Shown here: positions 1 to 37,414 of the stretch, in pieces
Layout: every line of letters starts with the position of its first letter
Position numbering within the stretch: position 1 is the stretch's first letter
The notes under the pieces: generated by a model
What the model saw: the letters and a program-made list of their open reading frames with translations, nothing else
What the model was told of the DNA's origin: nothing
The model's database searches: none
Virus record (IMG/VR): IMGVR_UViG_3300044709_000239
Coordinates: 1-37,414 of that record
Direction: 5' to 3' (one strand)
Length of the DNA: 37,414 nt
From: a virus
Lineage: Duplodnaviria; Caudoviricetes
Translations under genes and position numbers: made by a program

Positions 1-127
1 CGTAAGGGGATGTTTGCCCGTCATGATCAGATTAAACGAGATCTGGAAAAAATAAAAGAGATCATTTCACAAAAAAACTATGTGCAAATGGATATCTGCG
101 ATGAAAAAGTACAATCTATACTGGGAT
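1..127. repeat. Direct terminal repeat, copy 1 (circular-assembly overlap)
   Basis: 1-127 is identical to 37288-37414; 127 nt is a common assembler k-mer; an ORF reads through the junction. Confidence 0.95.
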
Positions 128-132
128 AGGAC

Positions 133-384
133 ATGGAAATCAACTTGGCTTGTATAGTTATATTTTCATTTGTGATTATTTTTATTTTGAATCGCATCGA
201 GTGTCGCAATGATATCCGTATCATGGAAGCACAGATGATGGCAAATAAAGACCTAATACGAGAGGTTCAGAGGGAAAATACGGCTGTCATGAGCGCTTTA
301 GATAAGTCTATTCTCTCAATGATTAAGGACCTGCAAGCAACTGTCAGCCATATAAAGGAAAGTAGAAATAAACTGCCGCCCTGA
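133..384 (+). CDS. Small membrane protein (N-terminal TM helix plus coiled coil)
   Basis: Hydrophobic LACIVIFSFVIIFIL then an amphipathic helix; AGGA upstream; follows the junction-spanning ORF. Confidence 0.7.
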   Translation: MEINLACIVIFSFVIIFILNRIECRNDIRIMEAQMMANKDLIREVQRENTAVMSALDKSILSMIKDLQATVSHIKESRNKLPP

Positions 385-390
385 CTTCCA

Positions 391-630
391 TTATTTTTTT
401 GGTATTTTAGCTCCGGATTTTCTTGCTTCACTTAAAGCGATGGCAACTGCTTGTGCTTTAGATTTTACCTTTCCGCCACCGCCTGAATGAAGAGTTCCAC
501 GCTTATATTCATCCATGACCACGCCAATCTTATCTTTTGGAGGAAGAGATTTTCTTTTTTTTTCTCCTGCACCCAGATTATCAGAGTGATGCATGGCGTC
601 TTTTTTTCTTTTTTCTTCTTCGGACTTCAT
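391..630 (-). CDS. Basic DUF6496-like protein
   Basis: KIGVVMDEYKRGTLHSG...KVKSKAQAVAIALSEARKSG matches my recollection of the DUF6496 motif; Lys-rich. Confidence 0.75.
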   Translation of the reverse strand: MKSEEEKRKKDAMHHSDNLGAGEKKRKSLPPKDKIGVVMDEYKRGTLHSGGGGKVKSKAQAVAIALSEARKSGAKIPKK

Positions 631-642
631 AAAACAACTCTT

Positions 643-2010
643 TTAAAAATATTCTACTATTATAATTTGTCCTCTAGCTCCATTACCACCGGCTCCAGAA
701 GCGTTTAGTGATAGATTGCCAGCGCCACCACCACCACCGCCTCCAGGAGCACCGCCATTACCACCCTTTCCAGCAGTAGTAACAGCATTCATCCCTCCAG
801 AACCTCCGCCAGTTCCTCCAACAGTTAATATTTGAACTCCTGTAGGCGGGTTACCATCACCTCCATCAGCGCCAGTATTTGCCCCTCCAATACCACCAGC
901 GACTAAAACGTTTCCTGCTCCATCTACAGTATCTTTAGCAGTCGCTCCAGTTCTTGGCGTACCAACAGTATAACCAGTTCCTCCACATCCAGCTCCACAC
1001 GATGCATATATAGAATTACCGGTATTTATTCCGCCGTTAGTAGTGTTCCCCGTACCTCCAATTTGAGTGCTGACCGATGCAAAAAGGCTAATGCTAGCTC
1101 CTGCTGCTCCTGCTGATGAACCTGCAGCTCCCCCAAGACCACCCACAGGTGCTGCTACAACAACAACTGACCCTACCGAGGAAGTACCGCCTGGATCTCC
1201 ATTATTCCCGCTAACATTCGTTCCGTTAACTGACGCACCACCATTACCACCTGCACCTACTGTAATCGTATATGGAGCACTAGTAAGAAGGGCTGCTGAT
1301 GTTTTCATATAATAAAAATTACCGGCCCCACCACCACCACCGCCAGCTGAAACAGAAGCCCCACATCTACCGCTTCCGCCTCCTGACGCTCCACTCCACA
1401 CAAAAAATTCCACTACTTTAGTCTTGGCATTTGGTGTCCACGAGCTATTAGCTATATACGTAGTTATCAAAGATGAAGCGCTAGGGGCTGAACTTACAAA
1501 ATTTGTCCCATTTGACGTTATGACATTTCCAGAAGTTCCAGCCGTAGCGGGATATGTAGCAGTTGAATACGTTGGGTCAGCGCTAGCTCCTCCAGATTGC
1601 AAGACCTGTCCTGCCGATCCGGCAGCTGTGGCTGCTACAGGGCTAGTAGCTTGTCCCAAAAGCACTCCATGATTCGTTAAAGTGACCTGGCCAGTGCCAC
1701 CGCCAGCTACGACCGCTGTGCCAAAAGCAGGGTCTGATGCAGCGCCTTGAGAAATTAATGGTACGCCGCTTGTGGCTGCTGGCGCAATCTTAGTAATAGT
1801 AGCCGTACCTGCACCAATCAAAACATTATGCGTAGTCAATCCCGTAAGAGCGGTGGTTACGGTATTGCCAGAACCCGTTGTCGTGATAGACCCGGAGCCT
1901 AGATCTTTTAAAACATTAGCTGCCGGAATAGCTGTACCAGAATCTGTGACGAAGCTGGTTGGTATAGATGGCGATGATCCCGCAACGTTTAATACTCCAG
2001 ATTGGCTCAT
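643..2010 (-). CDS. Gly/Thr-rich tail fibre/spike-like virion protein with C-terminal glycine-rich domain
   Basis: Two H(G/N)VLxG...DPx(F/Y) repeats; long GGxGG domain ending GGNGARGQIIIVEYF; likely start MSQSG at 2010 (ORF track starts at 2028). Confidence 0.7.
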   Translation of the reverse strand: MSQSGVLNVAGSSPSIPTSFVTDSGTAIPAANVLKDLGSGSITTTGSGNTVTTALTGLTTHNVLIGAGTATITKIAPAATSGVPLISQGAASDPAFGTAVVAGGGTGQVTLTNHGVLLGQATSPVAATAAGSAGQVLQSGGASADPTYSTATYPATAGTSGNVITSNGTNFVSSAPSASSLITTYIANSSWTPNAKTKVVEFFVWSGASGGGSGRCGASVSAGGGGGGAGNFYYMKTSAALLTSAPYTITVGAGGNGGASVNGTNVSGNNGDPGGTSSVGSVVVVAAPVGGLGGAAGSSAGAAGASISLFASVSTQIGGTGNTTNGGINTGNSIYASCGAGCGGTGYTVGTPRTGATAKDTVDGAGNVLVAGGIGGANTGADGGDGNPPTGVQILTVGGTGGGSGGMNAVTTAGKGGNGGAPGGGGGGGAGNLSLNASGAGGNGARGQIIIVEYF

Positions 2011-2011
2011 A

Positions 2012-2347
2012 CTATTCCCCCGCTCCATAGGTAGCTTCTAGATATACAGCCCCACTCACGGGTGCCGTAGACTGCTTGCAATAAATTTGGGTTCTAGATG
2101 CTACCAGAAAAGGTAAACTAGGCTCTGTATCTGAGCAAAAATCATATAAAACAAATGATCCAGCCGGAACAAATAAATGGTCGACGATACCGTCAAAAGA
2201 TATTATTACGTCACCGACTGTGGTATTTATGATCCGTATTATTCTCATAGGATGCAAAAACACAGACCCTAAAGCTGCATATGTCCCAGAGATGCTCCCG
2301 AAGGCTAAGCTTCGTAGAGCATCTTGTCTAACGATTTGTGAAGCCAT
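2012..2347 (-). CDS. Small beta-rich hypothetical virion protein
   Basis: 111-aa ORF tightly packed between two fibre-like genes. Confidence 0.65.
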   Translation of the reverse strand: MASQIVRQDALRSLAFGSISGTYAALGSVFLHPMRIIRIINTTVGDVIISFDGIVDHLFVPAGSFVLYDFCSDTEPSLPFLVASRTQIYCKQSTAPVSGAVYLEATYGAGE

Positions 2348-2361
2348 AATTTCCTAGGTTC

Positions 2362-3465
2362 TTATTGCGTTAAAACAATGTACAGAATGGTTACGACCAA
2401 TGTGTTGTTGTTAGCAGCATTCCCTGTTATGGCTGTGGACGAATTGAACAGCACTAAAGGTTGATTTTCAACTCCCGTAGCTATTGTTATCACATCAGCA
2501 TCAATGCCAGGCAAATTATATGTGCTAGCAGATTGATCAATAAATCCAGATCCGTTCGCCACGGCGACAGCTGCCCCTGCACCATTTGTATATCGCACAT
2601 CGATATCTTGAGGATTTGTAAACGGATTAGTGCCCCCATAAACCAATTTCATTTGCACCTGAATGGGTACAATGGATTTACCAGCACCTTGTGCAGCTAC
2701 AAGCGTTATGGGAGTGCTTTCCAATGCCTTAACCTGTGCAGAAGTCAGCGTTACAGTAGCTGAAGCCAACAAACTGGGGACAGCTTCTAAATTTAAAGTC
2801 CCTGCGCCTGGCGTGAATGCAATAGTGCCACCAGATGACGTCAGAGTTGAGAATACAGGATCCGCTCCGGTTGACCCTGTTAATACCTGCCCATTGGTTC
2901 CAACAGTCAGAGCATCTATAGCCGTATTGCCACCACCAATTAACACCCCATGATCTGTAAGACCAGAATTAACACCCAATGCACCAAAAGCCGGATCTGC
3001 TCCAGTTGCGCCTATAAGTACTTGTCCGGTTGTTCCTACAGCTAAAGCATCGATGGCAGCCGTTCCAGAACCAACTAAGACGCCATGATCTGTGTATGTG
3101 GCCGGAGTATACGGTCCTATCAGAGCCAATGTGATTTTATTGGCACCAGCCGTAGAGCTCACCTGATTGGCTGTGCCAGCTATCTGAACGTTACCAGCAA
3201 CTGTTGGTGTGACCAAAGTGCCGACGGTATCACTCAACGTTAAAATATCACCTGTTAAATTCGACTGAAGAATCCACATGCCAGCGCCTTCATAAAAAAA
3301 TACACTCCTAGAAATTGTATTTATCCACTGGCTTCCTGCAACGAAAGGAGATCCGTTAGAAGCAACGGTATCTATATGACTAACAGGATCCCTAGGAGCC
3401 TGTGTAGGCAAGCTAAGAGCTGAATTTTGCCCTGAGCCAAATGCGACATATGATGGAAAAGTCAT
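2362..3465 (-). CDS. Fibre-like virion protein with internal ~40-aa repeats
   Basis: Two copies of TDHGVLxGxGxxAIDALxVGTxGQVLxGxTGADPxF; T/G/A-rich. Confidence 0.7.
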   Translation of the reverse strand: MTFPSYVAFGSGQNSALSLPTQAPRDPVSHIDTVASNGSPFVAGSQWINTISRSVFFYEGAGMWILQSNLTGDILTLSDTVGTLVTPTVAGNVQIAGTANQVSSTAGANKITLALIGPYTPATYTDHGVLVGSGTAAIDALAVGTTGQVLIGATGADPAFGALGVNSGLTDHGVLIGGGNTAIDALTVGTNGQVLTGSTGADPVFSTLTSSGGTIAFTPGAGTLNLEAVPSLLASATVTLTSAQVKALESTPITLVAAQGAGKSIVPIQVQMKLVYGGTNPFTNPQDIDVRYTNGAGAAVAVANGSGFIDQSASTYNLPGIDADVITIATGVENQPLVLFNSSTAITGNAANNNTLVVTILYIVLTQ

Positions 3466-3547
3466 AGCAAACCTTGGTATACACTTAAAATATCAGTTTA
3501 CCACTCTCCCATAAAAGATTAATATAATATTTTAACTTAGGAGCGCT

Positions 3548-5707
3548 ATGCCGATGTATTTTCCCCCATGGGACACGGATACGGAACCATCCGAGTCAAA
3601 TATAAAAATTTGGATGGATAACTTATACGGCAAATTCGAGCCTATTGAGCAAGCCCGATGGAATCAGTCCAACATAGATACGCTTTTCTATGCCGGTGAG
3701 CAGCGGTTCATCAATTCTTATTTCAACTTTAACCCGCAATATAATTACCAGACTTTCCAATTCAACCTGATCGCTCAGCCAGTGAATATGGTGACTGGAT
3801 ACCAAAGGCAGCACCGTAGATCTATAAACTATTTGCCTATAGAGGGCTCTAAGCAAGAATATGCCGATGATCTTACGAAATTGGTGGTGTATGCCAATAA
3901 CTATAATGGGATCTTAGAAAAATTCTCACAGGCATGCGAACAAGCCGCTATTGCCGGAATGGTTCTAGTACAGCCATATCTAGACTATACTCAAGACCCT
4001 GTGAACGGCCAAATGGATCTTAAAGTTTGGTCATACAATAGCTTTATGATGGACCCATATTTCCGACAAACTGGCGATATGAGCGACTGTAATTTCGTAT
4101 GGTGTCAACAGTATATCTCCAAGGCTGAAGCGATAAATCGTTTCCCGCAAAAGGCAGATTTATTGCAAACCATGTCCGGGTATGGGAACCGATACGGTAA
4201 ATTTTATTTCCTTCCAGAAAACTATAATCTAGCCCGGAATGACCTGCTGGTACTATCGCACGTATGGTATAAGAGCAAACGTAAGAAAAAGATGCTCTAT
4301 AACCATAACGATGGCATCTCATATGACTATGTGGATGATGATAAATATCTAGATGACCTGATAAAAAATACTGGGTTTTTTGAAATCATAGAGGTCACTG
4401 TTCCCACGTGGAAATTGGCAAGCGTTATCAATGAGCAGATCATGTACTTGGGGGGTAATCCCATGGGCTTTGATGAATGCCCATTTGTTCCGGTATTCTG
4501 GAATTATGATCCCCATGTTGCTCAATATGATCTGAGAGTGCGATCACTAGTCCGCAGCATGCGTGACAGCCAATTCCTTTTAAATCGTCGGATTATTTTA
4601 AATCACGATATCAGTGAAAGTTCTATAAACTCAGGATGGCTGAGAAAAGAAAATGCCATTGCCAATGAAGATGATCTCCGATATTCGGGGCAAGGAAAAG
4701 ACATCATAATCAAAGAAGGCTTCGAGCTAAGTGATATACAGAAAATCATCCCCAACGCAGTGCCTCCAAGTGATATGGAACTTGCAAACCAGCTGGCGGA
4801 TTTTATCTTCAGAACTTCTGGAGTCAATCAAGAGCTCATGGGGATGGCATCCGACTCCAAAACTGGCATACAAGAGATGCTACGTCAGGGCGCAGGCCTG
4901 GTAACTTTACAAAAGTATTTTGACCAGTGGGATATCGCCCTAAAGCAGCTAGGCAAATTGGAACAAAAGATCATTCAGAATAAGTGGAGCCCTTCAAAGA
5001 TCGCTAGGATACTTGGCAAGGAACCAAATCCTGAATTCTTGAATAAAACATACTCACAATATGATGTCATGGTTGCAGAAGGTCTAAACACCACTCTACA
5101 GCAACAACAGCAATTTGTGCAGATGATGGATCTAAATACCATTTTAGGAGGGATAATTCCTCCTAAATTCTTATTGCAGCATTCCACTATCCAAGGGAAA
5201 AACGAGATCATAGAGGCCATCGAGCAACAGCAAGCGCAGCAAGCAGAAATGGCCCAACAAGAAGCCATGCTAAAACATACTCTTCTAGAAGCTCAATTGC
5301 AGAATATGCAAGCAAAATCTGCTGCTGAGCTAGCTACCGCTAGAGAACGGCACGGAAGGGCTGAAGCAGATATAGGATTATTCGAAGAGCGCCTGTCTGA
5401 GATATCACAGAACCGTGCTATGGCTGTTAAGAATAAAGTGGACGCTTTGGCTAAACTGATTGAGACGACCATGAAATATGGCCAGTTTGAAATGGATAGG
5501 CAAGAGCGTGAATTAGAGAAGATGAATGTACAAGCTGTTATGGATGAAGATCGTGAAAAACAAGATGCAAAGATGACGTCTGATTCTAACGATTTCCTTG
5601 CTCAGATGATGCAAAAGATATCCTCTCAAAATACCATGGAAGGTCAACAGCCACAGGCGGCCCCTATGGGTCAACAACAAGGAATACAACAAGGAGTTCC
5701 ACAATGA
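3548..5707 (+). CDS. Portal protein (P22-like)
   Basis: 719 aa; FNLIAQPVNMVTGYQRQHR motif, PFVP...GxxxSG segments, Gln-rich C-terminal barrel helix; AGGAG RBS; heads the head operon. Confidence 0.9.
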   Translation: MPMYFPPWDTDTEPSESNIKIWMDNLYGKFEPIEQARWNQSNIDTLFYAGEQRFINSYFNFNPQYNYQTFQFNLIAQPVNMVTGYQRQHRRSINYLPIEGSKQEYADDLTKLVVYANNYNGILEKFSQACEQAAIAGMVLVQPYLDYTQDPVNGQMDLKVWSYNSFMMDPYFRQTGDMSDCNFVWCQQYISKAEAINRFPQKADLLQTMSGYGNRYGKFYFLPENYNLARNDLLVLSHVWYKSKRKKKMLYNHNDGISYDYVDDDKYLDDLIKNTGFFEIIEVTVPTWKLASVINEQIMYLGGNPMGFDECPFVPVFWNYDPHVAQYDLRVRSLVRSMRDSQFLLNRRIILNHDISESSINSGWLRKENAIANEDDLRYSGQGKDIIIKEGFELSDIQKIIPNAVPPSDMELANQLADFIFRTSGVNQELMGMASDSKTGIQEMLRQGAGLVTLQKYFDQWDIALKQLGKLEQKIIQNKWSPSKIARILGKEPNPEFLNKTYSQYDVMVAEGLNTTLQQQQQFVQMMDLNTILGGIIPPKFLLQHSTIQGKNEIIEAIEQQQAQQAEMAQQEAMLKHTLLEAQLQNMQAKSAAELATARERHGRAEADIGLFEERLSEISQNRAMAVKNKVDALAKLIETTMKYGQFEMDRQERELEKMNVQAVMDEDREKQDAKMTSDSNDFLAQMMQKISSQNTMEGQQPQAAPMGQQQGIQQGVPQ

Positions 5708-5919
5708 AAAGCATGGCAGATAAAAAAATGGACATGACCGTTGGCAAACCCAAGTCTGAAGGGTTTTTCCCGGAAGAAGCCAACCGTAAGGTTTTGGCTA
5801 GGGCTGGCGATATCAAAGGATTTAAATATCCTGATACCGAAGAAAGCATCATGAGTGATCAACAGCAATTTGTTAGGGATACTAGCAAAAACATGCCTAA
5901 ACCTGAATTCAGGCACTAA
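5704..5919 (+). CDS. Hypothetical protein
   Basis: ATGA overlap with the portal stop; AGGAG upstream. Confidence 0.7.
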   Translation: MKSMADKKMDMTVGKPKSEGFFPEEANRKVLARAGDIKGFKYPDTEESIMSDQQQFVRDTSKNMPKPEFRH

Positions 5920-5920
5920 A

Positions 5921-6115
5921 ATGAATTATAGCGATAAATTGTATGAGCCTACATTCATCACGCCAGCATACGATGACCGAGATATAGAAAATGTCGGTAA
6001 ATATCGCGGTGTTGGAGAGGCTGGAAAAGTAGGCCTAAACAACTGCACTTCATATGATCCAATGCCTTCTACACCCAAAAAAGGGCAAGTTAAGAGGGAC
6101 TATGAAACAAGATAG
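5921..6115 (+). CDS. Hypothetical protein
   Basis: ATG two bases after the previous stop (MNYSDK...). Confidence 0.6.
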   Translation: MNYSDKLYEPTFITPAYDDRDIENVGKYRGVGEAGKVGLNNCTSYDPMPSTPKKGQVKRDYETR

Positions 6116-6263
6116 CCTGCCATATTCTAGTCGCAACAACAATTCTGTAGGTAAACATCACGGGATTGGTATACCGACTCAATATGGAGCAAAGAAAGGC
6201 GGATATACAGATTCGCCAAAACAGAAGAAGCTTCCCATAGGGCATCCTCCAAGGAACTTTTAG
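6102..6263 (+). CDS. Small basic hypothetical protein
   Basis: GAGGG RBS before ATG 6102 (MKQDSL...). Confidence 0.55.
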   Translation: MKQDSLPYSSRNNNSVGKHHGIGIPTQYGAKKGGYTDSPKQKKLPIGHPPRNF

Positions 6264-6322
6264 ACATTAAAACGGTCTTTCAGTATCGTATGGTTGCAAA
6301 GCTCTGACGATACCTCGTCTCT

Positions 6323-6366
6323 ATGCCCTCAGAATTCCTGGTAGTTGTTCTGAGGGCATTTTTTAT
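6323..6366 (+). terminator. Intrinsic terminator between convergent genes
   Basis: ATGCCCTCAGAA / TTCTGAGGGCAT 12-bp stem followed by a T-run. Confidence 0.75.
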
Positions 6367-6818
6367 TTCTTACTTCGATACACATCTCTAATCTGATCAT
6401 CCGACAGATCGTCAGGATCCGGTTTACACATATCCATAGGGTTTGCTTTGAATCTCTCTATGCACTCATGGACAAATGGGTCTGCAAACATTTTGTCTTG
6501 CTTATACAACCCGAAGTTTTCTTGATTAGGTAACGTCCAGATTATTACGGCTTTGTCAGGGTCTTTTGGATCTACCTTCATGAGTGTAGTGCCCGGAACT
6601 GGCTCTGGACGAGTCAATCTTGCTTGGTGATACATCTTTTTTATTCCGGCATCGTCGTCAATACGCTTCACAAAGCTAAATATATAGAATTTGTGGTCTC
6701 CAAATGGTTTTGAGACTATTAGATTTTGTATGCAATCAACATAACCCTGTTCAGAATTCTGTTTGAAAAACTCAACGTTGTCCAACATCATGTTCTTTTT
6801 GATAATAAAATTTTGCAT
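6363..6818 (-). CDS. Hypothetical protein, opposite strand within the head module
   Basis: AGGGG RBS before ATG 6818 (MQNFII...); occupies an otherwise empty gap; globular-looking composition. Confidence 0.75.
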   Translation of the reverse strand: MQNFIIKKNMMLDNVEFFKQNSEQGYVDCIQNLIVSKPFGDHKFYIFSFVKRIDDDAGIKKMYHQARLTRPEPVPGTTLMKVDPKDPDKAVIIWTLPNQENFGLYKQDKMFADPFVHECIERFKANPMDMCKPDPDDLSDDQIRDVYRSKK

Positions 6819-6925
6819 ATAATCCCCTATGCGTGAATAATCAAATTGAATATACCATCGCACAGATATGCGTAAAATGTCTAACCCCTAGCGTTAATGC
6901 TGCTCGCACCAGCCAAAGGAAATAT

Positions 6926-7636
6926 ATGACAGATCAAGCCGTTAATTCTCCGGTCGTCGGCGCTCCGGATGCTCAGACTAGCGACAAGGAAGTAAATTTC
7001 CGGCGGTTAGAAGCTGCCAGAGATTCCGAAAGGGAAGCTCGGATCCGTGCAGAAATGCACTCCCAGCGTATGGAAGAAGAACTCAAAAACATAAAAGATA
7101 TGCTACAACCTAAAGAGAGCGATCCTTTGGATAGTAGCGAAGACTATGTTGACGGTGTTCGACTAAAAGCGAAACTTGAAAAAGAAAGAGCTTCATACGA
7201 AAAGAAAGCTGTGGATATCGCTAGGAACACATATGAGCAAATCCAGTTGGAGGAAAAAAAGAAGAATTTCCTGGGGAGACTTAAATCCGAGCATTCTGAT
7301 TACGATCAGATAATGAGCGAGAATAATGTTATCAACCTGGAAAAACAGAATCCTCATTTTGTGCAGGCAATTTTAAAGATAGACGACGAATACGATAGAA
7401 GAAAATTGGCCTATGAGTATCTCAAAGCCAATCAAGCTCCTAAGGAAACGTTTCAAAGTATTAAAGATAAAGTGGCTGAAAATGCTTCCAACCCCTACTA
7501 CATACCAGCGGGCAGCGGAACACCTACAGCCATTGAATTTGATACCAAGTCCGCATCCTCTCGTGAAGCGGCTTATGCGAAATTGAAAGCTGCACAGAAA
7601 CGACCAATTGGATCCGGCACTGGCCTAGCACATTAG
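6926..7636 (+). CDS. Probable capsid scaffolding protein
   Basis: Charged coiled-coil protein directly upstream of the MCP; AAGGA RBS before ATG 6926. Confidence 0.75.
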   Translation: MTDQAVNSPVVGAPDAQTSDKEVNFRRLEAARDSEREARIRAEMHSQRMEEELKNIKDMLQPKESDPLDSSEDYVDGVRLKAKLEKERASYEKKAVDIARNTYEQIQLEEKKKNFLGRLKSEHSDYDQIMSENNVINLEKQNPHFVQAILKIDDEYDRRKLAYEYLKANQAPKETFQSIKDKVAENASNPYYIPAGSGTPTAIEFDTKSASSREAAYAKLKAAQKRPIGSGTGLAH

Positions 7637-7688
7637 CTAGGTGCTTCCTCAGGCCGTTAGAAGATAACTTTTAACGCTTGAGGTCATA

Positions 7689-8636
7689 ATGACTATAACA
7701 ACAACCAGCAACTTACCAGCACCGATTTTACAATCGCTTGCTCCGGGTATGCTGTCGGTGCCTACACCGAATTTTAACTACATAATTCCGGCTGAAAAGT
7801 ATTCGATGCCCCGTAACGGTGGTACTACGATGCGTTTTTTGCGACCAGTTCCTCTACAGCCCCCCGTAGTTCAGCTGGGGAATACCGGCATAGAACCAGC
7901 TTCACAAGTGGCGACAAGAGAGATCTTAGATGCTGCTATGGCGTTCTATGGCACCTCTGTGATACTTAACGAGCAGGTCGTGATCCAGGACCAGGATCCA
8001 ATTTTGTCGTGGGTAACGGAGCGTCTTGGCGTAGCAATGAGACAAGCTGAAGATATAATCCTTCGTGATTATCTTTTGAGCGCTGTTTCTGTCTATAACT
8101 GCCGTGGTGGCACTAATGGAGACAATCCTACTGATATATCTGTAAGAGATCTTTCAGCTGTTGCGTCTTCTTTAGACACCAGCAATGCATTTAAATTCTT
8201 GTCGGGTAAGCAAGGCGAAAACCGTTTCGGAACGTCTCCGATCCGTAGCGCCTATTTCTTACTTTGCAGCACAGAATTACAGCCAGCATTTGATGGCATG
8301 GATAAATTCACAAGCTCGTGGAACTACCCTAACCAAAATGATGTGATCTATAGCGAATATGGCGCAGTGCTGAACTTTAGAATTTTTACAAGTTCTGAAG
8401 CTGCTGTACAGCGCAATGCTTCTATGAATGGCAATGACGTGTTTAACAACATGGCAGTCGCAAGAGAATCATATGCTCATATAGACCAGGACGGATATTC
8501 TAGCCAACTACTATATCGTCCCCCTATTTTCAGCGGTCCTCTGGCTTTGAACGGCACTCTGGGTGTGAAATTTGCCCAAGCTCAAGCTCTCTTACAAGAG
8601 ACTTGGATCCGTAACGTACGTTGCACATTAGCCTAA
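7689..8636 (+). CDS. Major capsid protein (N4-gp56-like, HK97 fold)
   Basis: 315 aa; MPRNGGTTMRFLRP, YG..V.L.EQV, LG..MRQAED, E.G....RIF, GPL...GTLGVKF pattern typical of N4-gp56-family MCPs; position after scaffold. Confidence 0.85.
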   Translation: MTITTTSNLPAPILQSLAPGMLSVPTPNFNYIIPAEKYSMPRNGGTTMRFLRPVPLQPPVVQLGNTGIEPASQVATREILDAAMAFYGTSVILNEQVVIQDQDPILSWVTERLGVAMRQAEDIILRDYLLSAVSVYNCRGGTNGDNPTDISVRDLSAVASSLDTSNAFKFLSGKQGENRFGTSPIRSAYFLLCSTELQPAFDGMDKFTSSWNYPNQNDVIYSEYGAVLNFRIFTSSEAAVQRNASMNGNDVFNNMAVARESYAHIDQDGYSSQLLYRPPIFSGPLALNGTLGVKFAQAQALLQETWIRNVRCTLA

Positions 8637-8646
8637 GGGGGATATC

Positions 8647-9684
8647 ATGACAGAATATAATAAAATTTCCGATGTGACCTTCACCTCTACCGGTGTTGCA
8701 AAATACATCAAACTTCCATATTTGCCTGATTCGGTAGAGATGTGGAACAAAACAGCGTCGGCTCTAAATACAAATCATTTGGTTGCATCTGCAATTGGCT
8801 GGGCTGCTGAAAACTCTGGCGTAGCATATACACAGACTAGCAATGGCACTGCCAATACAAACGTTAAAATTACCGCAGGTGGTTTTAGCTTTGTAACAGC
8901 GGGAACATATCAATATGGTCCAACTCTAACAATTTCAGGGATTGTGGCTGCCACAGGTGTTGTAACAACTACAACTCCCCACAACCTAGCTGTTGGGGAT
9001 GCCGTACAAATTTACGGAACCACAGGCATGCTTCAGATAGCTGGGACAGCTACTACTGTAACAGCCGTTCCGTCCACAACAACATTCACATTAGGGAATA
9101 TTCCTACCGCCGGATTCGCAGCTAATGCAACAGCCGGTTTTGCTAAGAAAATTCTCTACCCTGATTTGTATAAGCCTTATGGGACTATTGTCACTGGCGT
9201 GACAGCAGCTAACCCATGCGTAATCACGACATCTTTAAATCACAGTTTTGTTGTTGGCCAAGAAGTATTCTTCGTTATGCCACAGACTGCATTCACTGGT
9301 GTTTGGGGTATGGGCGGATTGGATAGTGCTGCTGTTGTTAATGCGACCGGCATTCCTCAGCAAGCCTATGTAACGGCCATTACCAGCAATACCATAACTA
9401 TCAATATCGATAGCTCAGGATTTGCGGCATTTACATACCCAACAAGCGCTCAAGCGGCTCTTGGAATAACTTTCCCACAGGTATTTGCTATCGGTGACCA
9501 GAATTCTGGACAATCTTCCGTTGTTCAGCCTTTAACACCCCCAATAACTATACCTGGGGCATTTTATGCTAACACAAGCCAAGGAGTAATCGTTGGCATT
9601 GGTGACGGGACAACCCTAATGCACCAAACCGGCGATGTGATCAAGTTAAGATTTATTTATCCTGATCAAATTTTTACGGCATAA
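8647..9684 (+). CDS. Capsid decoration/structural protein with two E1-FCCH-like beta domains
   Basis: VVTTTTPHNLAVGDAVQIYGTTGM and VITTSLNHSFVVGQEVFF repeats; co-transcribed with the MCP before a terminator. Confidence 0.65.
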   Translation: MTEYNKISDVTFTSTGVAKYIKLPYLPDSVEMWNKTASALNTNHLVASAIGWAAENSGVAYTQTSNGTANTNVKITAGGFSFVTAGTYQYGPTLTISGIVAATGVVTTTTPHNLAVGDAVQIYGTTGMLQIAGTATTVTAVPSTTTFTLGNIPTAGFAANATAGFAKKILYPDLYKPYGTIVTGVTAANPCVITTSLNHSFVVGQEVFFVMPQTAFTGVWGMGGLDSAAVVNATGIPQQAYVTAITSNTITINIDSSGFAAFTYPTSAQAALGITFPQVFAIGDQNSGQSSVVQPLTPPITIPGAFYANTSQGVIVGIGDGTTLMHQTGDVIKLRFIYPDQIFTA

Positions 9685-9691
9685 CAAAGAC

Positions 9692-9729
9692 AGGCGACCT
9701 GCTTAATTGTGGGTCGCCTACTTTTCTTT
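9692..9729 (+). terminator. Intrinsic terminator after the capsid genes
   Basis: AGGCGACCTGC / GTGGGTCGCCT stem followed by ACTTTTCTTT. Confidence 0.7.
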
Positions 9730-9738
9730 AGAGGAAAT

Positions 9739-10146
9739 ATGACCTTCCAAAGTAACCATGGCGACTATCCCACGGGAATTTTTTATCCCTTTCGGTGTGA
9801 TATAACCTCTATAACCGCTTTAGAGGACTCTATCTTAGTCACCACTAGCGTGGATCATACTTTTTCTATTGGAAACCAAGTTTCATTTCTTATCCCACAG
9901 GCATATGGCATGAGGCAGTTGTCCGGAAAAACCGGATATGTCACTAGCATACCTGCTGTGGACCAAATAACCGTCAATATCAACGCATCACAATTCAATG
10001 AATTCATAACTCCTGTAGCGGCTTTTGATCCTGCTCAGGTGATGCCCATTGGAGATTCTAATTATGGGACTGTATCGCCCGGTGGAATACCTACCAACCC
10101 GAATACGATCCCAGGAGCATTCAACGTAACCCTAACGCCGAGTTAA
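9739..10146 (+). CDS. Structural protein with one FCCH-like domain
   Basis: LVTTSVDHTFSIGNQVSFLIP..YGM resembles the second domain of 8647-9684; GAGGA RBS before ATG 9739. Confidence 0.65.
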   Translation: MTFQSNHGDYPTGIFYPFRCDITSITALEDSILVTTSVDHTFSIGNQVSFLIPQAYGMRQLSGKTGYVTSIPAVDQITVNINASQFNEFITPVAAFDPAQVMPIGDSNYGTVSPGGIPTNPNTIPGAFNVTLTPS

Positions 10147-10147
10147 A

Positions 10148-10678
10148 ATGAAAATGAAAGAAAACGAATCATTAGTAAAAAGTGTCGTAGAGCTGCATGA
10201 CAGCATGGCATCACTAACGGTGGACTCTATATCAGAGACGCCAGTCATAGAGCCCGAGATACAGACAAAGATATGCTATAAAACTCTTGCAAAAGAGAAT
10301 AACTGTGTCTACATAGAGCCTAAGAAGCGATTGCCTGCCCTAGGTAAATTGCCAGAAAAGCAAAAGATAGAGCACGAAAATGCTTGGAAATATGTTAAAG
10401 GTATTTATGAAAATTATATCGTTAATGGTGAGCCCCTTTCTTTTTGGTACACAGAATATCCTGGAGATCAAGACTGCCTTTGGGAGATACCTGCAAACGT
10501 ACCTGTATACGTTCCAAGATTCATCGCTAAGCATCTAGAAGAATGTCAAAAATATCATACCTTCGGTTATAATGAAAAAAATTCTGGACATCAGCGTGTA
10601 GATGACTTCCAGTTTAATTTTAGCGCCACGGGAACTCATTACCGAGGCAAATTCCGAGCAATAGGGGCTTTTGCATGA
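10148..10678 (+). CDS. Hypothetical protein
   Basis: 176-aa ORF coupled to both neighbours. Confidence 0.75.
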   Translation: MKMKENESLVKSVVELHDSMASLTVDSISETPVIEPEIQTKICYKTLAKENNCVYIEPKKRLPALGKLPEKQKIEHENAWKYVKGIYENYIVNGEPLSFWYTEYPGDQDCLWEIPANVPVYVPRFIAKHLEECQKYHTFGYNEKNSGHQRVDDFQFNFSATGTHYRGKFRAIGAFA

Positions 10679-11679
10679 CCTCACCGATATTAGGAACAAT
10701 CTTAGGTGATCTGATCATATGGGTGCGAAGGATTATAAAAAGTTCGTCGGATCAAAATATCTCAGACAATACCATAAAGGACTATATCAATAGATTTTAT
10801 CTATATGACATGCCAGCACGGTTACAGCTTTTCGATTTGAAAAGGCAATACACCTTTGAGACGATTCCTAATATCTTCATGTACCAGTTCCCGATCGATC
10901 TGTATCAAGGCATAAAGCCACCTGCTTATTGCGATGGAATTCCGTTGGGGTTTTTCCAGACCAATGAGCAGTTTTATAACGTATTCCCGGAATTCGTAGA
11001 TAATGAGCAGCCCATATCGGGAGACAACACTATAGGCCCATACACCATTACGTTTGGGAAAGCTCCTATCTTGAGAGGTTTTACTGATGATCTTGGGAAC
11101 TTGTTGCCTTATGTTTTCATTACTGCTTTTGATAACGGTGGAGAGCAAGCATATATAGTCGACGATGGCAACGGCGTGCTAAACCAAACGGACGCTTCCT
11201 TCCAAAATATTCTATTCCCTGATGCGGGTGTCGTAAATTATCTCACCGGCGTAGCTACTTTCAATTTCCTGAATCCAATTCCTGGCGGGAATATCATATC
11301 TTGTCAGACATCCCCATATTCTCCTGGGATGCCAAGAGCGATGCTATTTTTCAATAACATTTTCAAGCTGTATCCGGTGCCTAGCAGGGCTTATAAAGTT
11401 CAGGTGGACTGTTTCATCACTCCACAGCAATTCCTCAATACGGATGACGCTATGCCGTTTTCTTACATGAGTGAATATCTTGCCAGAGGAGCTGCAAGAA
11501 AAATACTGAGCGATAACGGCGACTATGAACAATTCCAATTCTATGAGCCCTTATTTAGAGAGCAGGAAAATAACGTTTTAAGACGCAGCAGCCGACAAAA
11601 TGCAACGCAACGGACTCCAACTATATTTAGCGCCAGAAACACTGGCAGCGCTTATAGCTTTGGGTTTTCCGGCTATTAG
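10675..11679 (+). CDS. Probable head-tail adaptor / tail tubular protein A
   Basis: N-terminal helices (L.DLI..VRR...I.DYIN), LYPVP and C-terminal YLA.GAA.KIL helix typical of podovirus adaptors; position. Confidence 0.6.
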   Translation: MTSPILGTILGDLIIWVRRIIKSSSDQNISDNTIKDYINRFYLYDMPARLQLFDLKRQYTFETIPNIFMYQFPIDLYQGIKPPAYCDGIPLGFFQTNEQFYNVFPEFVDNEQPISGDNTIGPYTITFGKAPILRGFTDDLGNLLPYVFITAFDNGGEQAYIVDDGNGVLNQTDASFQNILFPDAGVVNYLTGVATFNFLNPIPGGNIISCQTSPYSPGMPRAMLFFNNIFKLYPVPSRAYKVQVDCFITPQQFLNTDDAMPFSYMSEYLARGAARKILSDNGDYEQFQFYEPLFREQENNVLRRSSRQNATQRTPTIFSARNTGSAYSFGFSGY

Positions 11680-11686
11680 GTGATTC

Positions 11687-12265
11687 ATGACATACAATCC
11701 AAACATCCCACAGGCAAATGATGACCCAACGCAATCTCAATTGCAGTTACTGAATAACTTTGCCCAAATCAATACCCAATTTTCTGTAAACCATGTTCCA
11801 TTAACTGCTGGGGGCCAAAATGGGTTCCATACCCAGGTTGTTTTCAATAATGTGTTGTCTGTGGATCCTAATCCCACAGCGCCATCATCTGTTTTATATA
11901 CCAAAACGTCCACAACAGGGACAGTCCCAACCAATACAACGGAATTATTTTTTCAAAATGGTCCTCTGGCTGCCAATGTAAAGCAGTTGACCCAGTTACC
12001 AATTACCAAGGCCGCTCCTTCAAATTTTGGATTCACAACCCCATGGGGAATGATTGTAAACTGCGGATTACAAACTACCGGAGTTAGTCCAATTACATTC
12101 CAAGTTCCTTACCCTGTAGGATTTAATACTTACACTGCTTTAGTAACTCCGCAAAATGCAGCTGTAGCGATTTCAGTGGTAGTAAGTGTAACCCAAACAC
12201 AGTTGACTTTTGTTGTTTCTCCCGCTGCCACACCAATTTATTACTTAGTAATAGGATCTTCATGA
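11687..12265 (+). CDS. Tail-associated protein (paralog of next gene)
   Basis: MTY.P..PQ...NF...H...NG.H and TPWG.I.N.G shared with 12262-12876. Confidence 0.65.
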   Translation: MTYNPNIPQANDDPTQSQLQLLNNFAQINTQFSVNHVPLTAGGQNGFHTQVVFNNVLSVDPNPTAPSSVLYTKTSTTGTVPTNTTELFFQNGPLAANVKQLTQLPITKAAPSNFGFTTPWGMIVNCGLQTTGVSPITFQVPYPVGFNTYTALVTPQNAAVAISVVVSVTQTQLTFVVSPAATPIYYLVIGSS

Positions 12266-12876
12266 CCTATACTCCGGGAACCCCGCAACCACAGACAATA
12301 CCATCTTCAGACCAGGATGACTTCGTAGAAAATTTCCAACTGTTGAATCAGTTTTTTGGAGCGGATCATATCCCATTTACTGCGATCTCCGGAAATGGCA
12401 ACCACAAAAAAGTCACACTGAACGCTAATTTAAATACCGGACCCATGTTTCCAGGGAGTGGTATTTTCCCTAATTCTTCAGCCGTTTATACAAAAAAAAT
12501 TAGTGTAACTTCAAAAGATCCGCCTGATTTATATTTCCAAAATAATATTGGAGCTACATTCGAGAAGCTGGTTACATCACTACGAGTAATAAAAGGCGAT
12601 GGAGCAAATGGTTTTGGTATGGTCACACCCTGGGGTATAATAATAAATTTTGGCATGGTAAATGATCCTGATTTAAATCTTACTTTTGATTTCCCAGTTC
12701 CCTATACCACTGAAGTTTATTCTATAGTAAACTGCGGCGTAGATTTTAAGGACTTGCCAGGTGCTCAACAATTCAGTTATGCGAATATAGTTTCACTTAC
12801 CCAATTTATTTCCAGAACAACAACTATAACAAATGCTTTTGGGTTTGCAACGTGGTATATGGCGGTGGGGAAATGA
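12262..12876 (+). CDS. Tail-associated protein (paralog of previous gene)
   Basis: Same motifs; ATGA coupling at both ends. Confidence 0.65.
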   Translation: MTYTPGTPQPQTIPSSDQDDFVENFQLLNQFFGADHIPFTAISGNGNHKKVTLNANLNTGPMFPGSGIFPNSSAVYTKKISVTSKDPPDLYFQNNIGATFEKLVTSLRVIKGDGANGFGMVTPWGIIINFGMVNDPDLNLTFDFPVPYTTEVYSIVNCGVDFKDLPGAQQFSYANIVSLTQFISRTTTITNAFGFATWYMAVGK

Positions 12877-15638
12877 CCAGTTCTTTAGTCATCAGCAATT
12901 TTAAAACTGGATATGAGACTGATCGAGAGCCATTCATTATCAATAATGACGCATTCCCTATTCTGAATAATGCATATCAGTGGCGAGGAAAATTGCTCAG
13001 GAAGCGAGGTACTCAACTTCTTGGCAGACTCCAGCGGAATTTATCGAATCAGACTACGGTCAACCTCAATGGATCTGGCAATATAGCTTTTAATCTGCTA
13101 ACAACACTTGGCATAATTGCTATATCCCCGAATGCATCTATCGTTCCTGGCACTTTATCTATTTTTGTCGCTGTAGGTGCTGGTTATACGTTTGCCGATA
13201 CCAATAGCGATGGCAGACTCATAACTACGGGGGCAAACTGGGATAATGCGATCACAGCAGTTTTTCTTGGTGTTACCACGACTCTTACCGTCGGTGCCGG
13301 ACATTTCTTTGTCATCGGTGATGGCGTTTATATTTCTGGAGTCACAGGTACGACTATTCTAAACGGATATTCCACGGTAACAGCCATTAACGCTACCCAA
13401 ATAGCGGTAAATATCGATACTACCGGACAGCCAGCCTATACAGGCGGAGGTCGAGTCCAGCGTGTTGCAGGTTCTGTCAATTATGCCACTGGCGCTATAG
13501 TTTTGATTACAAACAGAGGTGCTTTCGCAGGCCAAGCGCTAGTGGTATCTTTCGGATATTATCCGGCTTTGCCGGTTATGGGATTGGAAGATCTTGAAAC
13601 AGATATCATAAACTTTCCTATCTTGGTTCCATTCGACACCAAATATAGTTATCAATTCAACCAGACGACAAACATTTTTTATGATACAACTTTTTATAAA
13701 AATACATTCATCCCCTTCGTATGGCATGGTTCTGACTTCCAACAATTTTGGACGACTAGCTATTCGGGCGCGATGTGGACTACCAATAATGTGACCGGAT
13801 TTCAATTCAAGAACATAACATTAGTCGTTCCTGGAGCTGCTAGCGTATTCACGATTGTAGCACATGGCCTGACCAATCTAGATTATGTTTTTATCAATGA
13901 AGTCGGTGGTATTACAGGTGTAAATGGGGTATCCGGTTTAGTTACGGTGCTTACAGCCAACACCTTTTCCATACCAACACCAGGAGCTGCCGGGGTATAT
14001 ACTGCTGCAACAGGCATTGCTCAATACATGACTAGCCAAGCAAGTCCCGGAGTTGATGGGATCAAGTGGTATGATGGCGATCCCACGGATGTTGGACATG
14101 CTAAAGGATGGGTAAATTTCTCTCCTCCACTATCCAATGCTGGATTAACCGGCGGTAAGCCCGAATATCTTATTGGCGCCAGAATGATTGTAGCCTTCAA
14201 GAATAGACTTCTATTTTTTGGGGTGACTACTCAAACGAGCGGTGGCGTCACCAGATTCTTACCTAATCGGTTGGTCTACTCACAAGTTGGCACTCCCTTT
14301 TACTCTCTGCCAGTTCCGGCGCAACAAGTCGCTGATGATGCCGCTTATTTCGAGAACGTAGCTGGAAGAGGCGGATTTATCACCGCTCCCACCCAGCAAT
14401 TTATGATAACGGCTTTTGAAAACAATGATGTGATCTTGGTGGCCTTCGAAAGCCGGCAAATGAAACTACTGTTTACTGGTGATGACAGCTTGCCATTCAT
14501 ATACCAGACCATCAACACTGAATTGGGTGCGCAAAGCACTTTCACTGGAATTTCTCTCGATACCGGAGTTCTTTCCATTGGAGATTACGGAATCACCCTT
14601 ACAACTCCAGAAAGTACGCAAAGGGTGGACTTACAGATCCCTGACACGGTTTTCTCGATCAGCCCAGCCAATAGCGGAGATGAACGTGTTACGGCTGTCA
14701 GAGACTTCCGTAATGAGTTTATTTACTATACGTACTGTGCCGGCGGAAATACCGCTAAATTCCCCAATCAGTCACTCGTATACAATTACCGAGATGCCAC
14801 ATGGGCTATCTTCCAAGAAAATTACACCAGCTATGGAACATTTAGAAGATCTTCCAATTTTACATGGGCCACTTTGCCTTATAGGACTTGGGCTTCTTGG
14901 AGTACCCCTTGGAATTTTGGGGTCACTGATCAGCGATATCCTGATATCATCGGCGGCAATCAGCACGGGTTTGTGATGCGGAAAGACACCACATCATGCC
15001 GAGAAGATTATTCACAAATGATCACGGATATTTCCGGAAATATAGTCACATCCCCAGATCATGGCTTACTGAGCGGAGATTTCATTATGATTAATGAAAT
15101 TGTCTCTTCGCCCTCCATGGTTTTATGGAATGGTGTGATCCAAAAAATCACGGTAACGGGCGCAAATACATTCACAGTGGAATTAACTTCTACAGGCACT
15201 TACGGAGGCGGGGGAGTCTATAGACGGATTCCTAACTTCCTGATACAGACAAAACAATTTCCTTTATTTTGGGATAATGGAAGAAAATGCCGTATAGGTA
15301 CACAGAGGTTCTTACTGACCACTACGACTGATGGCCAGATGCAATGCAATATATACACATCTCAGAATGCGAATGTAGCTAATAATGACCCTCTTATTTC
15401 CGGATACCTAGCTTTTACCAATGTGTTGCTGACTAAAGCCGAGCCAAACGACTTGAATATGGCAGCTCCGGAACAATCCCAGATATGGCATCGAATGTCC
15501 AATAGCTTTCAAGGTGATAGCGTACAAATAGGATTTACCTTTTCTGAAGTACAGCTGAGAGACGATACGATCGCTACGTCCGATATAACAATACATGCAA
15601 TCGCCTTTGACCTACATCCTGGACCAATATTATGCTAA
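12873..15638 (+). CDS. Probable tail nozzle / tubular protein B (P22 gp10/T7 gp12-like) with FCCH-like insertions
   Basis: ~920 aa beta-rich; NA...RG.L.KR.G N-terminus, FKNRLLF, LVYNY...WA propeller-type motifs; ATGA overlap at 12873. Confidence 0.7.
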   Translation: MTSSLVISNFKTGYETDREPFIINNDAFPILNNAYQWRGKLLRKRGTQLLGRLQRNLSNQTTVNLNGSGNIAFNLLTTLGIIAISPNASIVPGTLSIFVAVGAGYTFADTNSDGRLITTGANWDNAITAVFLGVTTTLTVGAGHFFVIGDGVYISGVTGTTILNGYSTVTAINATQIAVNIDTTGQPAYTGGGRVQRVAGSVNYATGAIVLITNRGAFAGQALVVSFGYYPALPVMGLEDLETDIINFPILVPFDTKYSYQFNQTTNIFYDTTFYKNTFIPFVWHGSDFQQFWTTSYSGAMWTTNNVTGFQFKNITLVVPGAASVFTIVAHGLTNLDYVFINEVGGITGVNGVSGLVTVLTANTFSIPTPGAAGVYTAATGIAQYMTSQASPGVDGIKWYDGDPTDVGHAKGWVNFSPPLSNAGLTGGKPEYLIGARMIVAFKNRLLFFGVTTQTSGGVTRFLPNRLVYSQVGTPFYSLPVPAQQVADDAAYFENVAGRGGFITAPTQQFMITAFENNDVILVAFESRQMKLLFTGDDSLPFIYQTINTELGAQSTFTGISLDTGVLSIGDYGITLTTPESTQRVDLQIPDTVFSISPANSGDERVTAVRDFRNEFIYYTYCAGGNTAKFPNQSLVYNYRDATWAIFQENYTSYGTFRRSSNFTWATLPYRTWASWSTPWNFGVTDQRYPDIIGGNQHGFVMRKDTTSCREDYSQMITDISGNIVTSPDHGLLSGDFIMINEIVSSPSMVLWNGVIQKITVTGANTFTVELTSTGTYGGGGVYRRIPNFLIQTKQFPLFWDNGRKCRIGTQRFLLTTTTDGQMQCNIYTSQNANVANNDPLISGYLAFTNVLLTKAEPNDLNMAAPEQSQIWHRMSNSFQGDSVQIGFTFSEVQLRDDTIATSDITIHAIAFDLHPGPILC

Positions 15639-15648
15639 GGGGAATTTA

Positions 15649-16146
15649 ATGACACAGCCCACGATACAGTCCCCATATCTGATAACGAGTCGCACTTTCC
15701 CTGTGGAAGGAAATAAGCTGGAACCTATATTGTCAAAAATGTATTTTGAAGTTTCGCAAGCTGTGAATAACCGCATCATTGGTATTTTTAATAAATTCCA
15801 GGTGGTTACAGGTGAGCGATGGTTTAATTCTGGTGTTATCACAGCACAAGACTTCGACATCACCAAACAGCCTCAAACATATAGGCAGGTGTATACCTTC
15901 GATGCGATAGTTGCTGGCGCAACGATCACAATAGACCACAATATCGTAGCTGTAAAACAGTTCACACGCATATATGGGACTTGCATCACAACATTGCCAG
16001 ATTTTAGGCCTATCCCATATGCCTCAGTCATAGCAAATGCAAATATAGATCTGACTGTCACGTCTACCCAGATCGTTATATCGAATGGAGCTGGCGGTCA
16101 AGACATCGTGAGCGGTATAATCGTTCTAGAATACCTTTTAAACTGA
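15649..16146 (+). CDS. Hypothetical virion protein
   Basis: AAGGGG RBS before ATG 15649; beta-rich C-terminus. Confidence 0.7.
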   Translation: MTQPTIQSPYLITSRTFPVEGNKLEPILSKMYFEVSQAVNNRIIGIFNKFQVVTGERWFNSGVITAQDFDITKQPQTYRQVYTFDAIVAGATITIDHNIVAVKQFTRIYGTCITTLPDFRPIPYASVIANANIDLTVTSTQIVISNGAGGQDIVSGIIVLEYLLN

Positions 16147-16157
16147 TTGAGGATCAT

Positions 16158-16664
16158 ATGAATAACTCCGGAAGCATGCCAGAAAAGCAACACATAAGCG
16201 GATATAACCAAGTATCGACCCCAAACTTTACGCCCCAACAGATGCAGTTATTGCAGAAATTAATAGGTTCAATAGGCGGCGGTGCAGAAAAAGGATTATC
16301 AAAATTGTCACAGATAGCATCTGGGGAGGAAGGAGCGTTTGAAGAGCTAGAGGCTCCGGCATATGCAGCCTTCAACAAGAATTTAGGAACTTTAGGAAGT
16401 AGATTCTCACAATATGGTGCAGGTGACTCAAGTGCTTTCCAGAATGCTGTGAGTGGTGCTGGCGCAGAGATGGCACAGAATTTACAAGGCCAAAGAACGC
16501 AAATGCAGATGGATGCCATACAAAAATTGCTAGGCTTTTCAACCGATCTACTAGGGCAAAAACCTTATGAAACATCTCTGTTGCAAAAAGACAAAGGGAC
16601 GGACTGGGGAGAGATCTTATCAAAGGCATTTGGAGCAGTTCCAGGCATATTAACGGCTCTATAA
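16158..16664 (+). CDS. Probable ejection (internal virion) protein 1
   Basis: G/A/Q/S-rich helical protein downstream of the tail genes; GAGGA RBS. Confidence 0.55.
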   Translation: MNNSGSMPEKQHISGYNQVSTPNFTPQQMQLLQKLIGSIGGGAEKGLSKLSQIASGEEGAFEELEAPAYAAFNKNLGTLGSRFSQYGAGDSSAFQNAVSGAGAEMAQNLQGQRTQMQMDAIQKLLGFSTDLLGQKPYETSLLQKDKGTDWGEILSKAFGAVPGILTAL

Positions 16665-16679
16665 CCTATAGGTGGCAAC

Positions 16680-17909
16680 ATGGTCCAGATCATACCGGCA
16701 AACACAAAACACACTTTCGGCCGTGGGTTATTAGAAGCAATCCCTTCTGGGTTAGATGCTTTTGGTAAGGTTCTTCAAAATAGAAAAGATGCCAAAGCCT
16801 CCGAAGAAGAGGATGAGGCTCTAGAAGCTCTTGGCGTCCACGTGAAAGGTATAAAAAACCAAAAACTTCGTGAAGGATTATTAGAAGGGGCTCAACAACA
16901 ACAAAAGTCCCAGGCACAAGAAGCAAAAGCACAAAAAAGCACTGAAACTATACAAAAATATTTCGGCCCAGATGCTGGGAACATATATGGGGAGCTTACA
17001 GAGGGTGGCAAGACGAAGTTCTTTGAATCTTTGATGGAAAATGTCGTTGGCAGAAAAATCCCAATTAATGAATTTTTACCACAATTTATTCAGCAAAATA
17101 TCGAAGATTTTCAACCAGAACAACCAGAAGAAGCAGGGCAAATGATGCCCAAATCACCGCCACAAGAAAATTTCAACATGCCAAAAGAGCGCGAAATAGA
17201 CGAGGGATTAACACCCCAAGAAAAAGTAGCTCGGCAAGAAAAACGGTATGAAAAAAACCTTCCTTTATATGAGGAAACAGACAAAAAACTTGCAGGTCTA
17301 AAAAATGAAGACGAAGTAATCGAGATACTCGAAGAGTTGAACGAATCTAAAAAACTCCCTAAAGGCCTGGGCAGGGTCAACATCAATTATAAAGAAGGTA
17401 ATTTGCTGGTTCCAGCATTATCATCTCCAGAAGCTCAGAGATATATAAAAACGGTAAACGAGTTTCTGTCAAAAGCTAAAGATACTTTTGGATCAAGAGT
17501 AACCAATTTTGAGCTAGATAGATTCCTGCAAAGACTTCCTACCCTGGCAAACACGGAAGAAGGTCGCCGAGAGATACTCAAGCAGATGAAATATTTCAAT
17601 AAGATTGAAAAAACTTATCAAGAAGCACTCTCAAAGTATGTTGACTCCAAAGGCGGAATAAGAAATGTGGACTGGGACGTAGCCAAACGTAGAGCAAGGG
17701 ACATGGCCGAGCCTTTGATTAAGGAAGCCAAAGCGCAGTTCAAAAATTCTGACAAAATTTCTAAAGAATTATACGATAAAAAACTTGCAGATGTGAAATC
17801 TAAAACGCCTGCTGGGAAAATTGCTGTAGAAAAGGATGGCCAGTTTGGTTATATCGACAAAAAAATGGCTGCTAAAGCATTGAAGTCGGGCGGGTACAAA
17901 AAACTATGA
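16680..17909 (+). CDS. Probable ejection protein 2
   Basis: 409-aa charged helical protein in the ejection-gene position. Confidence 0.55.
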   Translation: MVQIIPANTKHTFGRGLLEAIPSGLDAFGKVLQNRKDAKASEEEDEALEALGVHVKGIKNQKLREGLLEGAQQQQKSQAQEAKAQKSTETIQKYFGPDAGNIYGELTEGGKTKFFESLMENVVGRKIPINEFLPQFIQQNIEDFQPEQPEEAGQMMPKSPPQENFNMPKEREIDEGLTPQEKVARQEKRYEKNLPLYEETDKKLAGLKNEDEVIEILEELNESKKLPKGLGRVNINYKEGNLLVPALSSPEAQRYIKTVNEFLSKAKDTFGSRVTNFELDRFLQRLPTLANTEEGRREILKQMKYFNKIEKTYQEALSKYVDSKGGIRNVDWDVAKRRARDMAEPLIKEAKAQFKNSDKISKELYDKKLADVKSKTPAGKIAVEKDGQFGYIDKKMAAKALKSGGYKKL

Positions 17910-19786
17910 AAAACCTAAATGACGATTTTGGTTTCGAATATTTCGATTCCGATGAAGACGAATCCGTAGAATCTAATGAAACTTATAGCGATGAAGAAGA
18001 TCAATTTGGATTTCAGCCATTTGATGTTTATGAAGATGAAGAGAAGCCTGAGGACTATACTCAAAAACCATCTGAACAAGAAATTCCTGAACCAGAAGAA
18101 AGCTTCTGGCAAAAAGTTGTGAGCAATCCAGTTACACAAACTATTCTGGGTGCTGTTCAAGGAGTAACATCTCCTCTAGATATACTGAAAATGTTTATCA
18201 CCGGTGAAGGTCTGACTGATTTAGATGAGTTAGAGAACGCTTATGAAAATCAGGGGTTGCCTTTCGATCGAGAAGACTATATACAAAAAGTTTTTCAATT
18301 AGCTGAGCATATACCAACATTAGGTGGTGCTCAGAAGCTAACAGAAGAAAAAACAGGCCTAGATCTGTCCCCAAAAGACACATTTTCTAAAATCCTTCGA
18401 ACAGGAACAGAAATCGCGACCTCAGGCCCTTTATCTTTAGGCAAACAGGCGGTTAAACAAGGTGCCAAGCGTCTGGGGACTGGTATAGCTGCGGCAAGTG
18501 CTGGCGAGGGCGCCAAAGAACTTGGTGTCCCAGAACAGGCCGCTGATATTGGATCTTATATTCTAGGTGGAATAGCTAATGCAAGAAAGCAGCCAGTCAA
18601 GTTAACTGGTAAACAAGCAGAGACAAAAGCCTTTGCTGAAAAGCATAACCTGAGAAAATTCGGTGGACTAGAAGCCGAAGAACCTCTTAAGAACGCCATT
18701 GCTCCAAGACCTAAGATTACGGCAGCAGCAGAAGAGCTCAGCGAAACATCACAGAAGGCTATAGACAAGATTATAGCTGATAAGATCCCTATAGCCAAGC
18801 AAAGGGCTATGGGCGTTGATTTAAGAGATGCCTATAGCAAGGCATATGCTAAGTCTAATCAAACTGCTAAAGCATTGGATGCTGGGAAAAAGTCTGGTGC
18901 TATCGACTTGGATTCACTCACTGTGAATATTAAAGACAAGATTAAAAAGATCCAAAATAGCGCTCCTTCTTTGAGTCCTTCTGACAAGACGGCCATCAAA
19001 GAACTGAAAAAGCAATACAAAGCTTTGAGTGACAAAAATCCTACCACTGATACCTATATTGGTAAGAAAATATCTGCTGAGCAGGCATTGGACCAGTATA
19101 AGAACTTTAATGAAGAAGTCGAAGGCATATATCGCAAAGCTGATTTTACTGGATCTGAAGAGGTAATCAAAAACCTGTATGGTGAGCTGAAAAGCGATTT
19201 AATCAATTCGATAGAGAAATCATCGCCTGAATTGGCTAAAGAACTGCGATTTGCCAATAAAATATACAGCGAAACTTCCAAACTTGATCAGATTACTAAA
19301 ATGACCAAAAAGGCCTTTGAAGATGGTTACAATCCGACCAAGTTGAATCAGATACTCGGCGGGAAACGGAATCGTCAGTTTATTGAGCGAGACCTTGGCA
19401 AAGATGCTGTAAAAGAAATGCAGGACATTGCCAAATATGGCATGGATGCAGAGAAATACGTCCTCAAAGTTATCAAAGAACCTAAAACAATCACTCAACT
19501 TGCATCTGAACTGACTCCAGCCAAAGCCATGCTTCTACTAGCGAAAGGATCCGCTGCTATGGTACCGATCCTTGGATATGATATCCCTAAAGCCCTAGCT
19601 CAAAGGGCTAAAGGCACTATGATGCTAAGCCCAAAAGGAAGGCATTCATATTCTGAATTCCTTAAACATTCCATTAGCCCTGAGAGCGCAGCTTTTAAGA
19701 AAGCGTCCAGGGAACTAACGAAAACGATTGAAGAAGAATATGGTAGTGAAGAAAAATTTATAAAATTCCTAGAGGAAGAAGATTAG
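17906..19786 (+). CDS. Probable ejection protein 3
   Basis: 626 aa; acidic N-terminus, G/A-rich mid-segment, helical remainder; last gene of the virion operon. Confidence 0.55.
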   Translation: MKNLNDDFGFEYFDSDEDESVESNETYSDEEDQFGFQPFDVYEDEEKPEDYTQKPSEQEIPEPEESFWQKVVSNPVTQTILGAVQGVTSPLDILKMFITGEGLTDLDELENAYENQGLPFDREDYIQKVFQLAEHIPTLGGAQKLTEEKTGLDLSPKDTFSKILRTGTEIATSGPLSLGKQAVKQGAKRLGTGIAAASAGEGAKELGVPEQAADIGSYILGGIANARKQPVKLTGKQAETKAFAEKHNLRKFGGLEAEEPLKNAIAPRPKITAAAEELSETSQKAIDKIIADKIPIAKQRAMGVDLRDAYSKAYAKSNQTAKALDAGKKSGAIDLDSLTVNIKDKIKKIQNSAPSLSPSDKTAIKELKKQYKALSDKNPTTDTYIGKKISAEQALDQYKNFNEEVEGIYRKADFTGSEEVIKNLYGELKSDLINSIEKSSPELAKELRFANKIYSETSKLDQITKMTKKAFEDGYNPTKLNQILGGKRNRQFIERDLGKDAVKEMQDIAKYGMDAEKYVLKVIKEPKTITQLASELTPAKAMLLLAKGSAAMVPILGYDIPKALAQRAKGTMMLSPKGRHSYSEFLKHSISPESAAFKKASRELTKTIEEEYGSEEKFIKFLEEED

Positions 19787-19948
19787 ATGAACTTAAAATT
19801 TGTATTATCATGCTGCTGCGCATCTATGGTTGTGTGCAGCTTCTTATATGGCCTATTCGGGTATTATGAGCCTGCCTCTTGGTGCGCTCACGTTTCTCTG
19901 CCTTGTGCTATTCTTCTCACATCTCTGTGGGATAGATATAACGATTAA
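19787..19948 (+). CDS. 53-aa Cys-rich two-TM membrane protein (not in ORF track)
   Basis: MNLKFVLSCCCASMVVCSFLYGLFGYYEPASWCAHVSLPCAILLTSLWDRYND; ATG immediately follows the previous TAG. Confidence 0.55.
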   Translation: MNLKFVLSCCCASMVVCSFLYGLFGYYEPASWCAHVSLPCAILLTSLWDRYND

Positions 19949-19950
19949 TG

Positions 19951-19979
19951 TTGACTAAAATTTCCAATATGTCCATAAT
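19951..19979 (+). promoter_or_regulatory. Sigma70-type promoter
   Basis: TTGACT-17 bp-CATAAT upstream of ORF 20018. Confidence 0.6.
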
Positions 19980-20017
19980 TTCAAATTAAGTGGACGATTT
20001 GGACCTTAGGAAACATT

Positions 20018-20197
20018 ATGCCTGACATATGTAAATGTCCTGGCGATAATTGTAAAAAGAAAGAACAATGCTTTCGATTTACGGCACACGCAGACACTTA
20101 TCAAACGTATTTTCATGCAGCCCATTGTATCGAAGAAGACTTCCACTACTTTATACAGGATAAACGGCTATTAAGTCAAGAGGATAACAAAAAATAA
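20018..20197 (+). CDS. 59-aa Cys-rich phage protein (not in ORF track)
   Basis: MPDICKCPGDNCKKKEQCFRFTA...; AGGA RBS; pattern resembles a widespread small phage protein. Confidence 0.7.
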   Translation: MPDICKCPGDNCKKKEQCFRFTAHADTYQTYFHAAHCIEEDFHYFIQDKRLLSQEDNKK

Positions 20198-20256
20198 TGA
20201 AAGATTTTGTTTTACTCGTATTTGTTTTGGTGGCAGTCTTAAACAATACAATATAG
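20197..20256 (+). CDS. Possible 19-aa hydrophobic peptide
   Basis: MKDFVLLVFVLVAVLNNTI; TAATG overlap; GAGGA upstream. Confidence 0.35.
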   Translation: MKDFVLLVFVLVAVLNNTI

Positions 20257-20263
20257 TTTATAT

Positions 20264-20345
20264 GCTATGTTAGCTCAGGCAGTTAGAGCACTTATGAGGT
20301 TAGATTCCTTATGGGGGGTCGTTGGCGCAACTCCAACACGTAGCT
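20264..20345 (+). tRNA. Non-canonical tRNA-like RNA (9-bp anticodon arm, AGA in a 7-nt loop, no encoded CCA)
   Basis: Acceptor GCTATGT/ACGTAGC, D stem GCTC/GAGC, arm CTTATGAGG/CCTTATGGG, variable GGGTC, T stem GTTGG/CCAAC. Confidence 0.8.
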
Positions 20346-20351
20346 TCTCAT

Positions 20352-20519
20352 TTAATTGCCACCCGCTTGGCAACTCAGAGACAGCATAATTCCTTTAGGG
20401 GAAACTCTCAAATATGCTCAATCTCATGCGGAATTATTCGGCTCACCCCTAGCCAATGAAGAGACGGTCTGGTGCGATTGCATGTTGTGACCTACACCCA
20501 ATCTCATGGGGAATTTTTC
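20352..20519 (+). ncRNA. Tandemly duplicated structured RNA motif (two ~80-nt units)
   Basis: Each unit: CACCC-loop hairpin, GAGAC, variable hairpin, CAATCTCATG(C/G)GGAATT; the loop/tail pairing covaries. Confidence 0.55.
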
Positions 20520-20540
20520 CAGTTATAACAAATAATCCAT

Positions 20541-20566
20541 ACTTATACCTGAAACCGGGTATAAGT
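20541..20566. terminator. Strong hairpin closing the RNA locus
   Basis: ACTTATACCTG-AAAC-CGGGTATAAGT; no clear U-tract, so terminator function is uncertain. Confidence 0.45.
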
Positions 20567-20662
20567 TAGCAAAGATCGCTTGATCTTAATGATTTCTTTG
20601 TCCATACTTGGTGTGATTGCAAAATTTTGCGCAATCTATCTTAACAAAGTAGGAGTCACAAC

Positions 20663-21166
20663 ATGCAAGCAACATCAAGACCTGTATCTTATTGGGGATA
20701 TGATGCCCCACGAGAGCAGGCAATAGAAGAAGCGCATTCTTCATCTTCCGAAGCATCAACACCGCCAGATTCACCAAAGATCGTCCAGTTTAACGGATCT
20801 ATCTCAGGACAGTCCACTCGTGCTACAGATGAGATCGATAGACTAGGTAGACTTCTTGTCAATGAACAAGCCCGAACTGCAGTGCAGGCAAATTTGATAC
20901 AGGAACTCAGGACAAAACTAGCGGAAGAAATCGAGAAGAATAGGGTGATAAGTGCCGAAGCGCCTCGTAGAGCAGAACAGGCAGCACAACAAGCGACTGA
21001 GGCTGCCGACAACCACTACTATCAAGCTGGGCAAGACCGACAACAGGAAGCAAGTTGGTTTGAAAAATATCGTGCTATGTCATGGGGTTCTTTAGGGCTG
21101 GCTATGGTTGGAACTGCTGTTGCTGTGGCAGCTATAGTGATGCAGATTTTCCGGATGGTGAAATAA
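20663..21166 (+). CDS. Tail-anchored coiled-coil protein (candidate effector)
   Basis: AGGAG RBS; S/P/T-rich N-terminus, central coiled coil, C-terminal TM LGLAMVGTAVAVAAIVMQIF followed by RMVK. Confidence 0.8.
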   Translation: MQATSRPVSYWGYDAPREQAIEEAHSSSSEASTPPDSPKIVQFNGSISGQSTRATDEIDRLGRLLVNEQARTAVQANLIQELRTKLAEEIEKNRVISAEAPRRAEQAAQQATEAADNHYYQAGQDRQQEASWFEKYRAMSWGSLGLAMVGTAVAVAAIVMQIFRMVK

Positions 21167-21666
21167 TGCGAATGACCGACTTTAGTTTTTTCCCGCAAAA
21201 GCCTTTCACACCGCAGACATTGCCTCAACTGCCACGCGAACTTATGGCTATCATCATCAATAACATGAGCCTACAAACTTTATTGTCATTCGAAAGATGT
21301 TCTAAAGCATGGGGGCAAGAAATCAATGAAAGCTACCGTCTACAAACAGCTAAAGATATGCCTGAAAAATATGCTCCGGCCTCTGCATTCCCCAGAAACA
21401 CATGGAAGAAGTTCTATTTCAACAACAATGAATTTGTCCGTGTGCGGCATTTAAATCAGATTTCACTAGCTAAAGAAGGGCCAAAAGTATGTCAGATTAG
21501 CAATGAAATATCGCAAATGGCCATAACTATATCGGTCGGCAATTTTGTCTGTTTAGTTGCGCCACCAGTTCTATCAAGTGTTTTAGCCCTTCCAGTGTTG
21601 GGTCAATTCGTATTATGGGCTGTAGGAGATACGGAAAAATCAGCAAGATATGAGGCTCCAGTATGA
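21166..21666 (+). CDS. F-box domain protein with C-terminal hydrophobic anchor
   Basis: LPQLPRELMAIIINNMSLQTLLSFERCSKAW fits the F-box consensus; downstream WKKFY; ~37-aa hydrophobic segment; TAATG coupling gives start 21166. Confidence 0.75.
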   Translation: MRMTDFSFFPQKPFTPQTLPQLPRELMAIIINNMSLQTLLSFERCSKAWGQEINESYRLQTAKDMPEKYAPASAFPRNTWKKFYFNNNEFVRVRHLNQISLAKEGPKVCQISNEISQMAITISVGNFVCLVAPPVLSSVLALPVLGQFVLWAVGDTEKSARYEAPV

Positions 21667-22115
21667 TATCACCGAGAGCAATGGAGTCTCAGCCTCTATT
21701 AGATTCTTTCCAGCGCATAAAACCTCAGTGGGAGATTGACTCTGATAATGAACTCGCTGAAACACATAGACAAGTTGCTGCATGGAGAGACGAATCTAAT
21801 GCTCAATGTGCCGAGAACGCAATTAATCTTGAGATCATAAGAGCCTCATTTGCTAGTATCGATGAATCCCACACTCAAATGGCAGCTATTAGAGCTAGAC
21901 GTCTTGCAGAGGAAAACATGCCCTTTGCAGAGCGTGTTGAGCGGCGAAAGATCGTCATCCTAGAGAACCTTACATGGCTCCTAGAAGCTACCAAGCGTAT
22001 CTTTTCCAATATGCCTAAGGTGTTTCAAGCAATTGCAGCAATGATAGCAACTGTAGCTATGGCGATTCTTGGCTATGTAGCATATAGACATATTTCACCT
22101 ACTATATCCCAGTAA
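21663..22115 (+). CDS. Tail-anchored helical protein with N-terminal ExxxLL motif (candidate effector)
   Basis: MISPRAMESQPLL; helical/coiled-coil body; TM VFQAIAAMIATVAMAILGYVAY; ATGA coupling. Confidence 0.8.
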   Translation: MISPRAMESQPLLDSFQRIKPQWEIDSDNELAETHRQVAAWRDESNAQCAENAINLEIIRASFASIDESHTQMAAIRARRLAEENMPFAERVERRKIVILENLTWLLEATKRIFSNMPKVFQAIAAMIATVAMAILGYVAYRHISPTISQ

Positions 22116-22119
22116 AACA

Positions 22120-22150
22120 GGCTCACATGCAAGTGTGAGCCATATAATTT
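22120..22150 (+). terminator. Hairpin/terminator after the three-gene cassette
   Basis: GGCTCACAT-GCAA-GTGTGAGCC followed by an AT-rich tail. Confidence 0.6.
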
Positions 22151-22177
22151 GTTGCTTAAATGCCATCATAGTATAAT
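22149..22177 (+). promoter_or_regulatory. Sigma70-type promoter for the collagen-like gene
   Basis: TTGTTG-17 bp-TATAAT. Confidence 0.55.
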
Positions 22178-22230
22178 GGGGATGTTTACCAATCGGTGGG
22201 CATAACGGATTATCTGTATAGAGGTAGTAT

Positions 22231-22920
22231 ATGTGCGATGAGCATAGACATCACGATCATAAATGTTGTTCTTGTGTAGGTCCTCAAGGACCTCAAGGCG
22301 TTATAGGGTTACAAGGACCACAGGGAATCCAAGGCGTTCAAGGATCTCAGGGTATCGATGGGAAAGATGGCCTGCAAGGCGTTCAAGGCCTTCAAGGAGT
22401 TGCTGGGAAAGACTGCGAATGCGACGAAAGAATGTGCAATTGCTGTGGATCTCATGCTAGTGTATATGCTACTCTGGCCCAATCTCTATCGGAATTTGGA
22501 GGTGGTAGCGATGCTGTGACTTTCCAGGGAATCAATTCCATATCAGCAGCTAATTTTGATTTAACAATGATGGGTGTGGACGGGTCTATAAAATTCCTTA
22601 AATCTGGCGTATATGACATCAGTTATAGCGCCGAAGCTAAGGTTCGACCACCTATCCCTAATCCTGTGCCATCATTTTCATTTGGATTTTGGCTGAATAA
22701 CATTGTGGTACCTGGTAGCGTAATCTCAGGGTATACTCAAGCTCCTGGCGATGACACAATACAGATTGTTGCTGAAGTGATAATCGACGTACAAGCCGGC
22801 GATGTCCTTATGTTAAGGAATGCATCCAGCAATCCTGTTCTGATGACTCCTAACGTCATTGGAATTATGTTCCCTGTAAATGTTGCAGGTATAACAATAC
22901 ATTGCATAAAATCTCTGTAA
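22231..22920 (+). CDS. Collagen-like protein with BclA/C1q-like C-terminal beta-sandwich
   Basis: ~15 Gly-X-Y triplets flanked by Cys clusters; GSIKFLKSGVYDISYS...IIDVQAGDVLMLRN; GAGGT RBS. Confidence 0.85.
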   Translation: MCDEHRHHDHKCCSCVGPQGPQGVIGLQGPQGIQGVQGSQGIDGKDGLQGVQGLQGVAGKDCECDERMCNCCGSHASVYATLAQSLSEFGGGSDAVTFQGINSISAANFDLTMMGVDGSIKFLKSGVYDISYSAEAKVRPPIPNPVPSFSFGFWLNNIVVPGSVISGYTQAPGDDTIQIVAEVIIDVQAGDVLMLRNASSNPVLMTPNVIGIMFPVNVAGITIHCIKSL

Positions 22921-22925
22921 AAACT

Positions 22926-22947
22926 AGCTCCCAGGGAACTGGGAGCT
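22926..22947 (+). terminator. Hairpin/terminator after the collagen-like gene
   Basis: AGCTCCCAG-GGAA-CTGGGAGCT perfect 9-bp stem. Confidence 0.6.
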
Positions 22948-23042
22948 CATATTGTGTATAGACAAAAAATTCACCACGAAGTAATTTTAATTTTTCAACT
23001 CGGTACGTAGTCCAACTCATCACCTCAAAAGAAAATACGAAT

Positions 23043-23354
23043 ATGTTTAACGACGAAATATCATCACAAGCTTCCGAAATACTGCGTGTTTTTGGACATG
23101 AACAGTTATACCTGCTCTACCAAGAAATGCATATGCTGGTTGAAGTATGGCACATAGATGAGCATGAGTGCGAAAAATTATGTGAAGACCCTGAAGATTC
23201 TGCTGATTTAATAAAATTGTTACGATCGGCCATTATCTTAAGCCGCATCGCTGACATGTACAGCAAAAAATTTGATAAAATTAGCCATAAGCATTGGCAC
23301 TTCTGGAAAAAATGTGAGGAAATCGCACAGAAAGTTGCTGAAGAAGTGTTATAA
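23043..23354 (+). CDS. Hypothetical helical protein
   Basis: 103-aa ORF; candidate promoter TAGACA-17-TAATTT at 22959-22987. Confidence 0.7.
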   Translation: MFNDEISSQASEILRVFGHEQLYLLYQEMHMLVEVWHIDEHECEKLCEDPEDSADLIKLLRSAIILSRIADMYSKKFDKISHKHWHFWKKCEEIAQKVAEEVL

Positions 23355-23357
23355 AAC

Positions 23358-23921
23358 CTAACATGCCATCGCTGCCATGTAGTTGTATAATGATGTTCGG
23401 GAAACTCCTAGCTCTTTTGCTATATCACATTTTTTTCTCTTAGTCTGTAGCAACTCTTTGAGTCTGACAATCTTTTCTGAGGTCAATTTTGTCTGACCAC
23501 CTTTGAATTTACCAGCTTTCTTCGCAATCGCTATGCCCTCTTTCTGCCGCTCCCGTATAAATGAGTGCTCAAACTCGGCGAATGCGCCCATGATAGATAG
23601 AAGAAGATTAGCCATAGCTGAGTCACAGCCATTGAATTGCATGTTCTCTTTCATGAAGTGCACCTGAACTTTTCTGGAGACCAGGCCACTCACTAGAGTA
23701 CGCAAGTCCATTAGGTTTCGTGCCAGCCTATCCATGCTGTGGACGACTACAATATCATCCTCTCGGACGAATTCTAGCATCGATTGTAGCTGCGGTCGGT
23801 TGGTCGATCCGGCTGATGCGTAGTCTATGAATTTCTTGTCTATCTGGATCCCTTCAAGCTGCCTGTCGGGATTTTGGTCTGTCGTGCTGACTCGGATATA
23901 TCCGATGCGTTTACCTGTCAT
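23358..23921 (-). CDS. Small serine recombinase (resolvase/invertase family) with C-terminal HTH
   Basis: GYIRVSTTDQN catalytic motif, SMDRLARN, FAEFE...IRERQKEGI, IAKELGVSRTSLYNY. Confidence 0.95.
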   Translation of the reverse strand: MTGKRIGYIRVSTTDQNPDRQLEGIQIDKKFIDYASAGSTNRPQLQSMLEFVREDDIVVVHSMDRLARNLMDLRTLVSGLVSRKVQVHFMKENMQFNGCDSAMANLLLSIMGAFAEFEHSFIRERQKEGIAIAKKAGKFKGGQTKLTSEKIVRLKELLQTKRKKCDIAKELGVSRTSLYNYMAAMAC

Positions 23922-24133
23922 TATAAATAATTTTCTTCAATTTGTTTCTTTAATTCTGTGTTAAATAGATCCATTAGGGTGATGACGTCATTTTTATCAC
24001 CCTGAACGCAAAACAAGTCTAAAATTGCAGATGTCAAATTATAGCATGCTGTCATTTTTGTTCTTGTATCATATCCTCGCATCACATGAAGGCATTCTGA
24101 AACGATGGTAGCCACGAGATTGTCGTCATTCAT
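23921..24133 (-). CDS. Hypothetical protein
   Basis: TAATG coupling at both ends (start MNDDNL at 24133). Confidence 0.65.
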   Translation of the reverse strand: MNDDNLVATIVSECLHVMRGYDTRTKMTACYNLTSAILDLFCVQGDKNDVITLMDLFNTELKKQIEENYL

Positions 24134-24666
24134 TAAAAATCTCCCTTTCCTTGAGAAACATCGAAAACGAAAATCCCTCGTCGACGCCACATTTCTACGA
24201 CTTTTTTCCTGTCATCGAAGACAAAGTCTATTGTTTTTCCTTCTGCAATAGCTTCATCCAACCAACGCTCTTTGAGTACATCATCGGGAGTGTTATCGCG
24301 TATGGGGCGCATTTTTAATCTTTTGTCATTCCAGGCATAAGGAACGATATGATTATTTATCCAATATTCTGTTCTACTTCTGACTGATTCGCAACGACCA
24401 GACCAAATTTGTATATCAAAGTGTGATTGTAATAAATTTAAAATGTCACAGGTTGATTCAATAGGCTCATCCTTATCGCAAGCCTCGTAGAATGCGGGCC
24501 AGTTGGGTTGGAATTTTTCTCTTGTGTCTTTATCAACATATTCATGACGTAAATCACCTTCTTTATACCAGAACCATTTAACATACTGCTGGTTTTTCGC
24601 AGGATCAACAAAATGCCGCCTATGCTCGCAATCAGTTAGTGTACCGTCTAGGTCGAAAATTATCAT
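24133..24666 (-). CDS. HAD-family phosphatase (PNKP 3'-phosphatase-domain-like)
   Basis: IIFDLDGTL, WSGR, LKMRP..D..PD...K, VFDDR...VEMWRR.G motifs. Confidence 0.9.
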   Translation of the reverse strand: MIIFDLDGTLTDCEHRRHFVDPAKNQQYVKWFWYKEGDLRHEYVDKDTREKFQPNWPAFYEACDKDEPIESTCDILNLLQSHFDIQIWSGRCESVRSRTEYWINNHIVPYAWNDKRLKMRPIRDNTPDDVLKERWLDEAIAEGKTIDFVFDDRKKVVEMWRRRGIFVFDVSQGKGDF

Positions 24667-24668
24667 TA

Positions 24669-24863
24669 TTAACCTAATATAAATGAACGGATTTCTTCTA
24701 TTCTATCAAGATATTCTTTTACCATTATTTTACCGTGTTTATCATTACCCAAACCTCTTTCAATTAAATCTGTAGCAAAAGATTCTATTGCTACACGTAC
24801 GGTTAAGCTCTGAGATATAGTCAATTCTTTTCCACATATGGTGATAGTAGGTTCACAACTCAT
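24669..24863 (-). CDS. Hypothetical protein
   Basis: Coupled ORF in the - strand operon. Confidence 0.65.
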   Translation of the reverse strand: MSCEPTITICGKELTISQSLTVRVAIESFATDLIERGLGNDKHGKIMVKEYLDRIEEIRSFILG

Positions 24864-25054
24864 TTGTTATTCCTATTTTCGAGGGCAGAAACACGTGTTT
24901 CCATTGCTATCACAACATCTAATAAATCCCTATCTAACTGAAGTTGTTCTTTATTGTATCCATGCAGCTGGCGAACGCTTAACACAGTATACCAAACTGA
25001 GATTAGAAGAAATCCCAAAGATACCAATATAAATATTTGCGAATAAACCATCAT
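24860..25054 (-). CDS. Small membrane protein (TM plus coiled coil)
   Basis: IFILVSLGFLLISVWYTVL; AGGA RBS. Confidence 0.65.
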   Translation of the reverse strand: MMVYSQIFILVSLGFLLISVWYTVLSVRQLHGYNKEQLQLDRDLLDVVIAMETRVSALENRNNK

Positions 25055-25057
25055 TTC

Positions 25058-25330
25058 CTATTCCTCTGACTCTATATTGAAATATTCAAAACTTTTGTGC
25101 TCATGTTCCTTTTCTTTTATAAATGAAAGAAGTTGATCTCGGTTTAAATTCATCCTAATTAAAAGACTTTGCTTTTCATTTTCACCTAAAGAATCCATGC
25201 ACATTATCCTGTTCATATCGATCATTAAACCTGCTAGACATCGTGCAATTGCTGCAGGGTCTTGTTTTAGAAAATATTCTTGCAATTCAGTTATGACTTG
25301 TTTATTTGTTTTCCCCAATCGCCCAGTCAT
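25058..25330 (-). CDS. Hypothetical protein
   Basis: TAATG coupling; GGAG RBS. Confidence 0.65.
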   Translation of the reverse strand: MTGRLGKTNKQVITELQEYFLKQDPAAIARCLAGLMIDMNRIMCMDSLGENEKQSLLIRMNLNRDQLLSFIKEKEHEHKSFEYFNIESEE

Positions 25331-25764
25331 TATTTAGCTCCTTTATATAATCTGTTGGCTTCCATAATTGGTAAGTTTGCTTCTGTGGGAACATAGACAA
25401 CTTGCATATTGCTTGTTTGCAGCCCTTGAATCCATAAGTAATGTAGATACCCTTCATTACCTGCCAGGCTATCACCAATAATTTTATTAGCCATAGCCAC
25501 ACCCTCTGCCCTAATAACTTCTGCATCAGCAAGAGCTTTTGAGCTTTCTTTTTTTGCCATGGCTTCACAAGTCGCAATCTGTCGATTAGAATCTGCCCTG
25601 GCGAGTTCTGCCTGTCCCAACATTCCTTGTTGCCAAACATGAACATATGGAGCTAAAAAATTAATATACGACCAAAGTAAACAAAATAACATTGATATTG
25701 CAAGCAAAGACATTTTTGTAATTTTTTTGATTTTTTCATATTCCATTTCACTATCTGTTTTCAT
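25330..25764 (-). CDS. Membrane protein with SPFH/HflC-like C-terminal coiled coil
   Basis: TM helix then GQAELARA...AEVIRAEGVA.AN.IIG.SL...YVPTEANLP; first gene after a consensus promoter. Confidence 0.75.
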   Translation of the reverse strand: MKTDSEMEYEKIKKITKMSLLAISMLFCLLWSYINFLAPYVHVWQQGMLGQAELARADSNRQIATCEAMAKKESSKALADAEVIRAEGVAMANKIIGDSLAGNEGYLHYLWIQGLQTSNMQVVYVPTEANLPIMEANRLYKGAK

Positions 25765-25789
25765 GATGAAACCCCTGTTTTGTACATCG

Positions 25790-25818
25790 ATTATACCACC
25801 CTAGATAGATTATGTCAA
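25790..25818 (-). promoter_or_regulatory. Perfect-consensus sigma70 promoter driving the operon that ends in the resolvase
   Basis: Minus strand TTGACA-TAATCTATCTAGGGTGG(17)-TATAAT with extended -10 TG. Confidence 0.85.
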
Positions 25819-25896
25819 GAAGAACTGTATGGGTGTCTGATTGAACGTTATGTCCATGATTTTATTTGTGCATCCAGGGAGTACCCTGTTTCTACG
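25811..25896. promoter_or_regulatory. Candidate res (resolution) site
   Basis: Dyad TGTGCATCCAGGG-AGTA-CCCTGTTTCTACG (25867-25896) plus TGTC-starting half-sites at 25813, 25834 and 25851. Confidence 0.55.
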
Positions 25897-26269
25897 ACGG
25901 TATTAAATAATTTGTATGTGATTCAGGCAACAATTTATTTTCCTCAGGTTTATATCCAAAAATTTCTTCGATTGCCAAAATTGTCTCTGGTGGTACAAGT
26001 TTAGAATTTGCCCATAACCAATGACTCGCATAGTCGTTTATTTGCAATTGACAAAATTTATAATACTTCTTACCCAAAATAGATCTCAAAAACTGTTTTG
26101 GATGATGAGAGGCGTCTATAGCTTCCCTTGCTCTCCAATAATGAGACAATACAATGTAATGAATAAAAATATATGCCTGCATCTTTGGATCTGCTGTTTT
26201 TTCAATCTTCTCCCACCCAATTCTTTTGGTCTCTTCACGTTCTTTATATGTGGGGTAAATTTCCATCAT
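25892..26269 (-). CDS. Hypothetical protein
   Basis: Start MMEIYP overlaps the DUF551 stop. Confidence 0.6.
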   Translation of the reverse strand: MMEIYPTYKEREETKRIGWEKIEKTADPKMQAYIFIHYIVLSHYWRAREAIDASHHPKQFLRSILGKKYYKFCQLQINDYASHWLWANSKLVPPETILAIEEIFGYKPEENKLLPESHTNYLIPS

Positions 26270-26308
26270 TCTTGTCCTGGTGGTTTCGGCAACGGCATCC
26301 AATGTGTT
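26264..26308. repeat. 45-bp direct repeat, copy 1 (copy 2 at 26710-26754)
   Basis: CATCAyTCTTsTCCTGGyGGTTTCGGCAACGGCATCCAATGyGTT, 4 mismatches. Confidence 0.9.
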
Positions 26309-26517
26309 GGATGCAATCCTTCAGCACAGCAACCGCACCCAGTGGCATTCTCTGACCATGTAACTTTTGACTCTTTTCTATAGCCAGCAACTGGATAGAA
26401 ATCCATATGACCCACATACATAGTGCCATCAGAATCCAATATCAACACATCCTCTGAATTAGAGCTCTGTGTCTCATCAACCTCTGGTAATCGCTCTTTA
26501 ACACTTATCCATTGCAT
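26266..26517 (-). CDS. DUF551-family protein
   Basis: MQWISVKERLP...THWMPLPKPP. Confidence 0.9.
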   Translation of the reverse strand: MQWISVKERLPEVDETQSSNSEDVLILDSDGTMYVGHMDFYPVAGYRKESKVTWSENATGCGCCAEGLHPTHWMPLPKPPGQE

Positions 26518-26520
26518 ATA

Positions 26521-26712
26521 TTACCTATCCGGGTTCGAAAATTCCATCCAATGGGTTATTTTAGGATATTTTTCTTCACATTCAAAATCAATTGTATCGT
26601 CTTCCCAGATACCATCCACAACACAACATCTAAACGTCTCTTCACTTTTATTTTTACCTATTACAATTAGGAATTGGTCTGGCAATCGATCTGTAACATT
26701 GATCCATTTCAT
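26521..26712 (-). CDS. DUF551-family protein
   Basis: MKWINVTDRLP...ITHWMEFSNP; TGATG coupling. Confidence 0.8.
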   Translation of the reverse strand: MKWINVTDRLPDQFLIVIGKNKSEETFRCCVVDGIWEDDTIDFECEEKYPKITHWMEFSNPDR

Positions 26713-26754
26713 CACTCTTCTCCTGGCGGTTTCGGCAACGGCATCCAATGCGTT
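26710..26754. repeat. 45-bp direct repeat, copy 2
   Basis: Matches 26264-26308. Confidence 0.9.
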
Positions 26755-27038
26755 ATCTCCTCAGATCCTGTTGCCCAAAACAGATCTCCGCATGCACATG
26801 CATTATTTTCATTTTCATTGCATAATGTTTGCCAAAATTCTCCGTCCCATCTAGCTATGCTCATTGGGCTGGGCTCGCATCCTAATTTTTTCGAATATAC
26901 CAATACAAATTGATATACTTCTGGCAATGCAGTGAAAATGCTAATCCATTCCATTTTAACCTCACAATCCATGTGCAATACCTTTCTTAAACGCCTAGCC
27001 AGTCGGTATTCATATTCCATAATTGTGTTGTCTTTCAT
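26712..27038 (-). CDS. DUF551-family protein (internal start at 26954 likely)
   Basis: MEWISIFTALP...ITHWMPLPKPP; GAGG before ATG 26954. Confidence 0.85.
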   Translation of the reverse strand: MKDNTIMEYEYRLARRLRKVLHMDCEVKMEWISIFTALPEVYQFVLVYSKKLGCEPSPMSIARWDGEFWQTLCNENENNACACGDLFWATGSEEITHWMPLPKPPGEE

Positions 27039-27379
27039 GCCTGCCCCTGTGCCTTAGCCTTCCATGCATAAACGCCTCTAAATCCACACCATCCATCTTC
27101 ATATGAAGCCTTCCAATTCGAAATAGCTTGATTGGTGGATTCTCCCCAGTTTTTAGCAATTAAAGAAAATTCGCTTGCACATTCATGGTCATCTCCATCC
27201 TCAAAAACTCTTACTTGATAAATCCCATCTTCATCAGGAATTTTCTTTACTGGAACGGGAACAGGAATACCATGTAATTCTCCATCAGTTTGCTCCCAAC
27301 ATAAATACCATCCATCCCAATCGCATTCACATATCCATGAGTCTCTTTTTTTCACACCACAGCAACAATACATGCCCAT
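27035..27379 (-). CDS. Cys/Trp-rich hypothetical protein
   Basis: GAGG RBS; 114 aa. Confidence 0.7.
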   Translation of the reverse strand: MGMYCCCGVKKRDSWICECDWDGWYLCWEQTDGELHGIPVPVPVKKIPDEDGIYQVRVFEDGDDHECASEFSLIAKNWGESTNQAISNWKASYEDGWCGFRGVYAWKAKAQGQA

Positions 27380-27517
27380 TATTCTGGCCTCTCAGGTAGA
27401 CTTGGGATTTAAAACCAATGCGTTACAGATAGCGTCAATAACGTGGAGGCCATACACGTCCCGCGCTTAGAAATTAAAATACCAATTCGTTAGATATTGG
27501 TAGAAAATTGGTAGCAA

Positions 27518-28819
27518 TCAGTATGCTTGCCATCCCGAGGAGTTAGTGTATCCAGGATAGTTCATAGGGTTCTTATTCCATTTGGCCTGCTCTGATTTCG
27601 CATGTTGCTCTTCTCTATTGGTCTCTTTCAGCGATGTCTTTCCGCCAAAATACGTAAATAGGACATACCGCAGTGCGTCGATGGCATGGTCTCGCTGTTT
27701 TACGGGCTTGTCTATGCCCAATCGTATACATTTATCGTCCCACACATAACCTTCGATCTCTTTTATCAGATTGGTGCAACATTTGCAAATGCGAAGATCG
27801 CCCTGGCTAAATAGGTTGGAGACAAACCTGATTCCATCAAGCACATCATTCTTAGCCTGCTTAACGGGCTTTTTCTGTCTCCTTAGCTCCACTTCAAAGC
27901 TTTGTGCAGCCGGATCAAGATACATCATCCTGACTGGATATCCACCAAACTCCCTCTGGAGATCTTGTGCGAACTCCGCATCGGTTTTCTGGTAGCCCTG
28001 GACCTTAGGATCCCAATAGTATTCTTTTTCTACCCACAGGCTAGGGCGATAGTCATCGTTATAGCCCACAAGTACCGCAGCGAAAGGATTCGTAGTGCCA
28101 TAATCAATGCCTAAGAAAAAGTGCTTGGCATATGAAGGGGGCTCTCGACAAACATGGATCGATTGGTCAAAGAAATCAAACACTGAACCTTCGGCGAGTA
28201 CCCACTCGCCTTCGATAAACCTTTTGAACCAAAGTCCTTGATACTCTTTCTTAAGTGCGGAAACGTAAGAGATATCCAGTGACGGATTATCTTCGAGCGT
28301 AAACTTAAAGGTGCGTATGTCGAGCTCATCGTGACGATCAATGAAATCAGTTTTAAGCCAGTGATATGGACTATCAGGGTTAGTCGTGACAAAGACCTTG
28401 GCACCCTTAACAGATAGTCGGGATAGAAGCATTCTGAAGAAGCTTTCTGGAATGATCGAAGCCTCGTCAACCAGGGCTCCAGAGAAGGTTGAACCACGTA
28501 TCTTTCCTTCAGCCCTTTCGTCGTTCGCACCCACCACGTAGACTTTTTTCCCGAATAGCGTGAATTCACCGAGCCCCCTGTTGTAACGAATTATACCGCC
28601 TGTAAATTGCTGTAGGGGCTCTATAATATTATGCAGAACCGTTCTCTCAGACTTTCCACACATTATATATGCCCCGTCAGGGCCTGTACGCAACTCTTCT
28701 ATAAATCGAAGTAGAGATACAAAAGATTTTCCAGAACGCACCGATCCAGATAAAATATTTATCCGATGGGTGGACTCTTTATAGGCTACGATCTGCTTAG
28801 GGCTTAATTTTACTTTCAT
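27518..28819 (-). CDS. terL: Terminase large subunit (PBSX-type)
   Basis: Walker A GSVRSGKS, Walker B ALVDEA, TTNP, nuclease GIDYG...DHAIDALRY. Confidence 0.95.
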   Translation of the reverse strand: MKVKLSPKQIVAYKESTHRINILSGSVRSGKSFVSLLRFIEELRTGPDGAYIMCGKSERTVLHNIIEPLQQFTGGIIRYNRGLGEFTLFGKKVYVVGANDERAEGKIRGSTFSGALVDEASIIPESFFRMLLSRLSVKGAKVFVTTNPDSPYHWLKTDFIDRHDELDIRTFKFTLEDNPSLDISYVSALKKEYQGLWFKRFIEGEWVLAEGSVFDFFDQSIHVCREPPSYAKHFFLGIDYGTTNPFAAVLVGYNDDYRPSLWVEKEYYWDPKVQGYQKTDAEFAQDLQREFGGYPVRMMYLDPAAQSFEVELRRQKKPVKQAKNDVLDGIRFVSNLFSQGDLRICKCCTNLIKEIEGYVWDDKCIRLGIDKPVKQRDHAIDALRYVLFTYFGGKTSLKETNREEQHAKSEQAKWNKNPMNYPGYTNSSGWQAY

Positions 28820-29244
28820 TAATCTTGGTCATCACCGTCAACATCGTTTGAATCATATAGAGCATCCACTTGGCTATTGATTTCACCCAAAGAATTACGG
28901 AGATTGTTCTCTCCAGCGTTCTTCTCAGATGACACCCAGTTTCGGTCATGTCCTTTCTTGTCTAAAACGTATCTTGCAGCGCTTAGTCCCACTCTAGGAT
29001 GGTCTTCACGCTTCGTCATAGCCCAGAACACCGTATCTTCAGCTAAATCCTTGAGATCTTCGTCAACAGTCTCACGGATCTCTTTCATAGCCTCTTTGAC
29101 TATCGGATTATTTCTGATATATTGATAGAAGCACGATCTATTAATGCCCAGCTTTTCCCAGGCACGTTTTGCGATGCCTCGCGTCTCTTTCAAGACTTCT
29201 ATAACCTCTTTAGGCTTCTTGCTAAACTCAACTCCCTTGGACAT
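28819..29244 (-). CDS. terS: Terminase small subunit (probable)
   Basis: N-terminal HTH (LGINRSCFYQY), helical; TAATG-coupled upstream of terL. Confidence 0.75.
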   Translation of the reverse strand: MSKGVEFSKKPKEVIEVLKETRGIAKRAWEKLGINRSCFYQYIRNNPIVKEAMKEIRETVDEDLKDLAEDTVFWAMTKREDHPRVGLSAARYVLDKKGHDRNWVSSEKNAGENNLRNSLGEINSQVDALYDSNDVDGDDQD

Positions 29245-29258
29245 GATTCCTCTCCTTT

Positions 29259-30485
29259 CTAAACATTGAAAATTTCTCCATTTCTTTTGATTTCACATTC
29301 CCTGCCATTCTCTACCATAAATTTTGCATATCGTTTTACGATGACATCACAATAGGCAGGACTTAGCTCAATTCCAAAACAGCGCCTGTTCAATTTCTCT
29401 GCTGCGATTAGAGTTGTTCCAGATCCTAGGAAGGGATCATATACGCCTTCGCCTTCTGCTGTGTTGTTTCGGATTGGCCGGGCCATGCATTCGAGTGGTT
29501 TTTGGGTGCTATGGCACGTGCGCTCGTCTTCTTCTTGGGATTTACCGAAGCAGTTTAGGTTGCCGATCTCCCACAAGGTTGATTCTTTTCGGCTTCCTTG
29601 CCAGTTGTGCTCTTTTCCTTTTTTGATCGCATACCAGCATGGCTCATGCTGTGAATGATAATCGCCACGAGACAAAGCAAAATGCTGTTTAGCCCAAATA
29701 ATCTGACCTATTATTTGATAATCTGTATTTATTAGACTGCTGACAGTTTCAAATGCGAACTTATCACTACTCCAAACATAGGTGACATTACCTGGGAATA
29801 ATGCCCACGCCTTAGTCCAATCGCTCTTGTCATCGTTTTGCACTTTACCCGCAGCCTTTTGCCCCTTACCAGCTTCGCCTCTCCAATTAGCATTATATGC
29901 AACTCCATAGGGAGGATCGGTCACCATAATTATAGGAGACTCCCCATTAAGCAAACGATCCACACAACTGCTATCAGTAGAATCGCCACAAGCAAGTCGA
30001 TGCTGTCCCAGCTCATAAACATCCCCCATTTTAGTGATCGCGTCCTCGTCTTTCCCTAAATCATTGGTCTGCGCATCATCATCACCACCAATAGCATCGT
30101 CGCCGAGTTCTATGCCTAGTTCATCAGGCGTGAAACCCCAGTCTAGAAGCTCATCAACATTCCACTCGTTGGCCAAACATTCCCAGTCCCAATCACCGGT
30201 ATTTTTGTTAAGTCTTATGTTTAACTCGTCGATTTGGCTTTCATCTAGCTGAACATTCGGCACCCAACACTCAATCTCTTTGTATCCTAATTCTTTTAAT
30301 ACCTTTAGACGCTGGTGTCCACCCACGATCATCCCGTCTATAGTGCAGATCGGTTTCTCAGCAACGCCGAATCTTGTTAAGGATTCTTTTAATTTTTCGT
30401 GCTGAGCTTTGGTGAGTATCCTAGGGTTTTTAGGATGTTCCTTGAGGTCTTTGATTTTCAATGTTTTCAGTTGCCACTCGATCAT
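29259..30485 (-). CDS. ParB-N domain / N4-N6 DNA methyltransferase fusion
   Basis: NPR...GGHQRL (ParB-like); TDPPY, HSTQKP, DPFLGSGTT (beta-class MTase). Confidence 0.92.
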   Translation of the reverse strand: MIEWQLKTLKIKDLKEHPKNPRILTKAQHEKLKESLTRFGVAEKPICTIDGMIVGGHQRLKVLKELGYKEIECWVPNVQLDESQIDELNIRLNKNTGDWDWECLANEWNVDELLDWGFTPDELGIELGDDAIGGDDDAQTNDLGKDEDAITKMGDVYELGQHRLACGDSTDSSCVDRLLNGESPIIMVTDPPYGVAYNANWRGEAGKGQKAAGKVQNDDKSDWTKAWALFPGNVTYVWSSDKFAFETVSSLINTDYQIIGQIIWAKQHFALSRGDYHSQHEPCWYAIKKGKEHNWQGSRKESTLWEIGNLNCFGKSQEEDERTCHSTQKPLECMARPIRNNTAEGEGVYDPFLGSGTTLIAAEKLNRRCFGIELSPAYCDVIVKRYAKFMVENGRECEIKRNGEIFNV

Positions 30486-30808
30486 TTTTTCGTAACCTTT
30501 TTTATCTTTTCATCTGCCCGCTGCCATATTTTTTCTCGTACTTTTGCAAAAACATTATCAATCTGCGCTTCCCTGCCGCTGTCCGCCGGGCTCTCTGGAA
30601 TAACATATTTTTTTTGTGACATCTTATATTTCTTATCATACTCTGCACGCCACTCCTTATATTTCTTGGTGCCACGCTTACGGGCTGCATTACGGCGTAA
30701 AACTATGTACGAACATTTATAGCTGCAATATTGGTGATTAGATGCTGTAGGCTCGAAGATCTTACCGCATTCCCAACACATTTTTGGCAGATATACGTTC
30801 TTGCTCAA
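30482..30808 (-). CDS. Basic Zn-finger protein
   Basis: CWECGK.F...YCS.KC. Confidence 0.7.
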   Translation of the reverse strand: MSKNVYLPKMCWECGKIFEPTASNHQYCSYKCSYIVLRRNAARKRGTKKYKEWRAEYDKKYKMSQKKYVIPESPADSGREAQIDNVFAKVREKIWQRADEKIKKVTKK

Positions 30809-31203
30809 GTTTCCTCCACACCACTGGCCAGCAGGTATCCAAATAAAGAATAGTTGTCCGTAAAATCTTGCCCTTTAGCAATAAATTCGTCCGCTTCTTC
30901 CGTGGTGATTGATGAATACGGAACAGAATTGCATAAGCTATTAATGATCTCAGCATTCCGTTGCATAAACACTGAGAATAGAAACAACTTCCTAGCGATG
31001 GTGATGTAGGATATATTCACTCGCTCGTATAGTTGCGCAGATTTGAGATCTTCTGTTGCAAAGGCCAAAAGGTCTTCAGAAAACTTGAGAGTGGCTTTGA
31101 ATTCTTCTTCAAATTTCTTTAATTCGTCTAAGTCTGTGAAGTTGTCATATAATTTTACTAGGTCGTCATTCCGAACCAGTACGAAGTTTTTCTCAGTTAT
31201 CAT
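30805..31203 (-). CDS. Hypothetical protein
   Basis: 132-aa coupled ORF. Confidence 0.7.
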   Translation of the reverse strand: MITEKNFVLVRNDDLVKLYDNFTDLDELKKFEEEFKATLKFSEDLLAFATEDLKSAQLYERVNISYITIARKLFLFSVFMQRNAEIINSLCNSVPYSSITTEEADEFIAKGQDFTDNYSLFGYLLASGVEET

Positions 31204-31245
31204 AGTAGGTTGCCTGTTGGGGTTAGCGGTTATTGATAAACATTT

Positions 31246-31554
31246 TCACACATCATTACTTTTTTGTTTCCCATGTTTATTTTTTATTTCTCCCTTGGGA
31301 TTTTTGTAAGTGGCGGAGGCTCCGATCTGAGCAGATTTTTTACCAGTATCTTTTACGTTCGTATTTTTTGTTGCTTTACCAGCTTTTGTAGTAGGTTTTT
31401 TTTCGACATTCCGTTCGTATACTTTATCAAAATATACATCATTTTTTGATCTAGAATCTTCCACCTTCCGAGAAAGGCTATAAAGCGCTGCCTGATGCCT
31501 TTCTTTTTCTTGTGAATCAGTCAACTTTTTTTTGCTAGCTTCACTTTTTGCCAT
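31246..31554 (-). CDS. Lys-rich basic protein
   Basis: AGGAG RBS; low-complexity and basic. Confidence 0.7.
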   Translation of the reverse strand: MAKSEASKKKLTDSQEKERHQAALYSLSRKVEDSRSKNDVYFDKVYERNVEKKPTTKAGKATKNTNVKDTGKKSAQIGASATYKNPKGEIKNKHGKQKSNDV

Positions 31555-31711
31555 ATAAACTCCTTAAGTTATCTTTTTTTTGTTTTTCTTTCATCATCTT
31601 TGCGCCATAATCGCAGATCTTATCTCTTTTCTGGTCCTGCTTGAGCAAATTATTTTCTTGAGCGAGCAGAGTTTTTGTGCCTTTCTGAATCTTTTTGATC
31701 TGCTTATCCAT
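31541..31711 (-). CDS. Small Lys-rich protein
   Basis: GAGGAG RBS before ATG 31711 (MDKQIKK...). Confidence 0.65.
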   Translation of the reverse strand: MDKQIKKIQKGTKTLLAQENNLLKQDQKRDKICDYGAKMMKEKQKKDNLRSLYGKK

Positions 31712-31725
31712 GATCTCCTCACGAG

Positions 31726-31932
31726 TTATAGCACAACAGGTGCGTCTTTGTTTTTGAAATATGTGAAGCCCTGTGCCCTCACTTCGTCTTGTAGCTCCCG
31801 ATATCTGGCTCTGCACTCGGGGCTACATCTTTTGGCATATCTATGGAAAAATTCCTTGCCACAGATCGTGCAATCTCGACGCTCGGCATAGTCAATTTTA
31901 GGTATAATATCTTTCTGTCGCTGTCTTCCCAT
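31726..31932 (-). CDS. Small Zn-finger protein
   Basis: CTICGKEF...RCSPEC. Confidence 0.65.
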   Translation of the reverse strand: MGRQRQKDIIPKIDYAERRDCTICGKEFFHRYAKRCSPECRARYRELQDEVRAQGFTYFKNKDAPVVL

Positions 31933-32028
31933 AGTTCACCGTCGTCTGATAATAGTAACGAATTAAAACTTTATAAACTAATGTCTATCGCAATATGTCA
32001 AATAGTATTTTAAATCCAAAGCTGCGGT

Positions 32029-32550
32029 TTACTCAAACAGATTCAGTTGCTCATAACCGTATGTAATGCCATAGTCAACGCAAGCTTCAACACAATCTAT
32101 CTCTGTAACATTCTGTGCGGTTATTATCATCGTTGTTCCAGGCTTGAGGCCATATCTTTTCACAGCAGTTATCTCAGAAACGAACCGATCATCCTGCCAA
32201 ATAACGCCTGTAGCGCAGTCTAAGTAAAATTTTATTAGGTTGTCAATATCTGGTTTACACGCATGAAAGGCGTTGACGCTGATGAGCGCCTTTTTTTTGG
32301 ACCATGACTTTGGCATCTCAAACCAGAAAAAAACTATCACTTTATAGGACTTTGCACCTGAAAGTGATAAGGCTTCCATTGCGGATGCCTTATCTTGGCT
32401 GTTTAAAGCGCTGCCAAGCCTCTTTTTCATAAGAGCCTGTATGATCCGCTTGTCTGATGCATTTGGATTGAATACAACGGGCCTATTGCCTTTCATCGAA
32501 AACCTAGGTCTTTTCTGCGGAATCGGTGGCCCTGGGATATCAAATCTCAC
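32029..32550 (-). CDS. rusA: RusA-family Holliday junction resolvase
   Basis: IPG.P.P..RPRF, KPDIDNL.K..LD, W.DD..V...K.Y. Confidence 0.92.
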   Translation of the reverse strand: MRFDIPGPPIPQKRPRFSMKGNRPVVFNPNASDKRIIQALMKKRLGSALNSQDKASAMEALSLSGAKSYKVIVFFWFEMPKSWSKKKALISVNAFHACKPDIDNLIKFYLDCATGVIWQDDRFVSEITAVKRYGLKPGTTMIITAQNVTEIDCVEACVDYGITYGYEQLNLFE

Positions 32551-32825
32551 TTGTTCTCCGATCTGGTATACTCATCAAAAAACTTTATGATAATCTTCAT
32601 GTGATCGTGGATATATTCTCCGTACGGGATGATATGAAGTTGCCCATGTCTGTTGTTCCATCGGCGTTCTCTTTCGAATCTCATCCACCGGTGCGAATTG
32701 GATTCGCCAAATGCCCAAAGCTCGAATTTCTCCAGCTCGTAGACCGGTTTGATATCCACATCGTCGTCATCAGGCAATAGCACAATCCACTTGAACCATC
32801 TTTTCATCGATTCCATAATTTTCAT
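32547..32825 (-). CDS. Hypothetical protein
   Basis: GAGGAG RBS; coupled to rusA. Confidence 0.65.
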   Translation of the reverse strand: MKIMESMKRWFKWIVLLPDDDDVDIKPVYELEKFELWAFGESNSHRWMRFERERRWNNRHGQLHIIPYGEYIHDHMKIIIKFFDEYTRSENK

Positions 32826-32827
32826 GT

Positions 32828-33373
32828 CTAAACTCCTCGCAGATCAGGGCCATCGAAATGCAGCCATTTTGAATCTTTCAACCTTGAATAAATTCTGGGG
32901 CCAAACTTGGTCTCGATCTCTTTTGGAGACAGATTGGTGGTGATGATCGTCGGTTTCATGTCTTCCCACCGTTTATCTATCAAATCGTAGTAATCTCGTT
33001 CGGTTCGCTCTCCTGATCGTTCTATACCTAAGTCATCCAAAAATAAAATATCAGATTCGGCAAATTTAGCGATGCAGAAACTCGTATCGCTGTAGTTGTT
33101 GAAATCTGCGACCATCTGGTCGTCAAGGTTTTTTGATTTTATCCATCGTATGCAACCTATACCGTATTTTTGGATTGCTTGGCGCACCAGCAAAAACATA
33201 ACGGTGCTCTTTCCCCTGCCTGCTTGTCCATGAAGAACTAGGCTGATGGGATTTTGTCGCCAGGCCATTATAGCCGAAATAATTTCGTCCGATTGGTCTT
33301 TGCATTTATCGATGCTGACATCCGAAAATCGAGGTCCAATTTTGGCCAGCTCGCAAAAAACTTTCCAGCTCAT
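32828..33373 (-). CDS. DnaC/IstB-like AAA+ helicase loader
   Basis: GQAGRGKS, LFLDDLG, PTIITTNL, RIYSRL, GPDLR. Confidence 0.92.
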   Translation of the reverse strand: MSWKVFCELAKIGPRFSDVSIDKCKDQSDEIISAIMAWRQNPISLVLHGQAGRGKSTVMFLLVRQAIQKYGIGCIRWIKSKNLDDQMVADFNNYSDTSFCIAKFAESDILFLDDLGIERSGERTERDYYDLIDKRWEDMKPTIITTNLSPKEIETKFGPRIYSRLKDSKWLHFDGPDLRGV

Positions 33374-34278
33374 GATTTGAAACGCAGTTCTTCCATGATT
33401 GCAGCCCTCTGGTCGGCAGATAATTCACTGGGGGCTATGGGTGTAGGGACCCAGTCGTCTTTCGAGGTCTGGAAGGCTAGTTTTGAGTTTTTGCGATGAT
33501 AAGCTACGTCGCTCTCTGGGCCAGCCTTTTCTTTTCTCATCCGATACCATGAAAGGATGGTGGCGTAGTGTGATTTGTATTTCCTCATGAATTGCGCAAC
33601 GCCTTTCTTTTCAGCTTCGAGGTCTATGGTCTCGACCCAAGAGTCGAAGCCTGCTTGGCCGAACTTTTCCTTCAGCTTTCTTTGCTCCTCGGCCGTCAAG
33701 TGGCAATTGCCGTGCTCTCCTAGAGAATCTTTTGCATCTTCCGGGGTTTCTTTTCTTGCCGATGCTGGTGGCGTAGCCTTTTCGTTTGCAGATGAAGAAG
33801 AAGAACGAACCCGCTCCCGTGCCGCGATAGCGGCTTCCCCTTTGGGGGGTAGGGGGTATTTCTTATCTTTATTCTTCTCTTTATTCTCTATATATGAGGG
33901 GAGTGCGCTTTTATGCTCACCTGGTGTGCGCTTTTCCGCACTACTGCTGTGCGCTTTTCCGCACTGCTGCTGTGCACCTTCATATTCGACATTTGGAACA
34001 ATTGCCCTGCGAACTGTCCGTCTACCATCGAAGCTAATAGTTTCCATCAAACCAACAGCTTTCAGATCAGAAAAAAGCTCATACAGCCGTCTACGCTTGA
34101 GTTGCATAAATTCGCAAAGGTATTCTTCACTGGCATAGCATCCTCCGACGTTCGGATCATGTAAAGATCTAATTTCAGCCCACAGTGCCTTGGCTTGCAT
34201 GGAAATATCTCTTCGAAGCCAGATTTCTGCAGGTATCGTAATATGAGTGAAATGTCTTATGAGTGTTTCAGAGGTCAT
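33370..34278 (-). CDS. Replication initiator (lambda O-like, N-terminal winged helix)
   Basis: AKALW..I.SL....GGCYAS..YL; internal iterons; upstream of a DnaC-like gene. Confidence 0.85.
   Translation of the reverse strand: MTSETLIRHFTHITIPAEIWLRRDISMQAKALWAEIRSLHDPNVGGCYASEEYLCEFMQLKRRRLYELFSDLKAVGLMETISFDGRRTVRRAIVPNVEYEGAQQQCGKAHSSSAEKRTPGEHKSALPSYIENKEKNKDKKYPLPPKGEAAIAARERVRSSSSSANEKATPPASARKETPEDAKDSLGEHGNCHLTAEEQRKLKEKFGQAGFDSWVETIDLEAEKKGVAQFMRKYKSHYATILSWYRMRKEKAGPESDVAYHRKNSKLAFQTSKDDWVPTPIAPSELSADQRAAIMEELRFKS
33902..33977. repeat. 23-bp-period iterons; probable replication origin
   Basis: GTGCGCTTTT at 33903, 33926 and 33949 and partial GTGCAC at 33972, next to an AT-rich tract at about 33857-33896. 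Confidence 0.8.
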
Positions 34279-34379
34279 TCAACCCCTCCTTTGTAAGTGG
34301 GATTGAAGATTTGGATGTAGTTTTGTGTGGGGTACGATCTTGCGATATTATTGGCAGGCATGTTATTATGATATCGCAT
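34275..34379 (-). CDS. 34-aa leader ORF translationally coupled to the initiator
   Basis: MRYHNNMPANNIARSYPTQNYIQIFNPTYKGGVE; its TGA overlaps the initiator ATG (ATGA). Confidence 0.45.
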   Translation of the reverse strand: MRYHNNMPANNIARSYPTQNYIQIFNPTYKGGVE

Positions 34380-34429
34380 TTCTAAACCTTTTGGTTATGC
34401 GTTAACATTCGTGAGAGATTGTTATTCTT

Positions 34430-34463
34430 AAGAGGGCAGGCTGCGGGTCTGTCCTCTTTTTTT
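34430..34463 (+). terminator. Intrinsic terminator antisense to the cro-rep transcript
   Basis: AGAGGGCAGGC / GTCTGTCCTCT plus T-run; two G-U pairs form only on the + strand. Confidence 0.7.
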
Positions 34464-34494
34464 ATCTTGTGTCAAGATATTCTGTAAAATATTT

Positions 34495-34710
34495 TTAAGC
34501 AATATTTCTCGTAAAAACTGTGTCTTCTTTGACGACTCCCTTCGTAGCTCTCTGGAGAGCTCGGGCCAACTTTCTAGTCATAGGAAATCTTCCGGTCATA
34601 ACGCCTTGTATGTGGTTTGGGCTATAATCTACCATACCCGCGATCATAGCGTATGACATACGGTTGTTATACATATATTCTTTTAATGTTAATGTCTCAT
34701 GATTTTCCAT
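34495..34710 (-). CDS. Cro-like HTH regulator
   Basis: LKEYM......A...D.S..HI..V..GR.....LA..L..AT.G.V; GGAGGA RBS before ATG 34710. Confidence 0.8.
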   Translation of the reverse strand: MENHETLTLKEYMYNNRMSYAMIAGMVDYSPNHIQGVMTGRFPMTRKLARALQRATKGVVKEDTVFTRNIA

Positions 34711-34732
34711 AATATCCTCCTGGTTTTCTGCC

Positions 34733-34761
34733 ATCATACATGAACATTGTTTATTTATCAA
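34733..34761 (-). promoter_or_regulatory. Leftward early promoter
   Basis: Minus strand TTGATA-17 bp-TATGAT. Confidence 0.7.
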
Positions 34762-34785
34762 CTTCAATAATTGCTATCTTTCCTG

Positions 34786-34814
34786 TTGCATAAATAATGC
34801 CCATGTGCTATATT
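34786..34814 (+). promoter_or_regulatory. Rightward early promoter
   Basis: TTGCAT-17 bp-TATATT with extended -10 TG. Confidence 0.7.
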
Positions 34815-34925
34815 TATGGTATCGAGCAGGCCAGTCTCCCTGATCACCGAGCCCCGAGCCCGGCAGGTTGTAGCGGCAAGCGAAATAGAATAACCAAAAT
34901 AGCGCCTCATGTGGGCCAGGAGAAT

Positions 34926-35093
34926 ATGATGAAAAAAGTTACATACCATGACATGATCAACAACTACAATCTATGGTTAGAATATGTCTGCGGAAATTGG
35001 GCAGACAGGACAGAGGAGGAGTTCGAAAACTCATCATACGATGAGCTACTAGAATGTTTGATTGCAGCATTTGGAGAGGAGAATAATGACTAG
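34926..35093 (+). CDS. Small acidic hypothetical protein
   Basis: AGGAG RBS before ATG 34926. Confidence 0.65.
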   Translation: MMKKVTYHDMINNYNLWLEYVCGNWADRTEEEFENSSYDELLECLIAAFGEENND

Positions 35094-35138
35094 GATGAAA
35101 CCGAATGAAAATCTTATAAAAATGGTAGGGCAAATAAA

Positions 35139-35627
35139 ATGAGTTTTGATGTCACCAATTACGTAGACAACATAGAACAAAAGTTCCGTGGAGAAGAAAA
35201 CAAATGGCTCAGAGTGGCCTTGAAGCTCCAGTTAAAATTGGAGCAAGCGCTAGTCATCATATCAGACAGCGATGAAGCGGAGTTCTGTGAGCAGTTTGTC
35301 ACAGAGCAAGACAAAAAAATACCTAAAACTTGTTTACAGGATCATAATATGTCATATAACGATTGGGACCAAAACTATAGCCCAGCAGACGACGAGATCG
35401 TACGGCCAGAACAGATAAAATTGGATAACGCATCATACTGGTTGGAGTCTGTACTAGAGCGCCTATACGACAAAGAAAGTCCTCTGGATTCGTTTTCTCT
35501 ACAATGCGATCTAGATGAGCTGTGTCACCAACTGGGAGTGAAACCTCGGTTCAGCCTGATACAAATTCAGAGAAAAGAAAACCCAGAATCAAAAGTTAGC
35601 GAATTCTTAAACGGCATGGAGGCCTAG
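35139..35627 (+). CDS. Hypothetical acidic protein
   Basis: 162-aa ORF upstream of erf. Confidence 0.7.
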   Translation: MSFDVTNYVDNIEQKFRGEENKWLRVALKLQLKLEQALVIISDSDEAEFCEQFVTEQDKKIPKTCLQDHNMSYNDWDQNYSPADDEIVRPEQIKLDNASYWLESVLERLYDKESPLDSFSLQCDLDELCHQLGVKPRFSLIQIQRKENPESKVSEFLNGMEA

Positions 35628-35628
35628 A

Positions 35629-36261
35629 ATGCAGAGCGAAAAAATAGATCTTCTGATCACAGCATTGGCAATAGCGCAGGGGGAAATATCTCCTGCGCCT
35701 AAATCGGCGGACAATCCGTTTCATAAATCGAAATATGCCAACCTCACATCTGTGTGGGAGGCTTGCCGTCTGCATCTCAGTAAAAACGGAATTGCTGTTG
35801 TGCAGACTCTTGATGAGTCTGCCGGGCAAATGGTTTTAGTGACTATGCTGGCTCACAGCAGCGGGCAGTGGATCAAATCCCGAGTTCCCATCCTGGTTGG
35901 CGATAAAAAGACGCCACAGACCATCGGAAGCGCGATCACATATATGCGCCGTTACAGCCTAGCTGCCATTGTTGGAGTTGCCCCTGAGCAAGACGACGAT
36001 GATGGGCAGGCTGCTACGATAGCCGTGCAGAAGCAGGAGACTCATCAAGTCGTTTCCTTAGCTCAAGCTAAGCAGTTAATTGATTTATATGACCAGTGCA
36101 CGCCAGAGCATAAGAAAGCGGTGCTGGACAACCTGAAGAGAGCTCCTACATATGTTGAAGGTTTTTATCACGTTCCACAAGGCATGTTCGAGAGGCTGGT
36201 AGCATCAGCCAAGAAGAATATTGCTGAAAATCAACTCAAAGTTCTTCATGAGGTCGGATAA
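35629..36261 (+). CDS. erf: ERF-family ssDNA-annealing protein
   Basis: AL..AQ.E....K...NPF.KSKYA.L, H.SGQWI, GSAITY.RRYSL.A..G....DDDG. Confidence 0.92.
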   Translation: MQSEKIDLLITALAIAQGEISPAPKSADNPFHKSKYANLTSVWEACRLHLSKNGIAVVQTLDESAGQMVLVTMLAHSSGQWIKSRVPILVGDKKTPQTIGSAITYMRRYSLAAIVGVAPEQDDDDGQAATIAVQKQETHQVVSLAQAKQLIDLYDQCTPEHKKAVLDNLKRAPTYVEGFYHVPQGMFERLVASAKKNIAENQLKVLHEVG

Positions 36262-37115
36262 TGCAATTACAACAGAATACGCCTGAATGGCTAGAGTTCC
36301 GTAAAAACTACCTGGGGGCATCTGATGCCCCCATCATCATGGGAGACTCGCCTTGGCGAACGCCTTTCCAGCTCTGGAAAGATAAGTTAGGGGTCGGCGA
36401 GCCCCAATCGATGTCTTCTGCAATGCAACGAGGCGTAGATATGGAGCAAGCCGCAAGAGACTGGTTTGAAGACAAGACGGGCATAGCGATATACCCCGAA
36501 GTTGTGTTGCATCCAGAGATCCCGTACCTAATGGCTAGCATAGATGGCATGAGTGAAGACCGAAAAATCATAGTCGAGATTAAATGCCCCGGGAAAGCTG
36601 ATCATTGTGTTGCAAAAAATGGTTCACCTCCTGCAAAGTATTATTCGCAGCTACAACATCAAATCGAAGTATGCAAAGTTGAAAAAACTTATTACTTATC
36701 GTTTGATGGGAAAGACGGTATTCTACTAGTTGTGGAGAAAGATGAAGATTACATTAAGAATCTTCTCACTAGGGAAGCCGAATTTTGGGATTGTGTAAAC
36801 GAATTCCGGGCTCCCGATCTCTGCGATAGGGATTACATTGTAAGAGACGATGATATTTGGCTGGAATTGGCAGAAGAGTGGAATGACCTACAGGAAAAGC
36901 TTAGGTGTCTGCAAGATCGTGAAAAGGAATTGAGGAGTTCTTTTGGAGTGATGGCAGATGGTCGCAATTGCCATGGGGGTGGCATAAAAGTGACAAAAGT
37001 GATTCGCAAAGGGGTTATAGACTATGCGTCGATACCAGGAATGAATCTGATTGATGTAGAAAAATACAGGAGAAAACCCACAGAATTTTTAAAAATAAGC
37101 AATTTGCCTTTTTAA
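36261..37115 (+). CDS. YqaJ-like (lambda-exonuclease family) recombination nuclease
   Basis: EWL..R...LGASD, G...E, ASIDG, VEIKCP, Y..QLQHQ. Confidence 0.92.
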   Translation: MQLQQNTPEWLEFRKNYLGASDAPIIMGDSPWRTPFQLWKDKLGVGEPQSMSSAMQRGVDMEQAARDWFEDKTGIAIYPEVVLHPEIPYLMASIDGMSEDRKIIVEIKCPGKADHCVAKNGSPPAKYYSQLQHQIEVCKVEKTYYLSFDGKDGILLVVEKDEDYIKNLLTREAEFWDCVNEFRAPDLCDRDYIVRDDDIWLELAEEWNDLQEKLRCLQDREKELRSSFGVMADGRNCHGGGIKVTKVIRKGVIDYASIPGMNLIDVEKYRRKPTEFLKISNLPF

Positions 37116-37197
37116 TAAGAACGCCTCTGGTGTGTGGGCACCAGAGGAATTCCGCCTACAAACTCAACTAAGTAGACGATTGACACGATAGGAGTAT

Positions 37198-37414
37198 ATG
37201 AAGAACCAACAAGACTTATTCCCTGCCTCAGAACTTGAGCTTCTGCGGGAAGAGATATCCGAACTACGGATATCCTCGGAGGCAGTTCGTAAGGGGATGT
37301 TTGCCCGTCATGATCAGATTAAACGAGATCTGGAAAAAATAAAAGAGATCATTTCACAAAAAAACTATGTGCAAATGGATATCTGCGATGAAAAAGTACA
37401 ATCTATACTGGGAT
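37198..37414 (+). CDS. 72-aa coiled-coil protein spanning the circular junction (stop TAG at 127-129)
   Basis: AGGAG RBS; MKNQQDLFPASELELLREEISELRISSEAVRKGMFARHDQIKRDLEKIKEIISQKNYVQMDICDEKVQSILG. Confidence 0.75.
   Translation, partial: MKNQQDLFPASELELLREEISELRISSEAVRKGMFARHDQIKRDLEKIKEIISQKNYVQMDICDEKVQSILG
37288..37414. repeat. Direct terminal repeat, copy 2
   Basis: Identical to 1-127. Confidence 0.95.

Follow-up and report, generated by a model that had tools for sequence, protein, structure and literature searches.

A complete P22-like phage genome without a recognisable lysin and its probable chlamydial host

Genome organization

The stretch of DNA analysed here (the window, 37,414 nucleotides) is a closed 37.4-kb genome with a 127-nt direct terminal repeat, and the classing of its record as DTR and 100% complete agrees with the initial annotation, which had taken the genome to be complete (Table 1). 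Caudoviricetes and P22-like markers are present in the form of a TIGR04387 capsid, a PF16510 portal and a PF03237/phrog_2 terminase, and judged from its sequence the window is a P22-like short-tailed dsDNA phage of podophage architecture; Pfam and PHROGs matched no tape-measure family in the window, and the short tail is predicted from the genes. The tail-fibre block is composed of a Gly-rich protein of 461 aa and proteins of 111 and 367 aa with homologues in most relatives, and the largest ejection protein resembles P22 gp16, by features only. Relatives with 88-93% capsid identity to the window exist.

Table 1. Features of the 37,414-nt window
Position	Strand	Feature	Basis or remark
1..127	.	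Direct terminal repeat, left copy	Circular assembly overlap; DTR class
133..384	+	83-aa protein, one N-terminal membrane segment and coiled coil	Hydropathy; putative holin-like candidate
643..3465	-	Tail-fibre/receptor-binding block (putative role)	Gly_rich_2 match
3548..5707	+	P22-like portal	PF16510, E 7e-63; phrog_156
6363..6863	-	Core gene, no assigned function	In 17/17 relatives; no muralytic enzyme matched by the model
6833..7636	+	Probable scaffold protein	By position; conserved in 17/17 relatives
7689..8636	+	N4-gp56-family major capsid protein	TIGR04387 above cut-off; 1087 homologues
8647..16146	+	Head-closure, adaptor, short-tail nozzle and fibre genes	FCCH repeats in the proteins; some roles deduced from gene order
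10148-10678	+	176-aa core gene in head/tail block	Modelled, no muralytic fold
16158..19786	+	Three DNA-ejection proteins (168, 409, 626 aa)	No SLT domain detected
19787..19948	+	53-aa membrane protein adjoining last ejection gene	Putative late-operon holin-like candidate
20264..20344	+	tRNA-like hairpin arrangement, possibly a tRNA remnant	z -1.4; no ARAGORN or Rfam call
20663..22115	+	Translationally coupled three-gene cargo operon
20663-21166	+	Cargo gene 1, coil and C-terminal anchor	Hydropathy
21166-21666	+	Cargo gene 2, F-box and C-terminal hydrophobic segment	PF00646
21663-22115	+	Cargo gene 3, coil and C-terminal anchor	Hydropathy
22231..22920	+	Collagen-like protein, BclA_C-like head	PF01391; weak BclA_C match
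23358..23921	-	Small serine resolvase
24860..25054	-	64-aa protein, one N-terminal membrane segment and coil	Hydropathy
27480..27515	+	Non-coding 34-bp motif	Palindrome TACCAA-W-TTGGTA and TTGGTAG half-sites phased 10-11 bp
27518-28819	-	Terminase large subunit	PF03237/phrog_2
28819-29244	-	Probable terminase small subunit
29259..30485	-	ParB-N6/N4 DNA methyltransferase	Pfam and PHROGs
32029..34278	-	RusA, DnaC-like loader, HTH replication initiator	Pfam and PHROGs; host-dependent replication
35629..37115	+	Erf annealase and YqaJ exonuclease	Pfam and PHROGs
37288..37414	.	Direct terminal repeat, right copy

Lysis genes and release

The initial annotation recognised no amidase, lysozyme, peptidase, transglycosylase or spanin, and this observation stands. 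We compared 65 main ORFs with Pfam and PHROGs (E<=0.01), 59 alternative-frame ORFs with Pfam and 46 ORFs with NCBIfam, which together cover every ORF of at least 80 aa among the 212 of the window, and no match was obtained to families of amidases, lysozymes, peptidase-type lysins, transglycosylases, holins or spanins; a simple pattern likewise found no lipobox, and hence no o-spanin candidate, in the six frames. Furthermore, no lysin, holin or spanin family was found by Pfam in 397 cluster representatives from 17 relatives and 8 Chlamydiota-genome regions, nor by PHROGs in the 149 of these that were also compared with it, and at the level of such family profiles recognisable lysins are absent family-wide. 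As positive controls, three distant N4-gp56-type phages do carry lysins, of which M15 and GH108 were detected by Pfam and the third, missed by Pfam, by PHROGs (phrog_894).

That Pfam failed on one control lysin lends some weight to the alternative that the phage of a chlamydial host encodes, in an orphan ORF or within an ejection protein, a muralytic enzyme of a new family, or activates a host amidase, and lyses the cell by removing peptidoglycan. Indeed, some environmental chlamydiae keep full sacculi, Protochlamydia amoebophila having a complete one (PMC5814848), so that the earlier remark that many Chlamydiae have reduced peptidoglycan does not extend to all of them, and candidates may be sought in unexplained orphans of 100-160 aa (at 23043, 25892, 27035, 30805 and 35139) and in the 626-aa ejection protein, near which one Atlas cluster is auto-named 'lytic transglycosylase' (74% of its members carry P22 gp16). 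However, the five orphans have no homologue in the 17 relatives and none of them can therefore be the lysin of the family, and the ejection protein gave no SLT match in Pfam, PHROGs, NCBIfam or PDB sequences. In addition, two family-wide core proteins, modelled with pLDDT 79.5 (6363-6818) and 78.4 (10148-10678), are without invariant catalytic-type residues, and Foldseek returned no match for either model at E<=0.001 (best VIA Z 3.4 and 5.2); the structure-based search proposed in the initial annotation, run on these two proteins, thus matched no muralytic fold, although it excludes none. Three alignments and four single proteins compared with PDB sequences gave nothing useful. We consider this alternative, whether by a new enzyme or by a host amidase, unlikely.

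We favour exit by membrane damage. The three tiny membrane proteins pointed out initially are real by hydropathy, which also indicates further membrane-anchored products at 20663-21166, 21166-21666, 21663-22115 and 25330-25764. The protein at 19787..19948 has no homologue among the 17 relatives, and that at 133..384 belongs to a Pfam-less family of at least 5201 proteins, often in tandem arrays, which was detected in only 8 of the 17 relatives and, where checked, runs counter to the virion genes in transcription, which would be untypical of a late holin. Its two named homologues come from one Chlamydiae bin and one Saprospiraceae bin, and chromosomal paralogues of the family, which had been expected in chlamydiae, were not found (0/5 Chlamydiota and 0/5 control genomes). 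The small membrane protein of a relative had no meaningful plasmid or cultured-phage match. If peptidoglycan is confined to a septal ring or is undetectable in the host, the single-pass holin-like proteins at 19787-19948, 133-384 and 24860-25054 would suffice for release, and to release through such proteins in the absence of a lysin we tentatively give slightly less than an even chance.

Recombination sites and prophages

A divergent relative, G325, forms a 35.7-kb prophage within a chlamydial contig and has dif-like repeats at both ends, approximately 35.7 kb apart; it keeps the gene order of the window and sits among housekeeping genes, and a flank protein without family matches 12 of 101 Chlamydiota genomes with up to 77% identity. 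G325 is far from the window (capsid 19%, portal 27%, and a long branch in the trees) and is the only integrated, host-flanked complete prophage found, but together with a remnant it places the host-flanked finds in Chlamydiota genomes only, and the prophage matching proposed initially had a positive outcome through this relative. GC skew shows no inversion at its dif-like ends and gives no support to the site being the replication terminus.

The dif-like site is 28 bp long (11-6-11) and, when counted as above the shuffle maximum of a leave-one-out matrix, is found in 10 of the 17 near-complete relatives, four of them from the window's own nine-member portal subclade, in G189 and G292, and at both ends of G325, being intergenic in 12/12 checked. 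Its XerC arm, GTCTGATAA, is listed in 19 rows of the dif table of Kono 2011, including all 14 Chlamydiae but also Nitrospirae, Deltaproteobacteria and Acidobacterium, and the same dif arms are shared by Thermodesulfovibrio and Zymomonas. Among IMG/VR loci with this dif pattern, 28 of 79 match the phage family. The window itself has no dif-like site, its best score of 11.2 lying within the shuffle range (null mean 11.0), and part of its host link therefore comes through relatives. Its resolvase is not found in the 17 relatives and is likely to replace dif in maintaining the circle; it is 60% identical to Legionella plasmid proteins, its best plasmid matches, versus 52-54% to two chlamydial copies compared.

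The dif-like sites kept at prophage ends suggest that the family consists of Xer-exploiting integrative elements. Most members would integrate passively by way of host XerC/XerD, a process demonstrated at dif for enterobacterial gokushoviruses (PMC7062461), and the window phage, having no dif, would either be virulent or be maintained as a circle by its resolvase.

Host assignment

The 34-bp motif, which is likely a protein-binding site, was found in 10/201 Chlamydiota genomes versus 0/201 Bacteroidota, 0/171 Patescibacteria and 0/171 Pseudomonadota genomes (Fisher p 1.8e-6; 3.7e-4 if only the six genomes absent from the initial Chlamydiota search list are counted), using a pattern built from chlamydial copies. 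It also occurs in related phages, and 4 of 27 motif-bearing viral loci match nothing in the phage family; no meaningful plasmid or cultured-phage match was found. With the centre genomes excluded, the capsid profile reaches at least 70 bits in 6/399 Chlamydiota versus 0/300 Pseudomonadota genomes (p 0.04), and in the capsid tree, like the portal tree a quick one, the deeper branches around the clade of the window are chlamydia-binned or motif-bearing contigs. The G325 prophage, the dif XerC arm, the motif and the recurrent F-box/U-box cargo lead us to conclude that the host is very probably a member of Chlamydiota, in support of the preference of the initial annotation.

A free-living or epibiotic host (Nitrospirota, Desulfobacterota, Bacteroidota or Patescibacteria), with a lysin too divergent to detect, is suggested by the fact that 10 of 12 genome-collection matches lie in bins of other phyla, and by the wider occurrence of the dif XerC arm noted above. 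Those bins, however, include two archaea and share one clade, in mixed order, with a Chlamydiia bin, a pattern that misplaced phage contigs would produce, and we read them, without proof, as mis-binned. The absence of the motif from the Bacteroidota and Patescibacteria sets, and cargo directed at a ubiquitin system that would have no evident target in such a host, make this alternative very improbable.

Somewhat less improbable, if still distinctly so, is another amoeba- or protist-associated intracellular host from Dependentiae, Legionellales or Rickettsiales/Holosporales. These groups lie outside those sampled separately (the control sets being Bacteroidota, Patescibacteria and Pseudomonadota), the Kono 2011 table has no Legionella or Coxiella rows, the best plasmid matches of the resolvase are from Legionella, and bacteria associated with amoebae have F-box and U-box cargo in common (PMC4209131). 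Against such a host, the dif rows inspected for Rickettsia and Wolbachia are unlike the site of the family, neither the motif nor strong capsid matches occurred in the Pseudomonadota sets, and the only host-flanked prophage and remnant are chlamydial.

The CRISPR spacer check proposed initially gave no support to the chlamydial assignment, since no spacer-like match stood out between window positions 19500-37414 and 400 Chlamydiota genomes (two candidates scored per genome), and the portal had no chlamydial plasmid match among 72,556 plasmid records. A distant lysin-bearing phage contig in a Chlamydiota bin, G329, was taken as unrelated (capsid E 1e-7); its dif-like score is marginal (19.0), with a poor XerD arm.

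Eukaryote-directed cargo

The F-box proposed in the initial annotation is confirmed by a PF00646 match above the Pfam cut-off (E 5.4e-5; 23.4 bits versus 20.5), as is the collagen-like protein by PF01391 and the weak BclA_C match, and only the Inc-like label has to be given up. Inc proteins have a bilobed hydrophobic domain of approximately 40-60 aa. The cargo proteins have in each case a single C-terminal hydrophobic segment and no bilobed hairpin by hydropathy, with one peak in each of the products of 20663-21166 and 21663-22115 and one longer segment in the F-box protein, and are thus tail-anchored and not Inc-like.

A cargo operon of like architecture and position is found in relative G018, which has an F-box-like gene, and U-box genes occur in G003, G013 and G015; the F-box protein has no other homologue of similar length, and Atlas gave weak leads only for 20663-21166. 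The collagen-like protein has homologues in G029 and G292 and no meaningful plasmid or cultured-phage match. Considered as a possible type III secretion signal, the cargo N-termini are Ser/Pro/Thr-rich (0.31 versus 0.21 in 438 other phage proteins, p 0.003, for 11 hand-picked cargo proteins, with no drop in charge). It is slightly more probable than its opposite that the F-box and tail-anchored proteins act as exported effectors in the eukaryotic host, in which case they would be expressed by the lysogen. F-box and U-box expansions have been described for Parachlamydiaceae (PMC4209131).

Relation to known phages and implications

We regard it as probable that the window is a complete P22-like phage without detectable muralytic enzyme, from a large uncultured family, with an environmental chlamydial host and exit by membrane damage. 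The broader notion of a widespread temperate family of chlamydial tailed phages without muralytic enzymes, combining holin-only lysis, a dif/XerCD or resolvase-maintained circle and shuttling of ubiquitin-ligase effectors, is more doubtful. Nothing in the literature searched describes tailed phages of chlamydiae as a family; it mentions just a putative prophage carried on plasmids and some unclassified links to hosts. If true, such a common dsDNA phage family would let genes move in a phylum regarded as genetically isolated, and would be a candidate carrier of the chlamydial F-box and U-box expansions. Phage WO would then be joined by a second group of endolysin-free tailed phages, and whether a lysin is needed where peptidoglycan is minimal would become a testable question. 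Both the dif site and the 34-bp motif may furthermore help, as sequence markers, to assign uncultured phages to chlamydial hosts.

Phage WO of Wolbachia (proposed Wovirus, Symbioviridae; PMC9203015, PMC5062602) is likewise a tailed temperate phage of an intracellular bacterium with no canonical endolysin/holin/spanin set, with eukaryote-directed cargo and with a small holin-like protein of one N-terminal membrane segment and a coiled coil. The window differs in having no patatin, ankyrin, PAAR/baseplate or large serine recombinase, the Symbioviridae markers defined in PMC9203015, none of which (the patatin cassette included) is among its Pfam/PHROGs matches, and in having a P22-like portal, ejection proteins and F-box cargo, with U-box cargo in the family and dif-like sites in relatives. 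The window phage works like phage WO but is unrelated to it.

Chlamydial gokushovirus isolates are known. These Microviridae would share a host group with the family of the window but are unlike it in having ssDNA genomes of approximately 4.5 kb, no tail and unrelated genes. The statement in the initial annotation that the characterised chlamydial phages are ssDNA Microviridae needs qualification, since traces of dsDNA phages in chlamydiae have been noted before (PMC7846284, PMC10667309, PMC12644861). The putative prophage on plasmids of Protochlamydia massiliensis and Criblamydia sequanensis represents dsDNA tailed-phage genes in environmental chlamydiae, the probable hosts of the window phage too, and is set apart by its description from a terminase, a tail tip protein L and a Gp33 (PMC7846284). 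In the best-hit comparison proposed initially, the best plasmid matches of the resolvase were from Legionella, and the portal was nearest, among cultured phages, to the P22-like portals of Burkholderia phage JC1 and Ralstonia phage GP4-like podophages, which differ from the window in portal sequence (20-22% identity over 60-64%), in genomes of approximately 60 kb and in their free-living hosts.

Genome content and lysis genes

The genome in the window is closed by a direct terminal repeat of 127 nt and the record is classed complete, in line with the initial annotation. Pfam, PHROGs and NCBIfam identify genes for a capsid protein (N4-gp56), a portal (P22-like) and a large terminase, together with a methyltransferase, a small resolvase, RusA, Erf, YqaJ, a DnaC-like loader and an HTH initiator, and three genes downstream of the tail block probably encode ejection proteins, the last being P22 gp16-like by its features. 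Of the 212 ORFs of at least 45 aa, the scans covered 65 with Pfam and PHROGs, a further 59 with Pfam and 46 with NCBIfam; they gave no match to any lysin, holin or spanin family, and a search of the window for a lipobox found none, so that the earlier claim of a phage without recognisable lysin holds.

Judged by its sequence the window is a member of a family and no isolated oddity, since its capsid protein has 1087 homologues as well as 28 IMG/VR loci, many of the latter 88-93% identical, while the closest identity among cultured phages is just 20-25%. We compared 17 near-complete relatives and regions from 8 Chlamydiota genomes, in a clustering of 1459 ORFs that gave 730 clusters. With one member taken per cluster, no lysin was found among 397 of the 674 non-window representatives scanned against Pfam (every multi-genome cluster and most singletons of at least 80-100 aa) or among 149 Pfam-negative or unexplained ones scanned against PHROGs; one small membrane protein matched a PHROG labelled hemolysin (E 2.4e-5). 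Three distant N4-gp56-type phages used as controls did yield lysins, namely an M15 peptidase, a GH108 and a phrog_894 endolysin, the last invisible to Pfam alone.

Evidence for a probable chlamydial host

The host is very probably a member of the Chlamydiota, as had been suggested, and this is supported by four lines of evidence: prophages, dif sites, a non-coding motif and cargo genes. The capsid profile matches in 9 of 400 Chlamydiota genomes and, at 70 bits or more and with the centre genomes left out, in 6/399 as against 0/300 Pseudomonadota (p 0.04). In the chlamydial genome G325 a complete relative with window-like gene order is embedded in a 137-kb contig, its neighbours being kdtA, ribBA-ribH, kdsB-pyrG-ruvX and zwf-opcA-pgl. 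A flank protein without known family has matches of up to 77% identity in 12 of 101 genomes, all those searched being Chlamydiota, and at the right end of the prophage a duplicated gene pair with a SocA/Panacea domain has copies on either side. An isolated broken capsid gene furthermore lies in a chlamydial chromosome amid U-box, BTB, DUF4116 and RHS genes, and BTB is reported as restricted to Chlamydiae among bacteria (PMC4209131). Speaking against such a host, across the whole genome collection only 2 of 12 capsid hits fall in chlamydial bins and 10 are spread over unrelated phyla, including two archaea; the latter sequences are intermixed in a single clade of the tree, which is consistent with mis-binning.

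When window 19500-37414 was compared with 400 Chlamydiota genomes, positions 27476-27517 recurred at 85-94% identity. Copies of this motif vary so as to disrupt any reading frame; it is intergenic in many related phages, and in chlamydial chromosomes it often precedes members of a single 445-aa gene family (Fic-like), frequently as a pair of copies. At up to two mismatches it is present in 10/201 Chlamydiota versus 0/201 Bacteroidota, 0/171 Patescibacteria and 0/171 Pseudomonadota, a comparison biased by a pattern built from chlamydial copies; reversed-pattern controls were all zero. A shorter exact form occurs in 27 IMG/VR contigs, several of them redundant, of which 14 match virion or packaging proteins of the window and 23 some protein of the family; four, one a 175-kb record (L183), are without such a match.

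The ejection genes are followed by three translationally coupled genes, encoding a coil with C-terminal anchor, an F-box with hydrophobic tail and a second coil with anchor; in the relative G018 an equivalent trio occupies this position, without BLAST similarity. The F-box and collagen domains score above Pfam cut-offs. The cargo proteins are not bilobed Incs, and the Inc-like label previously attached to them is to be dropped. U-box genes in three relatives (G003, G013, G015) are weakly similar to those of the G211 chromosome (E 3e-5), and Ser/Pro/Thr is enriched at the N-termini of 11 hand-picked cargo proteins relative to 438 other phage proteins (p 0.003). The window resolvase is 60% identical to Legionella plasmid proteins versus 52-54% to two chlamydial copies.

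Integration and life cycle

The ends of the G325 prophage carry a 17-bp direct repeat, its copies about 35.7 kb apart, extending into two 11-6-11 dif-like sites, the left XerC arm being identical to that predicted for Protochlamydia amoebophila in PMC3025954. The XerC arm GTCTGATAA is found in 19 rows of that dif table, of which 14 are the 14 Chlamydiae and the others Acidobacterium, Thermodesulfovibrio, Syntrophobacter, Zymomonas and Desulfococcus, in a table holding no rows for Legionella and Coxiella. Using a leave-one-out matrix, sites above the shuffle maximum (16.9) were found in 10 of 17 relatives as well as in G189 and G292; they are intergenic in 12/12 checked and present in 4/9 members of the portal subclade to which the window belongs. 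A tyrosine integrase was found in G343 only. By analogy, the pattern is that of passive XerC/XerD integration, as demonstrated for gokushoviruses (PMC7062461). Against this stand the window itself, which has no such site (best score 11.2), the lack of a GC skew inversion at the G325 site, and the finding that only 28 of 79 IMG/VR loci with a chlamydial-type dif pattern match the family. The other 51 (among L187-L266) show no clear link to it and could represent further Xer-integrating phages, with chlamydial or different hosts.

We propose that the phage would infect chlamydiae and that its relatives would integrate via host XerCD. The window, whose resolvase is missing from all 17 relatives, would have lost dif and gained this enzyme, and would therefore be either virulent or maintained in circular form. 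The ParA encoded in three relatives (G003, G009, G012) fits a plasmid state and suggests plasmid-prophages.

In its way of working the phage resembles a combination of phage WO and a Xer-exploiting element, and it belongs to neither described family. Older electron-microscope studies have reported phage-like particles in environmental chlamydiae. Our literature searches found no description of the family, although one may exist, most subscription journals lying outside the search. Related notices concern two chlamydial plasmids that carry a putative prophage (PMC7846284), one unassigned virus for which Hi-C gives a link to a Chlamydiales bin (PMC10667309), and unclassified viruses with Chlamydiales as predicted hosts (PMC12644861); passages of PMC8242063 mention only CRISPR defence.

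Release

Of the proposed non-canonical release, the absence of known lysins stands, and membrane damage through small single-pass proteins is a candidate route that we put forward tentatively, as somewhat short of probable. One such gene adjoins the last ejection gene, and another comes from a Pfam-less family, at least 5201 proteins strong, forming tandem arrays near ejection genes in G002, G003 and G436. In build they resemble a holin-like protein encoded by phage WO, a phage that likewise lacks an endolysin (PMC9203015). C. trachomatis has a septal ring only and Simkania no isolable sacculus, but P. amoebophila has a full one (PMC5814848). A holin role is however argued against by the detection of the Pfam-less family in only 8/17 relatives and by its facing the virion operon from outside.

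Other features

Capsid genes are interrupted in several relatives (L017, L018, L019, L025, L034, L040, L102, L130) with LAGLIDADG or other ORFs close by, likely by group I introns, and portal and TerL genes are likewise split in some motif-bearing contigs and in G020/G021. The membrane-anchored protein of the window with a protease-labelled match presumably resembles an SPFH-type fragment. Neither ARAGORN nor Rfam calls the tRNA-like arrangement in the window, and genuine tRNA genes occur in seven relatives.

Locations of features in the window, its relatives and chlamydial genomes
Feature	Location	Remarks
Phased TACCAA/TTGGTAG motif	window 27480-27515	palindrome, then half-sites at 10-11 bp phase; other copies L139, L143-L159, L160-L186
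Divergent complete prophage, 35.7 kb	G325:C1 41986-77724 (L106, L092, L093)	between two dif-like sites
Isolated broken capsid gene	L090:18626-19324 (G211:C4)	Chlamydiota chromosome
Virion proteins with repeats matching ubiquitin-activating enzyme E1 FCCH domain	window 8647-9684, 12852-15638	928-aa protein, E 3e-19
Small membrane protein, Pfam-less family	window 133-384
Small membrane protein beside ejection gene	window 19787-19948
ParA	L059:8424-9074 (G003)	small neighbour gene
C-terminal half similar to anti-CRISPR AcrF31	window 34797-35093	PF25703, E 1.9e-6, barely over cut-off
Three tandem DUF551 genes	window 26266-27038	48-nt repeat at two junctions
Membrane-anchored protein	window 25330-25764	phrog_11227 (labelled protease), phrog_200; one homologue, in G016
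tRNA-like arrangement	window 20264-20344	acceptor, D and T stems, long anticodon-position stem; folding z -1.4
Tad2-like anti-defence domains, outer-membrane beta-barrel, Vut_1 transporter in relatives	L095:10856-11410, L073:7470-7796, L096:14877-15491, L068:18835-19551

Follow-up and report, generated by a model that had tools for sequence, protein, structure and literature searches.

A tandem pseudoknotted phage RNA behind a tRNA-like element, with predicted antisense pairing to the start of the adjacent cargo gene

C4 RNA lies upstream of its target and on the same strand. In phages P1 and P7 it is an antisense RNA that a host tRNA-processing enzyme cuts from a precursor and whose loops cover a ribosome binding site (RBS) (PMC5320573); it consists of three stem-loops, its 5′ cut is made by RNase P, and two of the loops are used. 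P4 CI and Gifsy-1 IsrK are small RNAs that share orientation with, or are cut from, the very transcript containing their complementary target (PMC4825925); CI acts by termination via seqA/seqC and IsrK activates translation. The type I antitoxins RalA, IstR-1, OhsC, and OrzO have 16–21 nt of complementarity to the mRNA of an adjacent gene while occupying a non-overlapping locus, and such trans-type antitoxins are opposite or divergent to genes with shown toxin products (sections of PMC4041452). Theta ribozymes are compact pseudoknotted RNAs that adjoin phage tRNAs (PMC10879173, in part), type III repeats precede a hairpin and then an ORF (PMC3401426, in part), and STAXI RNAs often carry UUCG caps and sometimes have c4 RNAs nearby (PMC2864571, in part).

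The locus described here lies in a phage record of 37,414 nucleotides, the whole of which is referred to as the window. It comprises a tRNA-shaped RNA followed by two units of one pseudoknotted scaffold with different hairpin inserts, the second of which is complementary to the beginning of ORF 20663, the gene that follows (Table 1). We put at about one half the probability that the element is a small antisense RNA repressing translation of ORF 20663 and, likely, of two coupled cargo genes as well. By analogy, the best reading is that the two-unit RNA may work like P1 C4 or P4 CI on a different scaffold. As in C4 (RF01695), a loop is complementary to the RBS of one of the phage's own genes, here in the form of one long guide; the differences lie in a full tRNA shape, the two pseudoknotted units behind it, and a single 14–27-bp guide over the Shine–Dalgarno sequence (SD) and AUG. 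The C4 covariance model found no match at its gathering score, nor any with E up to 10 over 19950–20700. Relative to CI and IsrK, the target is the start codon of a cargo gene, the predicted effect is repression, and the fold is different. The limited complementarity to an adjacent gene's mRNA is shared with the type I antitoxins, from which the locus departs in its co-oriented RNA, its guide within a pseudoknot scaffold, and a 167-aa target with a hydrophobic C-terminus.

Table 1. Positions of the RNA elements, promoter-like sites, and cargo genes in the window
Feature	Positions	Strand	Details and basis
Promoter-like site P1	20230..20257	+	9/12 consensus; inferred start ~20264
tRNA-shaped RNA	20264..20345	+	ARAGORN with intron option; predicted fold
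Partial unit-tail copy (TCTCAT..AATT)	20346..20357	+	Sequence; first base follows the tRNA-like RNA directly
Unit 1	20354..20435	+	Hairpin P1 20356–60/20369–73, loop 20361–68; P2 GAGA/UCUC with C/CAA loop, GAGAC at 20378; 36-nt insert hairpin 20383–20418; tail 20419–35; pseudoknot 20363–66 with 20428–31
Unit 2	20436..20515	+	Same scaffold: hairpin P1 20440–43/20451–54; GAGAC at 20461; insert 20466–98; tail 20499–20515; pseudoknot 20446–49 with 20508–11; between-unit alignment and compensatory changes in variants
Unit-2 insert, antisense to SD, start codon, and first codons of ORF 20663	20466..20498	+	Exact core 20478–20491
Hairpin	20541..20566	+	−13.8 kcal/mol, no U-tract; possible weak terminator or small-RNA 3′ end
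Promoter-like site P2 for the cargo operon	20580..20608	+	TTGATC-17-CATACT, 8/12, under scan cut-off
Predicted target: SD, AUG, and codons 1–7 of ORF 20663	20648..20682	+	Exact core 20655–20668
Three overlapping cargo ORFs	20663..22115	+	20663–21166, 21166–21666 (F-box), 21663–22115

The shared architecture of the units had been outlined in a first-pass annotation made from the letters of the window, and it is present as described: both units combine the GAGA/UCUC stem and its C/CAA loop with a pseudoknot between the loop of hairpin P1 and the tail, one C-G/G-C swap in the pseudoknot is compensatory between them, and the partial copy TCTCAT adjoins the 3′ end of the tRNA-like RNA. In the window, the 17-nt tail pattern occurs exactly twice, and five times when up to three mismatches are allowed, against 0.70 expected; a 16/17 repeat within 120 nt occurs in none of 200 shuffles of 20251–20660. 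When the units are aligned, 27 of 28 cells in the pseudoknot, P2, and the insert stem pair (96.4%), hairpin P1 being excluded from the count because its register differs between units; with just these two sequences, the shuffle control falls short of significance (38–72 of 500). A topology descriptor returns the two units and nothing else in the window, one unrelated match, overlapping a tRNA gene, across 1.88 Mb from related phages, and none once those 1.88 Mb are shuffled. Folding energies are unremarkable (z = −1.57 for unit 1 and +0.43 for unit 2), pseudoknots being outside the energy model.

Natural variants also bear on the fold. Parts of 19000–22000 are contained in 11 sequencing runs, none of them listed as an RNA data set, which speaks neither for nor against transcription. 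Six were examined; two of these, from soil (X2) and lake water (X3), belong to different studies and carry diverged units. Run X1 may be the source, run X4 is identical across 20398–20619, and run X5 has no contig on 20345–20700. Both diverged variants share (i) A20464G with T20502C, which converts an A-U pair of P2 in unit 2 to G-C, (ii) G20467A with C20497T at the base of the unit-2 insert stem, and (iii) C20439A with A20455T, a new A-U pair that lengthens hairpin P1; X2 alone adds C20469A with C20495T. The first of these changes implies that the P2 strand pairs across the insert and not with the tail of the unit before it. In unit 2, the pseudoknot loop has no listed change. The GAAA cap reported for unit 1 agrees with the predicted fold in the window and is replaced by UUCG in both variants, which fits a structural, neutral hairpin on the + strand; the UUCG cap and a G-U wobble are both consistent with that strand. 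The variant evidence consists of single contigs at depth below 3, and sequencing errors are unlikely since the changes are shared by two studies. Compensatory changes in two stems, seen in variants from two other studies, make it likely that the fold is real and on the + strand. An outer stem pairing AATT/ATTC with the tail was considered and dropped, as both variants disrupt it through A20513T, T20438C, and C20439A.

A comparison with Rfam, which the first-pass annotation had suggested, returned nothing relevant: among 4227 curated families there is no match to twister, twister-sister, pistol, hatchet, known riboswitches, or STAXI, and the best hit (E 0.23) is unrelated. The hammerhead CUGAnGA block, as defined in the available part of PMC10085705, is absent from both strands of 20260–20600, which leaves no hammerhead in any permutation. 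A descriptor of the HDV/theta nested double pseudoknot (P1-P2-P3-P1.1, with C first in J4/2) gives 0 strict matches on both strands and recovers 20 of 20 random synthetic control constructs; with one mismatch allowed per stem, the 3 and 10 matches compare with a background mean of 10.

These results bear on a ribozyme reading, an idea the annotation had also raised. Here the units would be self-cleaving ribozymes from a class not yet described that cut the trailer into pieces; cleavage would release the antisense loop, and the insert would be a variable stem. The conserved CAA that follows the variable stem and the loop of hairpin P1 presumably recall HDV elements, and the compact pseudoknot with its conserved unpaired bases is of the kind such a ribozyme would have. 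The units also adjoin the 3′ end of a tRNA-like RNA, as theta ribozymes do (PMC10879173, in part). Theta ribozymes are nevertheless devoid of P4, whereas these units hold a long variable hairpin; covariation puts the pairing partner of GAGA behind CAA, an arrangement foreign to HDV; and no Rfam ribozyme matches with E up to 10. Together with the missing double pseudoknot and CUGAnGA block, this makes self-cleavage improbable.

Relatives of the scaffold were sought widely. The full pattern has 0 matches in viral contigs, where the tail alone (79), a relaxed pattern (20), and a start-region pattern (6) match at chance only, and the same holds for the matches in metagenome contigs (26) and GTDB genomes (16); none in the viral, metagenome, or GTDB sets combines hairpin P1, the insert stem, and the pseudoknot. 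Blastn returned eight short matches in named phages, none spanning whole units; plasmids gave no match. From 325 portal relatives 80 were kept: a DNA search of 50 records gave 0 real matches, and so did covariance model R1 in those 50 and in the other 30, which are mostly fragments. Model R1 was built from two sequences and includes the rejected outer stem, so its sensitivity may have suffered; a weak match of 15.9 bits in one relative (G039) was rejected on reading. The topology descriptor found no real match over 120 loci, and locus searches seeded with the proteins of ORFs 17906 and 21166 found nothing. A literature search found no description of the motif. Its tail motifs are absent from the available supplement of PMC10085705 and from the searched part of the PMC10690425 supplement, which extends to neither alignment archives nor large PDFs; the motif may be among the more than 10,000 candidates of the latter study. 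The term tRNA-like is absent from the accessible portion of a coevolutionary-mining preprint (10.64898/2026.09.22.753630). With no Rfam match and with compensatory changes in natural variants, the annotation's view of an undescribed structured RNA is supported, and the two-unit RNA is likely real, apparently uncatalogued, and rare, with no copy in the 80 related phage records.

The annotation had called the unit-2 insert unrelated in sequence; it is instead antisense to the start of the next gene. The core is complementary over 14 of 14 nt, and its target, 163 nt downstream, takes in the spacer, AUG, and second codon of ORF 20663; beyond the core the duplex goes on, with bulges, across the SD and as far as codon 7. 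The predicted duplex has −38.7 kcal/mol, the next best of 60 start regions has −29.4, and none of 300 dinucleotide shuffles of the insert reaches either that energy or a 14-nt run. The 14-nt complement is also the longest match of 20255–20580 to the remaining genome, and genome-wide no other non-self site surpasses the ORF 20663 start. With folding costs counted and the insert taken alone, ORF 20663 ranks first of 38 (−22.8 vs −17.3), followed by ORFs 15595 and 36261. Specificity is not absolute, because the ORF 36261 start does as well once all of unit 2 may unfold (−23.2 vs −22.8) and because 12 nt of ORF 15595 match the RNA region exactly, a match lost in the variants. That match and a 12/13 direct repeat with 20609–21, likewise lost, are likely due to chance. 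ORFs 15595, 20663, 26266, 35629, and 36261 all start with Met-Gln, and several of them are possible seeding sites for the exposed unit-2 loop. For the unit-1 insert, the best score over 60 phage starts is equalled by 140 of 300 shuffles, and it has no phage target.

The core is conserved as far as the changes listed for the variants go. Within the 33-nt insert, nine changes are listed in X2 and ten in X3, with 0 in the 14-nt core, which had been fixed beforehand (hypergeometric P = 0.0024 and 0.0010, values that are not independent because six changes are common to both). The tool left four differences unlisted in X2 and seven in X3; these appear to lie near contig ends, which take in positions 20488–91 of X2. 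The target is unchanged across 20641–20685 in both, in a region that is conserved in general in X2 (4 differences in 143 nt). By hand reading, the altered 5′ flank of X3 is complementary to 20677–20688 of the ORF 20663 mRNA; it also closes a stem of 7 bp, all perfectly paired, with most core bases left unpaired. Guide and target are on separate contigs in X2 and X3, and no covariation between them is seen, neither core having varied. As far as sequence comparison goes, the candidate antisense link to the adjacent cargo gene is statistically strong and conserved. The pairing of insert and start is itself quite probably functional, since the antisense reading and its main rival rely on the same pairing.

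That rival is a cis switch, in which the RNA read through from promoter-like site P1 would fold so that the insert covers the ORF 20663 start, with the tandem units serving as aptamers or protein sites whose folding frees the RBS and turns translation ON. The cis duplex dominates the predicted fold of 20264–20700, with pair probabilities of 0.89–1.0 for 13 of the 14 pairs in a read-through transcript, and no U-tract terminator stands ahead of the gene. An arrangement of this kind, with two successive domains, a conserved internal loop, and a neutral first cap, is typical of tandem aptamers. The switch would nevertheless be bypassed by much of the mRNA, given a promoter-like site with a conserved −10 between the RNA and the gene; guide and target are 163 nt apart; no Rfam riboswitch matches; and the folded scaffold of the variants, read by hand, exposes most of the core rather than hiding it. 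The window's own predicted fold has an open loop that takes in five of the 14 core bases. We regard the cis switch as the main competitor of the trans antisense reading and as unlikely in itself.

The two 14-nt arms invite a further explanation at the DNA level, namely that they are sites at which a serine resolvase/invertase flips promoter P2. A perfect inverted repeat does flank the promoter-like site, both arms are conserved in the variants, and a resolvase is encoded on the genome. Pairing beyond the core is out of register, with bulges as in RNA duplexes, and a flip would destroy unit 2. The examined contigs, which drop rare forms, contain no inversion joints, and in another run (X7) the sequence that continues past the start region does not match the left flank. 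DNA phase variation is accordingly the most far-fetched of the explanations weighed here.

The same run, X7, retains the promoter and start region to 20667 and has different sequence afterwards; its P2 −10 hexamer has no listed change, and its spacer is changed. In the window, the −10 context of P2 is repeated at a site at 19951–19979. The promoter scan as a whole is weak, with six sites found against 3.2 in shuffles. The hairpin behind the units was not called by the terminator scan.

ARAGORN makes no call at the tRNA-shaped RNA without its intron option; with it, at default score, this RNA is the sole gene found, and it is called tRNA-Gly(TCC) only after removal of 8 nt from the anticodon arm. 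The predicted anticodon stem has 9 bp and CCA is not encoded. The acceptor end (G1-C72, C2-G71, U73) is what we take to be glycine-type. A tRNA-arm pattern for relatives of this RNA gave 0 matches in viral contigs. Release of the two-unit RNA by tRNA-type processing is plausible, and a 5′ RNase P cut may be unnecessary because the weak promoter-like site P1 would start transcription at the first base of the tRNA-like RNA. Overlapping both P1 and the stop of ORF 20018 is a hydrophobic 19-aa mini-ORF (20197–20256, +), whose size and make-up are presumably like those of small type I toxins.

Under the antisense reading, a transcript would run from the tRNA-like RNA through both units to the hairpin at 20541–66, and host tRNA 3′ processing would cut after 20345 to free the two-unit trailer. 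The pseudoknotted scaffold of each unit, which covariation supports, would clamp the variable hairpin, and likely protects the RNA and holds the loop outward. The unit-2 hairpin, complementary in sequence to 20648–20682, is predicted to expose the anti-AUG in its apical loop. The guide would first kiss and then zip onto the mRNA transcribed from P2 and so keep ribosomes from loading, and translational coupling likely would carry repression to the two cargo genes behind ORF 20663. Unit 1 is likely a blank or a structural copy. Antisense action alone does not account for the C/CAA core and unit 1.

ORF 20663 encodes 167 aa and has three homologs; all four family members start with MQ, at identities down to 27%, and the MQ codons lie inside the core. 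The protein has no Pfam, PHROG, or PADLOC match and no NCBIfam match near the cut-off, and the ESM Atlas offered nothing usable. Each of the three cargo ORFs has a hydrophobic segment at its C-terminus. The operon is followed by a hairpin at 22120–22141; eight of its nucleotides are identical to the target core (ACATGCAA) and it opens like hairpin P1 of unit 2, probably by chance.

The nature of this product weighs on another proposal, that the RNA is a sponge or resembles a type III antitoxin, its repeats binding the downstream product or a host nuclease, with the complementarity secondary. Pseudoknot repeats in tandem are a trait of STAXI and of the type III RNAs ToxI, CptI, and TenpI, and a promoter, about two pseudoknot repeats, a hairpin, and a 167-aa ORF approximate a type III locus (PMC3401426, in part). 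The layout of repeats, palindrome, and ORF is indeed present, but the 33–36-nt inserts of the repeats are unrelated, one of them is antisense, and a second promoter-like site lies between. Neither a DNA-manipulation gene nor a known toxin is directly adjacent; Pfam, PHROG, PADLOC, and NCBIfam show no endoribonuclease of the ToxN, CptN, or TenpN type at ORF 20663, whose product matches no toxin or defence family and has the hydrophobic C-terminal segment. The sequence of X7 differs beyond the same start region, and the conserved antisense core is left unexplained. The sponge and antitoxin-mimic ideas of the first-pass annotation, like its ribozyme idea, gained no positive support, and we consider them quite improbable, more so than a ribozyme.

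The phage record is a complete genome of 37.4 kb with a 127-nt terminal repeat and encodes a P22-like portal, capsid, terminase, and recombination and replication genes. It belongs to a large uncultured group, with 325 portal relatives (from a search of viral contigs) and 1087 capsid relatives. The slot that the two-unit RNA occupies, after the last large structural genes, is variable, and other genes fill the syntenic position in 13 of 13 mapped related loci. A serine resolvase/invertase gene at 23358–23921 is closest to Legionella plasmid enzymes (60%). The F-box gene, the tail-hydrophobic cargo proteins, and this Legionella-plasmid-like resolvase suggest a bacterium living inside protists as the phage host.

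Several other features of the genome and its relatives were observed. Virion proteins at 8647–9684 and 12852–15638 match the FCCH domain of ubiquitin-activating enzyme E1, the latter above cut-off. An imperfect 30-nt repeat (7608–7637 and 8603–8632) precedes the capsid gene and the next structural gene, and could be a late regulatory element. Three adjacent DUF551 genes occupy 26266–27038 (−), with a 48-nt repeat at 26261 and 26707, and three repeats with 23-nt spacing inside the replication initiator gene (33903–33980) resemble an iteron-like origin. Downstream of the last large structural gene, three related loci (L215, L217, and L219) carry runs of 3–7 small paralog-like genes on the opposite strand that encode an N-terminal hydrophobic helix and resemble window ORF 133–384. 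A related 42-kb phage (L249) has a cluster of ten tRNA genes at 5076–6129 and 8575–8645.

A broader possibility, tentative and on balance doubtful, is that the pseudoknot is a modular scaffold with an activity of its own (self-cleavage, ligand sensing, or host-protein recruitment) and a swappable guide hairpin, such that arrays behind a tRNA mimic reprogrammably switch the start codons of cargo genes. If true, host-directed cargo genes would be turned on and off at the start codon by reprogrammable arrays. The conserved C/CAA core could be a new motif for catalysis or ligand binding, and a scaffold that accepts unrelated 33–36-nt inserts is a testable stable carrier of synthetic antisense loops. 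The combination of a tRNA mimic that is likely a processing signal, a tandem pseudoknot scaffold, and an anti-start-codon guide was not met in the searches made. If the antisense reading is right, the element adds a new RNA fold to the few phage antisense repressors, and would show how F-box and membrane cargo genes are gated in a phage of a probably intracellular bacterium.

Follow-up and report, generated by a model that had tools for sequence, protein, structure and literature searches.

What are three small genes for apparently membrane-anchored proteins, one of them bearing an F-box, doing in the genome of a tailed phage? The locus lies in a window of 37,414 nt, the whole stretch of DNA analysed here, which is a complete, circular virus record with a 127-nt terminal repeat (positions 1-127 and the end). 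Within this complete phage genome the three genes form one compact unit. Our reading, to which we give a probability of about one half, is that the three proteins are exported, sit in a membrane and recruit SCF there, likely acting as secreted effectors for an environmental chlamydia.

Layout of the three-gene cassette

The first-pass annotation had described a self-contained three-gene unit, and the layout bore this out: the ORFs overlap at TAATG and ATGA junctions, AGGAG precedes gene 1, and a hairpin stands at the end. The features, in window coordinates, are as follows.

20478..20497, + strand: upstream arm, complementary to the RBS and first codons of gene 1, with a 14-nt perfect core at 20478-20491; predicted translational block
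20650..20668, + strand: RBS AGGAG, gene 1 start codon and downstream arm of the inverted repeat
20663..21166, + strand: gene 1, 167 aa; N-terminus rich in Ser and Pro, helices in the middle, predicted membrane segment at 138-163 and a basic tail of 4 residues; arranged as a tail-anchored protein
21166..21666, + strand: gene 2, 166 aa from the TAATG start; F-box and short extension, then a 40-residue uncharged stretch
21220..21321, + strand: F-box domain, gene 2 residues 19-52, PF00646 match
21663..22115, + strand: gene 3, 150 aa (144 from Met7); ESQPLL, long helix 22-115, predicted membrane segment 120-141, 9-residue tail
22120..22141, strand not assigned: terminator-like hairpin after gene 3, 9 pairs, possibly bidirectional

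On the - strand this hairpin has a better T-tail than on the + strand. The cassette GC content (0.42-0.47) was near the genome-wide value of 0.42. Translational coupling had also been claimed; the overlaps are present, but coupling at exactly those overlaps is plausible only, since alternative starts are called for genes 2 and 3, the database gene calls placing them at residue 3 and residue 7, respectively. Directly past the cassette lies a collagen-repeat and BclA_C-like gene (22231-22920), with relatives at 43-50% in five related loci.

Hydropathy analysis agreed with the earlier description of a C-terminal hydrophobic segment in all three proteins (gene 1, 138-163; gene 2, 115-154; gene 3, 120-141) and none at the N-terminus. 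Genes 1 and 3 each have a single uncharged run, of 26 and 22 residues, respectively, which gives one membrane segment near the C-terminus and, with no signal peptide, a tail-anchored arrangement as judged by hydropathy only. The coiled-coil bodies reported at first stood only in part: gene 3 models as one long helix, but on a crude heptad score genes 1 and 3 were weak, at the 66th and 77th percentile of 642 proteins. The three N-termini were ordinary on a crude Ser/Thr/Pro score (82nd, 45th and 59th percentile). No holin family was matched by the cassette proteins and no endolysin is adjacent, and holin-like behaviour would have told against the first-pass reading. SNARE mimicry by the cassette proteins was also considered and was dropped, as no SNARE match was found in Pfam or PDB sequences at loose thresholds.

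Gene 2 carries an F-box

The F-box that the first-pass annotation read in gene 2 was upheld, with PF00646 matching residues 19-52 at 23.7 bits against a Pfam cut-off of 20.5. A word-index homology search with gene 2 returned only gene 2 itself. Three relatives matching over the full length (P0010-12; 30-34% over the alignment) came from a full HMMER search, and no genomic context was found for them. These relatives retain the F-box, a 'WK..YF' extension and the hydrophobic segment, and the F-box of P0010 is likewise above the Pfam cut-off (25.7 bits). Set against the two-lobed hydrophobic domain of Inc proteins, the uncharged run of gene 2 spans 40 residues with a central Pro-Pro, while its equivalent in the relatives spans 19-25 residues. 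Three further proteins from the HMMER search (P0013-15) were unrelated repeats proteins and were dropped.

The structural model of gene 2 was confident (pLDDT 70-90) only at about residues 21-90, with helices at 24-32, 36-45 and 47-64. Among its fold matches, none of which reached E <0.001, Fbs2, Fbx4 and Skp2 complexes were within the top six in the PDB, and the top eight viral matches were all F-box proteins of giant viruses (of protists). No LRR, WD40, ankyrin or TPR substrate-binding domain was found in gene 2, where the F-box is trailed only by the short extension and the hydrophobic stretch. In 7 of the 401 Chlamydiota genomes, a profile of gene 2 weakly matched small F-box proteins that share the 'WK..YF' extension, and no trio like the cassette was present around the 8 chlamydial matches. 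A search of annotated phages with this protein and with the F-box protein of a related phage, G003 (see below), gave nothing beyond one row at E=0.8. To our knowledge, an F-box has no partner inside a bacterium, so gene 2 likely acts in a eukaryote. We predict from these features that gene 2 is a membrane-anchored F-box protein binding eukaryotic Skp1.

Gene 3 carries a dileucine-like motif

The ExxxLL motif attributed to gene 3 is present as ESQPLL at residues 8-13, but it is not constant: LL is replaced by LV in one strain contig and in P0020, the only relative of gene 3 found (67% identity; no genomic context found). P0020 starts at the position matching gene 3 residue 7. An ExxxLL motif occurred within the first 25 residues in 20 of the 1667 proteins of the window's phage family, a background of 1.2%. 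The acidic dileucine EQSPLL, by which membrane proteins reach the yeast vacuole via AP-3 (PMC6314561), is similar to ESQPLL, and LL is kept in the third gene of G003; the LV form in P0020 and the strain contig weakens an AP-3-type sorting reading.

Strain variation in the cassette

Strain contigs from three other runs, several of them shallow, contained 38 coding differences, one in-frame insertion and no stop, and all three frames were open. Gene 1 had no relatives (the word-index homology search returned only gene 1 itself), and its strain differences were 15 silent and 10 replacement against an expected silent fraction of 0.23 (p=8e-5), which shows that gene 1 is under purifying selection. 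In genes 2 and 3 together, 5 of 13 differences were silent, an excess that is not significant (p=0.14).

These counts bear on the reading that the cassette is neutral passenger DNA from a chlamydial effector locus, carried with no benefit. Turnover of the F-box families of chlamydiae is rapid and due in part to drift (PMC4209131), and gene 2 itself had 2 silent and 5 replacement differences, as such a passenger might. However, the frames have stayed open, the only indel is in frame, gene 1 is selected and gene 3 has a relative at 67%; moreover, no such trio surrounds the chlamydial matches to the gene 2 profile. We therefore regard a neutral passenger as very doubtful.

A predicted translational block upstream of gene 1

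The window contains only one 14-nt perfect inverted repeat of its kind, in which 20478-20491 pairs with the gene 1 spacer and start codon, the pairing extending into the RBS. The duplex of the upstream arm with the gene 1 start ranked 2 of 2043 gene starts, and the 501-nt region around the repeat had a fold z=-3.5. The predicted energies do not tell the strands apart (-48.4 vs -46.2 kcal/mol). Two strain contigs had at least 8 differences just upstream of the 14-nt core and, among those listed, none inside it. The upstream arm is thus predicted by folding to mask the gene 1 start in the RNA; because the pairing extends into the RBS, RNA pairing is preferred over DNA inversion. Inversion at the repeat by the phage resolvase left no strand-switch joints in 6 runs, a result that proves nothing on such short contigs. 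No Rfam family was found upstream of the cassette.

Two other elements were observed in this region. A 21-nt direct repeat (20419-20439 and 20499-20519; 90% alike, 80 nt apart) brackets the upstream arm and is a possible operator pair. A degenerate tRNA-like cloverleaf at 20264-20345 was missed at default settings and called tRNA-Leu at a lowered threshold, and over its 5' half it resembles a stretch of L084 at 85%.

The phage genome and its family

Family matches in the window identified a portal, major head protein, terminase, Erf/RecE recombination genes, a DnaC-like loader, a methyltransferase and a 187-aa serine recombinase. A profile search of the window gave no match to tape-measure, sheath or baseplate families, from which we infer a probably short-tailed virion, and no integrase, clear repressor or ParA was found in the window. 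No cultured phage was close: the portal matched 21 of 50,697 records, all at <60% identity (best about 22%) and none from Wolbachia. Portal relatives in IMG/VR comprised 325 stretches, of which the best 80 were used. Genes were called in 50 related records (44 viral and 6 from Chlamydiota bins), a few of them cut at 40 kb with the loss of genes spanning the cut points.

Relatives also carried genes for TROVE/Ro60, RtcB, RNA ligases and Tad2-like anti-Thoeris proteins (L170:1657-3006, L132:7714-9042, L160:8117-9223, L190:18857-19408, L115:18390-18839). ParA-type genes in some of them (L106:3281-4230, L230:6161-6811) hint at plasmid-like prophages.

Related phages carry variable ubiquitin-ligase-type cargo

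The first-pass annotation had asked whether relatives carry variable cargo, and the results showed that ubiquitin-ligase-type genes differ between related phages. In the 50 viral records, Pfam matches over the cut-off were an F-box in G003 and G016 and a U-box in G012 and G017; G001 has a U-box-like relative at 27% identity with no Pfam match. The F-box gene of G016 belongs to a chlamydial F-box family. The U-box-type genes of G001, G012 and G017 come after membrane-protein genes, and neither the G003 F-box nor the U-box family turned up again in viral contigs. Five of the six cargo-bearing phages, the window among them, clustered in a single portal clade of 17 rows (FastTree tree of 96 rows with local support only). 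The second cargo type, a membrane-protein gene followed by a glycine-zipper and U-box gene, was located at L117:234-1599, L106:4540-6128 and L125:14083-15380, and in G001 and G012 it faces a tail-fibre-like cluster.

A trio of anchor, F-box and ExxxLL-anchor genes recurred in 1 of the 50 related records, G003 (portal 71%), at a different locus. It encodes a coiled-coil protein with C-terminal hydrophobic segments, an F-box-like protein (35.4 bits vs a cut-off of 24.3) and a helical ERRSLL protein with one C-terminal segment, and its genes are linked by ATGA overlaps. In the third genes of both phages a Met precedes ExxxLL. The G003 trio follows recE in an early, recombination operon, whereas the window trio follows virion genes, and G003 has no room for a comparable leader before its trio. 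BLAST of the window cassette proteins against the G003 trio gave no similarity, and because of this the common descent of the two trios is not shown.

The position of the window cassette, behind the virion genes and on the same strand, could also suit a role in phage exit, in which proteins made in the lytic cycle would act, after bacterial lysis, on inclusion or host membranes and on the ubiquitin system, and so free the phage from the eukaryotic cell. The predicted RNA block suggests that the cassette is normally off, the window has no integrase, and no peptidoglycan hydrolase was matched in the window or in 150 rare or 60 shared proteins of the relatives; a similar role has been discussed for the WO module (PMC5062602). 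However, the trio is present in only one of the relatives examined and is hence dispensable for the life cycle, and the G003 trio sits in an early operon. We consider an exit function distinctly unlikely.

Genes 1 and 3 might instead encode bacterial inner-membrane proteins acting in superinfection exclusion, abortive infection or lysis timing, with the F-box gene as a separate passenger. Phage morons often encode single-pass proteins that have a cytoplasmic helix, and a regulatory arm over the start codon resembles the mRNAs of toxic membrane proteins. The Atlas clusters nearest to gene 3 were likewise unnamed bacterial and phage proteins, at a score of 0.84, below the lead threshold. In contrast, no holin, exclusion or other family was matched, and two dissimilar phages have the same order around the F-box gene, with ExxxLL in both third genes against the 1.2% background, which makes an inner-membrane role quite improbable.

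Relatives point to a probable chlamydial host

The first reading would have been at odds with relatives mainly in phages of free-living bacteria; the best evidence favours Chlamydiota instead. We hold Chlamydiota to be the likely host phylum, an assignment that rests on links of the relatives, the window phage itself having no direct host link. Portal relatives occurred in 6/400 genomes of Chlamydiota (the phylum of a Simkania bin) and in 1/401 of Bacteroidota, the latter being the search centre; with search centres removed, the counts were 5/399 and 0/400 (p=0.03). An apparently whole prophage of the window's family lies in a 137-kb Chlamydiota chromosome contig (G340:C1, about 45000-79000; L187, L188), flanked by pfk and kdsB-pyrG-ruvX. 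It has 8 genes in common with the window and is distant, its portal being only 27% identical and on a long branch.

The cargo pointed the same way. The G016 F-box family was present in 33/401 Chlamydiota and 0/201 Pseudomonadota genomes, and the U-box cargo has a near full-length relative, next to an F-box-like gene, in a chlamydial chromosome (G202; 1 of 5 chlamydial genomes tested). Among bacteria, F-box proteins occur nearly exclusively in groups associated with amoebae, with Chlamydiae in the lead (PMC4209131). Plasmids and a small shared phage protein gave no host clues, and one 'provirus' record (G030) was set aside as a clue: it abuts a gene of 66% GC (vs 42%) that is not chlamydial-looking, and the junction is probably chimeric.

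Close portals also occurred in 12 genome bins, on contigs of at most 41 kb: 1 Chlamydiota, 4 Bacteroidota, and others of Patescibacteria, Proteobacteria, Nitrospiraceae and an archaeon, a spread that we read as misbinning. The four Bacteroidota bins are compatible with the same effector mechanism in another intracellular bacterium of protists (Legionellales, Rickettsiales, Babelota or Amoebophilus) using another secretion system, and those groups encode F-box proteins too (PMC4209131). The portal counts covered Chlamydiota and Bacteroidota genomes, and the G016 F-box counts covered Chlamydiota and Pseudomonadota genomes. Set against such a host are the enrichment of portals in Chlamydiota, the integrated copy and the two cargo families common to chlamydial chromosomes, and we judge it very improbable.

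Proposed function and known systems

F-box proteins connect Skp1-Cullin ligases with their targets, and many proteins of the expanded bacterial F-box families are predicted type III substrates (PMC4209131). We propose that the phage may be maintained within a Chlamydiota cell, either as a prophage or in plasmid-like form, where the unit would be expressed under the control of the RNA arm masking the gene 1 start. The bacterial type III system would then export the three proteins, a route that fits because they have no signal peptide. Their C-terminal segments could insert in a membrane with the protein bulk toward the eukaryotic cytosol, the products of genes 1 and 3 lying in the same membrane as that of gene 2. 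The dileucine-like motif of gene 3 may steer them toward endosome or vacuole membranes, on which gene 2 would dock the SCF ligase. Because gene 2 is without a substrate-binding domain, its targets might be supplied by genes 1 and 3 or via the membrane segment, or gene 2 might be a Skp1 decoy. Remodelling of the vacuole membrane by the cassette proteins, as first proposed, is conjecture.

A wider version of this reading would hold that an undescribed, widespread tailed-phage family infects environmental Chlamydiae and shuffles ubiquitin-ligase effectors, the trio being a self-assembling membrane-bound SCF-hijacking unit whose partners give substrate receptor and organelle address, with an RNA-arm switch; in that full form we think it rather unlikely.

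Among known systems, the chlamydial F-box and U-box effector families (NEX1, NEX2 and the wider F-box superfamily; PMC4209131) resemble gene 2 in the N-terminal F-box and the 'WK..YF' extension. Unlike those described there, gene 2 is phage-borne, has a membrane anchor and no LRR or TPR, and is flanked by two tail-anchored genes; the main text of that paper uses the word 'phage' 0 times. In the Inc proteins described in PMC3048545, a loop of 3-22 residues links two membrane segments. Like these, genes 1 and 3 encode small, helix-rich orphan membrane proteins without a signal peptide, but the Inc likeness drawn by the first-pass annotation was not supported for them, as each has one membrane segment instead of two and no Inc family was matched. 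Three small genes in a relative (L167:17484-18522, G038), with two hydrophobic segments each, are nearer the Inc pattern than the window genes.

The eukaryotic association module of WO and Symbioviridae (PMC5062602, PMC9203015) is likewise found in phages of a likely intracellular bacterium and carries eukaryotic-type domains, one of them ubiquitin-related (PRANC in WO). The window phage is unrelated: no WO record is among its 21 portal matches, and it has no baseplate/PAAR or large serine recombinase match, only the 187-aa resolvase-type recombinase. It has tiny genes and a true N-terminal F-box, whereas WO, as described, has giant ankyrin proteins. A phage-bacterium-eukaryote system outside WO, as claimed in the first-pass annotation, would not be a new concept.

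EHEC NleG effectors lie on lambdoid prophages. These type III U-box ligases (PMC2891834) share with the cassette the character of exchangeable phage cargo, ubiquitin-ligase mimicry and, in our reading, dependence on a bacterial secretion system; the window differs in its phage family, its likely obligate intracellular host, an F-box in place of the NleG fold and a membrane-anchored three-gene unit. In our reading the cassette acts as effector cargo of a known kind; it belongs to neither the Inc nor the WO family, and its phage, likely host and arrangement are new. A phage has reportedly been described in a cryptomonad symbiont. The open literature searched gave no description of the window's phage family or of phage-borne chlamydial F-box cassettes, and supplementary host tables may already list such phages. 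Phage-derived genes on two plasmids have been described in chlamydiae (PMC7846284), and unclassified viruses are predicted to infect Chlamydiales (PMC12644861).

If our reading is true, phages would be one means by which environmental chlamydiae replace their ubiquitin-related effectors so quickly. It would also mean phage conversion in a phylum for which the literature searched records nothing beyond phage genes on plasmids, small chlamydiaphages and unclassified predicted viruses. The cassette would then provide a very small anchored F-box module, directly testable in yeast or amoebae.
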